Assembly (NCBI GenBank): GCA_963662945.1 | Contig: OY759974.1 | Span: 2,240,001-2,304,000 of the forward strand | DNA: 64,000 nt | Direction: 5' to 3' | Source of the DNA: Arcobacteraceae bacterium | GTDB lineage: Bacteria > Campylobacterota > Campylobacteria > Campylobacterales > Arcobacteraceae | Shown here: one piece after another, positions 1-64,000 of the stretch | Layout of the letters: each line of letters begins with the position of its first letter | Numbering within the stretch: the first letter of the stretch is position 1 | Translations under genes and position numbers: made by a program | Notes under the pieces: generated by a model | What the model saw: only the letters and a program-made list of their open reading frames with translations | Told to the model about the DNA's origin: nothing | Database searches by the model: none

Positions 1-1074
1 TGGAGTATCCAAATTGTTATAAATTTTATCTGTCGTTGCTTCATAACATATTGCATTTCGAAACTTTGTTCCTTTTATACTAAAAGTTGTTGGTATAGCT
101 GCTGTAACATAATCTTTTGCACCATTATAAAAAGTGTCATTTACCCAGTTTCTTAATTTTTCAGGAAGTGGTACAGCTTCGCCAAAAGGTACTAATACAA
201 CTTTATTTGCAACTTCTAAATGTCCATTTTGGAATAGATAAGATGAATTATACAAAAGATTGTCTTTTTCATAGAGTGAACCTGTAAGTATTGATATTTG
301 TTCTGAATATCGTAAAAGTTTATGGAGTAGTGTATTTTGATGATTTAAAATTAATGGAAAAGCTGTTTCTGGTAATACAATCAAGTCATTTTTATTTTTA
401 ATGGCAGTTTCTATTGCTTGAAAATTATTGTTTATAATCTCTTGTTTAAACTTTTTATCCCATTTATGTTCTTGTGGTATTTTGGTTTCATATTTGTATA
501 TTTTAATATTAGGCTGTTCAACAGAATTTTTAGTAATATGATACTTATTGATAAAGAAAAGTATAATAATAACAATAGCATAACATATAGGGATAGTTGT
601 TTTATATTTATCTTTATATTTTATAAAAAGTCCAGAGATAATAAGTATTACTAGAAATTCTATTTTTGAGGTACCAAGATAGCTATTTATAAATGGAAGT
701 TCTATTTTAAACCAATTAAATCCAAAAGGCTCTATATAACTTAATAAAAAGATATAGGATATTTTATAATATATATTATTGACTATTCCTATAAAATAGA
801 AAAGTATAGCATAGAGTAAACCTATACCTATTAGTACAAATGGTATCATAAAAGATAATTCATAATATATAAAACTGTAACTAAGCCACCAGAACCATAA
901 TATTCCTACAAAAAAACCACTGGCAAATAATTCTTTTTTATTTAGTTGAAATATAAGTAAAAATGCATAAAGTGCAAAGAGTGTATTTATAAGTTTTAGT
1001 GATAGACCAAAATATTCTAAATATACAAATAGCGTTAATAATATGGGTGTAAGGACTGATTTATATGTAAACAT
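1..1074 (-). CDS. lnt: Apolipoprotein N-acyltransferase (3' end runs off window)
   Basis: Not in ORF track; manual minus-strand translation from ATG at 1074 (MFTYKSVLTP...) gives hydrophobic N-half, KVVLVPFGE and RNAICYEA nitrilase-fold motifs. Confidence 0.9.
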   Translation of the reverse strand, partial: MFTYKSVLTPILLTLFVYLEYFGLSLKLINTLFALYAFLLIFQLNKKELFASGFFVGILWFWWLSYSFIYYELSFMIPFVLIGIGLLYAILFYFIGIVNNIYYKISYIFLLSYIEPFGFNWFKIELPFINSYLGTSKIEFLVILIISGLFIKYKDKYKTTIPICYAIVIIILFFINKYHITKNSVEQPNIKIYKYETKIPQEHKWDKKFKQEIINNNFQAIETAIKNKNDLIVLPETAFPLILNHQNTLLHKLLRYSEQISILTGSLYEKDNLLYNSSYLFQNGHLEVANKVVLVPFGEAVPLPEKLRNWVNDTFYNGAKDYVTAAIPTTFSIKGTKFRNAICYEATTDKIYNNLDTP

Positions 1075-1187
1075 AACTTTATTTTAGCATAATTTATAAA
1101 AAAACAATAAATTATTAAGTTTTTAAATATTAATTAATGTTAGTTTTGTTATGATTTGTCAAATTAAGACAAATAGGAGATTTAGGT

Positions 1188-1460
1188 ATGAACAAAAGTG
1201 AATTAATTGCAGCAGTTGCAGACAAAGCGGGTTTAACAAAAAAAGATGCTGGTGCAGCTTTAGAGGCTACATTAGAAACTATTACAGAAACATTAGCTAA
1301 AGGTGATTCAGTAGCTTTTATTGGTTTTGGTACTTTCAGCACATCTAAAAGAGCTGCTAGAGAAGGTGTTAATCCATCAACTGGTGCTAAAATTAAAATT
1401 GCAGAATCAACTGTTGCAAAATTTAAAGTTGGTGCTAAATTAAAAGAAGCAGTAAAATAG
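1188..1460 (+). CDS. hup: DNA-binding protein HU
   Basis: MNKSELI...GFGTF...R.GVNP.TG HU signature; SD AGGAG upstream. Confidence 0.97.
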   Translation: MNKSELIAAVADKAGLTKKDAGAALEATLETITETLAKGDSVAFIGFGTFSTSKRAAREGVNPSTGAKIKIAESTVAKFKVGAKLKEAVK

Positions 1461-1476
1461 TTTTATTATTTATTGT

Positions 1477-1511
1477 AAAAAAAAGGGAAGATGAAAATCT
1501 TCCCTTTTTTT
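1477..1511. terminator. Bidirectional intrinsic terminator between convergent hup and der
   Basis: A8-GGGAAGAT-GAAA-ATCTTCCC-T7. Confidence 0.9.
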
Positions 1512-1531
1512 ATTTCTCTGAAGAGTAGTGA

Positions 1532-3070
1532 CTAATCCTCATACTCTTCATCATAATATTCAAAATCACCATCCTCTTCTACAAAGTGAGGAAGTACATA
1601 ATCACTCGGAAGTTTAAATTCTTGATATGTAGCTTCAAATTGTTCTTGTTCTGCACTTCGTTCACCTCTACCACGTGCTACAACCCTTAATGGTACCCCT
1701 TCAAAATCAAAAGTATCTCTTAGGAAGTTAATTAAATATCTTTTATATGAAAAGTGCAGTAATTTTGGTTTATTCATAATTACAGCAATTGTTGGTGGGT
1801 TTGTATCAAACTGTGTTGCAAAATATATTCTCAATCGGTTACCATTTGGACTTGGAAGAGAATGTCTTCTTACTGCAAGTTCAATAGTTTTGTTAAGATC
1901 TGATGTTGAAATTCTTCTATGGTAGTTTTCAAATATAGTGAGAAGTTTTTCTTCTAGTTTTTTGATGTTTCTTCCTGTTTTAGCTGAAACTGCTATGATT
2001 GACGCATAGTATAAAAATTTAAATCTTCTTCTTATTTCTTCAACTATTTTCTCATAAGTATCCATATTCTCATCCCATTTATTTAGAACAATAATAGTAC
2101 CTAGTCCAAATTGATCAACAAGTCCAGATATCTTTTCATCTTGATCACTTAAAGGTTGTGAAGCATCTAAAACAACTAAAGCAATGTTTGCCTGAGCTAA
2201 CATATCTTCTGTTCTCATAAGAGCAAACTTTTCAATCCCTTGAATTTTCCCTCTTCTTCGTAATCCAGCTGTATCAATAAAAGTAATTTTTTTATCACCA
2301 ATTTCATAAGTTTCATCTACAGGGTCAATAGTTGTACCAGCTATTGGGCTTACAACTGATCTTTCCTCTCCAATGAGTGCATTTAAAATAGAACTTTTTC
2401 CAACATTTGGTTTTCCAATAATCGCAACTTTAATATGGTTTGGATCAATTTCAACTTTATCTTCTACCTCTACAGTAGGTTCTATTAAGTCCTCTAATTC
2501 CTCTTCGCTTAAGTGGCTTCTTCGTTCATCTTCAATTTCTTGAGCACTTGGAGGTAGTTTTTCATACAACCATTCAAAAAGTTTTTTTGTACCTCTGTTA
2601 TGAGAAACTGAGATTCCAAACATTTGATCTTCATTGATACCAAATTCATAAAAATCCCATAGTCTTTCTAATTCTTTATCATTATCAATTTTGTTTACAA
2701 CTAAAGCTAATTGTTTTCCTAAACCTTGTAATTCATAAAAAAGGTTTCTATCTTCATCATCAGGTATATTTTTACCATCAACCATATATAAAATTATGTC
2801 AGCTTCTTTAGCAGTTTCTATTGCTTTTCTTTTTACATTTGTAAAAATCTTAAATTCACTACCATCTTCCATAATCTCATTTTTTGATTTACTAATTCCA
2901 CCTGTGTCTAACATTAAAGCTTGTCGACCACTAATTTCGATTTCTCTTCTTCTTACATCTCTTGTTGTTCCAGATACATCACTAACTATTGCTACTTTTT
3001 TTCTAGCAAGTCTATTAAACAGTGAACTTTTTCCTACGTTTGGTTGTCCTATTAGGGCTATTTTTATCAT
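1532..3070 (-). CDS. der: Ribosome biogenesis GTPase Der/EngA
   Basis: Two tandem G domains (GQPNVGKS, GKPNVGKS, DTAG, NKxD) plus KH-like C-terminus. Confidence 0.97.
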   Translation of the reverse strand: MIKIALIGQPNVGKSSLFNRLARKKVAIVSDVSGTTRDVRRREIEISGRQALMLDTGGISKSKNEIMEDGSEFKIFTNVKRKAIETAKEADIILYMVDGKNIPDDEDRNLFYELQGLGKQLALVVNKIDNDKELERLWDFYEFGINEDQMFGISVSHNRGTKKLFEWLYEKLPPSAQEIEDERRSHLSEEELEDLIEPTVEVEDKVEIDPNHIKVAIIGKPNVGKSSILNALIGEERSVVSPIAGTTIDPVDETYEIGDKKITFIDTAGLRRRGKIQGIEKFALMRTEDMLAQANIALVVLDASQPLSDQDEKISGLVDQFGLGTIIVLNKWDENMDTYEKIVEEIRRRFKFLYYASIIAVSAKTGRNIKKLEEKLLTIFENYHRRISTSDLNKTIELAVRRHSLPSPNGNRLRIYFATQFDTNPPTIAVIMNKPKLLHFSYKRYLINFLRDTFDFEGVPLRVVARGRGERSAEQEQFEATYQEFKLPSDYVLPHFVEEDGDFEYYDEEYED

Positions 3071-3084
3071 ATATTGTTACCTTT

Positions 3085-4134
3085 TTATTCTACTAATTCA
3101 TTATTTGTTTCAATATGAAGTGTTTGTGTTGGAAAAGCAAAACTTGTTCCGTTTTTTTCTATTATTTTCATTATTTCAAGATATGTGGTTTCTCTTACTT
3201 TCATAAACTCACCCCAATTGATAGTTTTTGTGAAGTAATAACAAAAAATATTTAAACTACTTGAAGCAAATTCACTAAAATACACATGAATTGTTTCTTG
3301 ATGAATATCTTCATTGTTTTCTAACATAGTTTTAATATCTTTTATAATATTTTCTAGTACTTCACCTTTTGTACCATAAGTTACACCAATATTCATCATA
3401 ATTCTTCTTTTACCCATAGCCGACCAGTTTAGGATGGCACTATTAGCTAAAGTAGCATTTGGTACAGTTACAAGTGCTTGTGCAAAAGTTCTTACTTTTG
3501 TACTTCTTATTCCAATTGTTTCAATAGTACCTTCAACTTGAGGTGTTTTTATCCAATCACCTATTTTAAAAGGTCTATCCGTAAATATTACTAAAGAACC
3601 AAATAAGTTAGCAGCTGTATCTTTTGCTGCTAATGCAAATGCCATACCAACAAGACCAATTGATGCCAGAAATCCGCTTACATTGTATCCCCATTCTTGA
3701 AGAACTGCTATAAATCCAATTATAAATATAAAAAATCTAATTGATTTGATAATGAAATTTGCAACATCTGTGCTGATTTTATCACCAAATCTATTAGTGA
3801 TTTTATGAAGATTTGTAGATAAATTCGTAAGGATATTTAATATTCCCCAAAAAATAACTATTATAAATCCTGATCTTAAAATTTGATCTATCACTTGTTG
3901 GATATTATTATCAAAATGTAAAATACTTAATGCTAAATTTGCACCAAAAATAATAAACAAAAAATCTATAGGTTTCTCCACAGACTCCAGTAATTCATCA
4001 TCAAATTTTGTTGCTGTTTTTTTCACAATAGCATAAGAAATTTTTCTAAAAATCACTCTAAAAAATTGAAAGAATGAAAATATTAAAATGGCATAAATAT
4101 ATTTATCTGTACTTGGATTAAAAATCTCTATCAT
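3085..4134 (-). CDS. Small-conductance mechanosensitive channel (MscS family)
   Basis: TM helices, DRPFKIGDWI, IGIRSTK, FAFPTQT motifs. Confidence 0.92.
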   Translation of the reverse strand: MIEIFNPSTDKYIYAILIFSFFQFFRVIFRKISYAIVKKTATKFDDELLESVEKPIDFLFIIFGANLALSILHFDNNIQQVIDQILRSGFIIVIFWGILNILTNLSTNLHKITNRFGDKISTDVANFIIKSIRFFIFIIGFIAVLQEWGYNVSGFLASIGLVGMAFALAAKDTAANLFGSLVIFTDRPFKIGDWIKTPQVEGTIETIGIRSTKVRTFAQALVTVPNATLANSAILNWSAMGKRRIMMNIGVTYGTKGEVLENIIKDIKTMLENNEDIHQETIHVYFSEFASSSLNIFCYYFTKTINWGEFMKVRETTYLEIMKIIEKNGTSFAFPTQTLHIETNNELVE

Positions 4135-4196
4135 CTAAATCTAATTCTCCTTAATAATAATGCGATTTTAACTAAAATTGTATTAAAATCCCGATA

Positions 4197-5090
4197 ATGA
4201 ATAACATACAAGAACAAAACAATATAAATCTCGCTGTAAAATATATGCTTTTATCTTCTTTCCTTTTCGCTTTTACAGGAGGATTTGCAAAAGAACTTAG
4301 TGTTTATATGAGTTCTATTGAAGTTGTATTTTTTAGAAATTTAAGTGGTGTGATCATTATTTTATATGCCATTTATAAATCACCATTACGGCAAAAAGGG
4401 GGAAGACCTTTTTTACTTTTCGCTCGTGGTTTTATAGGTTTTACTGCACTTCTGATGTATTTTTATAATATAGCGAATATCCCTTTAGCTGAAGCAATTA
4501 CTTTTAGTAAAGTTTCTCCAATATTTACTGCAATATTTTCTTATCTTTTATTAAAGGAACGATTATCACTTCTTGCTTGGAGTGGAGTATTTGTAGGTTT
4601 TTTTGGTGTTTTATTTATTACAGGATTTGATATAACATCTTTAGATAAAACAGATTGGCTTGGTATTTTAAGTGGTGTGGGTGCTGGACTTGCTTATACT
4701 TCTATACGAGAGCTTAGAAAATATTATGATAATAAAGCAATAGTATTATCTTTTATGTTAGTTGGAACAATAGGGCCCATAGTATTAATGATAATTGGAG
4801 AATATTATACAAGTACGACTTTTGATTGGATGATAGCACCTTTTGTTATGCCATCAGGAATTGCTTGGTTTTATATAATTGGACTTGGGATATTTGCTAC
4901 ATTTTCTCAAATATATATGACGAAAGCATATTCTTTAGCACAAGGTGGAATTGTAGGAACTATTAGTTATACAAATATACTTTTTTCAATTATTATTGGT
5001 ATGTTTTTGGGTGATATGTTTCCAACATCAACAGTACTTATAGGTATTTGTTTTATAGTATTAAGTGGAATACTTGTAACAAAGAAGTGA
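4197..5090 (+). CDS. DMT/EamA family transporter
   Basis: About 10 TM helices, two EamA repeats (LLKERL motif). Confidence 0.88.
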   Translation: MNNIQEQNNINLAVKYMLLSSFLFAFTGGFAKELSVYMSSIEVVFFRNLSGVIIILYAIYKSPLRQKGGRPFLLFARGFIGFTALLMYFYNIANIPLAEAITFSKVSPIFTAIFSYLLLKERLSLLAWSGVFVGFFGVLFITGFDITSLDKTDWLGILSGVGAGLAYTSIRELRKYYDNKAIVLSFMLVGTIGPIVLMIIGEYYTSTTFDWMIAPFVMPSGIAWFYIIGLGIFATFSQIYMTKAYSLAQGGIVGTISYTNILFSIIIGMFLGDMFPTSTVLIGICFIVLSGILVTKK

Positions 5091-5142
5091 GATGTAAAAC
5101 TATATTAGATATAATTTACATATAAAATTTTGGGAGTGAGTA

Positions 5143-5520
5143 ATGAATTTAGATAAGGTAATTTCTGGTTTTTTTATCATTTTAGCTATGACATTGAATT
5201 TTGGTTTTTTTTATGGAGATGCTTTAGATATAAATATGCATAGTAAATATGAACTATTTGCAGCTATTATAGTAAATATTATTGCCACTGTATTAAAACT
5301 TGGTGATAAAACACAAATGGGTTCAGTTCTTATAGCTACGAGTTTAGTGGCAGATTTACAACTAATAGCGGCTGCTTCAATTTGGACTATATATGGTGTA
5401 GGTGGAACAATTGAACCAGAATTATTTGGTGTTATTATTTCATTAAGTGGTGGAGCATTATTGGCTAATATAACTTCCGTAATACTTTATATTGGTGATA
5501 CTTTAAAATCAAAACGTTAA
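5143..5520 (+). CDS. Small membrane protein (DUF6394-like) upstream of K+ channel
   Basis: 4 TM helices; resembles the conserved protein preceding TrkA-domain channels; family name from recall. Confidence 0.6.
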   Translation: MNLDKVISGFFIILAMTLNFGFFYGDALDINMHSKYELFAAIIVNIIATVLKLGDKTQMGSVLIATSLVADLQLIAAASIWTIYGVGGTIEPELFGVIISLSGGALLANITSVILYIGDTLKSKR

Positions 5521-5563
5521 TGTTAAAAATTATAAATTAAACATACAATAAAGATATAAAATT

Positions 5564-7261
5564 ATGAATAATAGCTCATTATGGATCATTTTACAAAGGA
5601 TGAGACTCCCTTTTACAATTATAGTTCTAACATATGCTATAGCTATGGTTGGATTACTTATGATTCCTGGCATAGATGACAAAGGCAATATTTATCATCT
5701 CTCTATTTTTGATGCTTTTTATTTTATATCTTACACTGCTACAACAATAGGATTTGGAGAAACGCCATATCCTTTTACTTATGCTCAAAAGATGTGGGTG
5801 TCTGCTTCAATATATCTTACTGTTTTAGGATGGTTTTATGGTATTGGTACATTAGTTTCACTTTTACAAGATAAATTATTTTTAAGTGAGATTGCTAGGG
5901 CAAAGTTTGTGCGATCTGTAAATCGTATCAAAGAAGATTTTGTTATTATCCTTGGATATAATGAAACTACAAGTGAAATTATTCGAAAGATGATTGATGA
6001 TAATATGAGAGTTGTTGTGATTGAAAAAGAACAGCAGAGAGTTGATTATCTTAATCTTGAAGGTTTTATCCCGCATGTACCAGTGCTAGTGGCTGATGTA
6101 CATAGTCCTATTTCTTTAGAATGTGCTGGTATTAAATCAATTCATTGTAAAGCTATCATTTCATTGTTTGAAAGCAATTTGTTGAATATGAGAGTAACTT
6201 TAGCTTCTCGAATACTTAATCCTCATCTGAAAATAGCAGTACGTTCTTCTACCGATATTGAAACAGCAAATTTACTTGATGCTGGTGCAAATATTGTTGA
6301 AAATCCTCTTGAAATCATCTCTTATCAAATAAAAATGGCATTAAATTCTCCTAGTTTATTTAAACTTGAAAATTGGCTTTATAATATTGATACTCTTGAT
6401 TGTAAAACTTTCTCAATACCTAAAGAAAAGATTATGATTTGTGGTTTTGGTAGGCTTGGTAAAAGTGTCTATAATATATTTACAAATAATGGAATACAAC
6501 CAGTTGTTATAGAGATCAATATGGATGTTGTAACAGAATCTATAGCCAAAGGTCTTGATACAATTGTGTGTGGAAATGCAGAAGATAGAATATTATTAGA
6601 AAAGTTAAATATCAAAGATATGAATTTAGTAATTGTAGCTACTAATGATGATACAACAAATCTTTCGATTGTTTCAACAATTAGAAGTGTAAATAGACAT
6701 ACAATGATAATTGCAAGAGAAAATGAGTTATCAGATTTTTCAATATTTTCGAATGCAAGAATTGATCATATATTTTTGCCATCAGAGATATTGATACATA
6801 AAACAACAAATGCTATTATTAATCCTTTAAGTGAGCAATTAATACGACATTTACAATCAAAAGATGAAGAATGGGGACAACAACTTTTATCAAAATTAAT
6901 CAAAAATATTAATATAAATCCAATAACATTTGAATTAAATATAAATAAAAATGAAGCAATAGAATTATTTCACTACCTTTCTAACAGTGAAAATAAAGTA
7001 ACATTAAATGATATAAGAAAATCAAGACGAGATAGAAATCAATTTAATAACATTGTACCATTATTAATAACAAGATGCGGGGAAGATATTCTACTTCCTT
7101 CTTGTGATATAGAGTTACAGATAGGAGATAGAATACTTTTAGCATGTGATGAAAACTCACAAGATGATGTAGAATATATTGTTAATAATGTATATGAATT
7201 TCATTATATTATGACAGGACAAGACAAAAATTATTTAAATAAATTTATCAGTAGGAGTTAA
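5564..7261 (+). CDS. Potassium channel with two RCK/TrkA-N domains
   Basis: Pore motif TATTIGFGE between TM helices; ILGYN and CGFGRLG NAD-binding motifs. Confidence 0.88.
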   Translation: MNNSSLWIILQRMRLPFTIIVLTYAIAMVGLLMIPGIDDKGNIYHLSIFDAFYFISYTATTIGFGETPYPFTYAQKMWVSASIYLTVLGWFYGIGTLVSLLQDKLFLSEIARAKFVRSVNRIKEDFVIILGYNETTSEIIRKMIDDNMRVVVIEKEQQRVDYLNLEGFIPHVPVLVADVHSPISLECAGIKSIHCKAIISLFESNLLNMRVTLASRILNPHLKIAVRSSTDIETANLLDAGANIVENPLEIISYQIKMALNSPSLFKLENWLYNIDTLDCKTFSIPKEKIMICGFGRLGKSVYNIFTNNGIQPVVIEINMDVVTESIAKGLDTIVCGNAEDRILLEKLNIKDMNLVIVATNDDTTNLSIVSTIRSVNRHTMIIARENELSDFSIFSNARIDHIFLPSEILIHKTTNAIINPLSEQLIRHLQSKDEEWGQQLLSKLIKNININPITFELNINKNEAIELFHYLSNSENKVTLNDIRKSRRDRNQFNNIVPLLITRCGEDILLPSCDIELQIGDRILLACDENSQDDVEYIVNNVYEFHYIMTGQDKNYLNKFISRS

Positions 7262-7262
7262 A

Positions 7263-8060
7263 ATGATAATACTAACGGGACCATGTGTAATAGAAAATAG
7301 AGATAATGTTATGAAAATAGCAGAACAGTTGGCAAAATTAAATGAAAACAAACGAATAGATTTTTACTTTAAAGCAAGTTTTGATAAGGCAAATCGTACA
7401 AGTATAGATAGTTTTAGAGGACCAGGACTTGATGAGGGATTAAAAATTCTTCAAGAGGTAAAAGATACTTTTGGGTATAAACTTGTAACAGATGTACATG
7501 AAACATATCAAGTAGCCCCAACTGCAGAAGTTTGTGATGTGGTTCAAATACCAGCTTTTTTATGTAGACAAACAGATTTACTAATAGCAGCTGGACAAAC
7601 AAATGCAAAAGTAAATATAAAAAAAGGGCAGTTTTTAGCAGCAGCTAGTATGAAACATCCTGTTGCAAAAGTACTTGCAACAAGAGGTGTTCATGAAGTA
7701 AATTATGAAAACAGTAAAGAACATGGTGTATGGCTTTGTGAAAGAGGAAATGTATTTGGATATGGTGCTTTAGTTGTAGATATGAAAAATCTTATAGCTA
7801 TGAGGGAGTATGCACCTGTTATATTTGATGCAACACACTCTGCACAAGTTCCTAGTACGGGTGAAACAACTGGTGGAAATAGTGCAATAGTTCCAAGTCT
7901 TGCTAAAGCTGCTGCAGCAGTTGGTGTGGATGGATTTTTCTTTGAAACACATTTTGATCCAAGTGTAGCATTAAGTGATGGACCAAATATGTTAAAAATT
8001 GATGATTTATATAAAACAATTGATGATATTTTTAAGATTCAGGACGTTTTGGGTTATTAA
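7263..8060 (+). CDS. kdsA: KDO-8-phosphate synthase
   Basis: GPCVIE, KASFDKANRTS, QIPAFLCRQT, KKGQF, SDGPN. Confidence 0.97.
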   Translation: MIILTGPCVIENRDNVMKIAEQLAKLNENKRIDFYFKASFDKANRTSIDSFRGPGLDEGLKILQEVKDTFGYKLVTDVHETYQVAPTAEVCDVVQIPAFLCRQTDLLIAAGQTNAKVNIKKGQFLAAASMKHPVAKVLATRGVHEVNYENSKEHGVWLCERGNVFGYGALVVDMKNLIAMREYAPVIFDATHSAQVPSTGETTGGNSAIVPSLAKAAAAVGVDGFFFETHFDPSVALSDGPNMLKIDDLYKTIDDIFKIQDVLGY

Positions 8061-8122
8061 TCAATTTTTCGATATAATCCATAACATTTAAGAAAATAGA
8101 ATACTAAAATTTGGGAGAAAAG

Positions 8123-8593
8123 ATGAATATAATAGAGGGTCAATTAAGACTAAAAGGTACTGAAAAAATCGCAATTATCAATGGTAGATTTAATCATATT
8201 ATTACAGATAGACTAGTTGAAGGTGCACAAGATGCATTTAAAAGACATGGTGGAAATGAAGAAAATCTAGACCTTATTTTAGTTCCAGGTGCATTTGAGA
8301 TACCATTTGCACTACAAAAAGCACTTAAAAGTGGAAAATATGATGCTATTTGTTGTGTTGGTGCTGTTATAAGAGGTGCTACGCCACACTTTGACTATAT
8401 ATCAGCAGAAGCTACAAAAGGAATTGCAAGTGCAACAATGCAACACAATATTCCTGTATCAAATGGAGTTCTTACAACAAATACAATAGAACAAGCAATT
8501 GAAAGAGCTGGAAGTAAAGTTGGAAACAAAGGTGCAGAAGCTATGGTAACTATTATTGAGATGTTAGATTTATATTCTCAAATGGATAAGTAA
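8123..8593 (+). CDS. ribH: 6,7-dimethyl-8-ribityllumazine synthase
   Basis: [25 protein letters not shown] 8123 follows SD GGAG (preferred to TTG 8111). Confidence 0.97.
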
Positions 8594-8596
8594 TTT

Positions 8597-8992
8597 ATGG
8601 CGACAAGAACACAAGCTAGAGAGTCAGTAATAGGGTTATTGTACGCTTATGATTTAGGAAATGAAGCTATTGCAAAGTTTTCTGATGAAATTTTAGAAGA
8701 TAAAAAAATAAGAAACAAACAAAAAGATTTTGCTTTAAATTTATTTAATGGAACCATTGAAAATTTACAAGTTGTAGATAAAGAGATAGAAGAACATTTA
8801 AAACAAAGAGAAATAAATGACGTAGGAAGTGTTGAAAAAGCTATTTTAAGACTTTCAATTTATGAGATACTTTTTAGTGATTTAGATAAGCCAATTGTTA
8901 TAAATGAAGCGATTGAGTTATCAAAAAGATTAGCAAGTGATAATGCACCAAAGTTTATCAATGGTGTACTTGATAGTATAGAGAAAAAATAG
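8597..8992 (+). CDS. nusB: Transcription antitermination factor NusB
   Basis: RTQARE, AILRL, INEAIEL, FINGVLD; follows ribH. Confidence 0.96.
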
Positions 8993-8993
8993 T

Positions 8994-9677
8994 ATGAAAC
9001 TTTGTATCGCATTAGATAACCATTCAAAAGAAGAAAATCTTGAATTAGCAAAAAAAATTCAAGAGTTTGATATATGGTTAAAAGTTGGTTTTAGAAGTTA
9101 TATTAGAGATGGTAAAGAGTTTTTAGAAGAGTTAAAATCTATTAATCCAAATTTTAAAATATTTTTAGATTTAAAACTTTATGATATCCCAAATACTATG
9201 GCAGATGCAGCAGAGGAAATCTGTAAATTACCTATTGATATGTTTAATGTTCATGCTTCAGCTGGTAAAGCTGCAATGTCTACAGTTATGGAAAGAATTA
9301 AAAATGTACAGAATAGACCACTGGTATTGGCTGTAACAGCACTTACAAGTTTTGATAACGAATCATTTGCTTATATTTACAATGAAGATATAGGTCAAAA
9401 AGCTACAAAATTTGCAAGAGATACTTTTGAAGCTGGACTTGATGGTGTTGTCTGTTCTGCTTTTGAAAGTTTAGATATTAAAAATAATACTTCAAGCAAT
9501 TTTGTTACACTTACTCCTGGTATTCGACCTTTTGGGGAAGATGCAGGGGATCAACAACGAGTAGCAGATATAAATCTTGCAAAAAAAGAATTAGTTGATT
9601 TTATCGTAGTTGGAAGACCAATTTATAAATCAAATAACCCAAAAGAAGTTGTAGAAAAGATTTTAAAAAACATCTAA
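8994..9677 (+). CDS. pyrF: Orotidine-5'-phosphate decarboxylase
   Basis: [26 protein letters not shown]. Confidence 0.96.
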
Positions 9678-9724
9678 TTTTTAAGGTGTTTTTTAATATA
9701 ACTTCACTATAATTTCATCTCTTA

Positions 9725-9814
9725 GGACGAGTGGGTGAGCGGCTGAAACCACATCCCTGCTAAGGATGCGTACTGGCAACGGTACCGAGAGTTCGAACCT
9801 CTCCTCGTCCGCCA
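9725..9814 (+). tRNA. tRNA-Ser(GCT)
   Basis: Acceptor GGACGAG/CTCGTCC, anticodon arm CATCC-CT-GCT-AA-GGATG, long variable arm, GTTCGAA T-loop, encoded CCA. Confidence 0.96.
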
Positions 9815-9959
9815 CTGTAAAAGCTTTATTCAAGGCTTTTTAAATCATCATTTTAATACTGTTCCACAATTAAATTGCAGTTTGTTTTAAACTATTAAAA
9901 TTAGATTTTCAATTTAAAAATATAATGAGAGTATTCATGATATTAAACATTTTAAATTC

Positions 9960-10316
9960 TTACTTTTTCTCTTTAAAATTTGAAATATAATCGGCAAGAA
10001 TTCTTATATCATCTTTGGACAAGTCTTTAATAATACCTGTCATTAAAGAACCAAATCTATGTCTATCTCTTTGACTTTTTTGATAAAGTGTTAGTGCCAT
10101 TTGCAGCTCTTTTTTATTATAGTATGCAATTACATCAGAGATATTTAATGCTGATTTTTCACCTTCTATACCATGACATCTTTGACATTTTTTTTGGAAA
10201 AGTATTTCTGCCTTTTCATTTTCTGCTTGTGTATTTGATACATCACTCTGAATTTTCACTTTGGTGTCACAACCACTGAAGATAACTATAAAGAGTAATA
10301 TTAGAATAAAATGCAT
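9960..10316 (-). CDS. Monoheme c-type cytochrome lipoprotein (c553-like)
   Basis: Lipobox FSGC, CQRCH heme motif, distal Met (GSLM). Confidence 0.8.
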   Translation of the reverse strand: MHFILILLFIVIFSGCDTKVKIQSDVSNTQAENEKAEILFQKKCQRCHGIEGEKSALNISDVIAYYNKKELQMALTLYQKSQRDRHRFGSLMTGIIKDLSKDDIRILADYISNFKEKK

Positions 10317-10520
10317 AACACCCTCCTGTCAAGTAATTTATTTTTAAAGATATCATATACACTATAAATATAAGGTAATATTTTTGAAGTAAATATTATT
10401 ACAATAAAATTATGGGAACAAAAATGTTTAAAAGATAGGGACAGCTATTAAGTGAATTAAAATATATCTGGTTAACTAAAGTTATTAGATATTTGAAAAA
10501 AGATAAGAAATGGAACAAGC

Positions 10521-12896
10521 CTAAAAGCTTGCCCATTCTTCGTTATCTATATGAGAATCTTTAATCGGTTCTAATTGTTTAGATGTTTTAAGTTGTGATA
10601 CAGGTTTTTCTGGAGCTTGTTTTGGTGTACCTTGTTTTGAAGTTTTAGTTTTTTGTGTACTACTTGTAGTAGCTGTTTGATGTTTATCCATAGTTTTAGC
10701 TTTTACAGAATCTTTTCCTTTAAATTCTTTTGTATCAGCATCACTTACAACAAGTTTTGCAATCTTATCTGTATCTAATGCAACATCATGAGTTTGAGAA
10801 GCTATCATTGCATTTTGTTGTGTTTGTTGGTCTAAAGAGTTAACTGCATCATTGATTTGTTCAATTCCTGTAAGTTGTTCTTTACTTGCCATCTCTACAT
10901 CTTTGATTAAATCTATTGTTTTAGAGATATTTTCATTAAGTGCTGTATATCCACTTATCATCTCTTCTGCAATTTTCTTTCCACCATTTGCTTTAGATGT
11001 TGCATTTTGAACTAGAGCTTTAATCTCATTTGCTGCATCTGCTGAACGAGATGCTAAGTTTCTAACCTCTTGAGCAACAACTGCAAATCCTTTTCCAGCT
11101 TCACCAGCAGTTGCTGCTTCTACTGCTGCATTTAGACTTAGGATATTTGTTTGGAATGCAATTTGATCAATAACAGTAATTGCTTCATTAATAGCATTTA
11201 CCTCTTTATCAATTTCATTCATAGCTTGTGTAGTTTCATTTGCCAATGCTTCACCTTTTGAAGCTGAATCTGTTACATTAGATGCTAGTTGAGACATCTC
11301 AATAATATTTTGTGTATTACTAGAGATATTTCCTGTAATCTCCTCTAAAGCTGCTGCTGTTTCTTCTAGTGCTGCTGCTGCTTCATTTGAGTTTTGGTTT
11401 AAGATATCTACATTTTTAAGAAGTATATCACTACTTGCATCTAATGTTAATCCATTTGTTTTGTTTTCTATTAACATTGTTGTGATTGCATCACCTAATG
11501 TATTTACACCATTTGCTAATTTTAAAAGATGTTCTTTTATTCCATCAGTTTTAACTTTGTTCATATAGTTACTATTTGAGTATTGTTCTAGTACCTCTAA
11601 AACATTATCAATATTTGCTTCAACATTAGAACCCATTTGATTTAATAATCTTGTTAATTCTTGTAATGCTGGGTTATTACTTGGAGTGCTTACTCTTTGA
11701 CATAGGTCACCTTGTTCAAATTCACTTAAGACTGTGATTGTATCATCGATAACTTGTCTATCTTCATCAACACCTTTTTTTGTTTTTACAATATTCTCAT
11801 TTACTACTTTTGCCATAATACCTATTTCATCATTTGTATCAATATTTATAGGTTGTGCATCTTTTGCTTCTCTATTTAAGTATTTGAAAAATCCTAAAAG
11901 ACCCTCTTGAAATACTGTTATAAGTTTTGATACATTATTTGATATTAGTACACTGATAAATCCAATTAACGCAGCTACTACAACAAATGAGAGAATAAGT
12001 GTTATTGAGAGATTACTTTTAATTTTTTCTCTTTCTGCTTTTTGGTCAGCTCTCATTGCAGTTGCAAGAGTTACAGCTTTTCTTGCAGTATCTTTCATTT
12101 TATCCGATAATACTAAAGATTGCTCTCTGTATTCGATAAATTGACTAAATGATTTATAATACTTGTCAAGTGCAATATTTGTATCATCCATCATTTTTTT
12201 GTTTTCTTCTTTTTTAAAATCTGCTTTCAAATTAGCAGTTACTTCTTTTATATTTTTAATTCTTTTATTTACTTCATCTATATACTTTTGATCTTTTCTT
12301 ATGATATAGTTTTTTTCCGCAATTCGTATCTCTTTTAGATCTTTTACTGTTCTATTAGTTAATGAAGCTTTTTCCATTTTATCAACAATCTTATCTAATG
12401 GTGCATTTGCTTTTATTAAAGTTTCTCTTTGTTTTTTCTGTTCGTTTCTTGCTTTATTGGCTAATTCTTCTACCTCTCTAGCAACTTGTTCCATATCATT
12501 TTGTTCTTTTATAGATTTATCTCGTACAGTTACATAATCCTTAAATGCCTGATGGTACTCTTCAATTGCTCTCCCAGTATTTTTCATTTGCTCTTTATTA
12601 ACTTCTTGAGAAAATTTTGGTATATACTTATTTACTATCTCAAGATTTTCCATTATGGTTTTATCAATTTCATCTACATACTTTTGGTCTTTTCTTCGGA
12701 TATAGTTTTTTTCTGATATTCTAGATTCAAGCATATTTTTTACTATTTTGTTAGCTGCACTTGATTTATCTGCTTTGTCATCTAAATTTGACATTCCATT
12801 TACCACTATTAGATATAAAATTACTAATGATACTACAATAATAGCAGGTATCATCATAAGTTTTGTTCTTATGGTCATATTGTTAAAAAAATTCAT
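10521..12896 (-). CDS. Methyl-accepting chemotaxis protein with internally duplicated helical sensor domain
   Basis: 2 [19 protein letters not shown]...[12 protein letters not shown] signalling motif, C-terminal EWASF pentapeptide. Confidence 0.95.
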
Positions 12897-12941
12897 TTTC
12901 CCCTCTTGATTTTTATTTATTTGAAATTTATAACATTGAAA

Positions 12942-12963
12942 AGTGAAGAAATAGTGAAGATTT
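12942..12963 (-). promoter_or_regulatory. Tandem direct repeat (TCTTCACT, 11-bp period), putative OmpR-family box of MCP promoter
   Basis: Minus strand AAATCTTCACT-ATTTCTTCACT, 9 nt before -10-like TATAAA (12932-12927). Confidence 0.65.
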
Positions 12964-13049
12964 CAGAAAAAATAATAATTTTTTATTATAGTATTTGAAA
13001 TTCTATATATAATAAAAAGTATTGTTTGAAAATAGATAATAATTATAGT

Positions 13050-13733
13050 CTAAGATGTTATTTTAAAACCTGTACCATAAACATTTTGAATTGTATTTTC
13101 TGGAAGTTTTTTTCGAATATTTTTCATCATGGTCTTGAGAGTATCGATACTATAGTTTTCAAAATCATCCCAAACCTCCATAAGTAAAGTATCATAAGAT
13201 ATTGTATTGTTGAGATTTGAGAAAAGAATACGAAGTATTTCTCTCTCTTTAGGTGTTAAATTTATTTCGATAGATCCATTAAAAAGAGTTTTCGTACGAC
13301 AATTCCAAAGGTATTTGTCTTTTAAATGGATAATTTTATTTGGAATGATACTAAAGTTTTGAATCTCTTGCAGCGCAAGTTCTAATGCACCAAATAAATC
13401 TTCTGTACTAAAAGGTTTTACGAGATATTTTGTTAGTTTCAATTCTGTTGAAAGCAAAAGTTTTTCTACGTCAGAACAGGCTGTAGTCATGATAATTCTT
13501 GTTGAATGGTCGTTGTCTCTTAGTTTTTGAGCAAATTCTATACCATTGCAATCAGGCATATTAATATCTAACAGTATAACATCTGGTTTTTTATTTTGAT
13601 AAACTTCATAAGCTTCAAGCCCATTTTTTGCAGAATTAAATTCTTTTACATCATCTTCTAAAATACATTTCATCATTTCTCGAATCTCTTTTTCATCATC
13701 TACATGTAAAAGTTTAATTTGATTTAATTTCAT
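13050..13733 (-). CDS. OmpR-family response regulator
   Basis: Receiver (VDD, LLDINMP, KPF) plus winged helix (LTPKE, NVYGTGF). Confidence 0.93.
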   Translation of the reverse strand: MKLNQIKLLHVDDEKEIREMMKCILEDDVKEFNSAKNGLEAYEVYQNKKPDVILLDINMPDCNGIEFAQKLRDNDHSTRIIMTTACSDVEKLLLSTELKLTKYLVKPFSTEDLFGALELALQEIQNFSIIPNKIIHLKDKYLWNCRTKTLFNGSIEINLTPKEREILRILFSNLNNTISYDTLLMEVWDDFENYSIDTLKTMMKNIRKKLPENTIQNVYGTGFKITS

Positions 13734-15408
13734 TTATTTCCTTTGGAATTATGATAGTACAAAGTACACCATCTTTATAATTTTGAATCTCTAGAGAACC
13801 CTTCATTGATTCTTCAAGAATTATTTTACACATATATAATCCTATCCCTGTACCTTGATTTTGAAATTTTGTTGTGAAGTAAGGTTCAAAGATTCTGCTA
13901 AGAATCTCTTTGTCTATACCACCTGCATTGTCTTCTACAGTTATGACAATATCATCTTGATTGTCCTTAACTTCAATCGTTATTATCCCTTGTGCTATTC
14001 CCTTTAGAAGAACAGCATCTTTTGCATTATTTAAGATATTGAGAATTACCTGAAGTAATTCACCTCTATATCCTGTATAAGAGAAAATTTCTTTTATATT
14101 TAGATTTACTATTATGTTGACTTCCCTAAATGCATTATGTACAATTTGTAGTGCTTCATTTATAAGTTCATTGATATTAAAAAGAGTTTTGTCTTTCGTT
14201 GGTTTAAAAAAATTACTAAAATCTTCAATTGTTTTATTCATATTTTTTATGGTTGAATCTGTATTGTGTATATAATTTTTTAGAAAATCTTCATTTACTT
14301 GATTTTTTTTGAGTTTGATTTCAAGATTTATAATATTCATCGCTAATATTGATAAAGGCTGTCTCCATTGGTGGGCTATATTAGCAATCATCTCTCCCAT
14401 GGCAGCCATTTTTGCTTTTTGTTTTATAATATCATCTTGTTTAAGTTTTAGTTTGTTGAGTTTATCTATTTGCTTTTTGTCTTTTTCAAACCGATTAAAA
14501 ATAACATAGATGATTAAACTGAGTAAAAATATTATAAACATAAAACTTGATATAACGATGATGGCTCGTTTAATATAAAGAGAATGTTCTTTTTTTTGAT
14601 TTTGTTCACTTAGTTGTAATATGAGATAAAGCTTGTTCTCAAAAGGTAGATTTAATTCTTTGAAAGCAAAGCTATCTCCTTTATATAGTTTTTTATCTAA
14701 AAGAGCTAAGTATTTTGTGTCTATTTTAAAAGGTTGTTTTTGGAATTTACTCCATGACTTTTGTGATTCATAATGATGAATAATATATCCATCTTTATCA
14801 ACTATAATAGCATCAAATAAGGTTGAATCAAAAAGTTTTTCAATAATTGCTAATGCATAATAATTTAAAATAACAATTCCTTGAAATTTACCATTTGTTA
14901 TAATTGGTGTAGAGATTCTAAATGTTGGATTAAAAGGAATATCTAATTTACCATTTTCTATGTTTAAATCAAGTTTTGAAAACCATATCATTCCATCTTG
15001 AAGTTCTTTTGTTTTTTGAAAATAATATCGATTTGATTTGTCCTGAAGTGTCGTTATATGCAAAATATTATTTTTTGTATCTCTATCGTATCGTATTTTT
15101 TCTATCCCTTTTGCATCAATAAATCGTATTTGCATGATAGTTTTATCTGACTTTAGAATCGTTTTAAATAACAGTTCTACTTCTTTTTGTTTTTGTTGTT
15201 TTTGTGCATATTGTAGTAAATGAGAATTTTCTTTAACAGCTGTTAAAGTGTCTTTTGCACATGAAAGACGATCTAAAAAAAATGATTCTCTTCTATAAAT
15301 TTTTTTTAATCCATTATCTACAGTGATACTATTTAATTGTTTTTTGAATAGAGTATGATCAATATATGTATATATAATAATAAGGCAAGATGCTAGGAAA
15401 AATGTCAC
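13714..15408 (-). CDS. Sensor histidine kinase with periplasmic Cache-like domain
   Basis: H-box IAHQWRQPL, N-box NAKDA, DNAGG, FTTK, GTGIGL; start uncertain. Confidence 0.92.
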   Translation of the reverse strand: MTFFLASCLIIIYTYIDHTLFKKQLNSITVDNGLKKIYRRESFFLDRLSCAKDTLTAVKENSHLLQYAQKQQKQKEVELLFKTILKSDKTIMQIRFIDAKGIEKIRYDRDTKNNILHITTLQDKSNRYYFQKTKELQDGMIWFSKLDLNIENGKLDIPFNPTFRISTPIITNGKFQGIVILNYYALAIIEKLFDSTLFDAIIVDKDGYIIHHYESQKSWSKFQKQPFKIDTKYLALLDKKLYKGDSFAFKELNLPFENKLYLILQLSEQNQKKEHSLYIKRAIIVISSFMFIIFLLSLIIYVIFNRFEKDKKQIDKLNKLKLKQDDIIKQKAKMAAMGEMIANIAHQWRQPLSILAMNIINLEIKLKKNQVNEDFLKNYIHNTDSTIKNMNKTIEDFSNFFKPTKDKTLFNINELINEALQIVHNAFREVNIIVNLNIKEIFSYTGYRGELLQVILNILNNAKDAVLLKGIAQGIITIEVKDNQDDIVITVEDNAGGIDKEILSRIFEPYFTTKFQNQGTGIGLYMCKIILEESMKGSLEIQNYKDGVLCTIIIPKEINEIKSN

Positions 15409-15493
15409 TAATGGTGCTGTAAATTTTAAATTTCTTGTTTTTATTGTATAACCTTTATTTATATCTAATTTGTAATTATATTCAAATTTTTTA

Positions 15494-15515
15494 AAATCTT
15501 CACTAAATCTTCACT
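15494..15515 (+). promoter_or_regulatory. Perfect 11-bp direct repeat AAATCTTCACT x2, putative OmpR-family box
   Basis: 9 nt before -10-like TAGAAT (15525-15530); same motif and spacing as 12942-12963. Confidence 0.65.
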
Positions 15516-15558
15516 ATTCTATTTTAGAATTCGATTATAAAAATATTAAGGAGTTCTC

Positions 15559-15735
15559 ATGACAAATTTTAAACAAACAGTTACAATCTCTACACATACT
15601 ATTGAAAATCTATTGGTTGTATTACCTAAAAAGTGTTCTTGCCATTTATGCGAAAGTACAAAAGATGTGGCTAAAAAAAATCTTGGTGAAAAAAAATACA
15701 AATCACTTTGTACTTCATTGGGGATATTTAACTAA
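15559..15735 (+). CDS. Small 58-aa Cys-containing hypothetical protein (not in ORF track)
   Basis: SD AAGGAG, then MTNFKQTVTISTHTIENLLVVLPKKCSCHLCESTKDVAKKNLGEKKYKSLCTSLGIFN*. Confidence 0.65.
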   Translation: MTNFKQTVTISTHTIENLLVVLPKKCSCHLCESTKDVAKKNLGEKKYKSLCTSLGIFN

Positions 15736-15753
15736 TCATCACAATCAATTATA

Positions 15754-15777
15754 ATAGTTATCAAATTTGATAACTAT
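15754..15777. repeat. Perfect 24-bp palindrome (hairpin/terminator or operator)
   Basis: ATAGTTATCAAATTTGATAACTAT, just after the small ORF. Confidence 0.6.
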
Positions 15778-15850
15778 AATGTATTTCTAAAAAGCCCATT
15801 GCTCTTTTTTATGAACAAATTTGCTTATCTTAGCTATACTTCTACGCAAT

Positions 15851-16864
15851 ATGGAAAATTTAAAACAACTATTACACAAAATGCTCATCATTGGTTTTGA
15901 TGGGCAAGATATTTCTAATAATGAGACACTAAAAACTCAGATAAAAAATGGTTTAGGTGGAGTGATTTTATTTGATCATTATATCAATGATAAAACAAAA
16001 AGTAAAAATATCTCGACTCCAGAACAACTGAAAAAACTCAACTTTACACTTCAAAGTATTAGTAGTCATCCCTTAATGATTTGTATTGATCAAGAGGGTG
16101 GAAAAGTTGCAAGGTTAAGAGAGCAAAAGGGATTTAAAGAAACAGAATCTGCAAAAACGATTGCATCTTTTTCAGATAGTGAAGCAAAAGAAGCGTATGA
16201 GAGTTTAGCTTTACAGTTATCGCAACTTGGAATTAACTGTGATTTTGCTCCATTAGTTGATTTAGGAATCAATAAAGACTCTAAAATAATCTATGGACTT
16301 GATAGGGCTTATGGAGAAGATACACAAACTGTAGTTAAGTATGCAGAGATTTTTATAGATGCACTTACAAAACATCACGTCATCAATGTTTTGAAACATT
16401 TTCCTGGTCATGGGAGTGCTAAAGGAGATTCTCATGAAGGATTTGTAGATATTACAAAAACTTGGGATGAGTGTGAGCTTTATCCTTATAAAAAATTACT
16501 TCACAAAACCAATATGATTATGAGTGCCCATGTTTATAATGCTAAATTGGATGAAAAATATCCCTCTACACTCTCATATGCTACAAATACTAAACTTTTA
16601 AGAGAACAGTTGGGATATGATGGAGTATTAATTACTGATGATTTGCAAATGTTAGCAATTAAAGAGCATTATAAAAAAGAAGAGGCGATTGAACTTGCTA
16701 TAAACTCAGGCGCAGATATGCTAATGTATTGTAATCAATTAGGCAATGATGATACTAATGAAACTATTGAGATGATGGAATATTTAGTAAAAAGTGGCAA
16801 AATCTCAGAAGAGAGAATACGAGAAGCAAATAGAAGAATAGATAAACTACGACAAGGTATCTAA
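15851..16864 (+). CDS. nagZ: GH3 beta-N-acetylhexosaminidase
   Basis: IDQEGG, KHFPGHG...DSH, ITDDLQM; ATG 15851 preferred to TTG 15821. Confidence 0.9.
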   Translation: MENLKQLLHKMLIIGFDGQDISNNETLKTQIKNGLGGVILFDHYINDKTKSKNISTPEQLKKLNFTLQSISSHPLMICIDQEGGKVARLREQKGFKETESAKTIASFSDSEAKEAYESLALQLSQLGINCDFAPLVDLGINKDSKIIYGLDRAYGEDTQTVVKYAEIFIDALTKHHVINVLKHFPGHGSAKGDSHEGFVDITKTWDECELYPYKKLLHKTNMIMSAHVYNAKLDEKYPSTLSYATNTKLLREQLGYDGVLITDDLQMLAIKEHYKKEEAIELAINSGADMLMYCNQLGNDDTNETIEMMEYLVKSGKISEERIREANRRIDKLRQGI

Positions 16865-18348
16865 TGCAAGCAGGGTTTTCTTCTATTGATTGGGCGATTT
16901 TTATTGGTTATTTAAGTGTATTACTTGTTACTGCACGTTACCTTGCAAATGCCAATATCACCTCTTCAAGGGAGTTTTTTACTGCAAAAAATTCTATGAT
17001 GGCTTGGACGGTTGCATTATCCTTACTTGCTACTGCCCAATCTGCTGCTACTTTTTTAGGAGCACCTGAATTTTCTTATAGATTTGATTTAACACTTCTT
17101 GGCTACTCTGTTACATCATTACTTGCAATTTATATCGTGGTAAAAGTTTTGATTCCACGACTTTATGCGATGAATGCTGTGAGTGTATATGAACTACTTC
17201 AGGAACGATATGGTGAAAATGCTAGACGAGATGTAGGGATTATGTTCTTAGTAGGAAGATTGTTTGCCAGTGGTGCAAGACTTTACATGGCTGCACTTGC
17301 TTTAAGTATGATACTTTTTTATGATATTAGCTTAGTTCATGTGAGTTTATCTGTAGTGTTACTTGTGATAGGGGCTTTAATTTTTACCTATTTTGGAGGG
17401 ATTAGGTCTGTTATTATTAGTGATATATTACAGATTATTGTTTATTTAGGTGCTGGAATTGCAGTGGCTGTATATTTGTATCTATCAATATCAATGGATT
17501 TTTCGACAATTTATCAAACTTTGAGTGAAGTAGAAAAATTAAAATATATAGATTTTGAACTTAGCTTTACCAATGAGGGGAAATTTAATATGTTTGCACT
17601 TCTTACAGGATATATGCTTTTAAATATTGCAGCCTTTGGACTAGATCAAGACTTAGCTCAAAGGGTACTATCTTGTAAAAATAAAAAAGAGGCTGGATGG
17701 TCACTTTATGGTGCTACACTTTTAAGTATACCAGTATCTATGCTTTTTCTAACTATCGGATTATTACTTTTTTTATACTATCAAGAGCATACAATCAATC
17801 AAAAATTTGCAGGGGAGAGCATCACTATTTTTATGTATTATATTTTAAATGAGATGCCAAATGGTTTAAAAGGTTTTGTAACCATTGGTGCAATTGCAGC
17901 AGCACTTAGTAGTACAAATTCAGTTTTAGGGGCAATGAGTAGCGTAGCTATTGAAGATATTTATAGGCCACATAAAAATAAAAACAGTGTAACAGTAGAT
18001 GAACAACATTTTGTAAAAGTTGCTAAAAGTTTGGTATTGGTTTTTGCCGTAGCATTAGCACTCATGGCGATTGTAAGTTTTATTGTTCATAGCCATAGTA
18101 ACATTCCTCTTATTAGTTTTGCTTTAGGGGTAATGGCATATGCTTATAGTGGATTGCTTGGTGTCTTTGGTAGTGCAATCTTTACTAATCGTGGTAATTC
18201 TAAACTCATCCCTTATGCTCTTATAGTTGGTTTTATAAGTGTTTTTTCGATGCAAGGTTATACTTTTGGTTTAAATATAGGATTTTCATGGCAGTTAGTG
18301 ATAGGAACTGCACTTTCATTTGGAGTGATGCAACTTGGAAAAAAGTAA
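16864..18348 (+). CDS. Sodium:solute symporter (SSS family)
   Basis: About 13 TM; SAATFLG, GGIRSV..SD, DQDLAQR, AAALSS motifs. Confidence 0.88.
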   Translation: MQAGFSSIDWAIFIGYLSVLLVTARYLANANITSSREFFTAKNSMMAWTVALSLLATAQSAATFLGAPEFSYRFDLTLLGYSVTSLLAIYIVVKVLIPRLYAMNAVSVYELLQERYGENARRDVGIMFLVGRLFASGARLYMAALALSMILFYDISLVHVSLSVVLLVIGALIFTYFGGIRSVIISDILQIIVYLGAGIAVAVYLYLSISMDFSTIYQTLSEVEKLKYIDFELSFTNEGKFNMFALLTGYMLLNIAAFGLDQDLAQRVLSCKNKKEAGWSLYGATLLSIPVSMLFLTIGLLLFLYYQEHTINQKFAGESITIFMYYILNEMPNGLKGFVTIGAIAAALSSTNSVLGAMSSVAIEDIYRPHKNKNSVTVDEQHFVKVAKSLVLVFAVALALMAIVSFIVHSHSNIPLISFALGVMAYAYSGLLGVFGSAIFTNRGNSKLIPYALIVGFISVFSMQGYTFGLNIGFSWQLVIGTALSFGVMQLGKK

Positions 18349-19426
18349 TCTATTTATTGGGGTAATGAGTGGTACAAGCCTTGATGGTATCGATATAGCT
18401 TTATGCTCTATTTGTGAAAATAAAATTGAAACTTTAAGTGCAAAAGAATACAGCTATGATACAAATATAAAAGAAGATGTATTAAACGCTATTGCAAACA
18501 AAGTTTCACTTGAAACTATTGGTACACTACACCATAGATTAGCAGTTATGTATGCTAAAGCGTTAGAAGAATTTTTAACTGAATTTCATATTGATTCTAA
18601 AGATATTGTGGCAATTGGTCTGCATGGTCAAACTCTTTGGCACGCTCCAAATATCCCCTACCCTTTTTCACTGCAATTAGGGGATGGCTCATTGGTAGCA
18701 AAGAGGTTACAAATTGATGTTGTAAATGATTTTAGAAGTGGTGATATAGCAAATGGTGGACAAGGAGCTCCTTTAACTCCTGCTTTTCATAAGGCTTTAT
18801 TTGATGATAAAAATACTGCTGTACTAAATCTTGGAGGTATTGCAAATATCACTATTTTAAGTGATGATTTTATAGGTTTTGATGTGGGGGTAGCTAATAT
18901 CTTATGCGATTATTGGATAGGAAAGCATCAAAATAAGCTTTTTGATAAAGATGGAGTATGGGCAAGTGAAGGGAAAGTACATAAGGAGCTTTTAGATTTA
19001 CTTCTTAGTGATCCATATTTTAAACAACTACCACCTAAAAGTACAGGGCGTGAATATTTTAATGCTGCATGGTTAGAAAAACAACTAGAATCATTTAGTA
19101 CCATAAGTGCCGTTGATGTTCAAGCAACTTTAATAGAATTTACGGTTCAACCTATTATAGAAGCTTTAAAAAACTACAAAATTAATAGATTGATTGTATG
19201 TGGCGGTGGAGCACACAATAGTTTTCTAATGAAAAAACTTTCACAAAACTTAGACAAAGTGGCAGTTTTAAAAAGTGACGACATAGGAATTAATAGCACT
19301 TTTTTAGAAGCAATAGCTTTTGCATGGTTAGCATATAAAAGAATGAATCATCAAGCTATTGATTTACAAACAATTACAGGGGCAAATAAACCATCAATTC
19401 TAGGAGCAATACATGCAAAAGATTAA
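18335..19426 (+). CDS. anmK: Anhydro-N-acetylmuramic acid kinase
   Basis: GVMSGTSLDGID, HGQT, GGQGAPL, NLGGIAN, PPKSTGRE. Confidence 0.95.
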   Translation: MEKSNLFIGVMSGTSLDGIDIALCSICENKIETLSAKEYSYDTNIKEDVLNAIANKVSLETIGTLHHRLAVMYAKALEEFLTEFHIDSKDIVAIGLHGQTLWHAPNIPYPFSLQLGDGSLVAKRLQIDVVNDFRSGDIANGGQGAPLTPAFHKALFDDKNTAVLNLGGIANITILSDDFIGFDVGVANILCDYWIGKHQNKLFDKDGVWASEGKVHKELLDLLLSDPYFKQLPPKSTGREYFNAAWLEKQLESFSTISAVDVQATLIEFTVQPIIEALKNYKINRLIVCGGGAHNSFLMKKLSQNLDKVAVLKSDDIGINSTFLEAIAFAWLAYKRMNHQAIDLQTITGANKPSILGAIHAKD

Positions 19427-20351
19427 AGAATTTTTAGAAGGTACTCCTTATGCGGATTTTACCATTGAAGTTGCTTCAAGTGATGCAAGTTTTAGACGAT
19501 ATTTTAGATTGTACAAAGGAGATGAAACTTTAGTCCTTATGGATTCATCTTTAGAAAAAACATCGCTAGAGCCTTTTATAAATGTTACTAATCGTTTGCA
19601 AAGTGCAAATCTTCATGCTCCAAAAATTTTTCATGAAGATAGAGAAAAAGGGTTTTTAATTATAGAAGATCTTGGAGTAAAAAATCTTCTTGATGCTCTA
19701 AGTCAAGATAATTTTAAGTCTCTTTATAAAAAGTGTATTGATGAGATTATCACTATGCAAAAAGTTGATGCAACTGCATTGCCTCTTTATGATGAGGCTT
19801 TTTTAAAGCTAGAGATGAACTTAATGCCAGAGTGGTTTTTAAACAAATATTTAGAGCAAAATTTAAATGAACAAGAGATTGCCATCATAGAAAATACTAT
19901 TGATTTGGTTGCAAAAAAAGTGCTTTCTCATCCTCAAGAATGTTTTGTTCATCGTGATTTTCACTCAAGAAATATTATGCACTGTGAACCACTTGGAATT
20001 ATAGATTACCAAGATGCTATGAATGGTTCTATTGTTTATGATTTAGTTTCACTACTCAAAGATTTATATATCCAGTTTGATCCACAAGATATGGCTGAGT
20101 TAGCACTTTATTTTAAAGAGCAAAAAAAACTACAAGTAAGTGATGAAGAGTTTTTAGAGTGGTTTGATTTTATGGGACTACAGCGTCATTTAAAAGTACT
20201 TGGTATTTTTGCGAGATTATACTTACGAGATAATAAAGATGGGTATTTAAAAGACCTACCTCTTACTTTAGATTATGTACTACAAGTGTGTAAAAAATAC
20301 TCTGAACTTGACGCCTTACATCAATTACTCTCTAAAGTAACATTACCATGA
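19413..20351 (+). CDS. amgK: MurNAc/GlcNAc anomeric kinase (APH family)
   Basis: DASFRRYFR, HRDFHSRN, IDYQDA, QRHLKVLGIFARL; overlaps murU. Confidence 0.9.
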   Translation: MQKIKEFLEGTPYADFTIEVASSDASFRRYFRLYKGDETLVLMDSSLEKTSLEPFINVTNRLQSANLHAPKIFHEDREKGFLIIEDLGVKNLLDALSQDNFKSLYKKCIDEIITMQKVDATALPLYDEAFLKLEMNLMPEWFLNKYLEQNLNEQEIAIIENTIDLVAKKVLSHPQECFVHRDFHSRNIMHCEPLGIIDYQDAMNGSIVYDLVSLLKDLYIQFDPQDMAELALYFKEQKKLQVSDEEFLEWFDFMGLQRHLKVLGIFARLYLRDNKDGYLKDLPLTLDYVLQVCKKYSELDALHQLLSKVTLP

Positions 20352-20977
20352 TAGCTATGATACTTGCTGCTGGACGAGGGGAGAGGATGCGACCCCTTAC
20401 CGATAATACCCCAAAACCCTTGCTTGAAGTTAAAGGGAAACCACTTATAGTGTGGCATATAGAAAAGCTAGTAGATAAAGGGTTTAAAACTATTATTATA
20501 AATATTGACCATTTAGGTGAGCAGATACTACAAAGTTTAGGTGATGGCTCAATTTGGGGCATTAAAATCATCTATAGTGATGAGAGAGAAACTGGTGCTT
20601 TAGAAACAGCTGGGGCTATTATCAAAGCATTACCCTTTTTAAGTGAAATATTTTTAGTAGTAAATGGTGATATTTGGTGTGATTATGATTTTCAATTAGA
20701 TTTTCATTTGGATAATAAGTTGGCACATCTTGTCTTAGTGCCAAATCCAGAACATAATCCAAATGGGGATTTTCAATACTTAGAATCATATTATACATTT
20801 AGTGGTATTGGTTATTATAGTAAAAAGATTTTTGAAAATTTAAGTGCAGGTAAACGTCCACTAGCTCCAATTTTAAAAGAGTTAATTAGTGAAGAAAAAA
20901 TCAGCTTTGAACTTCATAGTGGAGTTTGGAGTGATATAGGAACACCAGAGCGTTTAAATGAGGTGAATGCTCTGTAA
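20348..20977 (+). CDS. murU: MurNAc-alpha-1-phosphate uridylyltransferase
   Basis: MILAAGRGERMRPLT..PKPL, LETAG, VNGD, NPEHNP.GDF, WSDIGT. Confidence 0.9.
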   Translation: MIAMILAAGRGERMRPLTDNTPKPLLEVKGKPLIVWHIEKLVDKGFKTIIINIDHLGEQILQSLGDGSIWGIKIIYSDERETGALETAGAIIKALPFLSEIFLVVNGDIWCDYDFQLDFHLDNKLAHLVLVPNPEHNPNGDFQYLESYYTFSGIGYYSKKIFENLSAGKRPLAPILKELISEEKISFELHSGVWSDIGTPERLNEVNAL

Positions 20978-21781
20978 ATATTTAGCTACCGCATCTTCAT
21001 TATTACTAAACTCAGAAACAAAAGTAGCAAGTTCTTTTAACTCTTTGTGTGCATTGGCAACAGCAACTGATGTATGAGCTAGTTTAAACATCCCAACATC
21101 ATTAAGATTGTCTCCAAAAACAGTAAACTCTTTATAGTCTATCTGTGTTATTTCATGAACTTTTTGTAAGCCATGTGCCTTATCTGCATCTTTATGCAGA
21201 AGCGTTAAAAAATAACATCCAAGATACGCTTCTGGTGCTAAGATATATTTTATCTCATCTTTAAAAATAGATTGTAAGTTATCTTGTAACTCCTCTAATT
21301 GTTCTTTTTCTCCAAAATAAACTAGTTTAAAATTATCCTTCATTGCTTTTATATTAGAACACTCTTGAAGATTATCATCACCTTTATATCTTTTTAAAAG
21401 CTCTTTTTGATGGCTATTTGTTTGAGTTGGATATAAAAAAGCCTCATTAAGATGTTGGTCTTTTAATGCTAAAACAAAAGGATAAATACCAAGCTTTACC
21501 CCACACTCTATAATCTCATTACCCATCTCATTTGATAAAGTTTTCATATCTAAAATCTTTTTTTCAGGTGAAATAATAAGTGAACCATCAAGTAAAATCA
21601 TAGGGGTATTTATGTGAAGACCTTGTAAAAATTGTTCACTTTTTTTATATGTTCTTGCTGTTGCAATACCCATAATATGATTTTGTGCCATAGTATTCCA
21701 TGTTGTTTTACTATGGTCGCTTATAGTAAGATCATTACGTAAAAAAGTATGATCAAGGTCTGTTAAAAAAAGTTTGGACAT
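20954..21781 (-). CDS. Cof-type HAD-IIB phosphatase
   Basis: DLDHT, ATAR, K, GDNLND motifs. Confidence 0.85.
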   Translation of the reverse strand: MSKLFLTDLDHTFLRNDLTISDHSKTTWNTMAQNHIMGIATARTYKKSEQFLQGLHINTPMILLDGSLIISPEKKILDMKTLSNEMGNEIIECGVKLGIYPFVLALKDQHLNEAFLYPTQTNSHQKELLKRYKGDDNLQECSNIKAMKDNFKLVYFGEKEQLEELQDNLQSIFKDEIKYILAPEAYLGCYFLTLLHKDADKAHGLQKVHEITQIDYKEFTVFGDNLNDVGMFKLAHTSVAVANAHKELKELATFVSEFSNNEDAVAKYLQSIHLI

Positions 21782-21814
21782 TCGTAGCCTTTAAGTATTT
21801 TTTAGTCAAGATTA

Positions 21815-23332
21815 TTAAAAAGCCCAGTGGTCTCTTTTATTTCTCCATGGGCTGTATGGCTTGTTCCAATAGCTTGGGAGTTCTTGCCCATCATTTATAT
21901 TTTGATAATACTCTTTTTCATGAGCTTTTATCTCTTCTCTGATTTTACTTACATATTGTTTTTGTTCATTTTCATCAATTTTACTTTGAGGAAGAGTCGC
22001 TTCTAATAATTCTTCTTCAAATTTTGCTAAATTAAAATTTTTATTTAAAAATTTAGTAATATTAATAACATCTCTTTTTGCATTTCCTAAACAGCTCGTT
22101 GCACCAGGTGAAGGGGTCATATTAAATACTATTCCATCTCCAGTGTTTATAGATGCTTCCCCCAACATTAGTTTTCCCTCTGTTTTATTTAGAACCTGTG
22201 GTCGTACACCACCAAAACCATCTGCATATCGTATATCATCTGTTTTGAGTGATGGGATGATTTTTCTTGCATTTTTTACAAAAAGTTTTTTATTGATATA
22301 TGGTATTTCAAATAAAAAGTTTCTAAAGATATAGTTTCGTATATCACTATCTTTTAAAAGGTCGTAGAATATTTTGATAATTTTTTTATCAAATCGAAGT
22401 GTTGTCCAAAAATCTTTGTATGTTCCACTTTTATATCTTTCTAACTTTGGTAATACAAGGGCCGTTGGTCCAAATCGTGTAAGTCCATCTTCTAAAATAT
22501 CTGGATCTCCATGTAAGGCCGCAAATGGAAGTTTTGGATTTTGTACCATATACACTTTTCCATTAAGAATTTTTTGGTTTGTCATATAGAAGCTTCCTGC
22601 AACTGGTAGACAACTATATTCAAGTCCATATCCCATTTTATGTGCTAAAAATAGTGAATGAGCACCGGCATTTACTACAACAAAATCAGCTTCATAGGTT
22701 TCATTTGCTGTTTTTACTTTGTAAGTATCATTTTCTTTTTGGATATCTAAAACTTGTGAATTTACAAATAAATCTACAGTTTTCCCATCCTCTTTTTGTG
22801 CATTTTCTATCAAACTTACAGACATTTTTTTATAATCTACTGTAGTCCACTCTCCAATGGAACCCACTCCAACAATTGTTTCTGGTCGCTCTTTTCCATT
22901 TTCATCAAATATAAGTTTTGGTTCTATAGTTTTAAGATGCTCTTTATCCCATACTTGAAGATTTGGGAAAAGTTCTTTGAACTCTTCATATCTTTCAAGC
23001 ATAAATTCAACCTCTTTATCTCCTACACCCAAAGCCATTTTTTGATGAGAGAAGATAACTTCATTTTCTAGCTTGTGTTGCAGACAATATTTTTCAACCA
23101 TTTTGGCTGTTTGTTTAGTAATTGAAGCTTTTGCAAGAGTATAGTTTGTTTCAATATCCCCAAAATGGATAGTTTGAGAGTTTGCTTTTCCTGAACTATT
23201 AAGGGTAGAAACCCCTTCATACTTTTCTAAAATACAAATAGATTTTATATCTGTATATCTTGCCAATTCATACGCTAAAGCAGCTCCTGAAATACCTGCA
23301 CCTACAATTACAACTTCATACTTTTTACCCAC
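21815..23332 (-). CDS. mqo: Malate:quinone oxidoreductase (Campylobacter type)
   Basis: GAGISG, NSQTIH.GDIETNY, LPFAALHGDPD, GGVRPQ, MTPSPGAT; GTG start. Confidence 0.85.
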   Translation of the reverse strand: MGKKYEVVIVGAGISGAALAYELARYTDIKSICILEKYEGVSTLNSSGKANSQTIHFGDIETNYTLAKASITKQTAKMVEKYCLQHKLENEVIFSHQKMALGVGDKEVEFMLERYEEFKELFPNLQVWDKEHLKTIEPKLIFDENGKERPETIVGVGSIGEWTTVDYKKMSVSLIENAQKEDGKTVDLFVNSQVLDIQKENDTYKVKTANETYEADFVVVNAGAHSLFLAHKMGYGLEYSCLPVAGSFYMTNQKILNGKVYMVQNPKLPFAALHGDPDILEDGLTRFGPTALVLPKLERYKSGTYKDFWTTLRFDKKIIKIFYDLLKDSDIRNYIFRNFLFEIPYINKKLFVKNARKIIPSLKTDDIRYADGFGGVRPQVLNKTEGKLMLGEASINTGDGIVFNMTPSPGATSCLGNAKRDVINITKFLNKNFNLAKFEEELLEATLPQSKIDENEQKQYVSKIREEIKAHEKEYYQNINDGQELPSYWNKPYSPWRNKRDHWAF

Positions 23333-23378
23333 AATTACACCTTATTTAGTTAATAGAGATATTGTATCTAAAATTCAA

Positions 23379-24086
23379 TTATGATAGTAAATTGGAAGCG
23401 AGTTTTTCCAACCCTTTTTTTTGTAAGATGTGTAAATTGCTCATTTGTGTATATTCAAAAGTTTTTTCTTTGTAATATTCTAAGATTATTTTATCAATTT
23501 GTTCTTTTTGAGAGATGATAGTTTCTAGAAAACTTTTCATCTCACTTGTTTCAAACTCATCAAAATTTTGAAGTTTTAAAAAAAGTGCTTCTAAAAGCTC
23601 TTCATTTATGAAGTTTTGTGCTTTGTTTAGAAATTTTGTGGCTTCTGCTTCTACAGCGTAAATTTCATCATTCCATTTTCTTCCGTGTATTAGTTGGTCT
23701 ACTGCAACATCAATGAAAACAGGGACAATATCTAAAACTTGATTGAGTTCTGTAAAATCATTATCAACCAAATCCCGAAATAACATTCGTGTTCTATTGC
23801 GTATTTTTTTTCGTAATTCTTCATTTTCTATAACTTGTGGATTAAGTATTTTAAATCGTTCCAATGCTCCTAATCGTGAGTGATTAAATGCCATAATAGA
23901 AACAAGTGGATGAGGGTCTTTGATTTGGTCTGGATGGGAACCAGATGGTCTACAAAATGCCCAGTAGAGTCTTGCTTCCATATCTTTATGGTTTATATAT
24001 TTTTTATCTCCAAGTGCTTCAAAGTTCTCTTCATCTTTAAGTGCTTCCACTTCCTCTTTATAGGTTAAATTGAATAACTCTTCCAT
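23379..24086 (-). CDS. Hypothetical protein, translationally linked to vWA gene
   Basis: About 235 aa, helical and acidic; overlaps vWA gene end; ATG 24086 assumed. Confidence 0.75.
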   Translation of the reverse strand: MEELFNLTYKEEVEALKDEENFEALGDKKYINHKDMEARLYWAFCRPSGSHPDQIKDPHPLVSIMAFNHSRLGALERFKILNPQVIENEELRKKIRNRTRMLFRDLVDNDFTELNQVLDIVPVFIDVAVDQLIHGRKWNDEIYAVEAEATKFLNKAQNFINEELLEALFLKLQNFDEFETSEMKSFLETIISQKEQIDKIILEYYKEKTFEYTQMSNLHILQKKGLEKLASNLLS

Positions 24087-25284
24087 AACTTTCAAACTTT
24101 GTTAAATTTTTTTTATCACTTATGATAAAGAGGGTTTTTGACACTAATGGATGGGTAATATCAAATTCTCCATCACTTAAAACCATCAAAAGGTTCTCAC
24201 TTCGTATATCTGTATTTTTAAGATATCGTAATACTTCGTTGAAGTTTGTACCTCCATCACTTTTAGGAATATATAAATCTTTCTCTTGCAAAGGATTAAA
24301 ACTATCAAAACTAATGATATGGTCACTTTTTACAAACCTGTCAAAAGGCAAAATTGTTACTTTGTATTCATAAAATCCTTCACATATATCTTGAATGATA
24401 CCTAGAAATTTTTTATACTCTTCAAGTGTAACAGAACTACTACTATCTAAAGCTATATAAACCTCAATAAGCTCATCACTTTTTTTTGTCCCTGGTAGAT
24501 AAAGTCCAGTATGTATATATCTTTTATTTGGTCTAGAAAATGTTGTTTGCTTTTCAAATAAAGATGCTGTAAGATACTCTTTAAGTACATCTTGTAAATT
24601 AATATCAGGACGAATAAGTGTATCTATTTCTATTTGAAGTCCACCATATTTATGTGAAGTTTTTTTTGCAATAGTGAGTGCTTGTATAATAATACCATCT
24701 AGTTTTTCTTGGTCACCTTGAGAAGTTTTTTCATCTGGAACTTCTTCTAAGTCTAATTTTGAATTATCATAGATGTAAGCATTTTTATCCCCATCTGGAT
24801 CAGGTGCTACTTTTGCCTCACTGCTTTGTTCTTCATCACTATTTGAGTCTTGATTTTGTTCCTCTTCCTCTTTTTGATAGAGTATCTCATAGACCTCTTC
24901 AACACATTTATCTTTTAAGTCCAAGTCAAGTATCTCATCAGTTGGTTTTATTCCAACATTTTCAAAGGTATCAAGAATATTATTGATAACCAAATCACAC
25001 GCTTGATTCCAGATATACATATCTCTTGTTTTTTGTCGATAGGGATGTTTTAGGACAATATGAAGAAGGGTGTGTGCATAAAGGTAAGTGATATTTTCAT
25101 CACTATATTTTTCTAACTTTTCTAAATCAATAGTTATTTTTGCCCCATTTGTTTGAAAAGCACTATTTGTATTTTGTTCAAAAGTTGTAGGGATTGATAA
25201 TGCAAGGACTGATAAAAAAGGGTGGTTAAATAAAAAATTTACCCTTAATTTTGCAAATAATTCTTCATAATTTTTATCAGTCAT
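24058..25284 (-). CDS. DUF2201-type peptidase-like + vWA domain protein
   Basis: N-terminal HPF...TNG...AHTLLH...H, acidic linker, RPNKR..YLPG, MIDAS DSSSS...GGT...SDG. Confidence 0.85.
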   Translation of the reverse strand: MTDKNYEELFAKLRVNFLFNHPFLSVLALSIPTTFEQNTNSAFQTNGAKITIDLEKLEKYSDENITYLYAHTLLHIVLKHPYRQKTRDMYIWNQACDLVINNILDTFENVGIKPTDEILDLDLKDKCVEEVYEILYQKEEEEQNQDSNSDEEQSSEAKVAPDPDGDKNAYIYDNSKLDLEEVPDEKTSQGDQEKLDGIIIQALTIAKKTSHKYGGLQIEIDTLIRPDINLQDVLKEYLTASLFEKQTTFSRPNKRYIHTGLYLPGTKKSDELIEVYIALDSSSSVTLEEYKKFLGIIQDICEGFYEYKVTILPFDRFVKSDHIISFDSFNPLQEKDLYIPKSDGGTNFNEVLRYLKNTDIRSENLLMVLSDGEFDITHPLVSKTLFIISDKKNLTKFESYGRVIQFNL

Positions 25285-25315
25285 AGTATCACTTTTATTG
25301 GTTTACTTTATAGTA

Positions 25316-25331
25316 TGCAATAAATGTGCCG
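25316..25331 (-). promoter_or_regulatory. Sigma54-type promoter of vWA gene
   Basis: CGGCAC-ATTTA-TTGCA (GG-N10-GC), inside a 10-bp inverted repeat 25305-25341. Confidence 0.65.
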
Positions 25332-25341
25332 ACTATAAAGT

Positions 25342-27888
25342 TTAAGAAAGTAAATCCATTAATTCCTCATTTTTATTAAATTCCGCATAATCATATGCTC
25401 TCTTATTCTGAATAGTATAATAATCTATATTTGCACCTTTTCCCAATAATCTTTTTACTAAATATGTATCATTAATTTCCGTTGCAAAAACTAAAGGTGT
25501 AAATCCATTTCTTTCTCTAATATCAACATTGACTAAATTATCTAACAATAAATCAAAAATTTTATAATAATTGTCTTTTTTTTGTTTATAGCTAAAATTG
25601 TGAAATTCTTTTCTAAAAAATTTTTGAAACTCTTTTTTATCTAGACCTACATTATCAAAATCTAAAGTTATCTCATTGTCAAAAATATTATTGATTAGTG
25701 GATTAGCTTTAATGATTTTACTTAATTCTTCTTTTGATGAAGATACACTTCTCGATGCATATTCTAAAAAATTTGAATAATCTTCTGAATTTAAATTTGA
25801 TAATCTTATGAGTTGAATACAATAATATAAATATGAAACTTCATCCAAAGTACATTTCTCATTTAAATCTACATTATTATCAAGAAGTAGTTTAACAATA
25901 TTTACAAAACCTTTTTCAATGGCATAGGACATTGCAGTCTCTTTCTTTTTTACTAATTTGGCATTCAGTGCTTCTATAGACATTTTAGGAATTAACAGTT
26001 CCATTATCTCTATTTGTTTTTCTGTAGTATGATAAGTGCTTCCAAAAGAATATATTAATGCAGTACAGTTATCATTTAGTTTTTGTTCATTTACATCTAC
26101 ATTAGCCTTTAAAAGTTTTTTAACATCATCTATTTTAGATAATTGACAACAATGCATAAGTTGAGTAATTTTGTTAGGTAAGCCTTTTTTTATCCATTTG
26201 TTAGGATTATCAAAATCAATTTTTATATTTTCCAAATCTTTTGTATTTACTGCTGCAAAATTAGAAGAAATAAAAAGATTAGATGATTCTTTAGACCCTG
26301 GAAATAAATTTTTAAAATAAATATCAAATTGTTTTTGCATATCTAAAAGAAAATGTTGATTAATTTTTTCTGGTAAACTTTCTAAAAGTTTGTAAAAGTA
26401 TGCTTGGTTATAAAATTTTCTAAAAGGACTACTTGCTTTATCTAAGTCAATCTGTACATTTCTTGTACTTTGTGATGAAACGAATAAACCTTCTCTAATA
26501 ATATCTTTCATATTTATACCAACAACATTTTTACCATATTTAAGTGCTTCTAAATAATATTCAGTAGATTTCTTATATTCTCTTTTTTGTGCATAAAATC
26601 TAGCTTTCATAAATAGACAATAGGGATTGTATTCAATATCAAACCTCTCTTCTACTTCTTTTAAAGCTTTAAAAAATTTAGATTCTGTATGTTCATCTTT
26701 TTTATTAGTAGGTGCAACACATTCATATAATTTTGAAGTAAGTTGTGCGTATTCAAAAAATGTTTTATCTATATCCTTTTCATCTATACTTATAACAGTA
26801 GATAAATCAAAATCTTTATAAAAAAAGTCGATAGGTAAAAATGAGCTAATTTTAGCGATAAATGACTCTTCTTCCATTTTATACAATATATCAAATTTAT
26901 TTCTATTATTTAAAATATATTCTTGCATCTCTTTTGCTTTATTAGAAGAATCACTATTTTTAACAAAATAGTCTAACATATAGAATAAATCAAAATTATT
27001 GTAATAATATTGTTGTAGATACAATTCTAATAAGTCAGATTCTTTTGTTTGCAGGTTTTGTTTAAACATTTCAAGTTTATTAGTTATCTCTAAATAACTA
27101 AGCATTGTAATTGTTTTATAATGTTTAACTAATAAGTTTGTTAGTTCAGTACCAAAATATTCTTTTGATTTTGAATATAGGTATTGAATAATTTTGGCAA
27201 TTTTAAATAATGTATTTAAATCAATTTCAGAAAATTTATTTGAAAACTTTGCTAATCGTGAAAGTATATTGATATGTTCTCGATTAGGAAGATTTTTACC
27301 ATTAATCCAATTATTATAATCCTCTTTTTTTAAATTATAGTCTTTGTAATTATCATCTAAAATTTTATATATTTCATCTTTTAAACTAATATTTTCTTCA
27401 AAAGTAGATTCTAGTAGCTTAAAAAGTTTTTGTATAGAATTTTCTTTTTCATCTGGCAAAATCGAATCTATCAAAGTTAATTCTCTTTTTTGTTTTAATA
27501 ATCTATCAAAGACTAAATGACTTAAAAAAGGAATAAATAAATTAATTGCAATTAGAAAATCTAATTGTTTTTGGGATGTAGCTAATGTTTCATTATGAAG
27601 TTTATAAAGATTATAAAATGAAAGAAATTCATTTATTAGCTTTTCATAATATTCATACTCTTTATTATTTGAACTATTAAAAAAAGTATATAAAACATCT
27701 TCAATAATTTTATTTTGAGTATCAAAATATTCTTGTGCAGATATTTCATCTTCTTTTATAAATCTCTGATAAGTTTTTGTATCATCTTTTTGATATATAT
27801 CTAAGCTCTTAATTAAAAAGTCTAATATAAAACCATTAGTTCTATGTTTTGAAAATTCTATTCTTATTTTTTGCACTCTCTTGTCCAA
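25342..27888 (-). CDS. 848-aa ankyrin-repeat protein with TPR-like and HTH-like segments (viperin-associated)
   Basis: C-terminal ANK repeats (TAMSYAIEKGFVNIVKLLLD, GFTPLVFATE..LVKRLLGKGA), TPR-like helix pair, NWINGKNLP motif; start uncertain. Confidence 0.8.
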   Translation of the reverse strand: MDKRVQKIRIEFSKHRTNGFILDFLIKSLDIYQKDDTKTYQRFIKEDEISAQEYFDTQNKIIEDVLYTFFNSSNNKEYEYYEKLINEFLSFYNLYKLHNETLATSQKQLDFLIAINLFIPFLSHLVFDRLLKQKRELTLIDSILPDEKENSIQKLFKLLESTFEENISLKDEIYKILDDNYKDYNLKKEDYNNWINGKNLPNREHINILSRLAKFSNKFSEIDLNTLFKIAKIIQYLYSKSKEYFGTELTNLLVKHYKTITMLSYLEITNKLEMFKQNLQTKESDLLELYLQQYYYNNFDLFYMLDYFVKNSDSSNKAKEMQEYILNNRNKFDILYKMEEESFIAKISSFLPIDFFYKDFDLSTVISIDEKDIDKTFFEYAQLTSKLYECVAPTNKKDEHTESKFFKALKEVEERFDIEYNPYCLFMKARFYAQKREYKKSTEYYLEALKYGKNVVGINMKDIIREGLFVSSQSTRNVQIDLDKASSPFRKFYNQAYFYKLLESLPEKINQHFLLDMQKQFDIYFKNLFPGSKESSNLFISSNFAAVNTKDLENIKIDFDNPNKWIKKGLPNKITQLMHCCQLSKIDDVKKLLKANVDVNEQKLNDNCTALIYSFGSTYHTTEKQIEIMELLIPKMSIEALNAKLVKKKETAMSYAIEKGFVNIVKLLLDNNVDLNEKCTLDEVSYLYYCIQLIRLSNLNSEDYSNFLEYASRSVSSSKEELSKIIKANPLINNIFDNEITLDFDNVGLDKKEFQKFFRKEFHNFSYKQKKDNYYKIFDLLLDNLVNVDIRERNGFTPLVFATEINDTYLVKRLLGKGANIDYYTIQNKRAYDYAEFNKNEELMDLLS

Positions 27889-27952
27889 TCAATTTTCTAT
27901 ATTAAATTTTGCATAAATCATAAAATTCCTCAAATACAATAAAGGAGTGAAG

Positions 27953-28786
27953 ATGAATGAAATAACAGTTAATTGGCACATTATACAAAAGTGTAACTAT
28001 AAATGTTATTACTGTTTTGCAAAATATGATAATTATGAAAAAAAAGAAGTTCATAATTCAAAAAAAGAAATCGAAGGTCTATTAAGAAAAGTTTATCAAT
28101 CTTTCAAAAAAGAGTTTAAAGATCATAGTATCAGATTAAATATTGCTGGAGGTGAACCAACATTATCTAAAAATTTAGATTTTATTATTAAATCTGCATA
28201 TAAAATTGGATTCAATATATCTATAATAACTAATTCTTCAGTTTTAACAACAAGATTTATAAGTGAAAATGCAAAACATATATCTATGTTTGCAATAAGT
28301 ATTGATAGTTTAAATAAAAATACAAATTTAAAAATCGGAAGAATAAGTAATAAAAACTTTTTAGAAATTTATCAGGTTTTAAAAAATATCAGTCTTTTAA
28401 GAAAATATAACCGTTCTATTAAAATTAAAATCAATACAGTAGTCAATAACTATAATTATTCGGAGTATATAGGTGATTTTATTAGTCTTGTAAAACCTGA
28501 CAAATGGAAAGTATTTCAAGCATTAAGTATTAATAGTAATGAAGAATATTGTTCAAAAGAGCAATTTAAAACCTTTATATACAATCACAAGAACTTGAAT
28601 ATTAATACATTTTCTGAAACAAATGATGAGATGATAGATTCATATATTATGATAGACCCTTATGGAAGATTTTATCAAAATAGCGGGGTAATATATCAAT
28701 ATTCTAAATCCATACTTGAATTAGAATCAGATGAAATTATAAATCATGTTAAATTTGATTTAAAAAAATATAAAAATAGATATTAG
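27953..28786 (+). CDS. Prokaryotic viperin (antiviral radical SAM enzyme)
   Basis: VNWH...CNYKCYYCF, NIAGGEP, SIDS, KINTVVN, KWKVFQ, SYIMIDPYGRFYQN; SD AAGGAG before ATG 27953. Confidence 0.92.
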   Translation: MNEITVNWHIIQKCNYKCYYCFAKYDNYEKKEVHNSKKEIEGLLRKVYQSFKKEFKDHSIRLNIAGGEPTLSKNLDFIIKSAYKIGFNISIITNSSVLTTRFISENAKHISMFAISIDSLNKNTNLKIGRISNKNFLEIYQVLKNISLLRKYNRSIKIKINTVVNNYNYSEYIGDFISLVKPDKWKVFQALSINSNEEYCSKEQFKTFIYNHKNLNINTFSETNDEMIDSYIMIDPYGRFYQNSGVIYQYSKSILELESDEIINHVKFDLKKYKNRY

Positions 28787-28795
28787 GAGTTAGAA

Positions 28796-29485
28796 ATGAA
28801 AGACGAAAAAATAGCAGTATTTTTTGACTGTGAGAATATATCAGCTAGTTATGTAGATTCAATTTTTGGTGAATTAGCAAAATATGGAGATGTGATTATA
28901 AAACAATCTTTTAAAGATTGGGGAAATTCTAACAATAAATCATGGAATAGAGAGCTACATGAAGAGTTTGCCATTGAGGCTATTCAAGTTTTTTCTGCAA
29001 GAGGTGCTAAAAATAGTTGTGATATGAGGATTCAAAGAGCTATAAATGAAACAATTAATCATAAAAAAATAGATATTATTGTTTTAGTATCGAGTGATAG
29101 TGACTTTAGAGATTTAATCATAAATGTTAAAGCTAATGGTTTTAAAACTATTGGCTTTGGAGAATCAAAGACTTCATTATCTTTAAAAAGTGCATATTCC
29201 ACTTTTATAGAACTTCCTATAAAAGAACATTATGAAAAAAAGAATGATAAAGAAGTAATTAAATTATTAAAAGAAGCTATACAAAAAACAATTAAGGAAG
29301 GTGACTATTCTTTAGTTTCTCAAATGGGTAACTACTTAAAAAATAAAAATTCTTCATATAATCCAAAAAACTTAGGTGCTACTACTTGGGGAAATATAAT
29401 TAAAAAATTTCCTAATTACTTTGAATGGAGTCATCTAGATAAAGAGAAAAGTCAGATGATTGTAAAGTTAAAAAAAATATTTTAG
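28796..29485 (+). CDS. NYN-domain (PIN-like) nuclease with C-terminal OST-HTH/LOTUS
   Basis: VFFDCEN, KNSCD, VSSDSDF acidic motifs; LOTUS-like SQMGNYL...YNPKNLG..TW. Confidence 0.88.
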   Translation: MKDEKIAVFFDCENISASYVDSIFGELAKYGDVIIKQSFKDWGNSNNKSWNRELHEEFAIEAIQVFSARGAKNSCDMRIQRAINETINHKKIDIIVLVSSDSDFRDLIINVKANGFKTIGFGESKTSLSLKSAYSTFIELPIKEHYEKKNDKEVIKLLKEAIQKTIKEGDYSLVSQMGNYLKNKNSSYNPKNLGATTWGNIIKKFPNYFEWSHLDKEKSQMIVKLKKIF

Positions 29486-29506
29486 TACTAAATAGGGGAT
29501 AATATA

Positions 29507-30514
29507 TTAAATAATATACTCCCCATATTTCTCCAACCACTCCTCAAATTCTTCTAATTCCGCTATTGCCTCATCTTTGATAATCAAATCTTTTATTAAC
29601 ATTACAGAAAATTCTACTGGAAGTCCTTTTGAATATGCAAAAAGGTTTTTTGCTTGATTTGTATTGTTATATTTTTCAATAAGTGCAGCAGTTAGAGCAT
29701 AAAGACTACTTGGTTCTGTTGGTACATCAGAAGAAAGCCCCTCTAAAATAGCATCTATATCAGGCAAGGTTTTATACACTTTTACAAATGAGGTAAACTC
29801 AATTCCTGCTCCATATCCAACAGTTCCGTATACTATTGGAGAGATTTTACCAATCTCATTTGTATTTTTTAATATGTTAGATAACATAGCCCAAGCTCTT
29901 GGTGTACAAAATGCTGGATTAGTTTCACTTGAACTAGGAACTTCGCTACTTAGTAAATCTGGGCGAAATCCTAAAAAACCTATGATAAAAGGATGAATTT
30001 CATTTTTGATAGCCCAAGCTTTAAAGTCATCAAACTTTGCTTCTAAAACTATATGTACCATTCTATTTATAAGTGGACTTGGAAGTTTAAAAACAATCCC
30101 TTTGTCATCTATTTTATTCCCTGCACATACAATTGCCCAATTTTTCGGCATAGTATATTCACCTATTTTTCTATCAAGTACAAGTTGATAAATTGCAGCT
30201 TGTACTGAAAGTGGAGCAGAGTTTAATTCATCTAAAAAAAGTATCCCAGAAGAGTCTTCATCACTTGGTAAAAATACTGGTGGCATCCATATTGTTTGAT
30301 TATTTTGTATAGTTGGAATACCTCGTAAATCTACAGCATCAAGTTGAGAAAGTCGTACATCTATTATCTCTAGGTCATTTTTCTTTGCTATATCATTGAC
30401 TATATATGATTTTCCAATCCCTGGACTTCCGTGTATAAATACTGGTGTATCTGTTTGAAGTAAGATATCAAGTTGATTGTATAGTTCAGCAGTTCCAATT
30501 GCAGGTGTTATCAT
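29507..30514 (-). CDS. MoxR-like AAA+ ATPase
   Basis: Walker A GSPGIGKS, DLRGIP, Walker B LFLDE, AGN, LINR, TPRAW. Confidence 0.9.
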   Translation of the reverse strand: MITPAIGTAELYNQLDILLQTDTPVFIHGSPGIGKSYIVNDIAKKNDLEIIDVRLSQLDAVDLRGIPTIQNNQTIWMPPVFLPSDEDSSGILFLDELNSAPLSVQAAIYQLVLDRKIGEYTMPKNWAIVCAGNKIDDKGIVFKLPSPLINRMVHIVLEAKFDDFKAWAIKNEIHPFIIGFLGFRPDLLSSEVPSSSETNPAFCTPRAWAMLSNILKNTNEIGKISPIVYGTVGYGAGIEFTSFVKVYKTLPDIDAILEGLSSDVPTEPSSLYALTAALIEKYNNTNQAKNLFAYSKGLPVEFSVMLIKDLIIKDEAIAELEEFEEWLEKYGEYII

Positions 30515-30549
30515 AATAGGCTATCCTTGGTATAATTTGGATAATACTT

Positions 30550-30565
30550 TGCATATTTTATACCA
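30550..30565 (-). promoter_or_regulatory. Possible sigma54 promoter of the AAA+ ATPase gene
   Basis: TGGTAT-AAAAT-ATGCA (GG-N10-GC); could instead be an extended sigma70 -10. Confidence 0.45.
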
Positions 30566-30608
30566 CCTAGCTACTACTAAATAAAAAGAAAAGCTTGAAA
30601 ATCTATAA

Positions 30609-31931
30609 TTAAATAATTTTCTTCGGACTAAATCTCCTAAATAAAATTATTGCTATTATAAAAGTAATAGCTTCAGCCATTGGAATCGCTAAAAATATCC
30701 CTTGTGTATCAAATAAATATGGTAATGTAAATATAAAAAATACAGGAAAAATAAAACTTCTTGATAATGCAATAATCATTGAGTATAAAGGCTTGTGAAT
30801 TGCTGTTAAATAAGCAGAAATTATAAGATTAATACCATTAAAAAGAAAAGCTATCCATATAAATGTTGCAAAGTCTAAAACTATTTTTTTTGTTTGATAA
30901 TTTGTATCTTCTAAAAAAATATTTGCTAAAGTATTGGGTACAAATAAGAGTAATAGTATCATTACAATACCAACCAAACTTGTAGTTATAAAAGCTAATT
31001 TTAAAAATTCTTCTATTCTTTTATTCTCTTTTGCACCAAAATTTTTACTAATAATTGGTTGTAAAGAGTCACTTATTCCAAAACTTATCATTATCCCAAT
31101 CATTAAAAGATAATTTATAACTGTAAATGCAGCTATTCCTTCTATACTGAAATTTTTTATCATTACATAGTTAAAAATTAAAGTTGTTATTCCTATTGAA
31201 ATTTCATTCACAAATTCGGAAGCTCCATTGTAAGTAGCTTTGATAATTTGTATATAACTTCCTATTGGTTTTACAAATTTGATTGTTGCTTTTTTTGAGA
31301 AAAAATGAGGTAAAAGAATAACCAATAAAGTAAGTTGAGAGATACCAGTAGCTAATGCTGCTCCAAAAATACCTTTTTGTAAATATACTATCATAAACCA
31401 ATCCAATAACACATTTATAATTGCACTTAAAAGTAGAGCTATAAAAGCAAGATTTGGTCTATTATCAACTCTTACAAAATAATCTAAAACTACTCCAATC
31501 ATCAAAAATGGAATAAAGATTAACATTATAGATAGATATTCAATTGCTATAATTGTCAAATTTTTATCTGCACCAAAAAGATGTAAGATAGTTTCTATAT
31601 TTAAAAATAGAACTATGCAAGTTAAAAAACTAAAAAGAGTGATGCAAAGCATAGTTTTGCTAAAAATAATAGAAGCGTTTTTAGTATCTCCTTCTCCTAT
31701 AAGTTTTCCAGATACAACACTACTCCCAATTGCTAACATTAAAGCAAATCCAAAAAGTAAAGAGAAAATAGGAAAACTTATATTTATAGCTGCAAGTCCA
31801 GAATCTCCAACATAATTTCCTATAAAAAATCCATCTACTATACTTGCTGATGAAATTGCCAACATTCCTAATACTGATGGTATTGAATATTGAAAAAAAA
31901 CAGATAATATTTTATCTTTTGTTACATTCAT
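30609..31931 (-). CDS. MATE family efflux transporter
   Basis: 12 TM, IVDGFFIG, GIFGAALATGISQ. Confidence 0.9.
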   Translation of the reverse strand: MNVTKDKILSVFFQYSIPSVLGMLAISSASIVDGFFIGNYVGDSGLAAINISFPIFSLLFGFALMLAIGSSVVSGKLIGEGDTKNASIIFSKTMLCITLFSFLTCIVLFLNIETILHLFGADKNLTIIAIEYLSIMLIFIPFLMIGVVLDYFVRVDNRPNLAFIALLLSAIINVLLDWFMIVYLQKGIFGAALATGISQLTLLVILLPHFFSKKATIKFVKPIGSYIQIIKATYNGASEFVNEISIGITTLIFNYVMIKNFSIEGIAAFTVINYLLMIGIMISFGISDSLQPIISKNFGAKENKRIEEFLKLAFITTSLVGIVMILLLLFVPNTLANIFLEDTNYQTKKIVLDFATFIWIAFLFNGINLIISAYLTAIHKPLYSMIIALSRSFIFPVFFIFTLPYLFDTQGIFLAIPMAEAITFIIAIILFRRFSPKKII

Positions 31932-32032
31932 TTAATTTCTTTTAATTTTTTCTTTTGATCTAAATCACCTTTTATAAATACAGGTGATTATAGAAAGTTA
32001 ATCTTAGTTTTAAATAAACTAGTGATTTATAT

Positions 32033-32905
32033 TTAGGAGTAACTTATAGGAATATAGTAACTTACTTTAAATTTTTCATCTTCTTCTAAAAAATGATTTT
32101 TTTCATAGATGGCATAGGGTGGATTAGTAGTGGTTTCATAACCACTATTAATAAGCCAACTAAAATAAACCCAATTCATAAATTTTAAAATATCGCCATA
32201 TTGTCCTTCAAAATTAAATTGTGCGTAAACACCGCTTGGTATGATAAGTGTTGGAAGCGTAGCTTTTGGTATCTCTTTTTCTACTATGATACAAGCGATA
32301 TATTGACATTCACTAAGTGGAGTGATAGTTGGATTATCGTGGTGAAGTCCTAATTGTTTGTAGTCTTTGATATGATTACATAAAAGCCATGTTTGAAGTT
32401 TTTGCCAAGTTTGTTTTATAGATATATTATATCCTTTATGTCTGATGTAATAAGCCCTCATTGTAGGCATCTCAACAATTTTTGGCATAAGATTTGAAAA
32501 ATCAATGGTCGCACTTGAAGCAGTAGGTGAAGTGGTTAAAATATCATTTGTAAACTGTTTGTATTCTCCATTTCGCCATTGTTTTGGTGTGATGTGAAAC
32601 TTTTGTTTAAATACCCGTATAAAAGCTCCTTGAGAACTATATCCACACATTTTTGCTATCTCTGTTATAGTAGAGTTTTTATTTGTAAGAAGTAGTGTGG
32701 ATGCTTTTTGGAGTCGTATAGATTTTATTGTTTCATAAATATTTTGTCCAAATTCTTCTTTAAAGAGTCGTTGCATATGAAATCTACTTGTATGTAAATC
32801 AAGACTTAACTCATCTATATTGATATCTATATCAATATGTTTATAAATATAATACATTATATCATTGGCTATTTTTTTATGTTTTTCTAGAGTATCTTTT
32901 TTCAT
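32033..32905 (-). CDS. AraC-family regulator with GyrI-like effector domain
   Basis: Double HTH (EIAKMCGYSSQGAF.RVFK..F..TP..WR), HDNP.ITP; ATG 32905 assumed. Confidence 0.9.
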   Translation of the reverse strand: MKKDTLEKHKKIANDIMYYIYKHIDIDINIDELSLDLHTSRFHMQRLFKEEFGQNIYETIKSIRLQKASTLLLTNKNSTITEIAKMCGYSSQGAFIRVFKQKFHITPKQWRNGEYKQFTNDILTTSPTASSATIDFSNLMPKIVEMPTMRAYYIRHKGYNISIKQTWQKLQTWLLCNHIKDYKQLGLHHDNPTITPLSECQYIACIIVEKEIPKATLPTLIIPSGVYAQFNFEGQYGDILKFMNWVYFSWLINSGYETTTNPPYAIYEKNHFLEEDEKFKVSYYIPISYS

Positions 32906-32917
32906 AAGATATATTAT

Positions 32918-32970
32918 AGCAAAAATTAGTATATTTTTAAGCAAAAATAGTTTATTTTATTAGCAAATAT
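32918..32970. promoter_or_regulatory. Three direct repeats AGCAAAWAT at 22-bp period, putative AraC operator
   Basis: Copies start at 32918, 32940, 32962 in the araC/aminotransferase divergent region. Confidence 0.6.
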
Positions 32971-33030
32971 AGAGAAGAATAAAATTTTTAAATCTCCTAT
33001 AATGACGAAAATTTAGAAAAAAGGGATAGT

Positions 33031-34134
33031 ATGAAACGATCATTTATAAGACAAATACTAGAATCAATAGACAATGAAACAATCTCATTTGCAGGTGGAT
33101 TACCTGATGAACATTTGTTCCCTATTGAAGATTTAGCAAAAGCTAGTGCTATAGTGTTGCAAAATAAAAAACATTTCCAATATACAATCAGTAATGGTAT
33201 TACACCTTTAAGAGAAAAAATTGCAAAGTTTTACAATGACGAGGGATTTGAAACAAAACCATCAAATATATTAATAACTACAGGAAGTCAACAGGCACTT
33301 TTTATTATTGCAAAATATTTTGAAAACAAAGAAATATTGATAGAAAAACCATCGTATTTGGGTGCTGTAAATATTTTTAAGATGAATAACTTAGCAATGA
33401 GACCTGTATCTTTGGAGTATGATGGTATTGATATAGAAGAGTTTAATTCTTTGTATCCTGCTACGAAATTGGCTTATTTAATACCTGATTTTCAAAATCC
33501 AAAAGGTTCTTTATATTCTCAAAGTAAAAGAGATGCCATAGCAAAAACAGTATTAGAACACAAAGGTTATATCATAGAAGATGCTCCTTATAGTGAACTT
33601 TATTTTGAAGAGAAATCAAAAAGCATCAGTAGTGAGATACCAAATAACAGTTTCCATTTAGGTTCATTTTCTAAAACATTAACACCAAGTTTTAGAATAG
33701 GGTGGGTAAGAGCAAATGAAGAGATAATATCAGCATTAACTATGATAAAAGAGACAATAGATTTGCATAGTAGTGGGATATCTCAATATATTTTGGATGA
33801 ATATTTAAAAGATGAAACCAAATATAAAAAGCATTTGGAACTTTTAAGATATGAGTATAAAAATAAAATGGAATATTTTGCAGAAGCCTTAAAAGCAGAG
33901 TTACCAGAATTTCATTTTGAAAAACCAAAAGGTGGAATGTTTGTATATGGAAAACTTGAAGGAGTTGACACTAAAGCCTTAGTGTATGAAGCTTTGAAGA
34001 AAAAAGTTGTATATGTACCTGGAAGTGAATTTTATCTTGAGAATACTTTGTGTGATGAGATACGATTTAATTATACACATTCATCAAAAGAGGAAATGAA
34101 GATTGGTTTACAAAGATTAAAAAGTATACTGTAA
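33031..34134 (+). CDS. PLP-dependent aminotransferase class I (MocR-like, no HTH)
   Basis: ISFAGGLP, PDFQNP, EDAPY, GSFSK...RIGW. Confidence 0.9.
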   Translation: MKRSFIRQILESIDNETISFAGGLPDEHLFPIEDLAKASAIVLQNKKHFQYTISNGITPLREKIAKFYNDEGFETKPSNILITTGSQQALFIIAKYFENKEILIEKPSYLGAVNIFKMNNLAMRPVSLEYDGIDIEEFNSLYPATKLAYLIPDFQNPKGSLYSQSKRDAIAKTVLEHKGYIIEDAPYSELYFEEKSKSISSEIPNNSFHLGSFSKTLTPSFRIGWVRANEEIISALTMIKETIDLHSSGISQYILDEYLKDETKYKKHLELLRYEYKNKMEYFAEALKAELPEFHFEKPKGGMFVYGKLEGVDTKALVYEALKKKVVYVPGSEFYLENTLCDEIRFNYTHSSKEEMKIGLQRLKSIL

Positions 34135-34143
34135 GGAAGAACT

Positions 34144-34977
34144 ATGAATGTATTAAAAAATATTGTGTTTGTTACTATTGGTTCTTTTTTTATAGCGTAC
34201 TCAACAGTTGCTTTTCTAAATCCAAATAGTGTAATCACTGGTGGTGGAGTAGGGTTAGCACAACTTTTTTATGCACTTTTCCCAACTATTACTTTGGGTG
34301 CTTGGATAGCTATTATTAGTATCCCATTGATTATTGTTGGTATGAAGTTTTTTGGAAAAAGCTTTGTTATTAAAACTTTTATCTCGATTGGACTTATCTC
34401 TTTGTTTACAGACATATTAAAAGAGGTTTTAAAAATATCTCCAACTACCCATGAAACTATACTTGCCTCTATCTTTGGTGGACTTTTGATAGGGTTAGGA
34501 GTTGGACTGGTGATGCTTGGTCGTTCTTCAACTGGAGGTACAACAATCTTAGCAGAAGTAATAGCTATGAGGACTAGATATAAAACATCACAAATCATTT
34601 TAGTGATTGATGCTATTATTATGTTTGCTTCAATTTTTGTGTATGGAGATGTTGAAAAAGCATTATTTAGTATTATTGGTGTATATGTTACTTCAAGAGT
34701 TGTTGATCTTTTACTTTCTGGAAAACCAGCTCAAAAAGCTGTGAGTATCGTAGCAAACAATGTTGAGGTGTTATCGGAACAAATTTTAAATCAACTAGGG
34801 GAACATGGAACAATTTTACAAGGTATAAACTTAAATCAAAAAGATTCAAGGACTTTAATACTTGTGATTGTAGATATATCTAAGTTACAACTTTTACGAG
34901 AAATTATTAAAGAATATGACCCAGAGGCTTTCCTTGTGATACAAGAAGCTTCTGAGTTATATGGGAGAGATTTTTAG
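34144..34977 (+). CDS. YitT family membrane protein
   Basis: TGGGVG, STGGT, C-terminal DPEAFLV. Confidence 0.85.
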   Translation: MNVLKNIVFVTIGSFFIAYSTVAFLNPNSVITGGGVGLAQLFYALFPTITLGAWIAIISIPLIIVGMKFFGKSFVIKTFISIGLISLFTDILKEVLKISPTTHETILASIFGGLLIGLGVGLVMLGRSSTGGTTILAEVIAMRTRYKTSQIILVIDAIIMFASIFVYGDVEKALFSIIGVYVTSRVVDLLLSGKPAQKAVSIVANNVEVLSEQILNQLGEHGTILQGINLNQKDSRTLILVIVDISKLQLLREIIKEYDPEAFLVIQEASELYGRDF

Positions 34978-35028
34978 ATACATATTTCTGCAGAGATTTA
35001 TTATTTTTTAATAGATAGTTTTTATAAT

Positions 35029-35045
35029 TGTATATTTTTTATATA
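35029..35045. promoter_or_regulatory. TGTATA-N5-TATACA-type palindrome
   Basis: TGTATA-TTTTT-TATATA, 31 nt before TATAAT (35077). Confidence 0.55.
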
Positions 35046-35146
35046 TAAATGCGAGTTTTTTCTTGTTATTTTTTTATATAATGGTAACTTGTTTTACAAT
35101 ATGGTTTAGTGGTAAAACAGTAATTAATGGTAAATGTGGAAAAATA

Positions 35147-36349
35147 ATGTTAGATAAATTAATAAATGAAGATAGGATAGAGATACATTTTCAACCTATT
35201 GTATCTATGAAAGAAAATAGGATATTTGCATTTGAAGCACTCACTCGTGCTTATGATGAAAATAATGATTTTATATCTCCTCTTTTTCTTTTTGAACATG
35301 CAAGGAAAGAAAATCGTTCAGTTGAATTAGATGATTATGTAAGAAAGTTAGCATTGTATAAGTTTGTAGAGTATTATAGTAAAGATAACACATTATTACT
35401 CTTTTTAAATTTTGAAGCTTCTATGATAGATGAAGATGTAGGTTCTAGTTTTTTACAAAATATAGATAACTGTAAAATACCTTATCAAAATATAATAATT
35501 GAGATAAAAGAAGATAGTGTTCGAGATAACTATTTTCTGGAAAAATTTGTTTTAAAATACAGAAAATTAGGTTTTTTGATTGGTGTAGATGACTTTGGTA
35601 CTGGATATTCAAGTTTTGATAGACTTGCTTTGATTAAGCCAGATATTGTGAAGCTTGATAGGTCTTTAATCTATAATATTCAAAACAATTATATTAATTC
35701 TGAGATTCTTACTTCAATCTCAAATATGTGTCATAAAATAGGTGCAGTAGTATTAGCAGAAGGTGTTGAACAAAATGATGAGATACTCACTTGTATGACA
35801 AAAGATATTGATATTTATCAAGGTTTTTTCTTTTCTAAAGCACAAGATATTATTGATACAAAGATTATACAATTAGTAGAAAATAAGATAAATGAGATAC
35901 AAAAAGGGTATAAATTACTTTTACAAGACTATTATGAAAAAGAAAAAAAGCTCTTAAAAAGATCAAAAAAGATTATCAAAAAAACTTTAGATATTTTAAA
36001 TAGTGATACAAAAGATTATAGAAAACAAATAACAAAAATCATTCAAAATGACAGTCATATAGAAGCGATTTATCTCCTTGATTTGGAGACAGGATTACAA
36101 ATTGGTGATACGATTATAGAAGAAATAAATCAAAGATTATTATACAGTCCTACAAATGATGGTCATGACCATAGTTTTAAAGAATATTACTTATATACAA
36201 AAGATTCTAAAAATAAAGAATATTTGACAGATAAATATATTTCTAAAGCTACAGGTAATATGTGTAATACATATTGTTTAAAAATTAAGCTGCAAGAAGT
36301 AGATTATATCTTATGTTGCGATATTGTTGATGAAAAAAATATGATGTAG
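35147..36349 (+). CDS. EAL c-di-GMP phosphodiesterase with C-terminal sensor-like domain
   Basis: FQPI, EAL, DDFGTGYSS, KLD, AEGVE, YQG; ATG 35147 preferred. Confidence 0.9.
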   Translation: MLDKLINEDRIEIHFQPIVSMKENRIFAFEALTRAYDENNDFISPLFLFEHARKENRSVELDDYVRKLALYKFVEYYSKDNTLLLFLNFEASMIDEDVGSSFLQNIDNCKIPYQNIIIEIKEDSVRDNYFLEKFVLKYRKLGFLIGVDDFGTGYSSFDRLALIKPDIVKLDRSLIYNIQNNYINSEILTSISNMCHKIGAVVLAEGVEQNDEILTCMTKDIDIYQGFFFSKAQDIIDTKIIQLVENKINEIQKGYKLLLQDYYEKEKKLLKRSKKIIKKTLDILNSDTKDYRKQITKIIQNDSHIEAIYLLDLETGLQIGDTIIEEINQRLLYSPTNDGHDHSFKEYYLYTKDSKNKEYLTDKYISKATGNMCNTYCLKIKLQEVDYILCCDIVDEKNMM

Positions 36350-36358
36350 TTAGCTACA

Positions 36359-37933
36359 TTATAGAATCTCCTCAATTGAAAGTTGTGATAAAACTCTATT
36401 ATCAAAACTTTCAAAACTTTCAAACTCCTCTTTTTCATCTCTATATTTTATCATGAGTGTTTTTACAATATATTTTGCTTTTTCCAAAGGAACTGCTTTT
36501 GCTAATACTCTTGCTTCTTTAGCTTCAAGTGTTGCTTTTCCACCTAAAAAGATATGAACTCCATAACACGAGTTGCCATCTTCATCTTTTGCTTTACAGC
36601 CTTCAAAACCTATATCTGCAACTCCATGAATTCCACAACCTTTGACACATCCTGACCAATACATTCTTACTTTTCCATTTTTTATAGGAACTTCATGGGC
36701 TAAAAAGTTTGCCATCTCTATGGCATCTGGTTTATTTGGTATTACTGCAAATGCACAAGTTGCCGTTCCTGCACAAGCTATTTGATGGTTGAAATAGATA
36801 TTATTATACGGTTTATATTCTTTGAATAAATCACTATTTTGCACAATTTCAGTGTGATTTTTATCTGTGATAATATATAAACTTTGTTCAACAGAAAGTC
36901 TTATTTTCCCATCAACCATTGAAGATAAATGACCAATTTTTGTTAAATCAGAACCTTTAAAAATACCACTTGGAATACTGAAGTGTACTGCTTTTAAATT
37001 TTCACTTAAATTAAATATTCCACTTTCATCTAGGATATATTCCTCTTTCGCCAATATCTCACCACTATTTTGATAGTTGATATTTGTTGTTTCTTTTATA
37101 GCGTTTACAAATTCATTCATACCTACAGCTTCTAGTAAAAAGTGTAATCTATTTTTATTTCTATTGTCTCTAAATCCATATTTTTTAAATAGTTCTACTA
37201 CAGCTTTAAAGGTTGGTATAATCTCATCCTTTTTTATAAAAAGACCTGTATTTGTTGCTTGGACACCAACTTTCCCACCAAGATAAAGATTAAAACCTAT
37301 CTCTTCATCTTTTTTAGCAACGATAAAACAACAATCGTGTCCATAAATATTACAATCATTTGTATCTGTTCCCAAGATTGCTGTATTAAATTTTCGTGGC
37401 AGTGTCGCTATCCACTCCTCTTTTTTGAAAAATATTTGTTGCAGTTCATCAATGATTGGTTTACATACTATAATATTTTTATCTCCTAAACCATCAAAAC
37501 TACTAGTAACAATATTTCTAAAGTTATCAACACCAGTTTGAAAAGTAGAAATCCCCACACTATCAAGTTCTTGTAATACTGTATTTAAGTGTTTTAGTTC
37601 TAAAAATCTAAATTCAAGTTGTTGTCTAGTTGTTATATCTATATAATCTTCCCCATATTGAGTGGATATTTTACCCAGTTTTATAGCTTGCTCTGGAGTT
37701 AATTGACCTGCTGGGATACGAATACGAAGCATAAACTTTCCATCTTTTTTTAAAAACAGTCCAAAACATTTTAAGAAAAAACTACTATCTTCATCAGACA
37801 AATTTTCTAAACCATTAGCACAAATTGTATCTAGCTTTTCATAGACACTCATAGGTGTTTTTAGTTTTTTAATATCTTCTATTTTATTGATTTTTTTATT
37901 TCTAAGCGTATATGCTTCTTCTAATACTTTCAT
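36359..37933 (-). CDS. nirA: Ferredoxin-nitrite reductase (siroheme)
   Basis: MLRIRIP, ITTRQQ, LPRKFN, CAG..TC, SGCVKGCG; nitrate cluster context. Confidence 0.88.
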   Translation of the reverse strand: MKVLEEAYTLRNKKINKIEDIKKLKTPMSVYEKLDTICANGLENLSDEDSSFFLKCFGLFLKKDGKFMLRIRIPAGQLTPEQAIKLGKISTQYGEDYIDITTRQQLEFRFLELKHLNTVLQELDSVGISTFQTGVDNFRNIVTSSFDGLGDKNIIVCKPIIDELQQIFFKKEEWIATLPRKFNTAILGTDTNDCNIYGHDCCFIVAKKDEEIGFNLYLGGKVGVQATNTGLFIKKDEIIPTFKAVVELFKKYGFRDNRNKNRLHFLLEAVGMNEFVNAIKETTNINYQNSGEILAKEEYILDESGIFNLSENLKAVHFSIPSGIFKGSDLTKIGHLSSMVDGKIRLSVEQSLYIITDKNHTEIVQNSDLFKEYKPYNNIYFNHQIACAGTATCAFAVIPNKPDAIEMANFLAHEVPIKNGKVRMYWSGCVKGCGIHGVADIGFEGCKAKDEDGNSCYGVHIFLGGKATLEAKEARVLAKAVPLEKAKYIVKTLMIKYRDEKEEFESFESFDNRVLSQLSIEEIL

Positions 37934-39189
37934 ATTATTTCCTTATTAAAAATTGAATTAAATTTTACTACATCCCCAAAAACCAAGATAGCTGGTCTCT
38001 CCATCTCTTCTGAATCAGCTACAAGATTTTTTAAAGTTGTTGTAACTACTTTTTGATTTTGTCTACTTGCATTTGAAACAACTGCACAGAGTTTATTTTG
38101 TGAAATATCTAGTTTTAAAGACTCTTGTACTATCTCTTTTGCACGACTAAGTCCCATCAAAACTACAACAGTATGATTTTCTTTTTTGAGAAGCTCTACC
38201 CAGTCAAGATTTATACTATTTCCTTTTAGATGTGCAGAAACTACAGTAAAACCAGCTGCATATCCACGAGCTGTTATGGGAATACCTGCTGTTGAACATC
38301 CACTGATACTTGAACTAATACCAGGAATAACTTCTGTAGGTATTTGTTCATTGATTAAATCTTGTAATTCTTCAGCACCTCTACCAAATACAAAAGGATC
38401 TCCACTTTTAAGTCTTGCTACACTTAATCCCATTTTTGCATATTTGATGATGAGTGCATTTATCTCTTCTTGAGATTTACTATGAAAATCTTTTTGTTTC
38501 CCTACAGATATTTTAAGTGTGTCTTTTGGAACTATTTGCATAATTTCATCACTAATTAAATGATCATATAAAACTACATCAACAGTTTTAATGATATTGT
38601 GTGCTTTGATTGTCAAAAGTTCTACATCGCCTAAACCGCAACCTACTAAATACACTTGTGTTTTTAAAGTGTTTAGCTCTTTTTGTGTTTGTTGAACATC
38701 AATAATTCCAGCATCTCTTTGCTGTTGTTTTTTTTCTAAATAGCTTTTTATATCTTTTGGGATAAGTTTTGCACATTCATCACGAAAATATTTTGCAGCA
38801 GTTGGTGAAGCTCCATTTGATGATACAGCTATTTGTAAAGGCTTATTTGGGGTTAATGCCATAAAATAAAAGTCACAATATTCTGGTACATCCACTACAT
38901 TAAGTAAAATATTATGAGTTTTTTTATAGTTTAATAATTTGTCGGCTACTTTAGGATTGCCCGTTGCATCTATAATAATATAGAACTCTTTTATATCCTT
39001 TAATATAAACTTTTTTTTGATGATATTATTTGTAGTTTCTAAAATTTCATTTTTAAAAGTATTACTAATAATAGTAAACTCTATATCATTCTCTTTTAGT
39101 ACAGTAGCTTTTTGTAAAGCTACATTTCCTCCACCAATTAGTAAAATCTTTTGATTTTTTAAAAGTATTGGTAATGTTTTATTTTTCAC
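37930..39189 (-). CDS. cysG: Siroheme synthase (dehydrogenase/chelatase + uroporphyrinogen-III methyltransferase)
   Basis: IGGGNVA, NVVD.P..CDF, LVGCG.GD..LLT, RLKSGDPFVFGRG.EE. Confidence 0.9.
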   Translation of the reverse strand: MKNKTLPILLKNQKILLIGGGNVALQKATVLKENDIEFTIISNTFKNEILETTNNIIKKKFILKDIKEFYIIIDATGNPKVADKLLNYKKTHNILLNVVDVPEYCDFYFMALTPNKPLQIAVSSNGASPTAAKYFRDECAKLIPKDIKSYLEKKQQQRDAGIIDVQQTQKELNTLKTQVYLVGCGLGDVELLTIKAHNIIKTVDVVLYDHLISDEIMQIVPKDTLKISVGKQKDFHSKSQEEINALIIKYAKMGLSVARLKSGDPFVFGRGAEELQDLINEQIPTEVIPGISSSISGCSTAGIPITARGYAAGFTVVSAHLKGNSINLDWVELLKKENHTVVVLMGLSRAKEIVQESLKLDISQNKLCAVVSNASRQNQKVVTTTLKNLVADSEEMERPAILVFGDVVKFNSIFNKEII

Positions 39190-39272
39190 AACTTTTCCCT
39201 TAAGTAATATTGAACTATAATAATTTAGTAAGAGTATTCTAACATTAATTTAATGTAAAATTAATATTATAT

Positions 39273-39289
39273 TGTATATTAAATATATA
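39273..39289. promoter_or_regulatory. TGTATA-N5-TATACA-type palindrome between divergent cysG and nitrate transporter promoters
   Basis: TGTATA-TTAAA-TATATA; 31 nt to TAGAAT (minus, 39241) and 31 nt to TATACT (plus, 39321). Confidence 0.7.
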
Positions 39290-39374
39290 AATTATTTGAT
39301 AATAATTTAAAAATAGCTGTTATACTTACAATATCAAATAATATTTAATGATAAATTAAGATTAGGAATGAAAA

Positions 39375-40655
39375 ATGGCAGGATTTAAAGATTTAAAAGG
39401 ACAAGGACATGCACCAACGCTGTTTATGGCTTTTTTGTATTTCGATATGAGTTTTATGGTTTGGACTATGTTAGGTCCTTTAAGTACAGAGATAACAGAA
39501 GCTTTAGCAATGGCAGGTCATCTTATGACAGCAGGAGAAAAAGCAACACTTTTATCACTTCCTATATTAGCTGGTGCAATTTTACGAATAGTGTTAGGAT
39601 TTGGTGTAGATAAGTTTGGTGCTAAAAAAACAGCACTATTATCACAAGGTATTGTAATAGCTGCTCTTTTAACAGCATATTTACAAGGAAATAGTATCAC
39701 ATACAATCAACTTCTTATAGTTGCTCTTGGACTTGGATTTGCTGGGGCTAGTTTTGCTGTTGCATTACCGCAAGCTGGACAATGGTATCCTCCAAAACTT
39801 CAAGGGGTTGTTTTAGGAATTGCAGGGGCAGGAAATATTGGAGTAGTTATTGACTTCTTGTTTGCACCAAAAATTGCAGAACTTTGGGGATGGGAGTCTG
39901 TATTTGGCGTAGGTGCTTTGATGGCTATTATTGTATTTGTAGCATATTTCTTTTTAGCACAAGATGCACCAGAATCTGTATATAAAGCAAACCCAAAAAG
40001 ATTAAAAGATTATGTTAAACTTTTAAAAGATAAAGATACTTGGTGGTTCAATTTATTCTATGCTGTAAGTTTTGGTGGATTTGTAGGGTTTGCGGGATAT
40101 ATGAAAGTATATTTGATGAATACTTATAGTGTAGATATGTCTGCATTTGGATTAGATTTTCTTGATGAAGGAAATGTAAAAGTTGTTGCTGGATATTTTG
40201 GAGCATTATGTATCTTTGCAGGAGCTGTTTTAAGACCTGTTGGTGGTGCCGTTGCTGATAAATTAGGTGGGGTAAAATCTTTATACTTTTTCTATGGAAC
40301 TGTGGCATTATTGGCTATAATTAATGCAACAATTACACTTCCTTTTGGTATAGCTATTTTTGTATTGTTTTTAATTATGGCAAATCTTGGTATGGCAAAT
40401 GGAGCAGTATTTCAACTAGTACCTCAAAGATTTGGAAAAGATATTGGAATTATGACAGGTATTGTTGGATGTGCTGGTGGTTTAGGTGGAACAGCACTTA
40501 TTAAAACTCTTGGGTGGTCAAAAGGTGCTTTTGATGGATATACAGCTGGACTTATAATATTTGCTTGTGTTGTTTTAGTTGCAATCGCAGGAATTAGTTT
40601 GGTAAAAACAAGATGGAGAACAACTTGGGGAGTATCTGCTGGAGGAAGAATATAA
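39375..40655 (+). CDS. MFS nitrate/nitrite transporter (NarK/NasA family)
   Basis: GFAGASF...WYP...G.AGAGNIG, FGGFVGF, RPVGG..AD, GMANGAVF. Confidence 0.92.
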   Translation: MAGFKDLKGQGHAPTLFMAFLYFDMSFMVWTMLGPLSTEITEALAMAGHLMTAGEKATLLSLPILAGAILRIVLGFGVDKFGAKKTALLSQGIVIAALLTAYLQGNSITYNQLLIVALGLGFAGASFAVALPQAGQWYPPKLQGVVLGIAGAGNIGVVIDFLFAPKIAELWGWESVFGVGALMAIIVFVAYFFLAQDAPESVYKANPKRLKDYVKLLKDKDTWWFNLFYAVSFGGFVGFAGYMKVYLMNTYSVDMSAFGLDFLDEGNVKVVAGYFGALCIFAGAVLRPVGGAVADKLGGVKSLYFFYGTVALLAIINATITLPFGIAIFVLFLIMANLGMANGAVFQLVPQRFGKDIGIMTGIVGCAGGLGGTALIKTLGWSKGAFDGYTAGLIIFACVVLVAIAGISLVKTRWRTTWGVSAGGRI

Positions 40656-40674
40656 AAAATAATAGTAGGTTAAA

Positions 40675-42309
40675 ATGAAAAATACAAATATGCATATTTC
40701 TGGATTCACACTTGCTAAAGGAAAAGAACTAGTAGGGGATGATTTTTATGATGTAAAAAACATAGAAAATCTTACTATTGGAATAGTTTGTGACGGTGTT
40801 GGAAGTGCCCAAGAGGGAAGAGTTGCTGCAAAAAGAGTAGTGAATCACCTTATGACAAACTTTAAAAATAGACCACAGGCGTGGTCTATAGAAAAATCTA
40901 TTAAAAAATTTATAACTTCAATTAATGCAATTTTATATCAAGAATCTATGGTAAATTATGAAAGACCAGAACTTGTAACAACGCTTACTATTATTGTAAT
41001 AGAGGGAAATAGACTTTATGGGGCAAATGTTGGAGATAGTAGAGTATATCTTTTAAGAGAAGAAAAACTTACGCAACTTTCTCTAGATCATTCAATGGAA
41101 GAATCAGGATATGAAAATGTTCTTACCCAAGCAATAGGAATAGAAAAAGATGTAGCACCTTATTATTTTGAAAATATAATTCAAAAAGATGACAAAATTC
41201 TTCTATGTAGTGATGGTTTATATAACATTATGAGTGAAAATAGACTTGAATCTGGAATACCACTTGGAGCAAATTCACTCGTAAAAAAAGCAAGTTCTCT
41301 TATGGAAGATAATCTCCCTGATGATACAACAGCTGTTATTTTACAAGTACAAGAAGTGAGTTTACTAGAAGAATTAAAAAAACAAAAACTAGCAATACCG
41401 ACAATCCTAAAAGCTGGGGATGAAATAGATGGTTATATTTTAGAAAAATCTCTTATTCAAAATAATAGAACATGGTTATGTACTAAAAATAAAAAACAAT
41501 ATGTTTTGAAATTTGCTCCAACGGAGGCACTTGAAGATAAAGCTATCTTAGACCTTTTTGTACAAGAAGCTTGGAATGCCAAAAGATTAAAAGCTGGATT
41601 TTTTCCAAAAGCAGTTATTCCGAAAAAAAGAACATGCAGATATTATGTCATGGAAGCTCTTGATGGAGTTGATTTAAAAACATATTTGAAAAAAAGAGTT
41701 TTAAGTGTAGATGAGTCGATAAATCTCGCTAAAACACTTTTAAAAATGTCTCAATATCTTATAAAATTTGATTTAGTGCATGGGGATATAAAACCTGAAA
41801 ATATTATGATTACAAAGAGAGCTGATAAAAAATTCTTTAAAATTATAGATTTTGGAAGTATCACAGAAGTATATAGTATCAACTCAAAAGCAGGAACTCC
41901 CTCATATCTTTCTCCTCAAAGATTTCAGGGGGATGCGATAAGTGAAACAAGTGAAATTTTTTCTATAGGGGTAACTCTTTATGAATCTTTGACAAAAAAG
42001 TTTCCATACGGAGAGATAGAACCTTTTCAAAATCCTACTTTTAAACAAGCAAAATCATTAAAAGAGTTAAATAATAAAATTCCACATTGGCTAGATAGTG
42101 TGATATTACGAAGTATAGCTATAGAGGAACAAAACAGATATAAAAACTATTCAAATATGATGTATGAGTTAGAAAATACTCAAAAGGTAAAACCGTATTT
42201 TAATAAAAATGCGCCACTATTAGAAAAAAATCCACTTATGGTGTATAAAGTTGGATTTTATTTGATGTTAGTTATAAATTTTTTTATGTTTTTAATGTAT
42301 CACAAGTAG
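40675..42309 (+). CDS. Fused PP2C phosphatase / Hanks-type Ser/Thr kinase
   Basis: CDGVG, VGDSR, CSDG, DD (PP2C); HGDIKPEN, IDFG, GTPSY (kinase); C-terminal TM. Confidence 0.9.
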   Translation: MKNTNMHISGFTLAKGKELVGDDFYDVKNIENLTIGIVCDGVGSAQEGRVAAKRVVNHLMTNFKNRPQAWSIEKSIKKFITSINAILYQESMVNYERPELVTTLTIIVIEGNRLYGANVGDSRVYLLREEKLTQLSLDHSMEESGYENVLTQAIGIEKDVAPYYFENIIQKDDKILLCSDGLYNIMSENRLESGIPLGANSLVKKASSLMEDNLPDDTTAVILQVQEVSLLEELKKQKLAIPTILKAGDEIDGYILEKSLIQNNRTWLCTKNKKQYVLKFAPTEALEDKAILDLFVQEAWNAKRLKAGFFPKAVIPKKRTCRYYVMEALDGVDLKTYLKKRVLSVDESINLAKTLLKMSQYLIKFDLVHGDIKPENIMITKRADKKFFKIIDFGSITEVYSINSKAGTPSYLSPQRFQGDAISETSEIFSIGVTLYESLTKKFPYGEIEPFQNPTFKQAKSLKELNNKIPHWLDSVILRSIAIEEQNRYKNYSNMMYELENTQKVKPYFNKNAPLLEKNPLMVYKVGFYLMLVINFFMFLMYHK

Positions 42310-42324
42310 ACAGAAGATATAGTA

Positions 42325-44304
42325 TTATATCTTCTCAATCTTCACAGCACTATGATTATAGTCAGGCTCTAGTGAATCTTTATCTAGTAAGTCATTTGTT
42401 AAATAGTTTACATCTCTATTACTTATGGGGATAAAAAGTGTTTTTTCTCTGATAGTATCAGTGATAAGTGCTTTTGTGAGAAGTTCTCCTCTACTTGAAA
42501 GTACTTTTATTTCATCGCCATCTTTTATATTAAGTTCTTCTGCATCATTTGGATTAATTTCACAAAAATTTAGTTCTTTAAACTTTAAAAGTGTTGTAGG
42601 AAGATTTGTTTTTGTTCCAGAGTGCCATTGGTCTCTTGTACGACCTGTTAGAAGTATAAAAGGGTATTTTAATGAGGCTTTTTCACTTAAAAGCTTATTT
42701 TCTACAAAGTGAAGATTTCCTTTTTTGTCAGGTGTTAGAAACTCCTTAATTCTTTGTCCCCAAATAAATGGCTCATTTGAGAGAGTATCATAAGAAGCTT
42801 CATGGATATTCATATATGAGTTTAGTTTTGTCATTGCTTGGAACTCTTCAAATATCTCTTTAGGACTATTGTAATTAAAATATCTTTTGAAGCCAAGTTT
42901 TTGAGCAATAAGTTGAAAAATTTCCCAATCTGGTTTACAATCTATAGATATACGGGTAAGTTTTTCTTGTTTTGTGATAGTTCTATCAAGATTTGTTTGT
43001 GTTCCCTCTTTTTCTCCCCAAGGAGCAGCTGGAAGTCTTATATGTGCATATTTTGCAGTTTCACTATTTTCATAAGCATTGATTTCTACGATAAATGGTA
43101 TTTTCTTGATAAGTTCTTCACTTCTGTTTCTATTTGGAAGATGATAAATAGGGTCTGTGTGACACACTATTAAAACATCTAAGTTGGCTTCTAGCATCTG
43201 AGTTGCTGTGAGTCCTGCTTTATTGTCAATTTTATCTGTTTGCCAAAATTCACTCACTTTTTTGATACTTTCATTATCAAACCCTAGATGAACAGCCAAC
43301 ATTGTAGATAATCCACCAACTTCTCGTCCACCCATAGCATTTGGCTGTCCAGTTAAACTTAAAGGACCATTTCCAGCTTTAAAAATTTTCCCAGTAAGAA
43401 GATGTGTATTGATAAGACTTAAGTTTTTATCTACCCCTTGACTTGATTGATTCAGTCCCATAGTCCAAGCAGTGATAATATTGGGACTATTTTTATATAG
43501 AGTCCAAAATTCTTCAAACTGTTCAGCTGATAAACCTGTTCTTTTTAACATTTTAGTTACAGGTACTCTTTTGAATTTATTTTTGAGAAGTTCAAAATTA
43601 TTAATATAATTTTCTACAAATTCTTTATCATAAAGTTCTTCATCTATCAATCTTTTACTTACAAGATTAAAAAAGTCTATATCACTTCCTACTCTTAAAG
43701 GGATATATATATCTGCAATTTTTGCAGTTTCAGTATATCTAGGGTCAATTACGACAATTTTTAAACCCTCTTTTTTTGCTTTTTTTATTTGATTGTGAAA
43801 AACTACATGAGCTTCAGCAGTATTTGCCCCTGCAAGGATAAGTAAATCACTTTTAAAAATATCATTCATTCGTACAGGTACAAAGTCTGCACCTATAGAT
43901 TTTTTATAAGCTACAACTGCAGATGCCATACAAGTTCTACTATTTGTATCTACATTATTTGTTCCTATGAAACCTTTACAAAGCTTGTTTGCTATATAGT
44001 AATCTTCTGTTAAAAGCTGTCCTGAAAGATAAAAACCTATTTTATCTTTTGGTGTAGTTTTGATTTTGTCTGCAATTATACTAATAGTATCTTCCCAAGT
44101 TGATATTTTATATTCATCGTTTATATCTTCTCTTATATGAGGTCTTAAAAGTCGTGTTGGTGTTTGGATACTTATAAGTTCAGAGATTCCTTTACTACAA
44201 AGTTTTCCTTCATTAGTTGGATAAGTGACATCTCCTAATAGTTTATGTTCATCATATTCTAACCCACAACCTACACCACAATATCCACAAACAGATTTAA
44301 TCAT
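42325..44304 (-). CDS. Assimilatory nitrate reductase catalytic subunit (Mo-bisPGD; NarB/NasA-like)
   Basis: CGYCGVGCG...LC, SGQLLTEDYY, DTNSRTCM, TGQPNAMGGREVG, TGR.RDQWH. Confidence 0.93.
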   Translation of the reverse strand: MIKSVCGYCGVGCGLEYDEHKLLGDVTYPTNEGKLCSKGISELISIQTPTRLLRPHIREDINDEYKISTWEDTISIIADKIKTTPKDKIGFYLSGQLLTEDYYIANKLCKGFIGTNNVDTNSRTCMASAVVAYKKSIGADFVPVRMNDIFKSDLLILAGANTAEAHVVFHNQIKKAKKEGLKIVVIDPRYTETAKIADIYIPLRVGSDIDFFNLVSKRLIDEELYDKEFVENYINNFELLKNKFKRVPVTKMLKRTGLSAEQFEEFWTLYKNSPNIITAWTMGLNQSSQGVDKNLSLINTHLLTGKIFKAGNGPLSLTGQPNAMGGREVGGLSTMLAVHLGFDNESIKKVSEFWQTDKIDNKAGLTATQMLEANLDVLIVCHTDPIYHLPNRNRSEELIKKIPFIVEINAYENSETAKYAHIRLPAAPWGEKEGTQTNLDRTITKQEKLTRISIDCKPDWEIFQLIAQKLGFKRYFNYNSPKEIFEEFQAMTKLNSYMNIHEASYDTLSNEPFIWGQRIKEFLTPDKKGNLHFVENKLLSEKASLKYPFILLTGRTRDQWHSGTKTNLPTTLLKFKELNFCEINPNDAEELNIKDGDEIKVLSSRGELLTKALITDTIREKTLFIPISNRDVNYLTNDLLDKDSLEPDYNHSAVKIEKI

Positions 44305-44394
44305 TTTCTTTTCCCTTTATATCTTTATTATTATATCTTTAAAAAATTATAAAATGATTATACCATACTAATTAATGAAAAATTAAGAATATAA

Positions 44395-44411
44395 TGTATA
44401 TAAATTATACA
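44395..44411. promoter_or_regulatory. Perfect palindrome TGTATA-N5-TATACA between divergent nitrate reductase and ABC promoters
   Basis: TGTATA-TAAAT-TATACA; 32 nt to TATAAT (minus, 44362) and 32 nt to TATACT (plus, 44444). Confidence 0.75.
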
Positions 44412-44490
44412 ATAAAGCTGTATATTCTTTTTTAAAATTAATGTATACTTCCCTTATTAAACATTTATAATGTAAATTTAAGGAGAAAAA

Positions 44491-45870
44491 ATGTTAAAAA
44501 CAGTTTTAAAAGTTGGTCTTGGGATTTCAGTTGTAGCTTCTACACTTTTAGCAGCACCAGAAAAAACAAAATTAAAAATAGGGTTTATTGCACTAACAGA
44601 TTGTGCACCATTGGTTATTGCAAAAGAGAAAGGTTTTTTTAAAGCAGAAGGTTTAGATGTACATGTTGCAAAAGAGGGTGGTGGATGGCCAGGTATTCAG
44701 CAAAAAGTAATAAGTGGAGAATATGATTTCTCACATGCATTAGCTGGTATGCCAATAGCTGCAACTTTAGGGATAAATGGAGATGCACATTTACAAGCAT
44801 TGTTAAGTTTAGATTTTAATGGTAATGCAATTACTTATGGTAATAATATTATTAAAGAGATGCAAAAATATGGTTTAGATAAAACATCAAGACCTGTAAG
44901 TGCAGATAGTTTAAAAAAATATATTGATGAAAAACATAAAACAGAAGGGTCAAATTATGCACCACTTGCTTTTGGTATGGTTCATCCAGTTTCAACACAT
45001 AACTATGAATTAAGATATTGGATGGCTGGGTCTGGTATAAAACCAGATGAAGATTGTACAATCAAACCATTTCCACCACCTACAATGCCACAAAATTTAA
45101 TAGCTGGTAACATTGAGGGATATTGTGTAGGGGAACCTTGGAATTCAAGAATTGTACTTAAAGGTGCAGGAAGTGCCCTAGTAACAAACTATGATATTTG
45201 GAACAATAATCCAGAAAAAGTTTTACAAGCAAGAGCAGATTTTGTAGAAAAATATCCTGAAACTACTAAAGCAGTTATGAGAGCAGTTATAAAAGCACAA
45301 ATGTGGTTGGATGAGTCTTGGGAGCATAGAGAAGAAGCGCTGAAATTTTTAGCACAAAATAACTATGTAAAAGCACCAGTTGATGTCTTGAGAAAATCTA
45401 TGTCTGGAACATTTCTGTACAATAAAGGTGTAGATTCTGAAAATCCAATGTTTAATGTATTTGCAAACTACTATGCTTCTTATCCATTTTATTCTCATGG
45501 TATGTGGTTTATTACACAAATGTACAGATGGGGACAACTTGACAAACCAGTTGATATGAAAGCAACAATTGAAAAAGTTTATAGACCAGATTTATTTGCT
45601 CAAGTTGCAAAAGAAGTAGGGTATACATTACCACCAAGTCCTTGGAAAAAAGATGGAGTTGATGAATACAATAAATTCATTGATGGAAAAGTATGGGATC
45701 CTAATAAAGCTGTTGAATATATTTATGATACATTTAGTGTAACTACACCTAAAGTATCTAAAGAAGAATTAGCAAAAGTAAACAAATGGCAAGTTGAAAC
45801 AAAACAACCAAAATATGTATGTCCTTATGGACCAGCTGGATGTGCTGATCCAAAATATGTTACGAAATAG
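44491..45870 (+). CDS. nrtA: Nitrate ABC transporter substrate-binding protein (NrtA/CmpA family)
   Basis: Signal peptide, GFIALTDCAP, THNYELRYW, CVGEPWN, PEKV. Confidence 0.9.
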   Translation: MLKTVLKVGLGISVVASTLLAAPEKTKLKIGFIALTDCAPLVIAKEKGFFKAEGLDVHVAKEGGGWPGIQQKVISGEYDFSHALAGMPIAATLGINGDAHLQALLSLDFNGNAITYGNNIIKEMQKYGLDKTSRPVSADSLKKYIDEKHKTEGSNYAPLAFGMVHPVSTHNYELRYWMAGSGIKPDEDCTIKPFPPPTMPQNLIAGNIEGYCVGEPWNSRIVLKGAGSALVTNYDIWNNNPEKVLQARADFVEKYPETTKAVMRAVIKAQMWLDESWEHREEALKFLAQNNYVKAPVDVLRKSMSGTFLYNKGVDSENPMFNVFANYYASYPFYSHGMWFITQMYRWGQLDKPVDMKATIEKVYRPDLFAQVAKEVGYTLPPSPWKKDGVDEYNKFIDGKVWDPNKAVEYIYDTFSVTTPKVSKEELAKVNKWQVETKQPKYVCPYGPAGCADPKYVTK

Positions 45871-45975
45871 TCTTTTGACTATTTTGTAATCGTAAAAGGT
45901 ATATTTTAATATGTATCTAGGTTAGATGTATATTAAAGATATATCTTAAAATTCAAATCAAAGTAAAGGAAAAAA

Positions 45976-46791
45976 ATGAATAAAGAAATTCTAAAAAAAA
46001 TACTGTTACCACTTGTGGTATTTATAGTAATCATTCAGATTTGGTCTGGTATAGCACAAGTTGTTAATGGCTTTCCAACACCAACAAATACTTATGTTGC
46101 AGCTTTTGGTGGAGAAACAACTGATGGAGAGGTATTAAAAGGTGTTTTAGCGGATCCATTTTATATAGAAAACCAAGATGATAAAGGGATTTTTTGGCAA
46201 ATCTTAGAATCACTTAAAAGAGTATTTGGAGGTTTTGCATTAGCTATTATTGTAGGTGTTCCTGTTGGATTATTTATAGGTATGAGTAAAAGTGCTCAAT
46301 ATGCGTTTGACCCATTCATACAAATACTCAAACCAGTGTCTCCACTTGCTTGGTTGCCATTATTGTTGTTTATTTTCAAAGATATTAATTTAACAGCAAT
46401 TTCAACTATATTTATTACTTCTATTTGGCCAATTATTATTAATACAGCTTTAGGTGTACGAAGTGTCAATGAAGATTATATGAATGTTGCAAAAGTTTTA
46501 AGATTTACACCTTTAGAAAAAGTCATTCAAATAATTTTACCAGTGGCTATTCCATTTATCTTTACAGGTATGAGACTAAGTCTTGGTATTGCTTGGCTTG
46601 TTATTGTCGCTGCTGAGATGTTAACAGGTGGTATAGGTATAGGTTTTTGGATATGGGATGAGTACAATAATTTAGCCTATGCAAATATTATTATAGGGAT
46701 TATTATAGTTGGTATAGTTGGATTTATGTTGGATTTAGTTATGGGTAAAATAGCAGATTTCTTTGATTATAGAAAAAAAGGTAGAGCGTAA
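45976..46791 (+). CDS. nrtB: Nitrate ABC transporter permease
   Basis: SLKRV, PVSPLAWLP, WLVIVAAEM. Confidence 0.92.
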   Translation: MNKEILKKILLPLVVFIVIIQIWSGIAQVVNGFPTPTNTYVAAFGGETTDGEVLKGVLADPFYIENQDDKGIFWQILESLKRVFGGFALAIIVGVPVGLFIGMSKSAQYAFDPFIQILKPVSPLAWLPLLLFIFKDINLTAISTIFITSIWPIIINTALGVRSVNEDYMNVAKVLRFTPLEKVIQIILPVAIPFIFTGMRLSLGIAWLVIVAAEMLTGGIGIGFWIWDEYNNLAYANIIIGIIIVGIVGFMLDLVMGKIADFFDYRKKGRA

Positions 46792-47585
46792 TGGAAAAAA
46801 AGTTTTTAAGTTTAGAAAATATTGAGAAAAGATTTCCAATTCCAGGAAAAGATGATTATGTGGCTGTTACAAATGTAAATTTAGAGATTAGAAAAGATGA
46901 GATTATCTCTATTATTGGACACAGTGGATGTGGAAAATCTACTTTATTAAATATGATATCAGGTCTTGATGCACAAACTGATGGTCACATCATATTAGAA
47001 AATAAAGAGGTAAAAGGACCAGGTCCAGATAGAGCAGTTGTATTTCAAAACCATTCATTACTTCCATGGTTAAGTGTATATCAAAATATTGAAATGGCTG
47101 TGAAAAAAGTGATGCCAGAACTTTCTAGTAAAGAGTTACGAGATAGGGTAGAAAAATATATTTCTATGGTCAATCTTGATCATGCAAAAGATAAAAAACC
47201 AGATGAGATAAGTGGTGGTATGAAACAAAGAGTTGGTATTGCTAGAGCATTATCAATTTCTCCAAAAGTATTACTTATGGATGAACCATTTGGTGCTTTA
47301 GATAGTTTAACAAGAGCAAATCTTCAAGAACATCTTATGAGAATACAAGAGAAAGCAAAAAATACAGTTATTATCATAACACATGATATTGATGAAGCTG
47401 TACTTTTAAGTGATAGAGTTATTATGATGACAAATGGTCCAGAAGCTACTATTGGTGAAATATTGGAAGTTAATTTAGAGAGACCAAGAGACAGAGTAGC
47501 TTTACAAACTGATCCAGAATATATTAGATGTAGAGAAGCAATCTTAAGTTTTCTTTATGAAAAATTTGCAAAAGAGGATGAGTAG
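46791..47585 (+). CDS. Nitrate ABC transporter ATP-binding protein
   Basis: GHSGCGKST, SGGMKQR, DEPFGALD. Confidence 0.92.
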   Translation: MEKKFLSLENIEKRFPIPGKDDYVAVTNVNLEIRKDEIISIIGHSGCGKSTLLNMISGLDAQTDGHIILENKEVKGPGPDRAVVFQNHSLLPWLSVYQNIEMAVKKVMPELSSKELRDRVEKYISMVNLDHAKDKKPDEISGGMKQRVGIARALSISPKVLLMDEPFGALDSLTRANLQEHLMRIQEKAKNTVIIITHDIDEAVLLSDRVIMMTNGPEATIGEILEVNLERPRDRVALQTDPEYIRCREAILSFLYEKFAKEDE

Positions 47586-47608
47586 AACGAACTTAGATAG
47601 GTTCGTTT
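47586..47608. terminator. Probable terminator hairpin between convergent genes
   Basis: AACGAACTT-AGAT-AGGTTCGTT followed by T run. Confidence 0.55.
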
Positions 47609-47796
47609 TATGAAAGTTTTATCTCTTTTAACATTACCGTTAAGTCATTATTTAAACTATTGATTTTAGAGATGATTTCATTTCTTTGTTTTTCATCTAG
47701 TTTAAATCGTGTATCAATAAATTCGTAGATTTTAAAAGTATCTGTAAATATTTCACTCATCAAATCTTGTTTGATTTTATCTTCTATTTTTCCCAT
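47608..47796 (-). CDS. Small hypothetical protein (62 aa)
   Basis: SD AGGA, sigma54-like promoter upstream, helical composition. Confidence 0.7.
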   Translation of the reverse strand: MGKIEDKIKQDLMSEIFTDTFKIYEFIDTRFKLDEKQRNEIISKINSLNNDLTVMLKEIKLS

Positions 47797-47832
47797 GGTG
47801 TTTTGTCCTATATAATTATATAGAAGTACTTA

Positions 47833-47848
47833 TGCAATATGTATACCT
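47833..47848 (-). promoter_or_regulatory. Sigma54-type promoter
   Basis: AGGTAT-ACATA-TTGCA (GG-N10-GC). Confidence 0.55.
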
Positions 47849-47859
47849 TGCGTATGAAG

Positions 47860-48759
47860 TTATAATAATTTCTTCTTTATAGCTTCAATCATCACTTTTG
47901 TAGCTTTATATCCCGCTTCAATAGACTCTTCTTTAGAATCAAAGCTACTAAAACTTTTTGGCTCAAAATTTGGTCTTATGATAAAGTCTGCTTCACTTTG
48001 CTCCTCTTTACTTATCTCACAACTTTGTAATCGAAGCGTTGCCATGGCAATATTGAGCATCTCTTCTTTTGGTTTGTTTTTTTTACCACAATAAATATCA
48101 ACACCAACTACAATATCAGCACCCATTGCCTTTGCAAATCGTATAGGAATGAGAGATAAAATTCCACCATCAATATAAATATTTCCATTGGAATTTATAG
48201 GTACGAATGCCACTGGTACAGTTGAAGATGTTTGAACCGCTTTACCCATATCTCCTTTTGTGATAAGAAGTGGTTTCCCATCTGTTAAGTCTGTAACAGC
48301 TATACCTAGTTTTATGGGAGTATTTTCTATGTCAATATTATTTGTATTTTGTTGTATCCAAGTTGAGAGTTTTTTCCCACCTATTAATCCACCATCGGAA
48401 AATAGATTTATATCAGCTAAATCTTTCTCTTTAAGAGATGTGACTATTTTTTCAATTTCTCTATATTTCATGCCAGAAGCATACAAAGAAGCAGCAATAG
48501 AACCTGCTGAACTTCCTGTAACAATATCAGGTTTTATACCAGCTTCCTCTAAAGCTTTGATAACACCTAAGTGCATAAAACCTCTCACACCACCCCCACC
48601 AAATGCTATACCTAAAGTTTTATTTTTTGTTATTTCAATTTTTTTGATACTTTCTAATGGAGTAGCATTTAAGTCATCATATTGATTTTTTGAGGCATAA
48701 TGATTGAATATAAAAAGAATGATGATAATGGTAAGAAGGGAAAGAAAGAGTTTTTTCAT
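47860..48759 (-). CDS. Patatin-like phospholipase
   Basis: GGGGVRG, GSSAG, DGG; N-terminal signal anchor. Confidence 0.9.
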   Translation of the reverse strand: MKKLFLSLLTIIIILFIFNHYASKNQYDDLNATPLESIKKIEITKNKTLGIAFGGGGVRGFMHLGVIKALEEAGIKPDIVTGSSAGSIAASLYASGMKYREIEKIVTSLKEKDLADINLFSDGGLIGGKKLSTWIQQNTNNIDIENTPIKLGIAVTDLTDGKPLLITKGDMGKAVQTSSTVPVAFVPINSNGNIYIDGGILSLIPIRFAKAMGADIVVGVDIYCGKKNKPKEEMLNIAMATLRLQSCEISKEEQSEADFIIRPNFEPKSFSSFDSKEESIEAGYKATKVMIEAIKKKLL

Positions 48760-48835
48760 ATTTTAAACCTTTTAGTATCTCTTAGTTTAGGGCTTTATTT
48801 TATCATAAGATTTTGTAGCAATCAAGGATTGTTGT

Positions 48836-48881
48836 GTAACCATAATGTAGCTTACCATATTTAGATAAGCTACATGGTTAC
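48836..48881. terminator. Long imperfect hairpin after PglG-like gene
   Basis: GTAACCA..TGTAGCTTA / TAAGCTACA-TGGTTAC arms. Confidence 0.5.
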
Positions 48882-49763
48882 TTAAAATTCATCTGCTTGT
48901 TTTTTTTCTAAAATTGAACTTTGGGTTATACTTTTATAAAAATATGCCAAACCTATAAACATAATCGTTGTACCAAACAATAAATAAAAAGCAGAATCCA
49001 TATTTTTATAGTCATCTAAAGTGATTTTAAAAACAACCATTAAAGTTTCAATAGATAAAGCAATAATAATTGAGATTAAAAATTTCCCCAAAACCTTATA
49101 TTGTCTATCATTTGCATGACTAAAAGAGTGAAAAATAACCTCATGTTCAAATATTTGTTTTGCCAAATCAAAAATAGCAATCCCCAATGTAACTGATATT
49201 ATAGCTTTAAAGGTTGTTTCAAAAAAGTCAAAACCTAGAGGATTTGTTGTCATTGTCATAAAAGTATATCCACCATGACCAATTAAAACAATAGAAATAA
49301 TCCCTAACATAAAAGAACCGAAAATATAAATGAGTCTTTTGAACTTGTCATAGGTACTGTTATAATCAATAAGTTTTAATTCTTCAAGTAAATGTATCAA
49401 ATTAAAATCAAAGATATAATAACTGTCATTTTGTTTTTTTACAACTGATAAACTTGCTTTTCCCGTCCTATAATGGATATATGGATTTGAGATATAAATA
49501 TTGTCTTTATTTAAATCTAATCTCATAAAATAGTGACTTTTATCACTTTCCAAATGCATCTCATCGACACTTTTTCTACAAATCACTGGGCTACTTTGTT
49601 TATAGTTTTCATCTACACTATAAAGTAATTGAATATATCTGTTATTATCTAAAATATATTTAGAGTTTTTGATATAATCATCTGGCAAAGTTTTAATAAC
49701 AATTGAAATAAAATTGTCAACATTTATCTTGTGCTTTTTGTATATGTTTATCACTTCTCTCAT
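48882..49763 (-). CDS. PglG-like protein (N-terminal PDC-like sensor + 4 TM)
   Basis: ISNPY, AIFDLAK.IFE.EV, SIIIALSIE.LM.VFK recall Campylobacter PglG. Confidence 0.65.
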   Translation of the reverse strand: MREVINIYKKHKINVDNFISIVIKTLPDDYIKNSKYILDNNRYIQLLYSVDENYKQSSPVICRKSVDEMHLESDKSHYFMRLDLNKDNIYISNPYIHYRTGKASLSVVKKQNDSYYIFDFNLIHLLEELKLIDYNSTYDKFKRLIYIFGSFMLGIISIVLIGHGGYTFMTMTTNPLGFDFFETTFKAIISVTLGIAIFDLAKQIFEHEVIFHSFSHANDRQYKVLGKFLISIIIALSIETLMVVFKITLDDYKNMDSAFYLLFGTTIMFIGLAYFYKSITQSSILEKKQADEF

Positions 49764-49846
49764 GGTATCTCCTTTGTAGTATTTTGTTCAAAGATACGCA
49801 AGAATTTCTAAATAAGACATAAACTATCTTATTTAATTTAATTTTA

Positions 49847-50308
49847 TTAGTTTGAAGATTTTTTTTTGAGAAGCTGTCTATAAACAATCATATCAGAAAA
49901 TTGAAAATTTAGATTTTCATAAAATTGATGTGCTTTATAGTTATCTTTATCTGTTAGAAGTGTGATTCTTTGTATTTGTTTTTTTGTGAGATATTTTATA
50001 GTATATTGTAAAAGTTTTGTTCCCACAGACTTTCCTCTGTGTTTAGGTGTTATTATCATATCTTCTAGAAGTGCAACAGTACCTCCAAGTGCAGAACTTA
50101 TCGTATAAAGTATATTTACACAACCTATGATTTTTTCTTTTTTAACTACAACAAATATCTCACCAATATCATTGTTATTGATTATTTTTCGTAAAGCTTT
50201 TTTATGAAGTTTTTTATTGAAAACAAATTCTACCTCTTGGGTAAAAAGATGATATAAAAGCTTTGTAATAGCTTTGATATCTTCTGATGTAGCTTTTCGT
50301 ATTGTCAC
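49847..50308 (-). CDS. GNAT acetyltransferase
   Basis: LEDM...RGKSVG..LL, A..FY..L.F. Confidence 0.88.
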   Translation of the reverse strand: MTIRKATSEDIKAITKLLYHLFTQEVEFVFNKKLHKKALRKIINNNDIGEIFVVVKKEKIIGCVNILYTISSALGGTVALLEDMIITPKHRGKSVGTKLLQYTIKYLTKKQIQRITLLTDKDNYKAHQFYENLNFQFSDMIVYRQLLKKKSSN

Positions 50309-50739
50309 TATTTTAACATTTTAAAAATTTTTGGAGTTACTGCTAAATCGATAGCTTTAAATCCATCAAGATTTTCGATAGTTTTGTTCGCACCAGCTTC
50401 AAGAAGTAGTTTTACCATATCTTCTTTCCCTGCACTTGCACTATACATTAAAGCGGTAACTCCATTGTCATTCATTTTATCTAGATTTATTCCTGCATTT
50501 ACCAGTAATTCAACACAAGTGTAATCTTGTCCAAAACAAGCATTCCAAAGTGCTGTATTTCCATCTACATTTGTAATTTCTAAGTCTGGTTTTGTATCTA
50601 GTATCTCTTTTGCTATATCACTTCTAGCTTCTCTTACAGCTTTCATTAAAGCACTGTTTCCATGTTTTCCAACTTTGTTGATATCATTTTTATCGTAGTC
50701 ATTTTCTTCTAGCCATTGTAGTGTTGTGTTACTAAACAT
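50308..50739 (-). CDS. Small ankyrin-repeat protein
   Basis: GNSALM, GNTALWNAC, GVTALMYSASAG repeats. Confidence 0.9.
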   Translation of the reverse strand: MFSNTTLQWLEENDYDKNDINKVGKHGNSALMKAVREARSDIAKEILDTKPDLEITNVDGNTALWNACFGQDYTCVELLVNAGINLDKMNDNGVTALMYSASAGKEDMVKLLLEAGANKTIENLDGFKAIDLAVTPKIFKMLK

Positions 50740-51139
50740 TTTGTTCCTTTAAAGGTGTTTTTTTTAAGTGATGAGAGAGATCACTATCCATACTAATAAG
50801 ATGCAAATCAAACCAATGTGGTATTTTTTCTTTATAATAAGCTTTTAACATATTGATACCAAATCTATTCTGAGATAAGTTAATAAAATAGTTCATCTCT
50901 GCTAATACTTTACAATGTTCATCTTTGTGTTCTTTAGATGTTCTATATCCAGATTCATCCATGAGTTCCTCTTCAATACGAAAATGTATTTTAGAGTGTT
51001 CATAAAGTTTTATTAAATAGGTTCTATAGCTGTTATCATCAGTGATATCAACACCATTATAAATATCTAGAAATTCTTTATGTAAGGTGTCTATATCTTC
51101 ATTATGAAGGAGATGTTTTTCATCTTCAAAGTGTTTCAT
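50732..51139 (-). CDS. Bacteriohemerythrin
   Basis: ID..H, HF..EE..M, H..EH, W...H....D di-iron ligands. Confidence 0.88.
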   Translation of the reverse strand: MKHFEDEKHLLHNEDIDTLHKEFLDIYNGVDITDDNSYRTYLIKLYEHSKIHFRIEEELMDESGYRTSKEHKDEHCKVLAEMNYFINLSQNRFGINMLKAYYKEKIPHWFDLHLISMDSDLSHHLKKTPLKEQNV

Positions 51140-51145
51140 AATGAG

Positions 51146-51643
51146 TTACACGCCCATCCAGTTTTCATGGGTGTGTCCTTTTTGCTTAAATTTGATTGCA
51201 GCATCTAAAGCTGTATCAAAATTTTCGATATCAAATTCAGTTGTTAAATTTGGTACAATCTCTTTATATACGATTTCACCCTCTTTGTTGATGATAAAAA
51301 TTGATTTTGCACAAAGGGTATCGTTAACATTCACACCCATTTTAAGACTAAAATCTTTAAAATCACTAGAAGTGTCAATATTCTCTAACATTTTTGTAAT
51401 AGGTTGCGCACTAATAATGTAAGTTAATGATTTTGCAATATGTTTATTTATAACATTAAGAAAATCATCTGTAAGGCTTTCTTCATTTGGTACAGAGATA
51501 AGAACTTGTACTTTACTTGCCATCATTCCAATTACTTTTGTTTCTCCATTATCCATTTTTACTCGTATTGCAGGTGCTTCACTTCCTATAGATCGCTCTT
51601 TTTTTTGTAAAACAACTTTTTGATTATCTATTTCTATTTCCAA
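51146..51643 (-). CDS. Tpx-like redoxin apparently lacking the peroxidatic Cys
   Basis: G.EAP, ISVP, IFIINKEG.IVYKEIVP Tpx features; TTG 51643 after SD AAGGA preferred to 51745. Confidence 0.7.
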   Translation of the reverse strand: MEIEIDNQKVVLQKKERSIGSEAPAIRVKMDNGETKVIGMMASKVQVLISVPNEESLTDDFLNVINKHIAKSLTYIISAQPITKMLENIDTSSDFKDFSLKMGVNVNDTLCAKSIFIINKEGEIVYKEIVPNLTTEFDIENFDTALDAAIKFKQKGHTHENWMGV

Positions 51644-51680
51644 ATTATTATCCTTTTCATAATTTACTATACTTAAGTTA

Positions 51681-51696
51681 TGCAATATATGTACCA
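51681..51696 (-). promoter_or_regulatory. Sigma54-type promoter of tpx-like/hemerythrin/ankyrin/GNAT operon
   Basis: TGGTAC-ATATA-TTGCA (GG-N10-GC). Confidence 0.7.
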
Positions 51697-51881
51697 ATGG
51701 AATAGATTTTGTATATATCAAAAATGTAAATGAGTATATTGGCAAACAAATCCGCAGTTACCATATACTAAAACTAAACTTCAATATACTCATTTTACCA
51801 AACTAATTAGATAAATCTTAAAATGAATATGAAATATGATTGATTTTGAGATTTATCTAAAATCAAAAACAGGAGAAAAAT

Positions 51882-52268
51882 ATGGCAGTATTAATAACAG
51901 ATGAATGTATAAATTGTGAGGCATGTGCAGGTGAGTGTCCTGTTGCAGCAATTTTAGAAGATTCTAACGAAAAAAATCCAAGTGATGATAAATTTTATGT
52001 AAAACCTGAGTCTTGTGTTGAGTGTGTAGGTCATGCTGATGCACCAAGATGTGTTGAAGCCTGTCCAACAGAAGGTGCAATCGTATGGGATATGCCATAT
52101 ACAGCAGAGTTTAACGAATACTTCAAAGAGAGAAATGAAGCTGGTATTTACAATATTAGAGAACACAAGAAAAAAGGTCTTATGCTTCCAGAAGTAAAAG
52201 CGCAACCATATATGGAAGAGATTTCAATGAGTGATAGAGAATCTCATGCAAATATAGGAGAATGGTAA
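51882..52268 (+). CDS. 2[4Fe-4S] ferredoxin with C-terminal extension (FdxN-like)
   Basis: CINCEACAGECP and CVEC-x8-CVEACP. Confidence 0.9.
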   Translation: MAVLITDECINCEACAGECPVAAILEDSNEKNPSDDKFYVKPESCVECVGHADAPRCVEACPTEGAIVWDMPYTAEFNEYFKERNEAGIYNIREHKKKGLMLPEVKAQPYMEEISMSDRESHANIGEW

Positions 52269-52269
52269 G

Positions 52270-52650
52270 ATGTCAGTATATATTACAGACAGTTGTATAA
52301 ACTGTGATGCATGTATAGAAGAGTGTCCAGCAACTGCGATCGTAAGTGCGGATGAATCACCATTAGCAGATGCTGAATTTACTTATGTAAAACCTGAAAA
52401 ATGTATTGAATGTGTAGATACAACAATACCAAAATGTGCTGAAGTATGTCCTACAGAAGGGTGTATTGTATGGGATATGCCTTATACTGAAGAATATGAC
52501 TCATACTATTTAGATGGACAAGAAAATGGAATCTATAGTATTAGAGTTCATAAGAAAAATGGGATTTTAAGCCCAGCAAATCAACCTCGACCTTTTAGAG
52601 AGTCTATCTCTATAGAAGACAGAGAAGCTAAAATGGCTGTAGAGGTTTAA
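52270..52650 (+). CDS. 2[4Fe-4S] ferredoxin, paralog of upstream gene
   Basis: CINCDACIEECP and CIEC-x7-CAEVCP; shared WDMPYT tail. Confidence 0.9.
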   Translation: MSVYITDSCINCDACIEECPATAIVSADESPLADAEFTYVKPEKCIECVDTTIPKCAEVCPTEGCIVWDMPYTEEYDSYYLDGQENGIYSIRVHKKNGILSPANQPRPFRESISIEDREAKMAVEV

Positions 52651-52662
52651 TTATAAACTTCA

Positions 52663-52688
52663 ACTAGATAGTTTTCAAACTATCTAGT
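52663..52688. terminator. Hairpin after ferredoxin pair
   Basis: ACTAGATAGTTT-TC-AAACTATCTAGT perfect 12-bp inverted repeat. Confidence 0.65.
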
Positions 52689-52712
52689 ATAAATTCTTCC
52701 CATTATTTTTAT

Positions 52713-52729
52713 TGTATAAAATTTATTCA
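52713..52729. promoter_or_regulatory. TGTATA-N5-TATACA-type palindrome
   Basis: TGTATA-AAATT-TATTCA, 31 nt before -10 TACACT (52761). Confidence 0.6.
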
Positions 52730-52772
52730 TGATTCTCTTGGATATGTAACTCTATTATGTTACACTTTTATC

Positions 52773-53567
52773 ATGAAAAATATAATATTTACAGATCTAG
52801 ACGGAACATTTTTAAATCATCATAACTATTCTTTTGAAGAAGCACAAGAAGCACTTGCTATTATAAAGAAAAAAAAGATACCACTTGTTTTTACTACAAG
52901 TAAAACAAAAATTGAGGTAGAACAGTTACAAAAAAAAGTTGGTATAGTTGAACCTTTTATTGTAGAAAATGGTGCAGCACTTTTTATACCTAAAAACTAT
53001 CAAAACTTAGAGTTGGACTTTTTGAAAGACTTTGAAGAGTATAAAGTTTTAATATTTGGAAAGACTTATGAACAAATTTTGAACTTTTACAATCAATACA
53101 AAGATGAGTTTGGTATGCTTGGTTTTAGTGATATGGATGAAGATGAGATTGCTAAAGTTACTGGGCTTGAAATTCAAAATGCCAAATTTGCAAAACAAAG
53201 AGAATTTACAGAACCTTTTATTTTAAAAGATATTACAAAACTAGAAAAACTCAAAAATCTAGCTTCAACTTATAAAATTAAAATCACTCAAGGTGGTAGA
53301 TTTTTTCATCTTATTGGAGAAAAACAAGATAAAGGAATAGCAGTCAAAAAAACTATAGAACTTTTTGAAAAACTTTATGATGAAAAGATACACTCTCTTG
53401 CTCTAGGTGATGGAGAAAATGATATTAAGATGTTAGAAGTTGTAGATACCCCTATAGTAATCAAAGATTATAAAAATGAATATCTTAATATAAATTTACC
53501 CAATATGCAACAATCTACTTATCAAAGTAGTCAGGGATTTAATGAGATGATTTTAAAAAATGTGTAG
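52773..53567 (+). CDS. gpgP: Glucosyl/mannosyl-3-phosphoglycerate phosphatase (HAD-IIB)
   Basis: FTDLDGT, TSKT, ENG, REFTEPF, GGRF.H, GDGEND; cluster context. Confidence 0.85.
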   Translation: MKNIIFTDLDGTFLNHHNYSFEEAQEALAIIKKKKIPLVFTTSKTKIEVEQLQKKVGIVEPFIVENGAALFIPKNYQNLELDFLKDFEEYKVLIFGKTYEQILNFYNQYKDEFGMLGFSDMDEDEIAKVTGLEIQNAKFAKQREFTEPFILKDITKLEKLKNLASTYKIKITQGGRFFHLIGEKQDKGIAVKKTIELFEKLYDEKIHSLALGDGENDIKMLEVVDTPIVIKDYKNEYLNINLPNMQQSTYQSSQGFNEMILKNV

Positions 53568-54681
53568 AAAAGAAGAGCTAGAAAAAATCTATTTTCAAGC
53601 TGTAAAAGCAGTATTACCAAAAACGATTGTAAAAGAAAATCTACTTAAATATAAAGATAAAAAAGTCTATGTTTTTTCAATAGGAAAAGCTGGATTTGAT
53701 ATGGCAAAAGAGGCTGAGAAAGTATTGAAAAACAATATTTTAGGTGGTGTTGCTATCTCTAATAAAGAAGGTAAGTTAAAAAAGATAAAACATTTTACTT
53801 CTACACATCCACTTGTTTCTCAAAAAAGTGTTAAATCAGCTAAATTACTGCTTCAAGAGATTAAAAAACTCAAAAATACTGATAGTTTTATTTTCTTTCT
53901 AAGTGGTGGTGCTTCTGCTATGGTTGAGCTACCCAAAGATGGTATGAGTTTAAATGAATTTAAAAAAATATCTTCCAAACTTTTAACTTCTGGTATTGAT
54001 ATAAAAGAGTTAAATAAAGAGAGAAAAAAACTCTCACAAATAAAAGGTGGAAAGTTAGCAGATAAATTTAAAACCAAAAAAGGTGTTGTATTTGTTTTAA
54101 GTGATGTAATAGGGGATGATATGAACACTATAGGTTCTGCTCCTATGAATAATGGAAAGTTTACACATACACTTATAGGAAACAATACAAAAGCACTTCA
54201 AGAAGCTAAAAAATATATTTCATCTAAAGTAGAACATACAAAAATCATAACAACAACTTTGGATATGAATACTTCAGATGCTTCAAAATTTATTGAAAAA
54301 TGTATCAACAAATATGATAAACGATATAAAAGTTTTTCTTTACTTTTTGGTGGCGAAACAACTACAAAAGTAAAAGGAACTGGTAAAGGTGGAAGAAATC
54401 AAGAGTTAGCTTTAAAGCTACTAGTACAAAAAAGTATTACGAAAGATATCTCACTTTTATGTGCTGGAAGTGATGGTGGAGATGGAAACTCTGATGCTAC
54501 GGGTGCATTTGTTGATTTTGATATTTATAAAAAAATTGAACAAGAGAAGTTAAATCCAAAAGATTATTTAAAAAATAGTGATAGTAATACATTTTTTCAT
54601 AAATTAGGGTACGATTTTGTAACAGGAAAAACTGGTACAAATGTAATGGATTTTATAATAGTATTAAAAAAGCCTAATTAG
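53560..54681 (+). CDS. Glycerate kinase (MOFRL/GckA type)
   Basis: IGKA, HP, SGGASA, IKGG, SDV.GD, GGET, GGRNQE, TGTNVMD. Confidence 0.9.
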   Translation: MCRKEELEKIYFQAVKAVLPKTIVKENLLKYKDKKVYVFSIGKAGFDMAKEAEKVLKNNILGGVAISNKEGKLKKIKHFTSTHPLVSQKSVKSAKLLLQEIKKLKNTDSFIFFLSGGASAMVELPKDGMSLNEFKKISSKLLTSGIDIKELNKERKKLSQIKGGKLADKFKTKKGVVFVLSDVIGDDMNTIGSAPMNNGKFTHTLIGNNTKALQEAKKYISSKVEHTKIITTTLDMNTSDASKFIEKCINKYDKRYKSFSLLFGGETTTKVKGTGKGGRNQELALKLLVQKSITKDISLLCAGSDGGDGNSDATGAFVDFDIYKKIEQEKLNPKDYLKNSDSNTFFHKLGYDFVTGKTGTNVMDFIIVLKKPN

Positions 54682-54718
54682 TTTTTCTTGCATAATTATT
54701 ACAAGTTGATTACTGAAA

Positions 54719-54735
54719 TGTGTAGATTTTATACA
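54719..54735. promoter_or_regulatory. TGTATA-N5-TATACA-type palindrome
   Basis: TGTGTA-GATTT-TATACA, 32 nt before TATAAT (54768). Confidence 0.65.
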
Positions 54736-54805
54736 TCTCTTCTATTTTCTATAGAGGTTAATGTTGTTATAATCTATACATAAAAAAATGTAAGGTGAAT
54801 ATATT

Positions 54806-56029
54806 ATGGCAGATTTTTTTCAAAACGGTAGTATAACTACATTACAAAATGTTTCTAATTTAAATTTAGAAAGTATGGAAAAAGAATTAGAAAAGTTTAG
54901 TAAAAGAAGAAATATGGTTCTTCTTTTACCAGCTCTTTATAGTGAGTTTGAAACGCCAGCTATGAAGAAAATACTTCAAGAACTCAAAGGTGTAAAATAT
55001 CTTTATAAGATTATCTTAGGTTTAGACAGAGCTACAAAAAAACAATTTGAAGATGTTAAAAAAATTATGGCAACTTTGGGTGTGAAAGTAGATGTTTTGT
55101 GGAATGATGGTCCACAAATGAAAGCAATGTATAAAAAGTTTGATGATAATGACTTTAGAAGTACTAATATAAAAGGAAAAGGTAGGAATGTTTGGACTAT
55201 GATAGGTTATGCCTTATCTGATCCAGATGCTTATGCTTTTGCTCTGCATGATTGTGATATTGTAAATTATACAAGAGAAATACCAGCAAGACTTTTTTAT
55301 CCTATAGTTCATCCAGCATTAGATTTTGAATTTAATAAAGGATATTATTCTAGAGTTACAGATAAGCTTCATGGAAGAGTTACACGGTTGTTTTATTCTC
55401 CTCTTATTAAAGCTTTGAAAAAAACTTATGGTACAACTGAATATCTTGATTATATGGATAGTTTTAGGTATTCACTTTCTGGAGAATTTGCATTTATACG
55501 AACACTTGCACGAGGTATAAGAATCTCTCCAACGTGGGGACTAGAAGTTTCAACATTGAGTGAAGTGTATGAAAATACTTCAGTGAGAAGAATTTGTCAA
55601 ACTGAAATTATGGAAACCTACGAACATAAACATCAAGAGTTAAAAAATATAGAACCATCAAAAGAGTTAGAAGGTGGTGTTGCAAAAATGGCTATTGATA
55701 TAGCACAAACTATGTTTAGAATTATGTCTCAGAGAGGTGTAACTTTTTCAAAGGAATCTTTAAAAACATTACGAACATCATTTTTTCAAGAGAGTCGAAG
55801 AGCTATATCAAGATATGATGCACTAGCAAAATTCAATTCACTTCATTTTGATAGAAAAAAAGAGATTGAAGCAGTTGAGACTTTTGATAAAGCATTAAAA
55901 CAAGCTTGTAAAGAGTTTTCAAAAGACCCTTTAGGTGTTCCTTCTCTTTCAGCTTGGATTAGTGTTCGTTCTGTACTTCCTGAGTTATCAGAAGAGTTTA
56001 TAAATATTGTGAATAAAGATAATAAATAA
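54806..56029 (+). CDS. gpgS: Glucosyl-3-phosphoglycerate synthase
   Basis: DFFQ...ITT, GKGRNVW, HDCDI, KGYYSR, GRVTRL, RY.LSGEF, WGLE, YEHKHQ. Confidence 0.85.
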   Translation: MADFFQNGSITTLQNVSNLNLESMEKELEKFSKRRNMVLLLPALYSEFETPAMKKILQELKGVKYLYKIILGLDRATKKQFEDVKKIMATLGVKVDVLWNDGPQMKAMYKKFDDNDFRSTNIKGKGRNVWTMIGYALSDPDAYAFALHDCDIVNYTREIPARLFYPIVHPALDFEFNKGYYSRVTDKLHGRVTRLFYSPLIKALKKTYGTTEYLDYMDSFRYSLSGEFAFIRTLARGIRISPTWGLEVSTLSEVYENTSVRRICQTEIMETYEHKHQELKNIEPSKELEGGVAKMAIDIAQTMFRIMSQRGVTFSKESLKTLRTSFFQESRRAISRYDALAKFNSLHFDRKKEIEAVETFDKALKQACKEFSKDPLGVPSLSAWISVRSVLPELSEEFINIVNKDNK

Positions 56030-57798
56030 TGGCAACAGAAGAACACTATACTATGCACACTACAGAAGATAGAATCAAGTTTATCAAAGAGTCATTGTTT
56101 GCTATTTATAATGAACATGATGCAAAAAAAGCCTATAGTTCAATATTGTTAATGATAGAGATTTATAAGCAAAAAATAGAAAGTAAGCCTTATATACTTA
56201 GTCAAAAAGATGTTATCTTAATCACTTATGGAGATCAAATATTTCACGAAGGTGAAACAGCACTTGCTACACTGAATAGATTTTTAAACGAGTATGTACA
56301 AGATTGTATCAATACAGTACATATTCTCCCTTTTTACCCTTACTCTTCAGATGATGGTTTTTCTATTGTAAACTATAAAGGGGTTTGTCCATTAAAAGGT
56401 TCATGGAAAGATATTAAAAAACTCTCTGAAAACCATAGATTAATGTTTGATGGTGTTATAAATCATGTAAGTCATCTCAGTCGTTGGTTTAATCATTATT
56501 TAGAAAATGATCCAGAATTTGCAGAATTTTTTATAGATTTAGATCCTCTTACAGATTTAAGCAATGTTGTAAGACCAAGAACATCTCCTCTTTTAACAGA
56601 GTTTACAGATATTGAAGGAAAAATTCGACATATCTGGACCACGTTTAGTAATGATCAGGTGGATTTAAATTACGCAAATTATAAAGTACTTTTAAAAGTT
56701 TTAGATGTATTGTTATTTTATGTGGAACATGGTGCAACTCTTTTACGACTTGATGCTATTGCTTTTATTTGGAAAGAGATAGGAAGTAGTTGTGTTCATC
56801 TTCCTCAAACACATGAATTGATTCAATTAATGCGTCAAGTAATTCATGAAGTTGCACCTGAAGTTTTTATTATCACTGAAACAAATGTACCTCATGATGA
56901 AAATATCTCTTATTTTGGAGAAGGTGATGATGAAGCGCAGATGGTTTATAATTTTGCTTTACCTCCGCTTTTAGCTTTTTCTGTGTTAAAAGGTGATACT
57001 ACAAAACTTACTGCATGGGCAAAAACTTTAACACTTCCTAGTGATAAGGTGTGTTTTTTCAACTTTACGGCAAGTCATGATGGAGTAGGGGTTCGAGCTG
57101 TTAATGATATTCTTGATGATGAAGAGTTAAACTTTTTAGTAAAATCTTGTGAAAACCATGGTGGATTAGTTTCTTATCGTGCTGTAGGTGATGAAGAAAA
57201 ATCACCGTATGAATTAAACTGTAGTTATATTGATATTTTAACTGACCCAAAAGAGAGTATTGCTTTACGAATAAAAAGAATGCTTCTATCTCAAGCAGTT
57301 GTACTTTCAATGCCAGGAGTTCCTGGGATTTATTTCCATTCTTTGGTTGGTTCAGAAAGTTATCATGAAGCCGTACGAAAAACAAGAAGAAATAGGGCAA
57401 TTAATCGAGAGAAATTAAATTTTGATAATATTAAAGAACAATTAGAAGAAGATGGGAGCTTAAGAAAGTTACTTTTTAAGAAATATAAACAACTTATCTC
57501 TATAAGAATTAATGAAGCAGCTTTTAATCCTTTCTCAAAATTTGAGTTTTTAGATTTTGGAAAAGACATCTTTGCCATAAGACAATATGCTGAAGATGAA
57601 GATGAGTCGATCTTAGCATTACATAACTTTGCGAATCATGAAGTAGAAGTTGATTTAAGACAAGTTACTTCTGAGATATTAATAGATATAATTGCACACA
57701 ATATTGGTATTAAAAATAAAGTTATTATGCAACCGTACGATGTATTATGGTTGAAAAAAGATAAAAAAGAAAAACAGAATCAGAAGGAGAAAAAATGA
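56029..57798 (+). CDS. GH13_18 sugar phosphorylase, likely glucosylglycerate phosphorylase
   Basis: LITYGD, HILPF, RLDA, ETN, SHDG, YELN (ETN/YE pattern rather than sucrose phosphorylase EIH/YQ). Confidence 0.85.
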   Translation: MATEEHYTMHTTEDRIKFIKESLFAIYNEHDAKKAYSSILLMIEIYKQKIESKPYILSQKDVILITYGDQIFHEGETALATLNRFLNEYVQDCINTVHILPFYPYSSDDGFSIVNYKGVCPLKGSWKDIKKLSENHRLMFDGVINHVSHLSRWFNHYLENDPEFAEFFIDLDPLTDLSNVVRPRTSPLLTEFTDIEGKIRHIWTTFSNDQVDLNYANYKVLLKVLDVLLFYVEHGATLLRLDAIAFIWKEIGSSCVHLPQTHELIQLMRQVIHEVAPEVFIITETNVPHDENISYFGEGDDEAQMVYNFALPPLLAFSVLKGDTTKLTAWAKTLTLPSDKVCFFNFTASHDGVGVRAVNDILDDEELNFLVKSCENHGGLVSYRAVGDEEKSPYELNCSYIDILTDPKESIALRIKRMLLSQAVVLSMPGVPGIYFHSLVGSESYHEAVRKTRRNRAINREKLNFDNIKEQLEEDGSLRKLLFKKYKQLISIRINEAAFNPFSKFEFLDFGKDIFAIRQYAEDEDESILALHNFANHEVEVDLRQVTSEILIDIIAHNIGIKNKVIMQPYDVLWLKKDKKEKQNQKEKK

Positions 57799-58634
57799 TC
57801 AAAAAATGTTTATTTCCAGCAGCAGGATATGGTACAAGATTTTTACCAGCAACAAAAGCTATGCCTAAAGAGATGTTGCCTATCTTAACAAAGCCACTTA
57901 TTCAATATGGAGTTGAAGAGGCTATGGAAGCTGGATGTGATGTTATGGCTATTATTACAGGACGTGGTAAGAGAGCTATTACTGATCATTTTGATATCTC
58001 TTATGAATTAGAACATCAAATAAAAGGGAGTTCTAAAGAAGAGCTTCTGGGTGATATTAGAAATATTATGGATAAGTGTACTTTTACCTATACGAGACAA
58101 AATGAGATGAGAGGTTTAGGTGATGCTATTTATAAAGGAAATGTACTTGTAGGATTTCAAAATCCATTTGCTGTTATCCTTGCTGATGACCTTTGTGTTA
58201 ATCCTGATGGTGATGGAATATTAAAACAGATGGTTGATTTGCATTATAAATACAAATGTTGTGTAGTAGCAACTATGGAGGTACCAAACGAAGATGTTCA
58301 TAAATATGGTGTAATTGAGGGTAAAGAGATTGAAGAGGGTGTTTATATGGTTTCAAATATGGTTGAAAAACCAGACAATGATAAGGCACCTTCTAATTTA
58401 GCTGTTATTGGAAGATATATTTTAACTCCAGATATTTTTGATATGATTAAAAATGTAAAGCCTGGTAAAAATGGCGAGATTCAAATTACAGATGCTTTAT
58501 GTGAACAAGCGAAAAAGGGGATGGTAATAGCATACAAATTTAAAGGGAAAAGGTTTGATTGTGGAAGTGTTGATGGTTTTGTAGAAGCTACAAACTATTT
58601 TTATAATAAATTAAATACAAAAGAGAAAAAGTAG
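57795..58634 (+). CDS. galU: UTP-glucose-1-phosphate uridylyltransferase
   Basis: PAAGYGTRFLPATKAMPKEMLP, LADD, VEKP, GEIQITDA. Confidence 0.96.
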   Translation: MIKKCLFPAAGYGTRFLPATKAMPKEMLPILTKPLIQYGVEEAMEAGCDVMAIITGRGKRAITDHFDISYELEHQIKGSSKEELLGDIRNIMDKCTFTYTRQNEMRGLGDAIYKGNVLVGFQNPFAVILADDLCVNPDGDGILKQMVDLHYKYKCCVVATMEVPNEDVHKYGVIEGKEIEEGVYMVSNMVEKPDNDKAPSNLAVIGRYILTPDIFDMIKNVKPGKNGEIQITDALCEQAKKGMVIAYKFKGKRFDCGSVDGFVEATNYFYNKLNTKEKK

Positions 58635-58640
58635 TATATT

Positions 58641-59897
58641 ATGATTCAATTTAAACAAAATTTCAAACAAGAACTTGGGAAAAAAGAGAAACAACGAATC
58701 GAAGAAGTTTTTCATACGTTAGAAGAAGAAAAAAACTCTGGAAGAGTTGGTTATTATAAATTGTATGAAACATCAAAAACTATTCTAAAAGAGATTAAAG
58801 AATATAAAAAGAATAGTAAGGCTTTAAAAAATAAAAAAATAAAAAACATTGTAGTTATAGGTATTGGTGGTTCTAGTTTAGGAACAAAAGCTGTATATGA
58901 ACTATTGAAACTGAAACAAAAATCTTCAATAGATATAACTTTTTTAGAAAATGTTGATCCTTTAGATATAGCTTCAAAAACAAAAAATTTAAAGAAAACA
59001 GATTCTATTTTTATCATCATATCAAAATCAGGTTCTACAATAGAAACTACTTCTATTTTTAAATATATACTTGAAAAATTTAAATTAGATTTGAAAAAAG
59101 ATAACAATAAAATAATAGCTATAACAGATAAAGATTCAAGTCTTTCAAAATTGGCTTTTAAAAATAATATACCACAATTTAATATACCACTAAATGTTGG
59201 AGGAAGATTTTCTGTATTAAGTGCAGTTGGTGTTGTTCCTTTAACACTTGCAGGGTATAAAGTGGAAAAAATTTTAGAAGGTTCTCAAGATTTTATTGAA
59301 TCATTTTTTAATAAAAATGAAAATCATATACTTGAAAAAGGATATTTTTATTTTAAAAATAAAGAGAAATATTGTATTAATACTTTATTTAGTTATTGTA
59401 CATATTTTTCATATTTTAATGATTGGTATGTACAACTTTGGGGAGAAAGTTTAGGAAAAATAGATAGTTGTAATAAAAAAGTAGGACTAACTCCTGTTGG
59501 GCTTGTGGGTTCAATAGATCAACATTCATTTTTGCAGCTTATTATTCAAGGTGTAGAGAATAAGACAGTAAGTTTTATTCAAATTAAAGATTTTGAAAAA
59601 GAGTTACAAATACCAAATATGAATCTAGATTTCTTAGAAAAAACAAATTATATCAATGGGCATAGTTTTGATACACTTTTAAATGCTGAGTGTAATGCTA
59701 CAATTGAGAGTTTAATTGATGAAAAAATTCCAACAGATTTAATACTTTTAGATACATTAAGTGAAAAAAATATTGGTATACTCTTGAGCTATTATGAGTT
59801 ACTTACTTCTTGTGTTGGAGCTTTTTTAGATATTAATACTTATGATCAGCCCGGAGTTGAATTTGGGAAGAAAAAACTAGTAAAAAGATTTAGTTAA
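58641..59897 (+). CDS. pgi: Glucose-6-phosphate isomerase
   Basis: GIGGSSLG, SKSGSTIET, GGRFS, QLWGESLGK, DQHS..Q, DQPGVEFGK. Confidence 0.95.
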   Translation: MIQFKQNFKQELGKKEKQRIEEVFHTLEEEKNSGRVGYYKLYETSKTILKEIKEYKKNSKALKNKKIKNIVVIGIGGSSLGTKAVYELLKLKQKSSIDITFLENVDPLDIASKTKNLKKTDSIFIIISKSGSTIETTSIFKYILEKFKLDLKKDNNKIIAITDKDSSLSKLAFKNNIPQFNIPLNVGGRFSVLSAVGVVPLTLAGYKVEKILEGSQDFIESFFNKNENHILEKGYFYFKNKEKYCINTLFSYCTYFSYFNDWYVQLWGESLGKIDSCNKKVGLTPVGLVGSIDQHSFLQLIIQGVENKTVSFIQIKDFEKELQIPNMNLDFLEKTNYINGHSFDTLLNAECNATIESLIDEKIPTDLILLDTLSEKNIGILLSYYELLTSCVGAFLDINTYDQPGVEFGKKKLVKRFS

Positions 59898-59948
59898 AAT
59901 TTATAGTCATTTTCTAATTCCTAAATTTAAGTTTTAATAAAAAACTTA

Positions 59949-59964
59949 TGGAACACTTATTGAA
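59949..59964 (+). promoter_or_regulatory. Sigma54-like promoter of nifB (variant -12)
   Basis: TGGAAC-ACTTA-TTGAA (GG-N10-GA). Confidence 0.55.
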
Positions 59965-59999
59965 TATACCTTCTTATATTAAATAAAAAGGATTATGAT

Positions 60000-61466
60000 A
60001 TGAGTTGTTCAACAGGAGGATGTGGTACTACTAATGATATGGGATTTGACCCAAATGATCCAGTAGCAGCAGACATCCATGCAAAAATCAACAATCACCC
60101 TTGTTATAGTGAAGGTGCTCATCAGCACTATGCTAGAATCCACGTAGCAGTAGCACCTGCATGTAATATCCAATGTAACTATTGTAACAGAAAATACGAC
60201 TGTTCAAATGAAAGTCGACCAGGAGTTACAAGTGGAAAACTTAGTCCAGAAGAAGCAGTAAAAAAAGTACTTTATATTGGTGGAGAGATTCAACAACTTT
60301 CAGTTGTAGGAATCGCAGGACCAGGTGATGCATTAGCAAATCCACAAAAAACTTTTGATACTTTTAGAATGCTTCAAGAAAAGGCACCAGATTTAAAACT
60401 TTGTTTATCTACAAATGGTCTTAGAATTGCAGATTATATTGATGAGATAGAAAAATATAATGTAGATCATGTTACTGTAACAATTAATACTGTTGATCCA
60501 ACAGGTGAAATAGGTGCACAAATATATCCTTGGGTACACTGGAATCATAAAAAAGTATGGGGTGCTGAAGGTGCTAAACTTCTTTTAGAAAAACAACTTG
60601 AAGGGATTAAAGCATTAACAGATAGAGGAATTTTAGTTAAAGCAAATTCAGTTTTAATTCCAGGTATTAATGATAAAGATTTACCAAATGTTGCTAAAAA
60701 ATTAAAAGAGATGAATGTATTTTTACATAACATTATGCCATTACTTTCTGCACCAGAATTTGGAACTAAATTTGGTTTAGAGGGAGTTCCAAGTGCCACA
60801 GACCAAGAAACTATGGCTGTACAAGAAGCGTGTGGTATGGATATGAAACTTATGAAACACTGTAGACAATGTAGAGCAGATGCTGTTGGACTTATAGGTG
60901 AAGATAGAAGTGATGAGTTTGGAAAAGAGATGTTTGCAGCATTAAGTTTTGAAGAGTTAGAGAAAAAATACAATATAAAAGCCAGAGCTCAAAAACATGA
61001 GATGATAGAAAATTGGAGAACTCATTTAGAAGCTGCTAATGAGAGAATTAAACTAGAACAAGCTACTAAATTAGAACTTAGCTCAACTGGTGAAACAAAA
61101 CTTGTTGCAGTTACAACAGCTGGTGAGGGTATGATTAATATGCACTTTGGTTCAGCACAAGAGTTTTTAGTATATGAGGCAGGTGATAAAGCAATTAAGT
61201 TTGTAATGCATAGAAAATTACAAAGTTCATACTGTTCTGGTCCAGAAAATTGTGATGGAACAAATCCAATAGAAGAGATAAAATACACACTGAAAGATTG
61301 TGATATTTTATTAACTGAAAAAATAGGTGATTGTCCTATGTCTGAATTACAATCAATTAATTTAATTGCAGATGAATCTTATGCAAATATGCCTGTTGAA
61401 AAATCTGTTTTTGAAGCAGTTAAAAAACACTTTTTTACAAATACACATGAGAAAGAACTAGGATAA
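60000..61466 (+). CDS. nifB: Nitrogenase cofactor biosynthesis protein NifB (radical SAM + NifX-like domain)
   Basis: HPC, CNIQCNYC, NESRPG, AGPGD, CRQCRADA, INMHFG. Confidence 0.97.
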   Translation: MSCSTGGCGTTNDMGFDPNDPVAADIHAKINNHPCYSEGAHQHYARIHVAVAPACNIQCNYCNRKYDCSNESRPGVTSGKLSPEEAVKKVLYIGGEIQQLSVVGIAGPGDALANPQKTFDTFRMLQEKAPDLKLCLSTNGLRIADYIDEIEKYNVDHVTVTINTVDPTGEIGAQIYPWVHWNHKKVWGAEGAKLLLEKQLEGIKALTDRGILVKANSVLIPGINDKDLPNVAKKLKEMNVFLHNIMPLLSAPEFGTKFGLEGVPSATDQETMAVQEACGMDMKLMKHCRQCRADAVGLIGEDRSDEFGKEMFAALSFEELEKKYNIKARAQKHEMIENWRTHLEAANERIKLEQATKLELSSTGETKLVAVTTAGEGMINMHFGSAQEFLVYEAGDKAIKFVMHRKLQSSYCSGPENCDGTNPIEEIKYTLKDCDILLTEKIGDCPMSELQSINLIADESYANMPVEKSVFEAVKKHFFTNTHEKELG

Positions 61467-61500
61467 TTCCTAGTCTTTTTCATTACTAAACTATAATCTT

Positions 61501-61782
61501 ATGAAAACAAATCCTAAAATAATATTGTTAAAAGGGAATGGACCTATAACTATCAATAGTGAAATGATGGAACTTTTCACAATTACAACTTCTCATGGAA
61601 TGATAGGATTACCTTTAAAATCATTGCATGCTGATAAAGTATATATTGTAGATGATTTAGAGAAATTTTGGAATATTCACAAAATGATTAAAGAAAAACC
61701 TTGTTGTTTTATTTATTCTTATGACAAATTGGAAAAAGATGATTTGGAGAAAATTAAAGCGTTAGAGATGAATTATATTTAA
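61501..61782 (+). CDS. Hypothetical protein downstream of nifB
   Basis: 93-aa ORF followed by terminator. Confidence 0.6.
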   Translation: MKTNPKIILLKGNGPITINSEMMELFTITTSHGMIGLPLKSLHADKVYIVDDLEKFWNIHKMIKEKPCCFIYSYDKLEKDDLEKIKALEMNYI

Positions 61783-61811
61783 TTTGAGAAAACAATTTTG
61801 TTTTCTCAAAT
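61782..61811. terminator. Hairpin between convergent genes
   Basis: ATTTGAGAAAACAA-TT-TTGTTTTCTCAAAT, 14-bp inverted repeat. Confidence 0.7.
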
Positions 61812-61826
61812 AGTTGTAACTTTTAT

Positions 61827-64000
61827 TTAAAAGCTTGACCATTCATCATTAGAACTTTTATCTTCTATAACAGTTTCAAGCTTTGTTGTAGTATTTTTTG
61901 TTTCATGATGAACAGATTTTTTGCTTTTATGTTCTACTTTTTGATGTCTAATATTTTGATGTGCAGGAGCACCCAACTTACAATTTGCAAATTTAAGTTC
62001 GTTAAGAATATCAAATATACTTGATATGTCTTGTTCTACTTGGTTCGAAAATTTTGTTAATTGTTGATTTGTTTCACCTTTAGCATTATGATCTAAATAG
62101 TCTTGTACACTTTGATGATATTTTGCATGAATCTTTTTTAAAGATGACCAAGCTGATGTTTTTGTAAATGGTGTTTGATTACTTTCTTCTATTGCTATCC
62201 ATTTACCAATTTTACATTCAGTTGGTTTTTGAACACTCCATGTTTTCTTTTCATCAAGTGATTTGAAGTAATCTCGTTTAAAAATAACATGGTCAAAAAA
62301 TAAATCATTTAATTCGTACACTAATCCAACATCACAAATTTGACCAATTGTATTTTCATCAAATTTTGCATTCGCAGCTACATCTGTAAGATCATCAGAT
62401 AGTCTTTTAACACCTTTTGCTAACTCAGCAATATCTGTTGCATTTGAAGCATTTTGTTGTGTAGCTTTATCAAGAGTACTTACAGCATCATTGATTTGTA
62501 CGATTCCTAACTCTTGTTCTTTCGATGCAGTTGTGACATTATCTATAATAACTTTAGTATCTGTAATTATAGTATTTAATGATTCATAACCAGTAATCAT
62601 TTTTGTAGCTATATTTCTACCTTCGTTTGCTTTTGTTGTAGCACTTTGAACCATTGCTTTAATCTCATTTGCAGCATCTGCACTTCTAGAAGCTAAGTTT
62701 CTTACCTCTTGTGCAACAACGGCAAATCCTTTACCAGCTTCCCCAGCAGTTGCAGCTTCTACGGCTGCATTAAGTGAGAGAATATTTGTTTGAAATGCAA
62801 TTTGATCAATAACACTAATAGCTTCATTGATAGCAGTTACTTGAGCATCAATTTGTGACATTGATTCAGCAGTTTGATTTGCTAATTCTTGACCTGTAGT
62901 TGCCGAATGTGTTAAATCATTTGCAATTGTAGACATTTTAACAATATTTTCACTATTTGTTTTTATGCTACTTGTTATCTCTTCTAATGCTGCCGCTGTT
63001 TCTTCTAGTGAAGCTGCTTGTGCATTAGCAGCAGTTGAGAGTTCAGTTGAAGAATTTGTTAATGAAACAATATTATTTGCTAGTTCATCACCACTTGTTT
63101 GAATCATAGCAAAAATTTCTGATACATTATTCCCAATAGCTTTTGTTTGAGTAATAACTGTACCGATTTCCCCACTAACATTATCAATTGATAATTTATG
63201 TGAGAAATTTGCTTTACCAAACTGCATTAAAGCTTCATTAATAGTAATAAGTTGCACTTTCATAGTAGAAATCATATTATTTAATACATCTTTTAATTCA
63301 TTAATGTTTTTATTATTAGCTTGACCTTTTACTTGATAAACAAAGAAACCACTACCAACTCTATCCACAACTTCTTTAATCTCATCAATCACAACTTGAT
63401 CTTCTTGGAGCCCTTTTTGTATTGAATCCATATATTGATTAAACAATTCTGAAGCTTTTCCTATCTCATCGTGTGCTGTCACAGATAATCTTGTTGTAAT
63501 ATCATTTGAAGTTAAAAGTTTCTCAAATCCAATTTGTAAACTATGAAGAGGGTTAATTACACTTTTAATGATAGCAAAATAGAGTAATGATAATGCAATA
63601 GTTAACAATATAAGTGTTAGGATAATAAAAGATGCCATTAATGTAGCTACATTATTTGATGCTTCATTTTCCATATTTGCAATCTCTTTTTCTATATCAT
63701 CTACATAAACACCTGTTCCTACTATCCAATTCCATTCTTTAAAATAAGCTACATAAGAAATTTTATTTTGAGGTTTATCAAATCCTGGTTTTGCCCATTG
63801 ATAATCAATGTAACCACTTCCTTTTGTTTGAGCTACTTTTACCATCTCTACAAATAATTGTTTCCCATTAGGATCTTTTAAATTTGCAATATTTGTATTA
63901 TTTAATGAAGGTTTAATAGGATGCATAATCATTTTTGGTTCAGTATCATTTATCCAAAAATAATTATCACCTTCTTTTCCATATCTCATTTTTGCAATAG
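61827..64000 (-). CDS. Methyl-accepting chemotaxis protein with Cache sensor, HAMP and C-terminal CZB domain (5' end outside window)
   Basis: YFWIND...HP..Y.W.KP..K.SY (Cache), MCP motif, H..FK...C..G.W...H...H (CZB), EWSSF tail. Confidence 0.93.

What the first reader, a model, noticed from the sequence alone, without database searches (positions are those of the whole stretch)
25342..29485. Three-gene antiviral cassette: viperin + NYN-LOTUS nuclease, divergent from a giant ankyrin protein
Seen: a viperin-signature radical SAM gene followed 9 nt later by a NYN-LOTUS gene (SD AGGAG overlaps the viperin stop), head-to-head with an 848-aa ankyrin gene across about 60 bp. Known: prokaryotic viperins make ddhNTP chain terminators against phage, and some have ankyrin-protein or kinase neighbours. 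Inference: this could be a sensor/regulator + chain-terminator + RNase defence unit. No nucleotide kinase is adjacent. I do not know of a characterised viperin-NYN-ankyrin trio or a tested Campylobacterota viperin, but cannot confirm novelty.
Basis: partly seen in the sequence, partly recalled or inferred. Interest (0 to 1): 0.85.

Follow-up and report, generated by a model that had tools for sequence, protein, structure and literature searches.

The report
Viperin cassette with RNase and ankyrin partner
A 4.2-kb inserted cassette carries a bacterial viperin antiviral enzyme, an RNA-cutting enzyme and a large repeat protein of unknown type; the three travel together in related bacteria, which suggests that this viperin works with partners.

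Summary
Window 25342-29485 has three intact genes:
- a prokaryotic viperin (pVip; NF038283 302 bits, cut-off 180);
- a NYN + LOTUS-like RNase gene 9 nt downstream;
- a divergent 844/848-aa protein in which only the C-terminal third is ankyrin.

They form a low-GC 4.24-kb insert. It splits a MoxR-ATPase/DUF2201-VWA gene pair that overlaps in five related genomes.

The grouping recurs. Of 26 loci holding the ankyrin-protein family, 16 have a pVip next to it. Of those 16:
- 9 also have the NYN gene, one of them in a rearranged order;
- 3 have a HicA RNase in the NYN slot;
- 2 have no RNase;
- 2 are cut by a contig end.

Ankyrin-protein and pVip identities fall together (Spearman 0.94, 14 loci), and the genomic contexts differ.

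The partner protein has an all-helical N-part with no fold match, a TPR-like segment and ankyrin repeats. No enzyme or DNA-binding domain was found. An ankyrin-less relative sits head-to-head with a Thg1-like gene on Arcobacter plasmids.

Best reading: a pVip chain-terminator module with an interchangeable RNase and a repeat-protein sensor or regulator. This is a new variant of a known kind. The roles of NYN and the ankyrin protein are inferred, not shown.

The parts
25270..29510 (.). The inserted cassette, about 4.24 kb with low GC. It lies between the DUF2201 VWA gene (24058-25284, -) and the MoxR-like ATPase gene (29507-30514, -).
   Evidence: Homology to five related genomes that lack the insert ends at about 25269 and resumes at about 29505-29511. 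There the VWA start overlaps the MoxR 3' end by 20 nt (worked out on G006). GC is 0.21-0.25 inside and about 0.29-0.31 outside. No flanking direct repeats were found.
25342..27876 (-). Partner protein gene, 844 aa from the conserved GTG. The longest ORF starts at TTG 27888 and gives 848 aa.
   Evidence: ORF. The conserved GTG start is seen in 12 aligned loci, and database protein P0001 is 844 aa. The family has 44 clusters, and every one that carries an organism name is Campylobacterota. There are 53 representatives among 1.84 billion proteins.
26782..27876 (-). All-helical N-terminal part of the partner protein (residues about 1-365). No known fold was found. It contains the nearly invariant motif T-S-Q-K-Q-L-D-F.
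   Evidence: AlphaFold2 model with pLDDT 82.6 and pTM 0.83. Foldseek found nothing at E <= 0.001 in PDB or BFVD. VIA-align rows cover mainly residues 367-535. Conserved columns come from alignments A1 and A3.
26287..26772 (-). TPR-like helical repeat segment (residues about 369-530).
   Evidence: VIA-align gives Z 8.0-9.3 to TPR proteins. Examples: 4gcn_B Z 9.3, rmsd 3.4, 122 aligned; 6mfv_A (TPR sensor of a STAND protein) Z 8.7-8.8; NprR 5dbk_B Z 8.4. The tool's own note puts such Z values for helical repeats within the range of a common arrangement.
25354..26160 (-). Ankyrin repeat region (residues about 577-845 in 848-aa numbering).
   Evidence: Pfam Ank_2 68.9 bits (cut-off 27.3), plus Ank, Ank_3, Ank_4 and Ank_5. 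PDB profile and Foldseek matches are to ankyrins and DARPins.
27877..27952 (.). Shared divergent control region of 76 nt. It has two conserved blocks, ATTTTCTATAT and CATAAAATT, and AAGGAG ahead of the pVip ATG.
   Evidence: In 12 aligned loci the length is nearly constant and the blocks are conserved. Reading the blocks as back-to-back -10 elements is inference. The promoter scan was uninformative in this AT-rich DNA: 45 sites found against 40.2 expected.
27953..28786 (+). Prokaryotic viperin (pVip), 277 aa. It has the CxxxCxxC cluster motif (C14, C18, C21) and the GGE SAM motif (G66, G67, E68).
   Evidence: NF038283 301.9 bits (cut-off 180). PADLOC pVip 291.7 bits. Solved viperins 6b4c, 7n7i and 5vsl match at E about 3e-31 to 4e-30 over residues 4-275. 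The invariant columns are from 16 pVips.
28796..29485 (+). NYN (residues 5-140) + LOTUS/OST-HTH-like (residues 149-210) putative RNase. It is probably co-transcribed and translationally coupled with pVip.
   Evidence: Pfam. D11, D76, D101 and D103 are invariant in 13 relatives. Nine nt separate the pVip stop from this start, and the SD overlaps the stop. LOTUS passes its cut-off in homologues (29.9 and 28.8 bits) but not in this protein (23.2 against 23.8).
29495..29524 (.). Imperfect palindrome between the convergent NYN and MoxR genes, overlapping the MoxR stop codon. It may be a bidirectional stem-loop.
   Evidence: Sequence. Fold energy is -11.5 kcal/mol on one strand and -13.6 on the other, z about -1.7, and 10-11 of 200 shuffles fold as well, so the signal is weak. 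The same structure occurs in G013 and an analogous one in G015.
25289..25341 (-). Stem-loop just downstream of the partner-gene stop and upstream of the remodelled VWA start.
   Evidence: Fold energy -13.0 kcal/mol, z -3.69, 0 of 200 shuffles as stable. No U-tract follows, so it is not a canonical terminator. The function is unknown.

Best explanation
The cassette is a mobile anti-phage module built around a prokaryotic viperin.

Step 1 (inferred from family membership). pVip uses its [4Fe-4S]/SAM radical chemistry to turn a nucleoside triphosphate into a 3'-deoxy-3',4'-didehydro-NTP, which terminates phage RNA chains. Which NTP it uses is unknown.

Step 2 (inferred from operon structure and slot-swapping). 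The NYN + LOTUS-like protein is made from the same transcript and is an RNase that adds a second hit on RNA. In sister cassettes the same slot holds the RNase toxin HicA, so the slot appears to call for 'an RNase' rather than NYN specifically.

Step 3 (inferred from conserved head-to-head linkage and co-divergence). The divergently transcribed helical/TPR/ankyrin protein has only protein-binding repeats and no recognisable catalytic or DNA-binding domain. It acts as a sensor or gatekeeper through protein contacts, either sensing infection or restraining pVip or the RNase until needed.

Shown here: the identity and intactness of the genes, the insertion, and the recurrence of the gene set. Not shown: any activity, any binding, or any regulation.
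For: pVip identity and intact motifs.

Insertion into an otherwise overlapping MoxR/VWA gene pair. Five related genomes have the empty site (G006, G009, G010, G017, G023). One related species of 40 searched (G013) carries the same cassette at 91% identity.

Recurrence. 16 of 26 ankyrin-family loci have an adjacent pVip.
- With NYN (9): window, L020, L019+L023, L037, L040, L041, L042, L043, L046.
- With HicA (3): L021, L044, L045 (Pfam HicA_toxin).
- No RNase seen (2): L033, L035.
- Cut by a contig end (2): L038, L039.

L046 keeps all three genes in a different order (convergent) at 34%, 46% and 37% identity for the ankyrin protein, pVip and NYN.

The pVips beside the most distant ankyrin relatives (L033, L035) are only about 33% identical to this one, yet score 247 bits on NF038283.

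Ankyrin-protein identity and pVip identity fall together across 14 loci (Spearman 0.94).

The head-to-head spacing is nearly constant and the intergenic blocks are conserved.

Genomic contexts differ: integrase + MobC, integrase fragment, DnaB-like/HTH_17, polA..flhB, rnhB..aroC, and PIN + C5 methylase.

In a fixed sample of 401 Campylobacterota genomes, the ankyrin family occurs in 5 and pVip in 7. In 3 genomes from 3 genera the two genes are adjacent.

22 of 44 ankyrin-family clusters share their longest-contig length with a pVip cluster among the 120 listed. This is indirect evidence, compared by eye.

Linkage of pVip genes to two other RNase families, HicA and RelE, is in print (passages read).
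Against: - No experiment bears on this cassette.
- pVip occurs without the ankyrin protein in 4 of the 7 pVip genomes in the phylum sample (G073, G079, G099, G292; two of these have an internal stop) and in L022.
- Intact ankyrin-family genes stand without pVip in L032, L034 and L049. The neighbouring 298-aa gene there looks like a housekeeping SLT-type transglycosylase.
- Close NYN relatives (69% and 52-53% identity) stand alone in genomes with no pVip. In the NYN tree the pVip-linked rows are not one clade: 3 changes are needed, though all 8 fall in one 17-row clade with 100/100 support.
- L033 and L035 have no RNase, so an RNase is not essential to the pair.
- The partner protein shows no DNA-binding or catalytic domain, so 'regulator' has no structural basis beyond repeats.
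- The loci are related to one another and fall into roughly six lineages, so the counts overstate independence.
Confidence: 0.55

Rival explanations
1. pVip is a self-sufficient single-gene defence. The NYN gene and the ankyrin-family gene are separate passengers, either independent defence genes or unrelated cargo, that ride in the same small mobile island because of shared descent and not shared function.
For: - pVip occurs without either partner in G073, G079, G099, G292 and L022.
- NYN relatives at 52-69% identity stand alone.
- Ankyrin-family genes stand alone in L032, L034 and L049.
- PADLOC and NCBIfam treat pVip as a one-gene system.
- Many of the linked loci are close kin.
Against: - Linkage persists down to 33-36% identity for both the ankyrin protein and pVip.
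- It survives a gene-order change in L046 and replacement of NYN by HicA.
- It is found in at least six different genomic contexts.
- The head-to-head spacing is conserved.
- Chance adjacency of a 5-in-401 gene with a 7-in-401 gene in three genera is very unlikely.
Confidence: 0.25
2. The cassette is toxin-antitoxin-like. The RNase (NYN or HicA) is a growth-arresting toxin. The ankyrin/TPR protein, or pVip itself, is its proteinaceous inhibitor and is released on infection. pVip adds chain terminators in parallel.
For: - The HicA genes in L021, L044 and L045 have no HicB antitoxin gene beside them.
- The published pVip-hicA and pVip-relE operons raise the same question of how the RNase is restrained.
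- Repeat proteins are typical binders.
Against: - L033 and L035 keep the ankyrin protein and pVip with no RNase.
- NYN relatives stand alone without any partner, so NYN need not be toxic.
- The ankyrin-less relative pairs with a Thg1-like gene, not an RNase.
Confidence: 0.12
3. The module is not antiviral. The viperin-like enzyme and the RNase would serve a housekeeping nucleotide or RNA-modification role.
For: NYN + LOTUS-like genes are common in the phylum (132 of 401 genomes at E <= 1e-10), which suggests a cellular RNA role for the wider family.
Against: - The distribution is patchy and mobile: 7 of 401 genomes for pVip, and 1 of 40 relatives has the cassette.
- The cassette has low GC and is inserted into an operon.
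- Integrases, MobC and other defence genes lie beside sister copies.
- The score is above an equivalog cut-off for the antiviral family.
Confidence: 0.03

Closest known systems
Prokaryotic viperins (pVips; NCBIfam NF038283, PADLOC pVip). The primary paper (Bernheim et al., Nature 2021) is recalled; it is not held in the library and was not read here.
   Same: Same family by curated score, the same radical-SAM and SAM-binding motifs, and full-length alignment to solved viperins. The expected chemistry is NTP to ddhNTP chain terminator.
   Different: pVips are catalogued as single-gene systems or as kinase-associated. This one sits in a conserved three-gene module with an RNase and a large repeat protein, and has no kinase. 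Product and phage range are untested.
pVip-hicA and pVip-relE operons (HicA classes 9 and 10; bioRxiv 10.1101/2023.12.08.570793, passages read)
   Same: An RNase gene sits immediately next to pVip in an operon. Three sister cassettes of this family (L021, L044, L045) carry exactly this pVip-then-HicA arrangement.
   Different: In the window the RNase is NYN + LOTUS-like, a third and unrelated RNase fold. The terms NYN and ankyrin do not occur in that paper's main text. Its supplementary tables could not be opened and might list such loci.
Viperin-nucleotide kinase linkage (CMPK2-like; bioRxiv 10.1101/2023.09.13.557418, passages read)
   Same: It shows that viperins keep functional partners through gene linkage. 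That paper reports 12% of bacterial viperins with a kinase within three genes.
   Different: There is no kinase here. The best PADLOC model is 'viperins not associated with kinases'. The terms ankyrin and NYN do not occur in that paper's main text.
MARF1-type NYN + LOTUS RNases and the bacterial NYN defence candidate HEC-09 (bioRxiv 10.1101/2024.01.29.577857, passages read)
   Same: A NYN nuclease domain with conserved aspartates, joined to an RNA-binding or helical module.
   Different: No solved structure matches this protein by sequence. HEC-09 has a different N-terminal part and gave no protection against the phages tested in that paper. Eukaryotic MARF1 is far larger (recalled).
Repeat-domain sensors of immune proteins: TPR sensors of STAND/Avs proteins and the ankyrin domain of RNase L
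   Same: TPR-like and ankyrin repeats are used as ligand or protein sensors that gate an effector. 6mfv, the TPR sensor of a STAND protein, is among the best fold matches (Z 8.7-8.8). 1wdy, listed in the output as 'Crystal structure of ribonuclease', is among the ankyrin matches; that it is RNase L is recalled.
   Different: No NTPase domain and no fused effector are present. The effector genes are separate and divergently transcribed. The resemblance is at the level of repeat folds only.

Membership tests
Prokaryotic viperin (NF038283 viperin_w_prok / PADLOC pVip) | Whole-protein score above the curated equivalog cut-off and well above other radical SAM families | tested here: met
   301.9 bits against a cut-off of 180. 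MoaA scores 68 bits against a cut-off of 284. PADLOC pVip scores 291.7 bits.
Prokaryotic viperin (NF038283 viperin_w_prok / PADLOC pVip) | Radical SAM CxxxCxxC cluster motif and the GGE(P) SAM-binding motif | tested here: met
   C14, C18, C21 and G66, G67, E68 are invariant in 16 aligned pVips, and P69 is nearly invariant. The motifs are visible in the translation.
Prokaryotic viperin (NF038283 viperin_w_prok / PADLOC pVip) | Full-length homology to solved viperins, including the C-terminal extension | tested here: met
   Residues 4-272/276 align to 6b4c, 9dfw, 7n7i, 5vsl and 7n7h at E 2.7e-31 to 7e-27.
Prokaryotic viperin (NF038283 viperin_w_prok / PADLOC pVip) | Makes a ddhNTP and protects against phage | not testable with these tools
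   Needs LC-MS and plaque assays.
NYN nuclease (PF01936) | Domain score above the gathering cut-off and conserved acidic active-site residues | tested here: met
   85.4 bits against 24.2. D11, D76, D101 and D103 are invariant in 13 relatives. That these are the metal-binding residues is recalled from the NYN/PIN literature and from the MARF1 passage.
LOTUS / OST-HTH (PF12872) | Domain score above the gathering cut-off | tested here: inconclusive
   The window protein scores 23.2 bits against a cut-off of 23.8. Homologues L061 (29.9) and L043 (28.8) pass, and the precomputed Pfam column lists PF12872 for many relatives.
Ankyrin repeat proteins (PF12796 and relatives) | Repeat models above cut-off | tested here: met
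   Ank_2 scores 68.9 bits against 27.3, over residues 577-845 only. Foldseek and PDB profile matches are to ankyrins.
TPR repeat proteins | TPR fold or Pfam TPR models | tested here: inconclusive
   No Pfam TPR hit at E <= 0.01 in the window protein. VIA-align gives Z 8-9.3 over residues about 369-530, which the tool's own note places within the range of common helical arrangements.
STAND / Avs-type immune NTPases | Central P-loop NTPase (NACHT/NB-ARC-like) domain | tested here: not met
   No NTPase family appears in the Pfam, NCBIfam or PADLOC scans of the 848-aa protein. The model is all-helical with no strand-rich core.
RRNPP-type regulators (HTH + TPR, such as PlcR and NprR) | N-terminal HTH DNA-binding domain followed by TPRs | tested here: inconclusive
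   No HTH family in Pfam. NprR and PlcR match only through the TPR-like part (Z 7.5-8.4; the PlcR alignment has rmsd 12.8). The Atlas lists an HTH_3 cluster at only 0.75.
pVip-HicA operon (HicA class 10) | hicA immediately downstream of pVip | tested here: not met
   The window has NYN in that position, not HicA. The sister loci L021, L044 and L045 do meet the feature.

The most novel reading that the evidence does not exclude
The helical/TPR(/ankyrin) protein may define a new family of modular immune sensors or gatekeepers. Members sit head-to-head with interchangeable NTP-using effectors: pVip (with an NYN or HicA RNase) in Campylobacterota chromosomes and mobile elements, and a Thg1-like 3'-5' nucleotidyltransferase on Arcobacter plasmids. 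If so, this would be the first gated or infection-sensing prokaryotic viperin system. It would also offer a bacterial parallel to repeat-domain control of antiviral RNases.
Probability: 0.3. Interest if true: 0.75.

Novelty: new variant of a known kind. Interest (0 to 1): 0.6.

Why it matters
Prokaryotic viperins are usually treated as single enzymes that work alone. How their activity is restrained, and why RNase genes so often sit beside them, are open questions; the paper read raises the second one explicitly.

This cassette gives a compact natural test case. It has one viperin, one slot that accepts either of two unrelated RNases, and one conserved partner protein made only of binding repeats.

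If the partner gates the viperin or the RNase, that would show how a cell avoids poisoning its own transcription with chain terminators. It would also add a new sensor family to bacterial immunity.

If the partners prove dispensable, the locus is simply one more pVip in a phylum where, as far as I could find, none has been tested.

Tried and rejected
- Binding prediction. Complex prediction with partner-protein residues 370-848 plus pVip gave no verdict (ipSAE 0.00 and 0.00; mark 0.32). This is not evidence either way.
- Fold of the N-terminal 1-365 residues. Foldseek found no match at E <= 0.001 in PDB or BFVD. The VIA-align searches were filled by the TPR-like part, so the N-part was barely tested.
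- Full-length model. Foldseek returned only ankyrins and DARPins. The PDB profile search also returned ankyrins only.
- NYN protein against PDB sequences: no match at E <= 0.01.
- Promoter and terminator scan: 45 promoter-like sites against 40.2 expected, and 1 terminator-like site against 0.7 expected. Uninformative.
- Attachment-site or target-duplication repeats at the insert ends: none beyond chance AT-rich matches.
- Phage origin. There was no tblastn match of the N-domain in 50,697 phage records and none in IMG/VR viral contigs.
- Expression. No RNA holder was listed among the 23 runs returned.
- The 298-aa gene beside the pVip-less ankyrin genes (L032, L034, L049) was considered as an alternative effector. 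I rejected this. It has no Pfam, NCBIfam or PADLOC hit, and its Atlas neighbours are Campylobacterota hypothetical proteins and SLT-type transglycosylases at 0.93-0.96.
- PADLOC PDC-M72A and NCBIfam MzaA hits on the partner protein come from the ankyrin repeats only and are not used.
- The close-relative genome scan with pVip returned only 5 loci.
- The ankyrin-less homologue searched over the 401-genome sample found only the five genomes already known.
- The Bernheim 2021 paper is not held.

Full report
**1. What is there**

The window holds three intact ORFs at the stated place.

The middle ORF is a prokaryotic viperin.
- It scores 301.9 bits on NCBIfam NF038283 (cut-off 180). The best non-viperin model, MoaA, gives 68 bits against a cut-off of 284.
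- The PADLOC pVip model 'not associated with kinases' gives 291.7 bits.
- It aligns over residues 4-275 with solved viperins at E about 3e-31.
- The cluster cysteines and the GGE motif are invariant in 16 aligned pVips.
- It is the only such gene in the 2.5-Mb single-contig genome. One of 12 radical-SAM matches is over the cut-off.

The downstream ORF has a NYN domain (85.4 bits) and a LOTUS/OST-HTH-like tail. That tail scores 23.2 bits, just under the 23.8 cut-off, but it passes in homologues. Four aspartates are invariant in 13 relatives. Its ATG lies 9 nt after the pVip stop, and the AGGAG overlaps that stop.

The divergent ORF has ankyrin repeats only in residues about 577-845, and the first 570 residues match no Pfam family. 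An alignment of 12 homologous intergenic regions shows that the conserved starts are GTG 27876 and ATG 27953. The partner protein is therefore 844 aa and the shared control region is 76 nt. The region has near-constant length and two conserved blocks.

**2. It is an insertion**

GC falls to 0.21-0.25 across 25-29 kb, against about 0.29-0.31 in the flanks.

I searched 41 genomes (the window's own, 24 of its genus, and 16 others of the order) with the 8.5-kb region.
- One other species, G013, carries the whole cassette at the same site at 91% identity.
- Five genomes (G006, G009, G010, G017, G023) have the VWA and MoxR genes directly abutting.
- Read out on G006, the VWA start codon lies inside the MoxR 3' end with a 20-nt overlap. 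This is a coupled operon that the 4.24-kb insert (about 25270-29510) has split.
- The insertion replaced the first five VWA codons.
- No flanking direct repeats were found.

The surrounding genes are housekeeping types: APH-type kinase, NTP-transferase, HAD hydrolase, Mqo, MatE, AraC/GyrI, aminotransferase and YitT. The cassette is therefore an isolated insert and not part of a defence island.

**3. Does the gene set recur?**

The partner-protein family is small.
- The N-domain found 44 clusters among 5.8 billion proteins. Every cluster that carries an organism name is Campylobacterota: Aliarcobacter butzleri, Arcobacter spp., Sulfurimonas gotlandica GD1, Campylobacteraceae.
- It found 53 representatives among 1.84 billion.

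From genome and metagenome scans I assembled 26 loci holding a family member: the window, L020, L021, L023 with L019, L032-L036, and L037-L053. I tested each by tblastn for pVip, NYN and HicA.

| Class | Number of loci | Loci |
|---|---|---|
| pVip adjacent | 16 | see the next table |
| Flanking sequence present, no pVip | 5 | L032, L034, L049 (intact genes); L036 (a fragment); L047 (only 525 bp upstream) |
| C-terminal pieces, uninformative | 5 | L048, L050-L053 |

| Third gene, among the 16 with pVip | Number | Loci |
|---|---|---|
| NYN | 9 | window, L020, L019+L023, L037, L040, L041, L042, L043, L046 |
| HicA overlapping or abutting the pVip stop | 3 | L021, L044, L045 (Pfam HicA_toxin 33.7-37.5 bits, cut-off 27) |
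| No RNase seen | 2 | L033, L035 |
| Cut by a contig end | 2 | L038, L039 |

Further points on these loci:
- In L040 the pVip match starts at residue 36 and the ORF is split, so that copy may be broken or mis-assembled.
- L046 keeps all three genes but with the pVip-NYN operon convergent on the partner gene, at 34%, 46% and 37% identity.
- The pVips next to the most distant partner genes (L033, L035) are only about 33% identical to this one, yet pass NF038283 at 247 bits.
- Partner identity and pVip identity to the window copy fall together (Spearman 0.94, n = 14). This is what inheritance as a unit predicts. The loci are kin, so this is not an independent-sample statistic.

The genomic contexts differ:
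- integrase plus MobC-like (L040);
- integrase fragment (L043);
- HTH_17 plus DnaB-like (L037);
- polA/aldo-keto reductase and flhB/fliK (L044);
- rnhB and aroC/rnc (L021);
- PIN plus C5 methylase (L046).

In a fixed draw of 401 Campylobacterota genomes:
- the partner family is in 5 genomes;
- pVip is over its cut-off in 7;
- the two genes are adjacent in 3 genomes (G000, G078, G240), from three genera.

As indirect support, 22 of the 44 partner clusters share their longest-contig length with a pVip cluster among the 120 of 330 listed. These include the A. butzleri, Arcobacter sp. CECT 8983 and S. gotlandica GD1 records (compared by eye).

**4. Limits of the linkage**

- Four of the 7 pVip genomes in the sample lack the partner (G073, G079, G099, G292). 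Two of these have an internal stop.
- L022 has pVip with only a frameshifted NYN remnant, downstream of a PDC-S46 candidate system and an integrase.
- NYN + LOTUS-like genes are common in the phylum: 132 of 401 genomes at E <= 1e-10, mostly at 27-40% identity.
- Relatives at 69% identity (G216, G265) and at 52-53% (G275, G402) stand alone in genomes without pVip.
- In a 37-row NYN tree, all 8 pVip-linked rows fall in one 17-row clade (100/100) together with 9 unlinked rows. The other 20 rows, all unlinked, form the sister clade. The linked rows need 3 changes and are not one clade.

So NYN was drawn from a mobile sub-lineage of a widespread RNase family and is not bound to pVip.

**5. The partner protein**

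- The AlphaFold2 models are confident: full length pLDDT 84.3 and pTM 0.77; N-part alone pLDDT 82.6 and pTM 0.83. The protein is all-helical ahead of the ankyrin repeats.
- Residues about 369-530 resemble TPR proteins (Z 8-9.3). Among the matches are the TPR sensor of a STAND protein and NprR. The tool warns that such Z values are ordinary for helical repeats.
- Residues 1-365 found nothing, but were barely tested.
- No NTPase, nuclease or HTH family was detected.
- A strongly conserved polar motif, T-S-Q-K-Q-L-D-F near residue 100, marks a likely functional site.
- Ankyrin-less relatives of 530-614 aa exist.
- Three plasmid records (two near-identical Arcobacter sp. plasmids and Aliarcobacter faecis pAFAEC) carry a 530-aa relative at 25-29% identity. 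It lies 81 nt, head-to-head, from a small ORF followed by a 248-aa Thg1-family gene, between integrase genes. Pfam Thg1 scores 29.8-31 bits against a cut-off of 29.2; the gene is annotated as Thg1 family in RefSeq.

The N-domain family therefore faces at least two different NTP-using enzymes.

**6. Mechanism**

I commit to the following, at about 0.55 confidence.
- pVip makes a ddhNTP chain terminator. This is inferred from membership in the family; the substrate is unknown.
- The co-translated RNase, NYN here and HicA in sister cassettes, gives a second attack on RNA.
- The repeat protein senses or gates through protein binding.

The rivals are independent passengers (0.25), a toxin-antitoxin-like arrangement in which the repeat protein or pVip restrains the RNase (0.12), and a non-defence role (0.03).

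**7. What is known**

- pVip-kinase linkage is in print (passages read).
- pVip-HicA and pVip-RelE linkage is in print (passages read).
- A NYN defence candidate, HEC-09, gave no protection against the phages tested in its paper (passages read).
- Four searches returned nothing relevant:
  - 'pVip' + 'NYN': 0 papers;
  - 'viperin' + 'ankyrin' + 'phage' + 'radical SAM': 0 papers;
  - 'prokaryotic viperin' + 'ankyrin': 2 papers; in one the two terms lie in unrelated passages, and the other was seen only as a listing;
  - 'viperin' + 'NYN' + 'defense': 5 papers on eukaryotic immunity, virology or cancer metabolism, judged from the listing only.
- The primary pVip paper is not held, and supplementary tables were closed. 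A listing of such neighbours there cannot be excluded.

**8. Verdict**

This is a real, recurrent, mobile pVip module with an interchangeable RNase and a previously undescribed repeat-protein partner. It is a new variant of a known kind. Function beyond gene identity is inferred. Interest 0.6.

Noticed in passing
L018 (G015) 3177-3700; also G011 and G020 by gap size: The same MoxR|VWA junction holds a different insert of about 524 bp in other species of the genus. It is a 138-aa 4HBT thioesterase gene on the opposite strand (Pfam 66.9 bits), with a palindrome over the MoxR stop. The junction looks like a recurrent insertion spot.
   Followed up: partly
L090 5013-7563 (CP134847.1) and L091 5013-7563 (NZ_CP053838.1): An ankyrin-less 530-aa relative of the partner protein's N-domain lies head-to-head (81 nt) with a 42-aa ORF followed by a Thg1-family gene. 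The pair sits between integrase/recombinase genes on Arcobacter and Aliarcobacter megaplasmids.
   Followed up: partly
L022 4137-11392: A 70%-identical pVip is the last gene of a same-strand run: a PDC-S46 candidate (673 bits), then two unknown genes of 295 and 264 aa. A tyrosine integrase lies beside the run. The NYN gene after the pVip is reduced to a frameshifted remnant (residues 3-92).
   Followed up: partly
L040 2183-2932: In this trio the pVip match begins at residue 36 and the reading frame is split, so the cluster-binding motif is missing. This is either a decaying copy or a metagenome assembly error.
   Followed up: no
window 24058-25284 and 29507-30514: The split MoxR-like AAA ATPase and the DUF2201_N/DUF2201 VWA genes are both still intact. 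The VWA gene now follows the partner gene by 57 nt, behind a stable stem-loop (z -3.7), and has five new N-terminal codons. It may now depend on read-through from the inserted gene.
   Followed up: partly
window 23379-24095 (-): A 238-aa ORF downstream of the VWA gene matches no Pfam or NCBIfam family. It is conserved at 71-78% DNA identity in several relatives (G006, G009, G013, G023, among others).
   Followed up: no
L033 12930-13382 and L035 510-962: A conserved 150-aa ORF of unknown family lies convergent to the diverged pVip in both Sulfurimonadaceae-type loci that lack an RNase. It might fill the third slot there.
   Followed up: no
(contig lengths): Many metagenomic copies of the three genes sit on contigs of only 4.3-4.8 kb, about the size of the cassette. 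This fits a module whose flanks differ between strains, so that assemblies break at its ends.
   Followed up: no

Follow-up and report, generated by a model that had tools for sequence, protein, structure and literature searches.

Among described systems of nitrogen control, TnrA and GlnR of Bacillus and other Firmicutes recognize a 17-bp two-fold site with TG and CA ends and an A/T-rich center; TnrA-activated promoters are of the housekeeping-sigma type and carry a single site about 50 bp 5' of the transcription start, and the TnrA regulon covers nitrate and nitrite assimilation and amtB-glnK. NtcA of cyanobacteria, a global nitrogen activator, likewise acts at housekeeping promoters dependent on the -10 hexamer; its site is centered near -41.5, some 22 nt 5' of the -10, and it governs nitrate and nitrite assimilation, ammonium transport, and cyanase. 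LysR-type regulators use a T-N11-A box within an interrupted dyad. In Proteobacteria, genes of these kinds are under NtrC control (PMC5343134), and the part of that study cited here states that epsilonproteobacterial genomes were left out for lacking orthologues of the regulators studied, NtrC included.

Here we describe a palindrome, TGTATA-N5-TATACA, in a 64-kb stretch of an Arcobacteraceae genome (the window), which probably serves as operator for a dimeric helix-turn-helix regulator reporting nitrogen status in free-living Campylobacterota. We found no published description of this palindrome in the literature. The initial annotation listed five sites; all are present with zero or one mismatch, and they are the only matches with at most one mismatch in the whole window. 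Shuffling the whole window gives a mean of 0.81 such matches, with none of 100 shuffles reaching five, and when two mismatches are allowed the motif is not enriched across the 64 kb (15 matches vs 10.04 expected; 5 of 100 shuffles reach 15). All five sites are intergenic, and an AT-matched control, in which the intergenic DNA of the window itself (31 segments, 4,356 nt, 22.7% GC) was shuffled 2,000 times with dinucleotides preserved, yields a mean of 0.0845 and a maximum of 2, with none reaching five. The gene names given earlier are also right (EAL, nirA, cysG, NarK-type MFS, molybdopterin nitrate reductase, NMT1-type nitrate-binding protein, nrtB, nrtD, MPGP-family phosphatase [gpgP], glycerate kinase, and GpgS), as is the reported identity of 39250-39290 to 44372-44412 at 34 of 41 positions. 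The sites, their -10 hexamers, and the target genes, which form blocks spanning 36359..47585 (both strands) and 52773..59897 (plus strand), are as follows; gaps run from the end of the site to the -10, and scores are from the matrix described below.

35029..35045, plus strand: site TGTATATTTTTTATATA (1 mismatch) 5' of the EAL phosphodiesterase gene, score 15.8
35077..35082, plus strand: -10 TATAAT of the EAL promoter, gap 31
36359..37933, minus strand: nirA
37930..39189, minus strand: cysG
39236..39241, minus strand: -10 TAGAAT of the cysG-nirA promoter, gap 31
39273..39289, no strand assigned: palindrome TGTATATTAAATATATA (1 mismatch) common to the divergent cysG-nirA and narK promoters, score 15.0
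39321..39326, plus strand: -10 TATACT of the narK/PP2C-kinase promoter, gap 31
39375..40655, plus strand: narK
40675..42309, plus strand: PP2C-Ser/Thr kinase fusion
42325..44304, minus strand: nasA-type nitrate reductase
44357..44362, minus strand: -10 TATAAT of the nasA promoter, gap 32
44395..44411, no strand assigned: perfect palindrome TGTATATAAATTATACA (0 mismatches) common to the divergent nasA and nrtA promoters, score 22.3
44444..44449, plus strand: -10 TATACT of the nrtA-nrtB-nrtD promoter, gap 32
44491..45870, plus strand: nrtA
45976..46791, plus strand: nrtB
46791..47585, plus strand: nrtD
52713..52729, plus strand: site TGTATAAAATTTATTCA (1 mismatch) 5' of gpgP and the glycerate kinase gene, with the window's second-highest score, 19.0
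52761..52766, plus strand: -10 TACACT of the gpgP promoter, gap 31
52773..53567, plus strand: gpgP-type phosphatase
53560..54681, plus strand: glycerate kinase
54719..54735, plus strand: weaker site TGTGTAGATTTTATACA (1 mismatch) 5' of gpgS, the GH13 phosphorylase-like gene, galU, and pgi, score 8.2
54768..54773, plus strand: -10 TATAAT preceded by TGT, gpgS promoter, gap 32
54806..56029, plus strand: GpgS
56029..57798, plus strand: sucrose-phosphorylase-like GH13
57795..58634, plus strand: galU
58641..59897, plus strand: pgi

The relationship between palindrome and promoter is strikingly uniform. A -10-like hexamer (TAnnnT, with at least four of six matches to TATAAT) lies 31 or 32 nt away on all seven gene-facing sides in the window, and the site is exactly central at both divergent loci (31/31 at 39273 and 32/32 at 44395), as had been proposed; the cysG-nirA/narK arrangement is also found in one related locus (L002). 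Such hexamers occur at 0.044 to 0.046 per intergenic position in the window, so that one should be encountered at a gap of 31 or 32 by chance on about 9% of sides. In other genomes, the candidate hexamers of 192 site-gene pairs cluster sharply at gap 31 (89 hexamers), with 30 at gap 32, and a -10-like hexamer is present at one or other distance in 120 of 193 site-gene pairs of other loci (about 9% expected by chance), as for cysG (3/3) and nirA (3/3). It is lacking at 31/32 in 73 of the 193, an uncounted share of which seem to be distant or secondary pairings; in the two nirB pairs the hexamer at this distance is AATAAT, which fails the requirement for T at the first position. The center of the site is about 40 bp 5' of the first base of the -10 in many genomes and genes, and presuming a transcription start about 7 nt past the -10, it would fall near -52/-53, in agreement with the -52 first suggested. 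Two gene starts deserve comment. The mechanically called EAL reading frame begins at TTG 35063 and would enclose its own -10, so the true start is probably ATG 35148; the gpgP ATG at 52773 is 6 nt past its -10 and has no Shine-Dalgarno sequence, and its mRNA is therefore probably leaderless.

Footprinting across relatives used 80 nrtA-anchored loci of other Campylobacterota (10 kb to either side of nrtA), of which 76 were scorable upstream of nrtA. TGWWTA-N5-TAWWCA is present 5' of nrtA in 69 of the 76: 23/24 loci labeled Arcobacteraceae, 12/15 Sulfurovum, 17/19 Sulfurimonas/Sulfurimonadaceae, 1/1 Sulfurospirillum, 1/1 Helicobacteraceae, and 15/16 with higher-rank labels. No site precedes nrtA in the other seven scorable loci (L019, L043, L060, L062, L064, L075, and L080). 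The cross-genome consensus is TG-WW-TA-W5-TA-WW-CA, 17 bp, and 183 of 269 matches fall in intergenic DNA, which makes up 146 kb of the 1,267 kb searched. The palindrome is a real conserved element and not AT-rich noise. Sites precede nrtA, nasA, narK, nirA, nirB, cysG, a Fer4-DmsC subunit, a porin, amt-glnK, and a focA-like/cyanase operon. The initial annotation had anticipated sites of this spacing at amtB/glnK, and these were found at all six amt-glnK operons with readable upstream DNA, each with a -10 at 31 or 32 nt. Because amt-glnK (6/6), the cyanase operon, and nirB carry the site, a general nitrogen regulon, and not one for nitrate alone, is supported by these gene contents.

A score matrix was built from 145 sites of other genomes only, and its top four matches in the window are those at 44395, 52713, 35029, and 39273; matches scoring at least 15 have a null expectation of 0.016 in the window's intergenic DNA. 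Positions 2 and 16 are an invariant G/C pair (95%) despite the 23%-GC DNA, position 5 is T and position 13 is A (98%), and the spacer is about 97% A/T, with the frequencies at specified positions being partly circular because the training sites were picked with the motif itself (at most one mismatch). Half-sites take the form TGTATA in Arcobacteraceae and TGATTA in Sulfurovum, where T3 is lost, and the two halves vary independently: 42 of 98 perfect sites mix different half-site types, as protein half-sites would but the arms of a hairpin would not. A further half-site follows the palindrome at nrtA:

44419..44424, plus strand: third half-site TGTATA of the nrtA promoter (about -37 to -32), 7 nt past the palindrome

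By an uncounted reading of alignments, TGTATA or TGATTA recurs 6 to 7 nt past the palindrome at related nrtA promoters.

How, then, does this element compare with the described systems? Its geometry (G at -7, C at +7, an A/T-only center, and 17 bp) resembles both TnrA/GlnR-type and Fis/NtrC-type operators. The initial annotation had set the motif apart from NtcA, NifA, and TnrA/GlnR, a distinction that is borne out by 113 distinct sites of other genomes and the five window sites, compared with the consensus strings quoted in that annotation. The NtcA box GTA-N8-TAC is found in 0/113 and 0/5, the spacing here being N9, and with its gap of 31 to 32 nt to the -10 the palindrome is about one helical turn further upstream than an NtcA site, although the two are alike in their promoters and in gene content. 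The TnrA/GlnR operator TGTNAN7TNACA also fits 0/113 and 0/5. The Arcobacteraceae form does share the TGT-N11-ACA geometry, the gene content of the TnrA regulon matches that here, and the position may do so too (about -52/-53, as judged from the -10 spacing); however, positions 5 and 13 are A and T in TnrA sites but T and A here, the Sulfurovum form TGATTA additionally loses T3, and the hosts are Campylobacterota. A NifA upstream activator needs TGT-N10-ACA, whereas the sites here are TGT-N11-ACA or TGA-N11-TCA. The LysR-type T-N11-A is present as T3...A15 in TGTATA-type sites, with A3...T15 instead in TGATTA-type sites.

With NtrC and Fis sites the palindrome shares its 6-N5-6 layout, the G at -7 and the C at +7, and an A/T center. 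The Fis consensus, given as GNtYAaWWWtTRaNC (15 bp) in the portion of PMC2816674 drawn on here, fits 88/113 distinct sites and 3/5 window sites at its upper-case positions, and 14/113 distinct sites in full; because this consensus is degenerate and carries little information in AT-rich DNA, the fit may be taken as a lead only. An NtrC enhancer would call for a sigma54 promoter downstream (GG-N10-GC), yet none accompanies the sites: TGG-N8-TTGC with up to one mismatch has no match inside the five promoter regions, and the palindrome is promoter-proximal at a fixed distance rather than a remote enhancer. The only nearby intergenic sigma54-type match is upstream of nifB, at 59949.

We found no obvious gene for the putative regulator. 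As the initial annotation had noted for the cluster, no cognate regulator was seen there, and no transcription-factor gene is consistently linked to the site across the window and the 80 nrtA loci. There is no NtrC-type AAA+ activator reading frame (by signature motifs) in the window or the 80 loci, no LysR gene adjacent to the sites in the window and related loci, and no MerR-family regulator was seen within the 64-kb window or within 10 kb of nrtA in the other loci.

A second element, which we call E, was found beside the palindrome and is confined to nitrate and nitrite genes:

39250..39265, minus strand: element E, cysG-nirA promoter
39345..39360, plus strand: inverted element E, narK 5' leader
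44372..44387, minus strand: element E CTTAATTTTTCATTAA (minus-strand reading), between the palindrome and the nasA -10
44467..44482, plus strand: inverted element E ATAATGTAAATTTAAG, nrtA 5' leader, abutting the Shine-Dalgarno sequence

E occupies the corresponding place in 29 of 34 nasA promoters and in none of six amt promoters, and the inverted form is in 35 of 64 nrtA leaders.

We considered whether the palindrome is instead a repressor operator, bound when nitrogen is plentiful and acting co-operatively with the half-site near -37 to -32. Some nitrogen promoters are repressed through two operators, and TGTATA or TGATTA is found as a third half-site 6 to 7 nt past the palindrome at promoters of nrtA, narK, and, in some cases, amt. 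The missing -35 hexamer is uninformative on this point, since to our knowledge Campylobacterota housekeeping promoters generally have no conserved -35 element, and its absence is not evidence of activator dependence. However, the strong site is entirely 5' of the core promoter, its distance from the -10 is constant to within 1 bp between genes and between genera, a single central site stands equally far from the -10 hexamers of two divergent promoters, and the gpgP, gpgS, EAL, and nasA-type promoters lack a third half-site; these features are more characteristic of an activator in contact with RNA polymerase, and repression is unlikely. Nor do we favor a regulator specific to the nitrate/nitrite pathway. 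Most matches are indeed at nitrate and nitrite genes, but this is a biased sample because the loci were anchored on nrtA; the same-spacing site precedes all of the readable amt-glnK operons and the cyanase operon, in the window it also precedes gpgP and EAL, and E, present at most nasA and no amt promoters, is the restricted element, so that pathway-specific control is very unlikely. We give almost no credence to a DNA or RNA hairpin, or to plain AT-rich promoter-upstream DNA (a UP element or curvature). The inverted repeat does lie in very AT-rich DNA, but arms of different types, unable to pair, make up more than two-fifths of the perfect sites, the site is not transcribed because at divergent loci it is 5' of both -10 hexamers, there is no Rfam family match at the site, and both the invariant G/C at positions 2 and 16 and the shuffle controls argue against base composition.

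A separate question is whether glucosylglycerate metabolism belongs with the nitrate genes, as was initially claimed. The site at gpgP is strong and that at gpgS marginal by its score alone, and the putative link comes from the promoters of this one genome. For gpgS, 0.84 matches scoring at least 8.0 are expected by chance, or 0.116 if a -10 at 31 or 32 nt is also required, and its G at position 4 has a frequency of 0.00 in the training sites. There is thus some chance, if a minor one, that the gpgS site alone is a chance match while the nitrate-gene sites are real; it is less likely that the gpgP and EAL sites are also fortuitous. Glucosylglycerate would then be partly or wholly outside the regulon. 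Against these readings, gpgP (19.0) and EAL (15.8) both score above 15, where 0.016 matches are expected by chance, the -10 is at exactly 31 or 32 nt at gpgP, gpgS, and EAL alike, bona fide narK sites in Aliarcobacter-labeled loci also combine one perfect with one degenerate half, and in other loci EAL genes either adjoin nrtD or have their site in common with nrtA. Glucosylglycerate genes reportedly respond to nitrogen in marine picocyanobacteria. In mycobacteria glucosylglycerate is tied to nitrogen shortage, to go by the title of Behrends et al. 2012 as cited in PMC3662644; the context differs there, with another phylum, an OmpR-family GlnR, and no shared cis element.

Our preferred reading remains that of a nitrogen-status operator in Arcobacteraceae, Sulfurovum, Sulfurimonas, and relatives. 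A dimer bound near -52/-53 would most likely activate housekeeping RNA polymerase at a -10 that is often of the extended type, and in divergent intergenic regions one central dimer could serve both promoters. In the window the regulator would control the uptake and reduction of nitrate and nitrite as well as sirohaem synthesis; relatives would add amt-glnK, the cyanase operon, nirB, and a porin, and this genome would extend the set to two operons for glucosylglycerate and an EAL c-di-GMP phosphodiesterase. Switching on glucosylglycerate synthesis in this way may supply the cell, when nitrogen runs low, with an anionic solute that contains none.

Family scans (Pfam, NCBIfam) of the ORFs in the window, whose GC content is ~29%, bore out the gene names proposed in the initial annotation.

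Genes of the window assigned by family scan
35063/35148-36349, EAL phosphodiesterase
36359-39189, minus strand, nirA and cysG
39375-42309, NarK-type transporter and PP2C-Ser/Thr-kinase fusion
42325-44304, minus strand, molybdopterin nitrate reductase
44491-47585, nrtA, nrtB and nrtD
52773-54681, MPGP-family phosphatase and glycerate kinase
54806-59897, GpgS, sucrose-phosphorylase-like GH13 enzyme, galU and pgi
60000-61466, nifB

At its best segment the NrtA-like protein is 73-93% identical to counterparts in Arcobacteraceae, Sulfurovum, and Sulfurimonas, with no identical record, which points to a free-living campylobacterotal source, probably of the Arcobacteraceae. As mechanically called, the EAL ORF starts at a TTG (35063) and has its own predicted -10 inside it; the true start is likely the ATG at 35148, giving a protein of ~400 aa similar to its relatives (398 aa in L012, a locus from another genome).

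The strict palindrome TGTATA-N5-TATACA (17 nt) occurs five times in the 64 kb with at most one mismatch, exactly at the five places claimed, compared with a mean of 0.81 in whole-window shuffles; when two mismatches are allowed, the strict motif is not enriched in the window (15 versus 10.04). The possibility had been raised that such sites are just as frequent in shuffled AT-rich intergenic DNA. We therefore used the window's own intergenic part (31 segments, 4,356 nt, 22.7% GC) as AT-matched control DNA, and in 2,000 dinucleotide-preserving shuffles the mean was 0.0845 sites and the maximum two, with none reaching the five seen. The 34/41 identity noted between the two divergent regions is exact, and all seven -10-like hexamers (TAnnnT, with at least four of six matches to TATAAT) are at the positions claimed. 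A two-mismatch copy in the nrtA-nrtB interval (45927-45943) is probably a chance occurrence, with a score of at least 6 in just 2 of 72 loci. The sites were also scored with a base-frequency matrix trained on 145 sites from other genomes, the window being excluded.

Best matrix matches in the window, with score and gap (nt between the site end and the -10-like hexamer)
44395, nasA/nrtA, score 22.3, gap 32 on both sides
52713, gpgP, score 19.0, gap 31
35029, EAL, score 15.8, gap 31
39273, cysG/narK, score 15.0, gap 31 on both sides
36275, match in coding DNA, score 9.9
54719, gpgS, score 8.2, gap 32

Conservation of the palindrome was determined in 80 Campylobacterota loci (L001-L080, each up to 21 kb) recovered by an NrtA-based scan of species-representative genomes, of which 76 were scorable, with an nrtA ORF called and at least 120 nt upstream. 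A search of the 300 nt preceding nrtA for TGWWTA-N5-TAWWCA, allowing one mismatch, gave a site in 69 of the 76, and 52 of these also have a -10-like hexamer at a gap of 31 or 32 nt. By taxonomic label, the site is present in 23/24 Arcobacteraceae loci, 12/15 Sulfurovum, 17/19 Sulfurimonas/Sulfurimonadaceae, 1/1 Sulfurospirillum, 1/1 Helicobacteraceae, and 15/16 with higher-rank labels only; the seven loci without it are L019, L043, L060, L062, L064, L075, and L080. Across the 80 loci and the window (1,267 kb), 183 of 269 matches are intergenic, though intergenic DNA makes up only 146 kb. Invariance is 95-98% at positions 1, 2, 5, and 6 and at the positions mirroring them, figures with some circularity, the motif itself having served to collect the sites; the five central bases are ~97% A/T. 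The half-site is almost always TGTATA in Arcobacteraceae and mostly TGATTA in Sulfurovum, with both types in Sulfurimonas, a lineage shift that might serve to identify the regulator through co-variation.

The spacing between site and promoter is strongly constrained. Among 192 site-gene pairs there are 89 candidate hexamers at gap 31 and 30 at gap 32, with 30 or fewer at every other gap from 4 to 64; the background of -10-like hexamers is about 0.045 per intergenic position of the window. Pairs less than 43 nt from the start codon (n = 28) were left out of hexamer scoring. A hexamer at gap 31/32 is found in 120 of 193 pairs for all genes (nrtA, 54/86; nasA, 23/36; narK, 19/38; amt, 6/6; Fer4-DmsC, 5/7; cysG, 3/3; nirA, 3/3; porin, 3/6; nirB, 0/2). 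Both nirB pairs have AATAAT at gap 31, with A in place of the first T, and some of the other pairs without a hexamer at this distance seem to involve a second site or a distant pairing. If transcription starts ~7 nt after the -10, the site would be centered near -52/-53.

The genes preceded by the palindrome are predicted to constitute a nitrogen regulon. Matches are most numerous at nrtA (97), nasA (42), and narK (41), and the site is also upstream of nirA, nirB, and cysG, an AlgE-like porin, a Fer4-DmsC electron-transfer subunit, a focA-like transporter with cyanase, and a Tll0287-domain histidine kinase with an OmpR-family response regulator. The amtB/glnK genes, which had been predicted as further targets, proved to have both the site and a correctly spaced -10: this is so for every one of the six amt genes with readable upstream DNA, which come as tandem pairs of amt-glnK operons, one pair each in L004, L032, and L041. 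The palindrome also separates the first amt-glnK operon from a large, divergent ankyrin-repeat gene (L004, 13107-15195; L032, 13230-15354), and the L004 site is 67-68 nt from each start codon; the window has ankyrin-repeat genes at 25342-27888 and 50308-50739. Two other genes recur in these loci. The PP2C phosphatase-Ser/Thr kinase fusion (window 40675-42309) is present in 26 sources (25 loci and the window), adjoins narK or nrtD, is conserved across the phylum, and may exert post-translational control of nitrate transport or reduction. A membrane protein of ~290 aa without a Pfam family (window 48882-49763) is found in 10 loci (e.g., L068, 13348-14208); in several labelled Sulfurimonas or Sulfurovum its gene directly follows nrtD, and in the window it is ~1.3 kb from nrtD.

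The sites at gpgP, gpgS, and EAL differ in strength. Only 0.016 matches scoring at least 15 are expected in resampled intergenic DNA, and the gpgP and EAL sites are therefore securely genuine on sequence grounds. At a score of at least 8.0 the expectation is 0.84, or 0.116 when a -10 at 31/32 is also required, and the gpgS site taken alone is plausible if marginal; that it is a chance match is unlikely, at roughly one chance in five. The proposed link between nitrate and glucosylglycerate metabolism draws on the gpgP and gpgS sites of this one genome, as no gpgS or gpgP homologue is present in the 80 nrtA-anchored loci. Elsewhere among the loci, EAL genes of the window's family adjoin nrtD or share a site with nrtA. 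At gpgP, 6 nt separate the -10 (TACACT, 52761-52766) from the ATG, and there is no Shine-Dalgarno sequence; the mRNA is probably leaderless, with its 5′ end at the A of the ATG, a fit that supports this -10 as real. Just upstream of the gpgP site is a perfect 11-bp inverted repeat resembling a terminator (52661-52689), which follows two tandem YfhL-like 4Fe-4S ferredoxin genes (51882-52650). A glycerate kinase gene is beside gpgP, and the GH13 enzyme in the gpgS operon (56029-57798) scores 203 bits, below the 334-bit sucrose phosphorylase cutoff; it could be a glucosylglycerate phosphorylase, and the cluster would then encode a full glucosylglycerate cycle.

In 29 of 34 nasA promoters, a second conserved element of 16 nt, CTTAAnTTTACATWAA (element E), occupies the stretch from the palindrome to the -10, with a gap of 6-8 nt in 26 of the 29; it is also present at nirA, cysG, and Fer4-DmsC promoters. 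Inverted copies occur in 35 of 64 nrtA 5′ leaders, just before the Shine-Dalgarno sequence (in 26 of the 35, the distance is 54-56 nt from the palindrome and 9-10 nt to the ATG), and in 3 of 23 narK leaders. Element E is absent from amt promoters (0/6) and from those of the porin, nirB, focA, gpgS, and EAL genes. With at most two mismatches the window has just four copies, at 39250-39265, 39345-39360, 44372-44387, and 44467-44482, and 95 bp separate the two copies within each region. We hypothesize that a nitrate/nitrite-specific co-regulator may bind element E, one possibility being a repressor that brackets the activator site.

The palindrome was distinguished from known nitrogen operators, as the initial annotation had maintained. 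Neither the TnrA/GlnR consensus TGTNAN7TNACA nor the NtcA core GTA-N8-TAC occurs among 113 distinct sites (0/113) or among the five of the window (0/5), and the outer triplets of NifA sites are 10 bases apart rather than 11. No sigma54-type -24/-12 match was found in the five promoter regions using a loose search pattern (210 matches), of which the positions alone were used. The sole match near the cluster is TGGAAC-N5-TTGAA at 59949-59963, ~50 nt upstream of nifB, whose promoter type seems to differ from that of the palindrome-controlled genes. The geometry TG-N13-CA, over 17 bp with an A/T center, is common to the palindrome, TnrA/GlnR operators, and NtrC/Fis-type sites, and the Bacillus TnrA system is the closest to its predicted position and gene content. 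The regulatory logic is nearest to that of cyanobacterial NtcA, a global activator of -10-dependent promoters with similar targets (nitrate assimilation, ammonium transport, and cyanase). Of the 113 sites, 88 match the Fis consensus given in PMC2816674 at its upper-case positions; this consensus is little informative in AT-rich DNA. We found no report of the motif or of a Campylobacterota nitrogen regulator in the main text of open-access papers and bioRxiv preprints. We regard the palindrome as a probable operator for global nitrogen control, one whose sequence, position, and taxonomic range are its own.

The identity of the regulator was sought among neighboring genes. Regulators encoded in the window are limited to an OmpR-type pair (13050-15408) and an AraC/GyrI-like protein (32033-32944), and there is no case for either as the palindrome regulator; the response regulator of the pair (13050-13733) has just 24-29% identity to the OmpR-family regulators of the loci. 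Pfam/NCBIfam scans of the window ORFs and 148 representatives (47 + 76 + 25) of ORF families from the 80 loci, with ~200 families outside the scan, revealed no consistently linked regulator gene, and the NtrC-type activator signature is absent from all 1,100 ORFs searched, the 80 loci included. A large comparison of proteobacterial regulons (PMC5343134) describes epsilonproteobacteria as omitted for lacking orthologues of the studied regulators, NtrC included. Only one regulator recurs in the 80 loci: four of them (L009, 5618-7698; L018, 401-2642; L011, 1064-1792; L059, 6954-7628) encode, next to nasA, a Tll0287-domain kinase together with an OmpR-family response regulator; in L009 and L018 the palindrome is upstream of the kinase/response-regulator operon itself, and the two proteins are candidates for binding the palindrome or element E. 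One Rrf2 gene (L051) and one MarR gene (L027) are isolated finds.

We consider it probable that an activator responsive to nitrogen uses the palindrome as its operator. A dimer would bind the palindrome on one helix face, ~40 bp upstream of the -10, and when nitrogen is limiting would activate the housekeeping polymerase; at divergent loci, both promoters would share a single dimer. A third half-site of the lineage's preferred type (TGTATA or TGATTA) is present 6-7 nt downstream of the palindrome (~-37 to -32) at nrtA, narK, and some amt promoters (window copies at 44419-44424 and 39297-39302) and absent from the gpgP, gpgS, and EAL promoters of the window; it may hold a second dimer or strengthen contact.

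Other readings of the palindrome are less probable. That it is a repressor site we regard as improbable, at about one chance in eight; the site is upstream of the -10 at a fixed distance. That the regulator serves the nitrate pathway only is very improbable: although most of the matches in these nrtA-anchored loci are at nrtA, nasA, and narK, the amt-glnK operons have the same site and spacing. A palindrome could also be a non-protein element such as a hairpin, and this reading we reject as having next to no likelihood, since 42 of 98 perfect sites combine different half-site types; the arms need not be complementary, which argues for a pair of protein half-sites. The Rfam families in the window amount to one tRNA.

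A more specific proposal, for which the odds are somewhat below even, is that the protein binding the palindrome is an unrecognised nitrogen regulator, global in Campylobacterota and orthologous to none of NtcA, TnrA, GlnR, NtrC, or AmtR, with half-sites that have drifted between TGTATA (Arcobacteraceae) and TGATTA (Sulfurovum), and a regulon that has grown here to include a glucosylglycerate switch and c-di-GMP turnover.

Free-living Campylobacterota are major participants in nitrogen and sulfur cycling at vents and in sulfidic sediments and coastal waters. A conserved operator of defined position provides a ready regulon predictor for their genomes and metagenome bins, and can be used as bait to isolate the regulator. 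It also offers a testable link between nitrogen status, the choice of compatible solute (glucosylglycerate), and c-di-GMP signalling. If the regulator belongs to a family new to nitrogen control, it would represent a further independent solution to global nitrogen control in bacteria.
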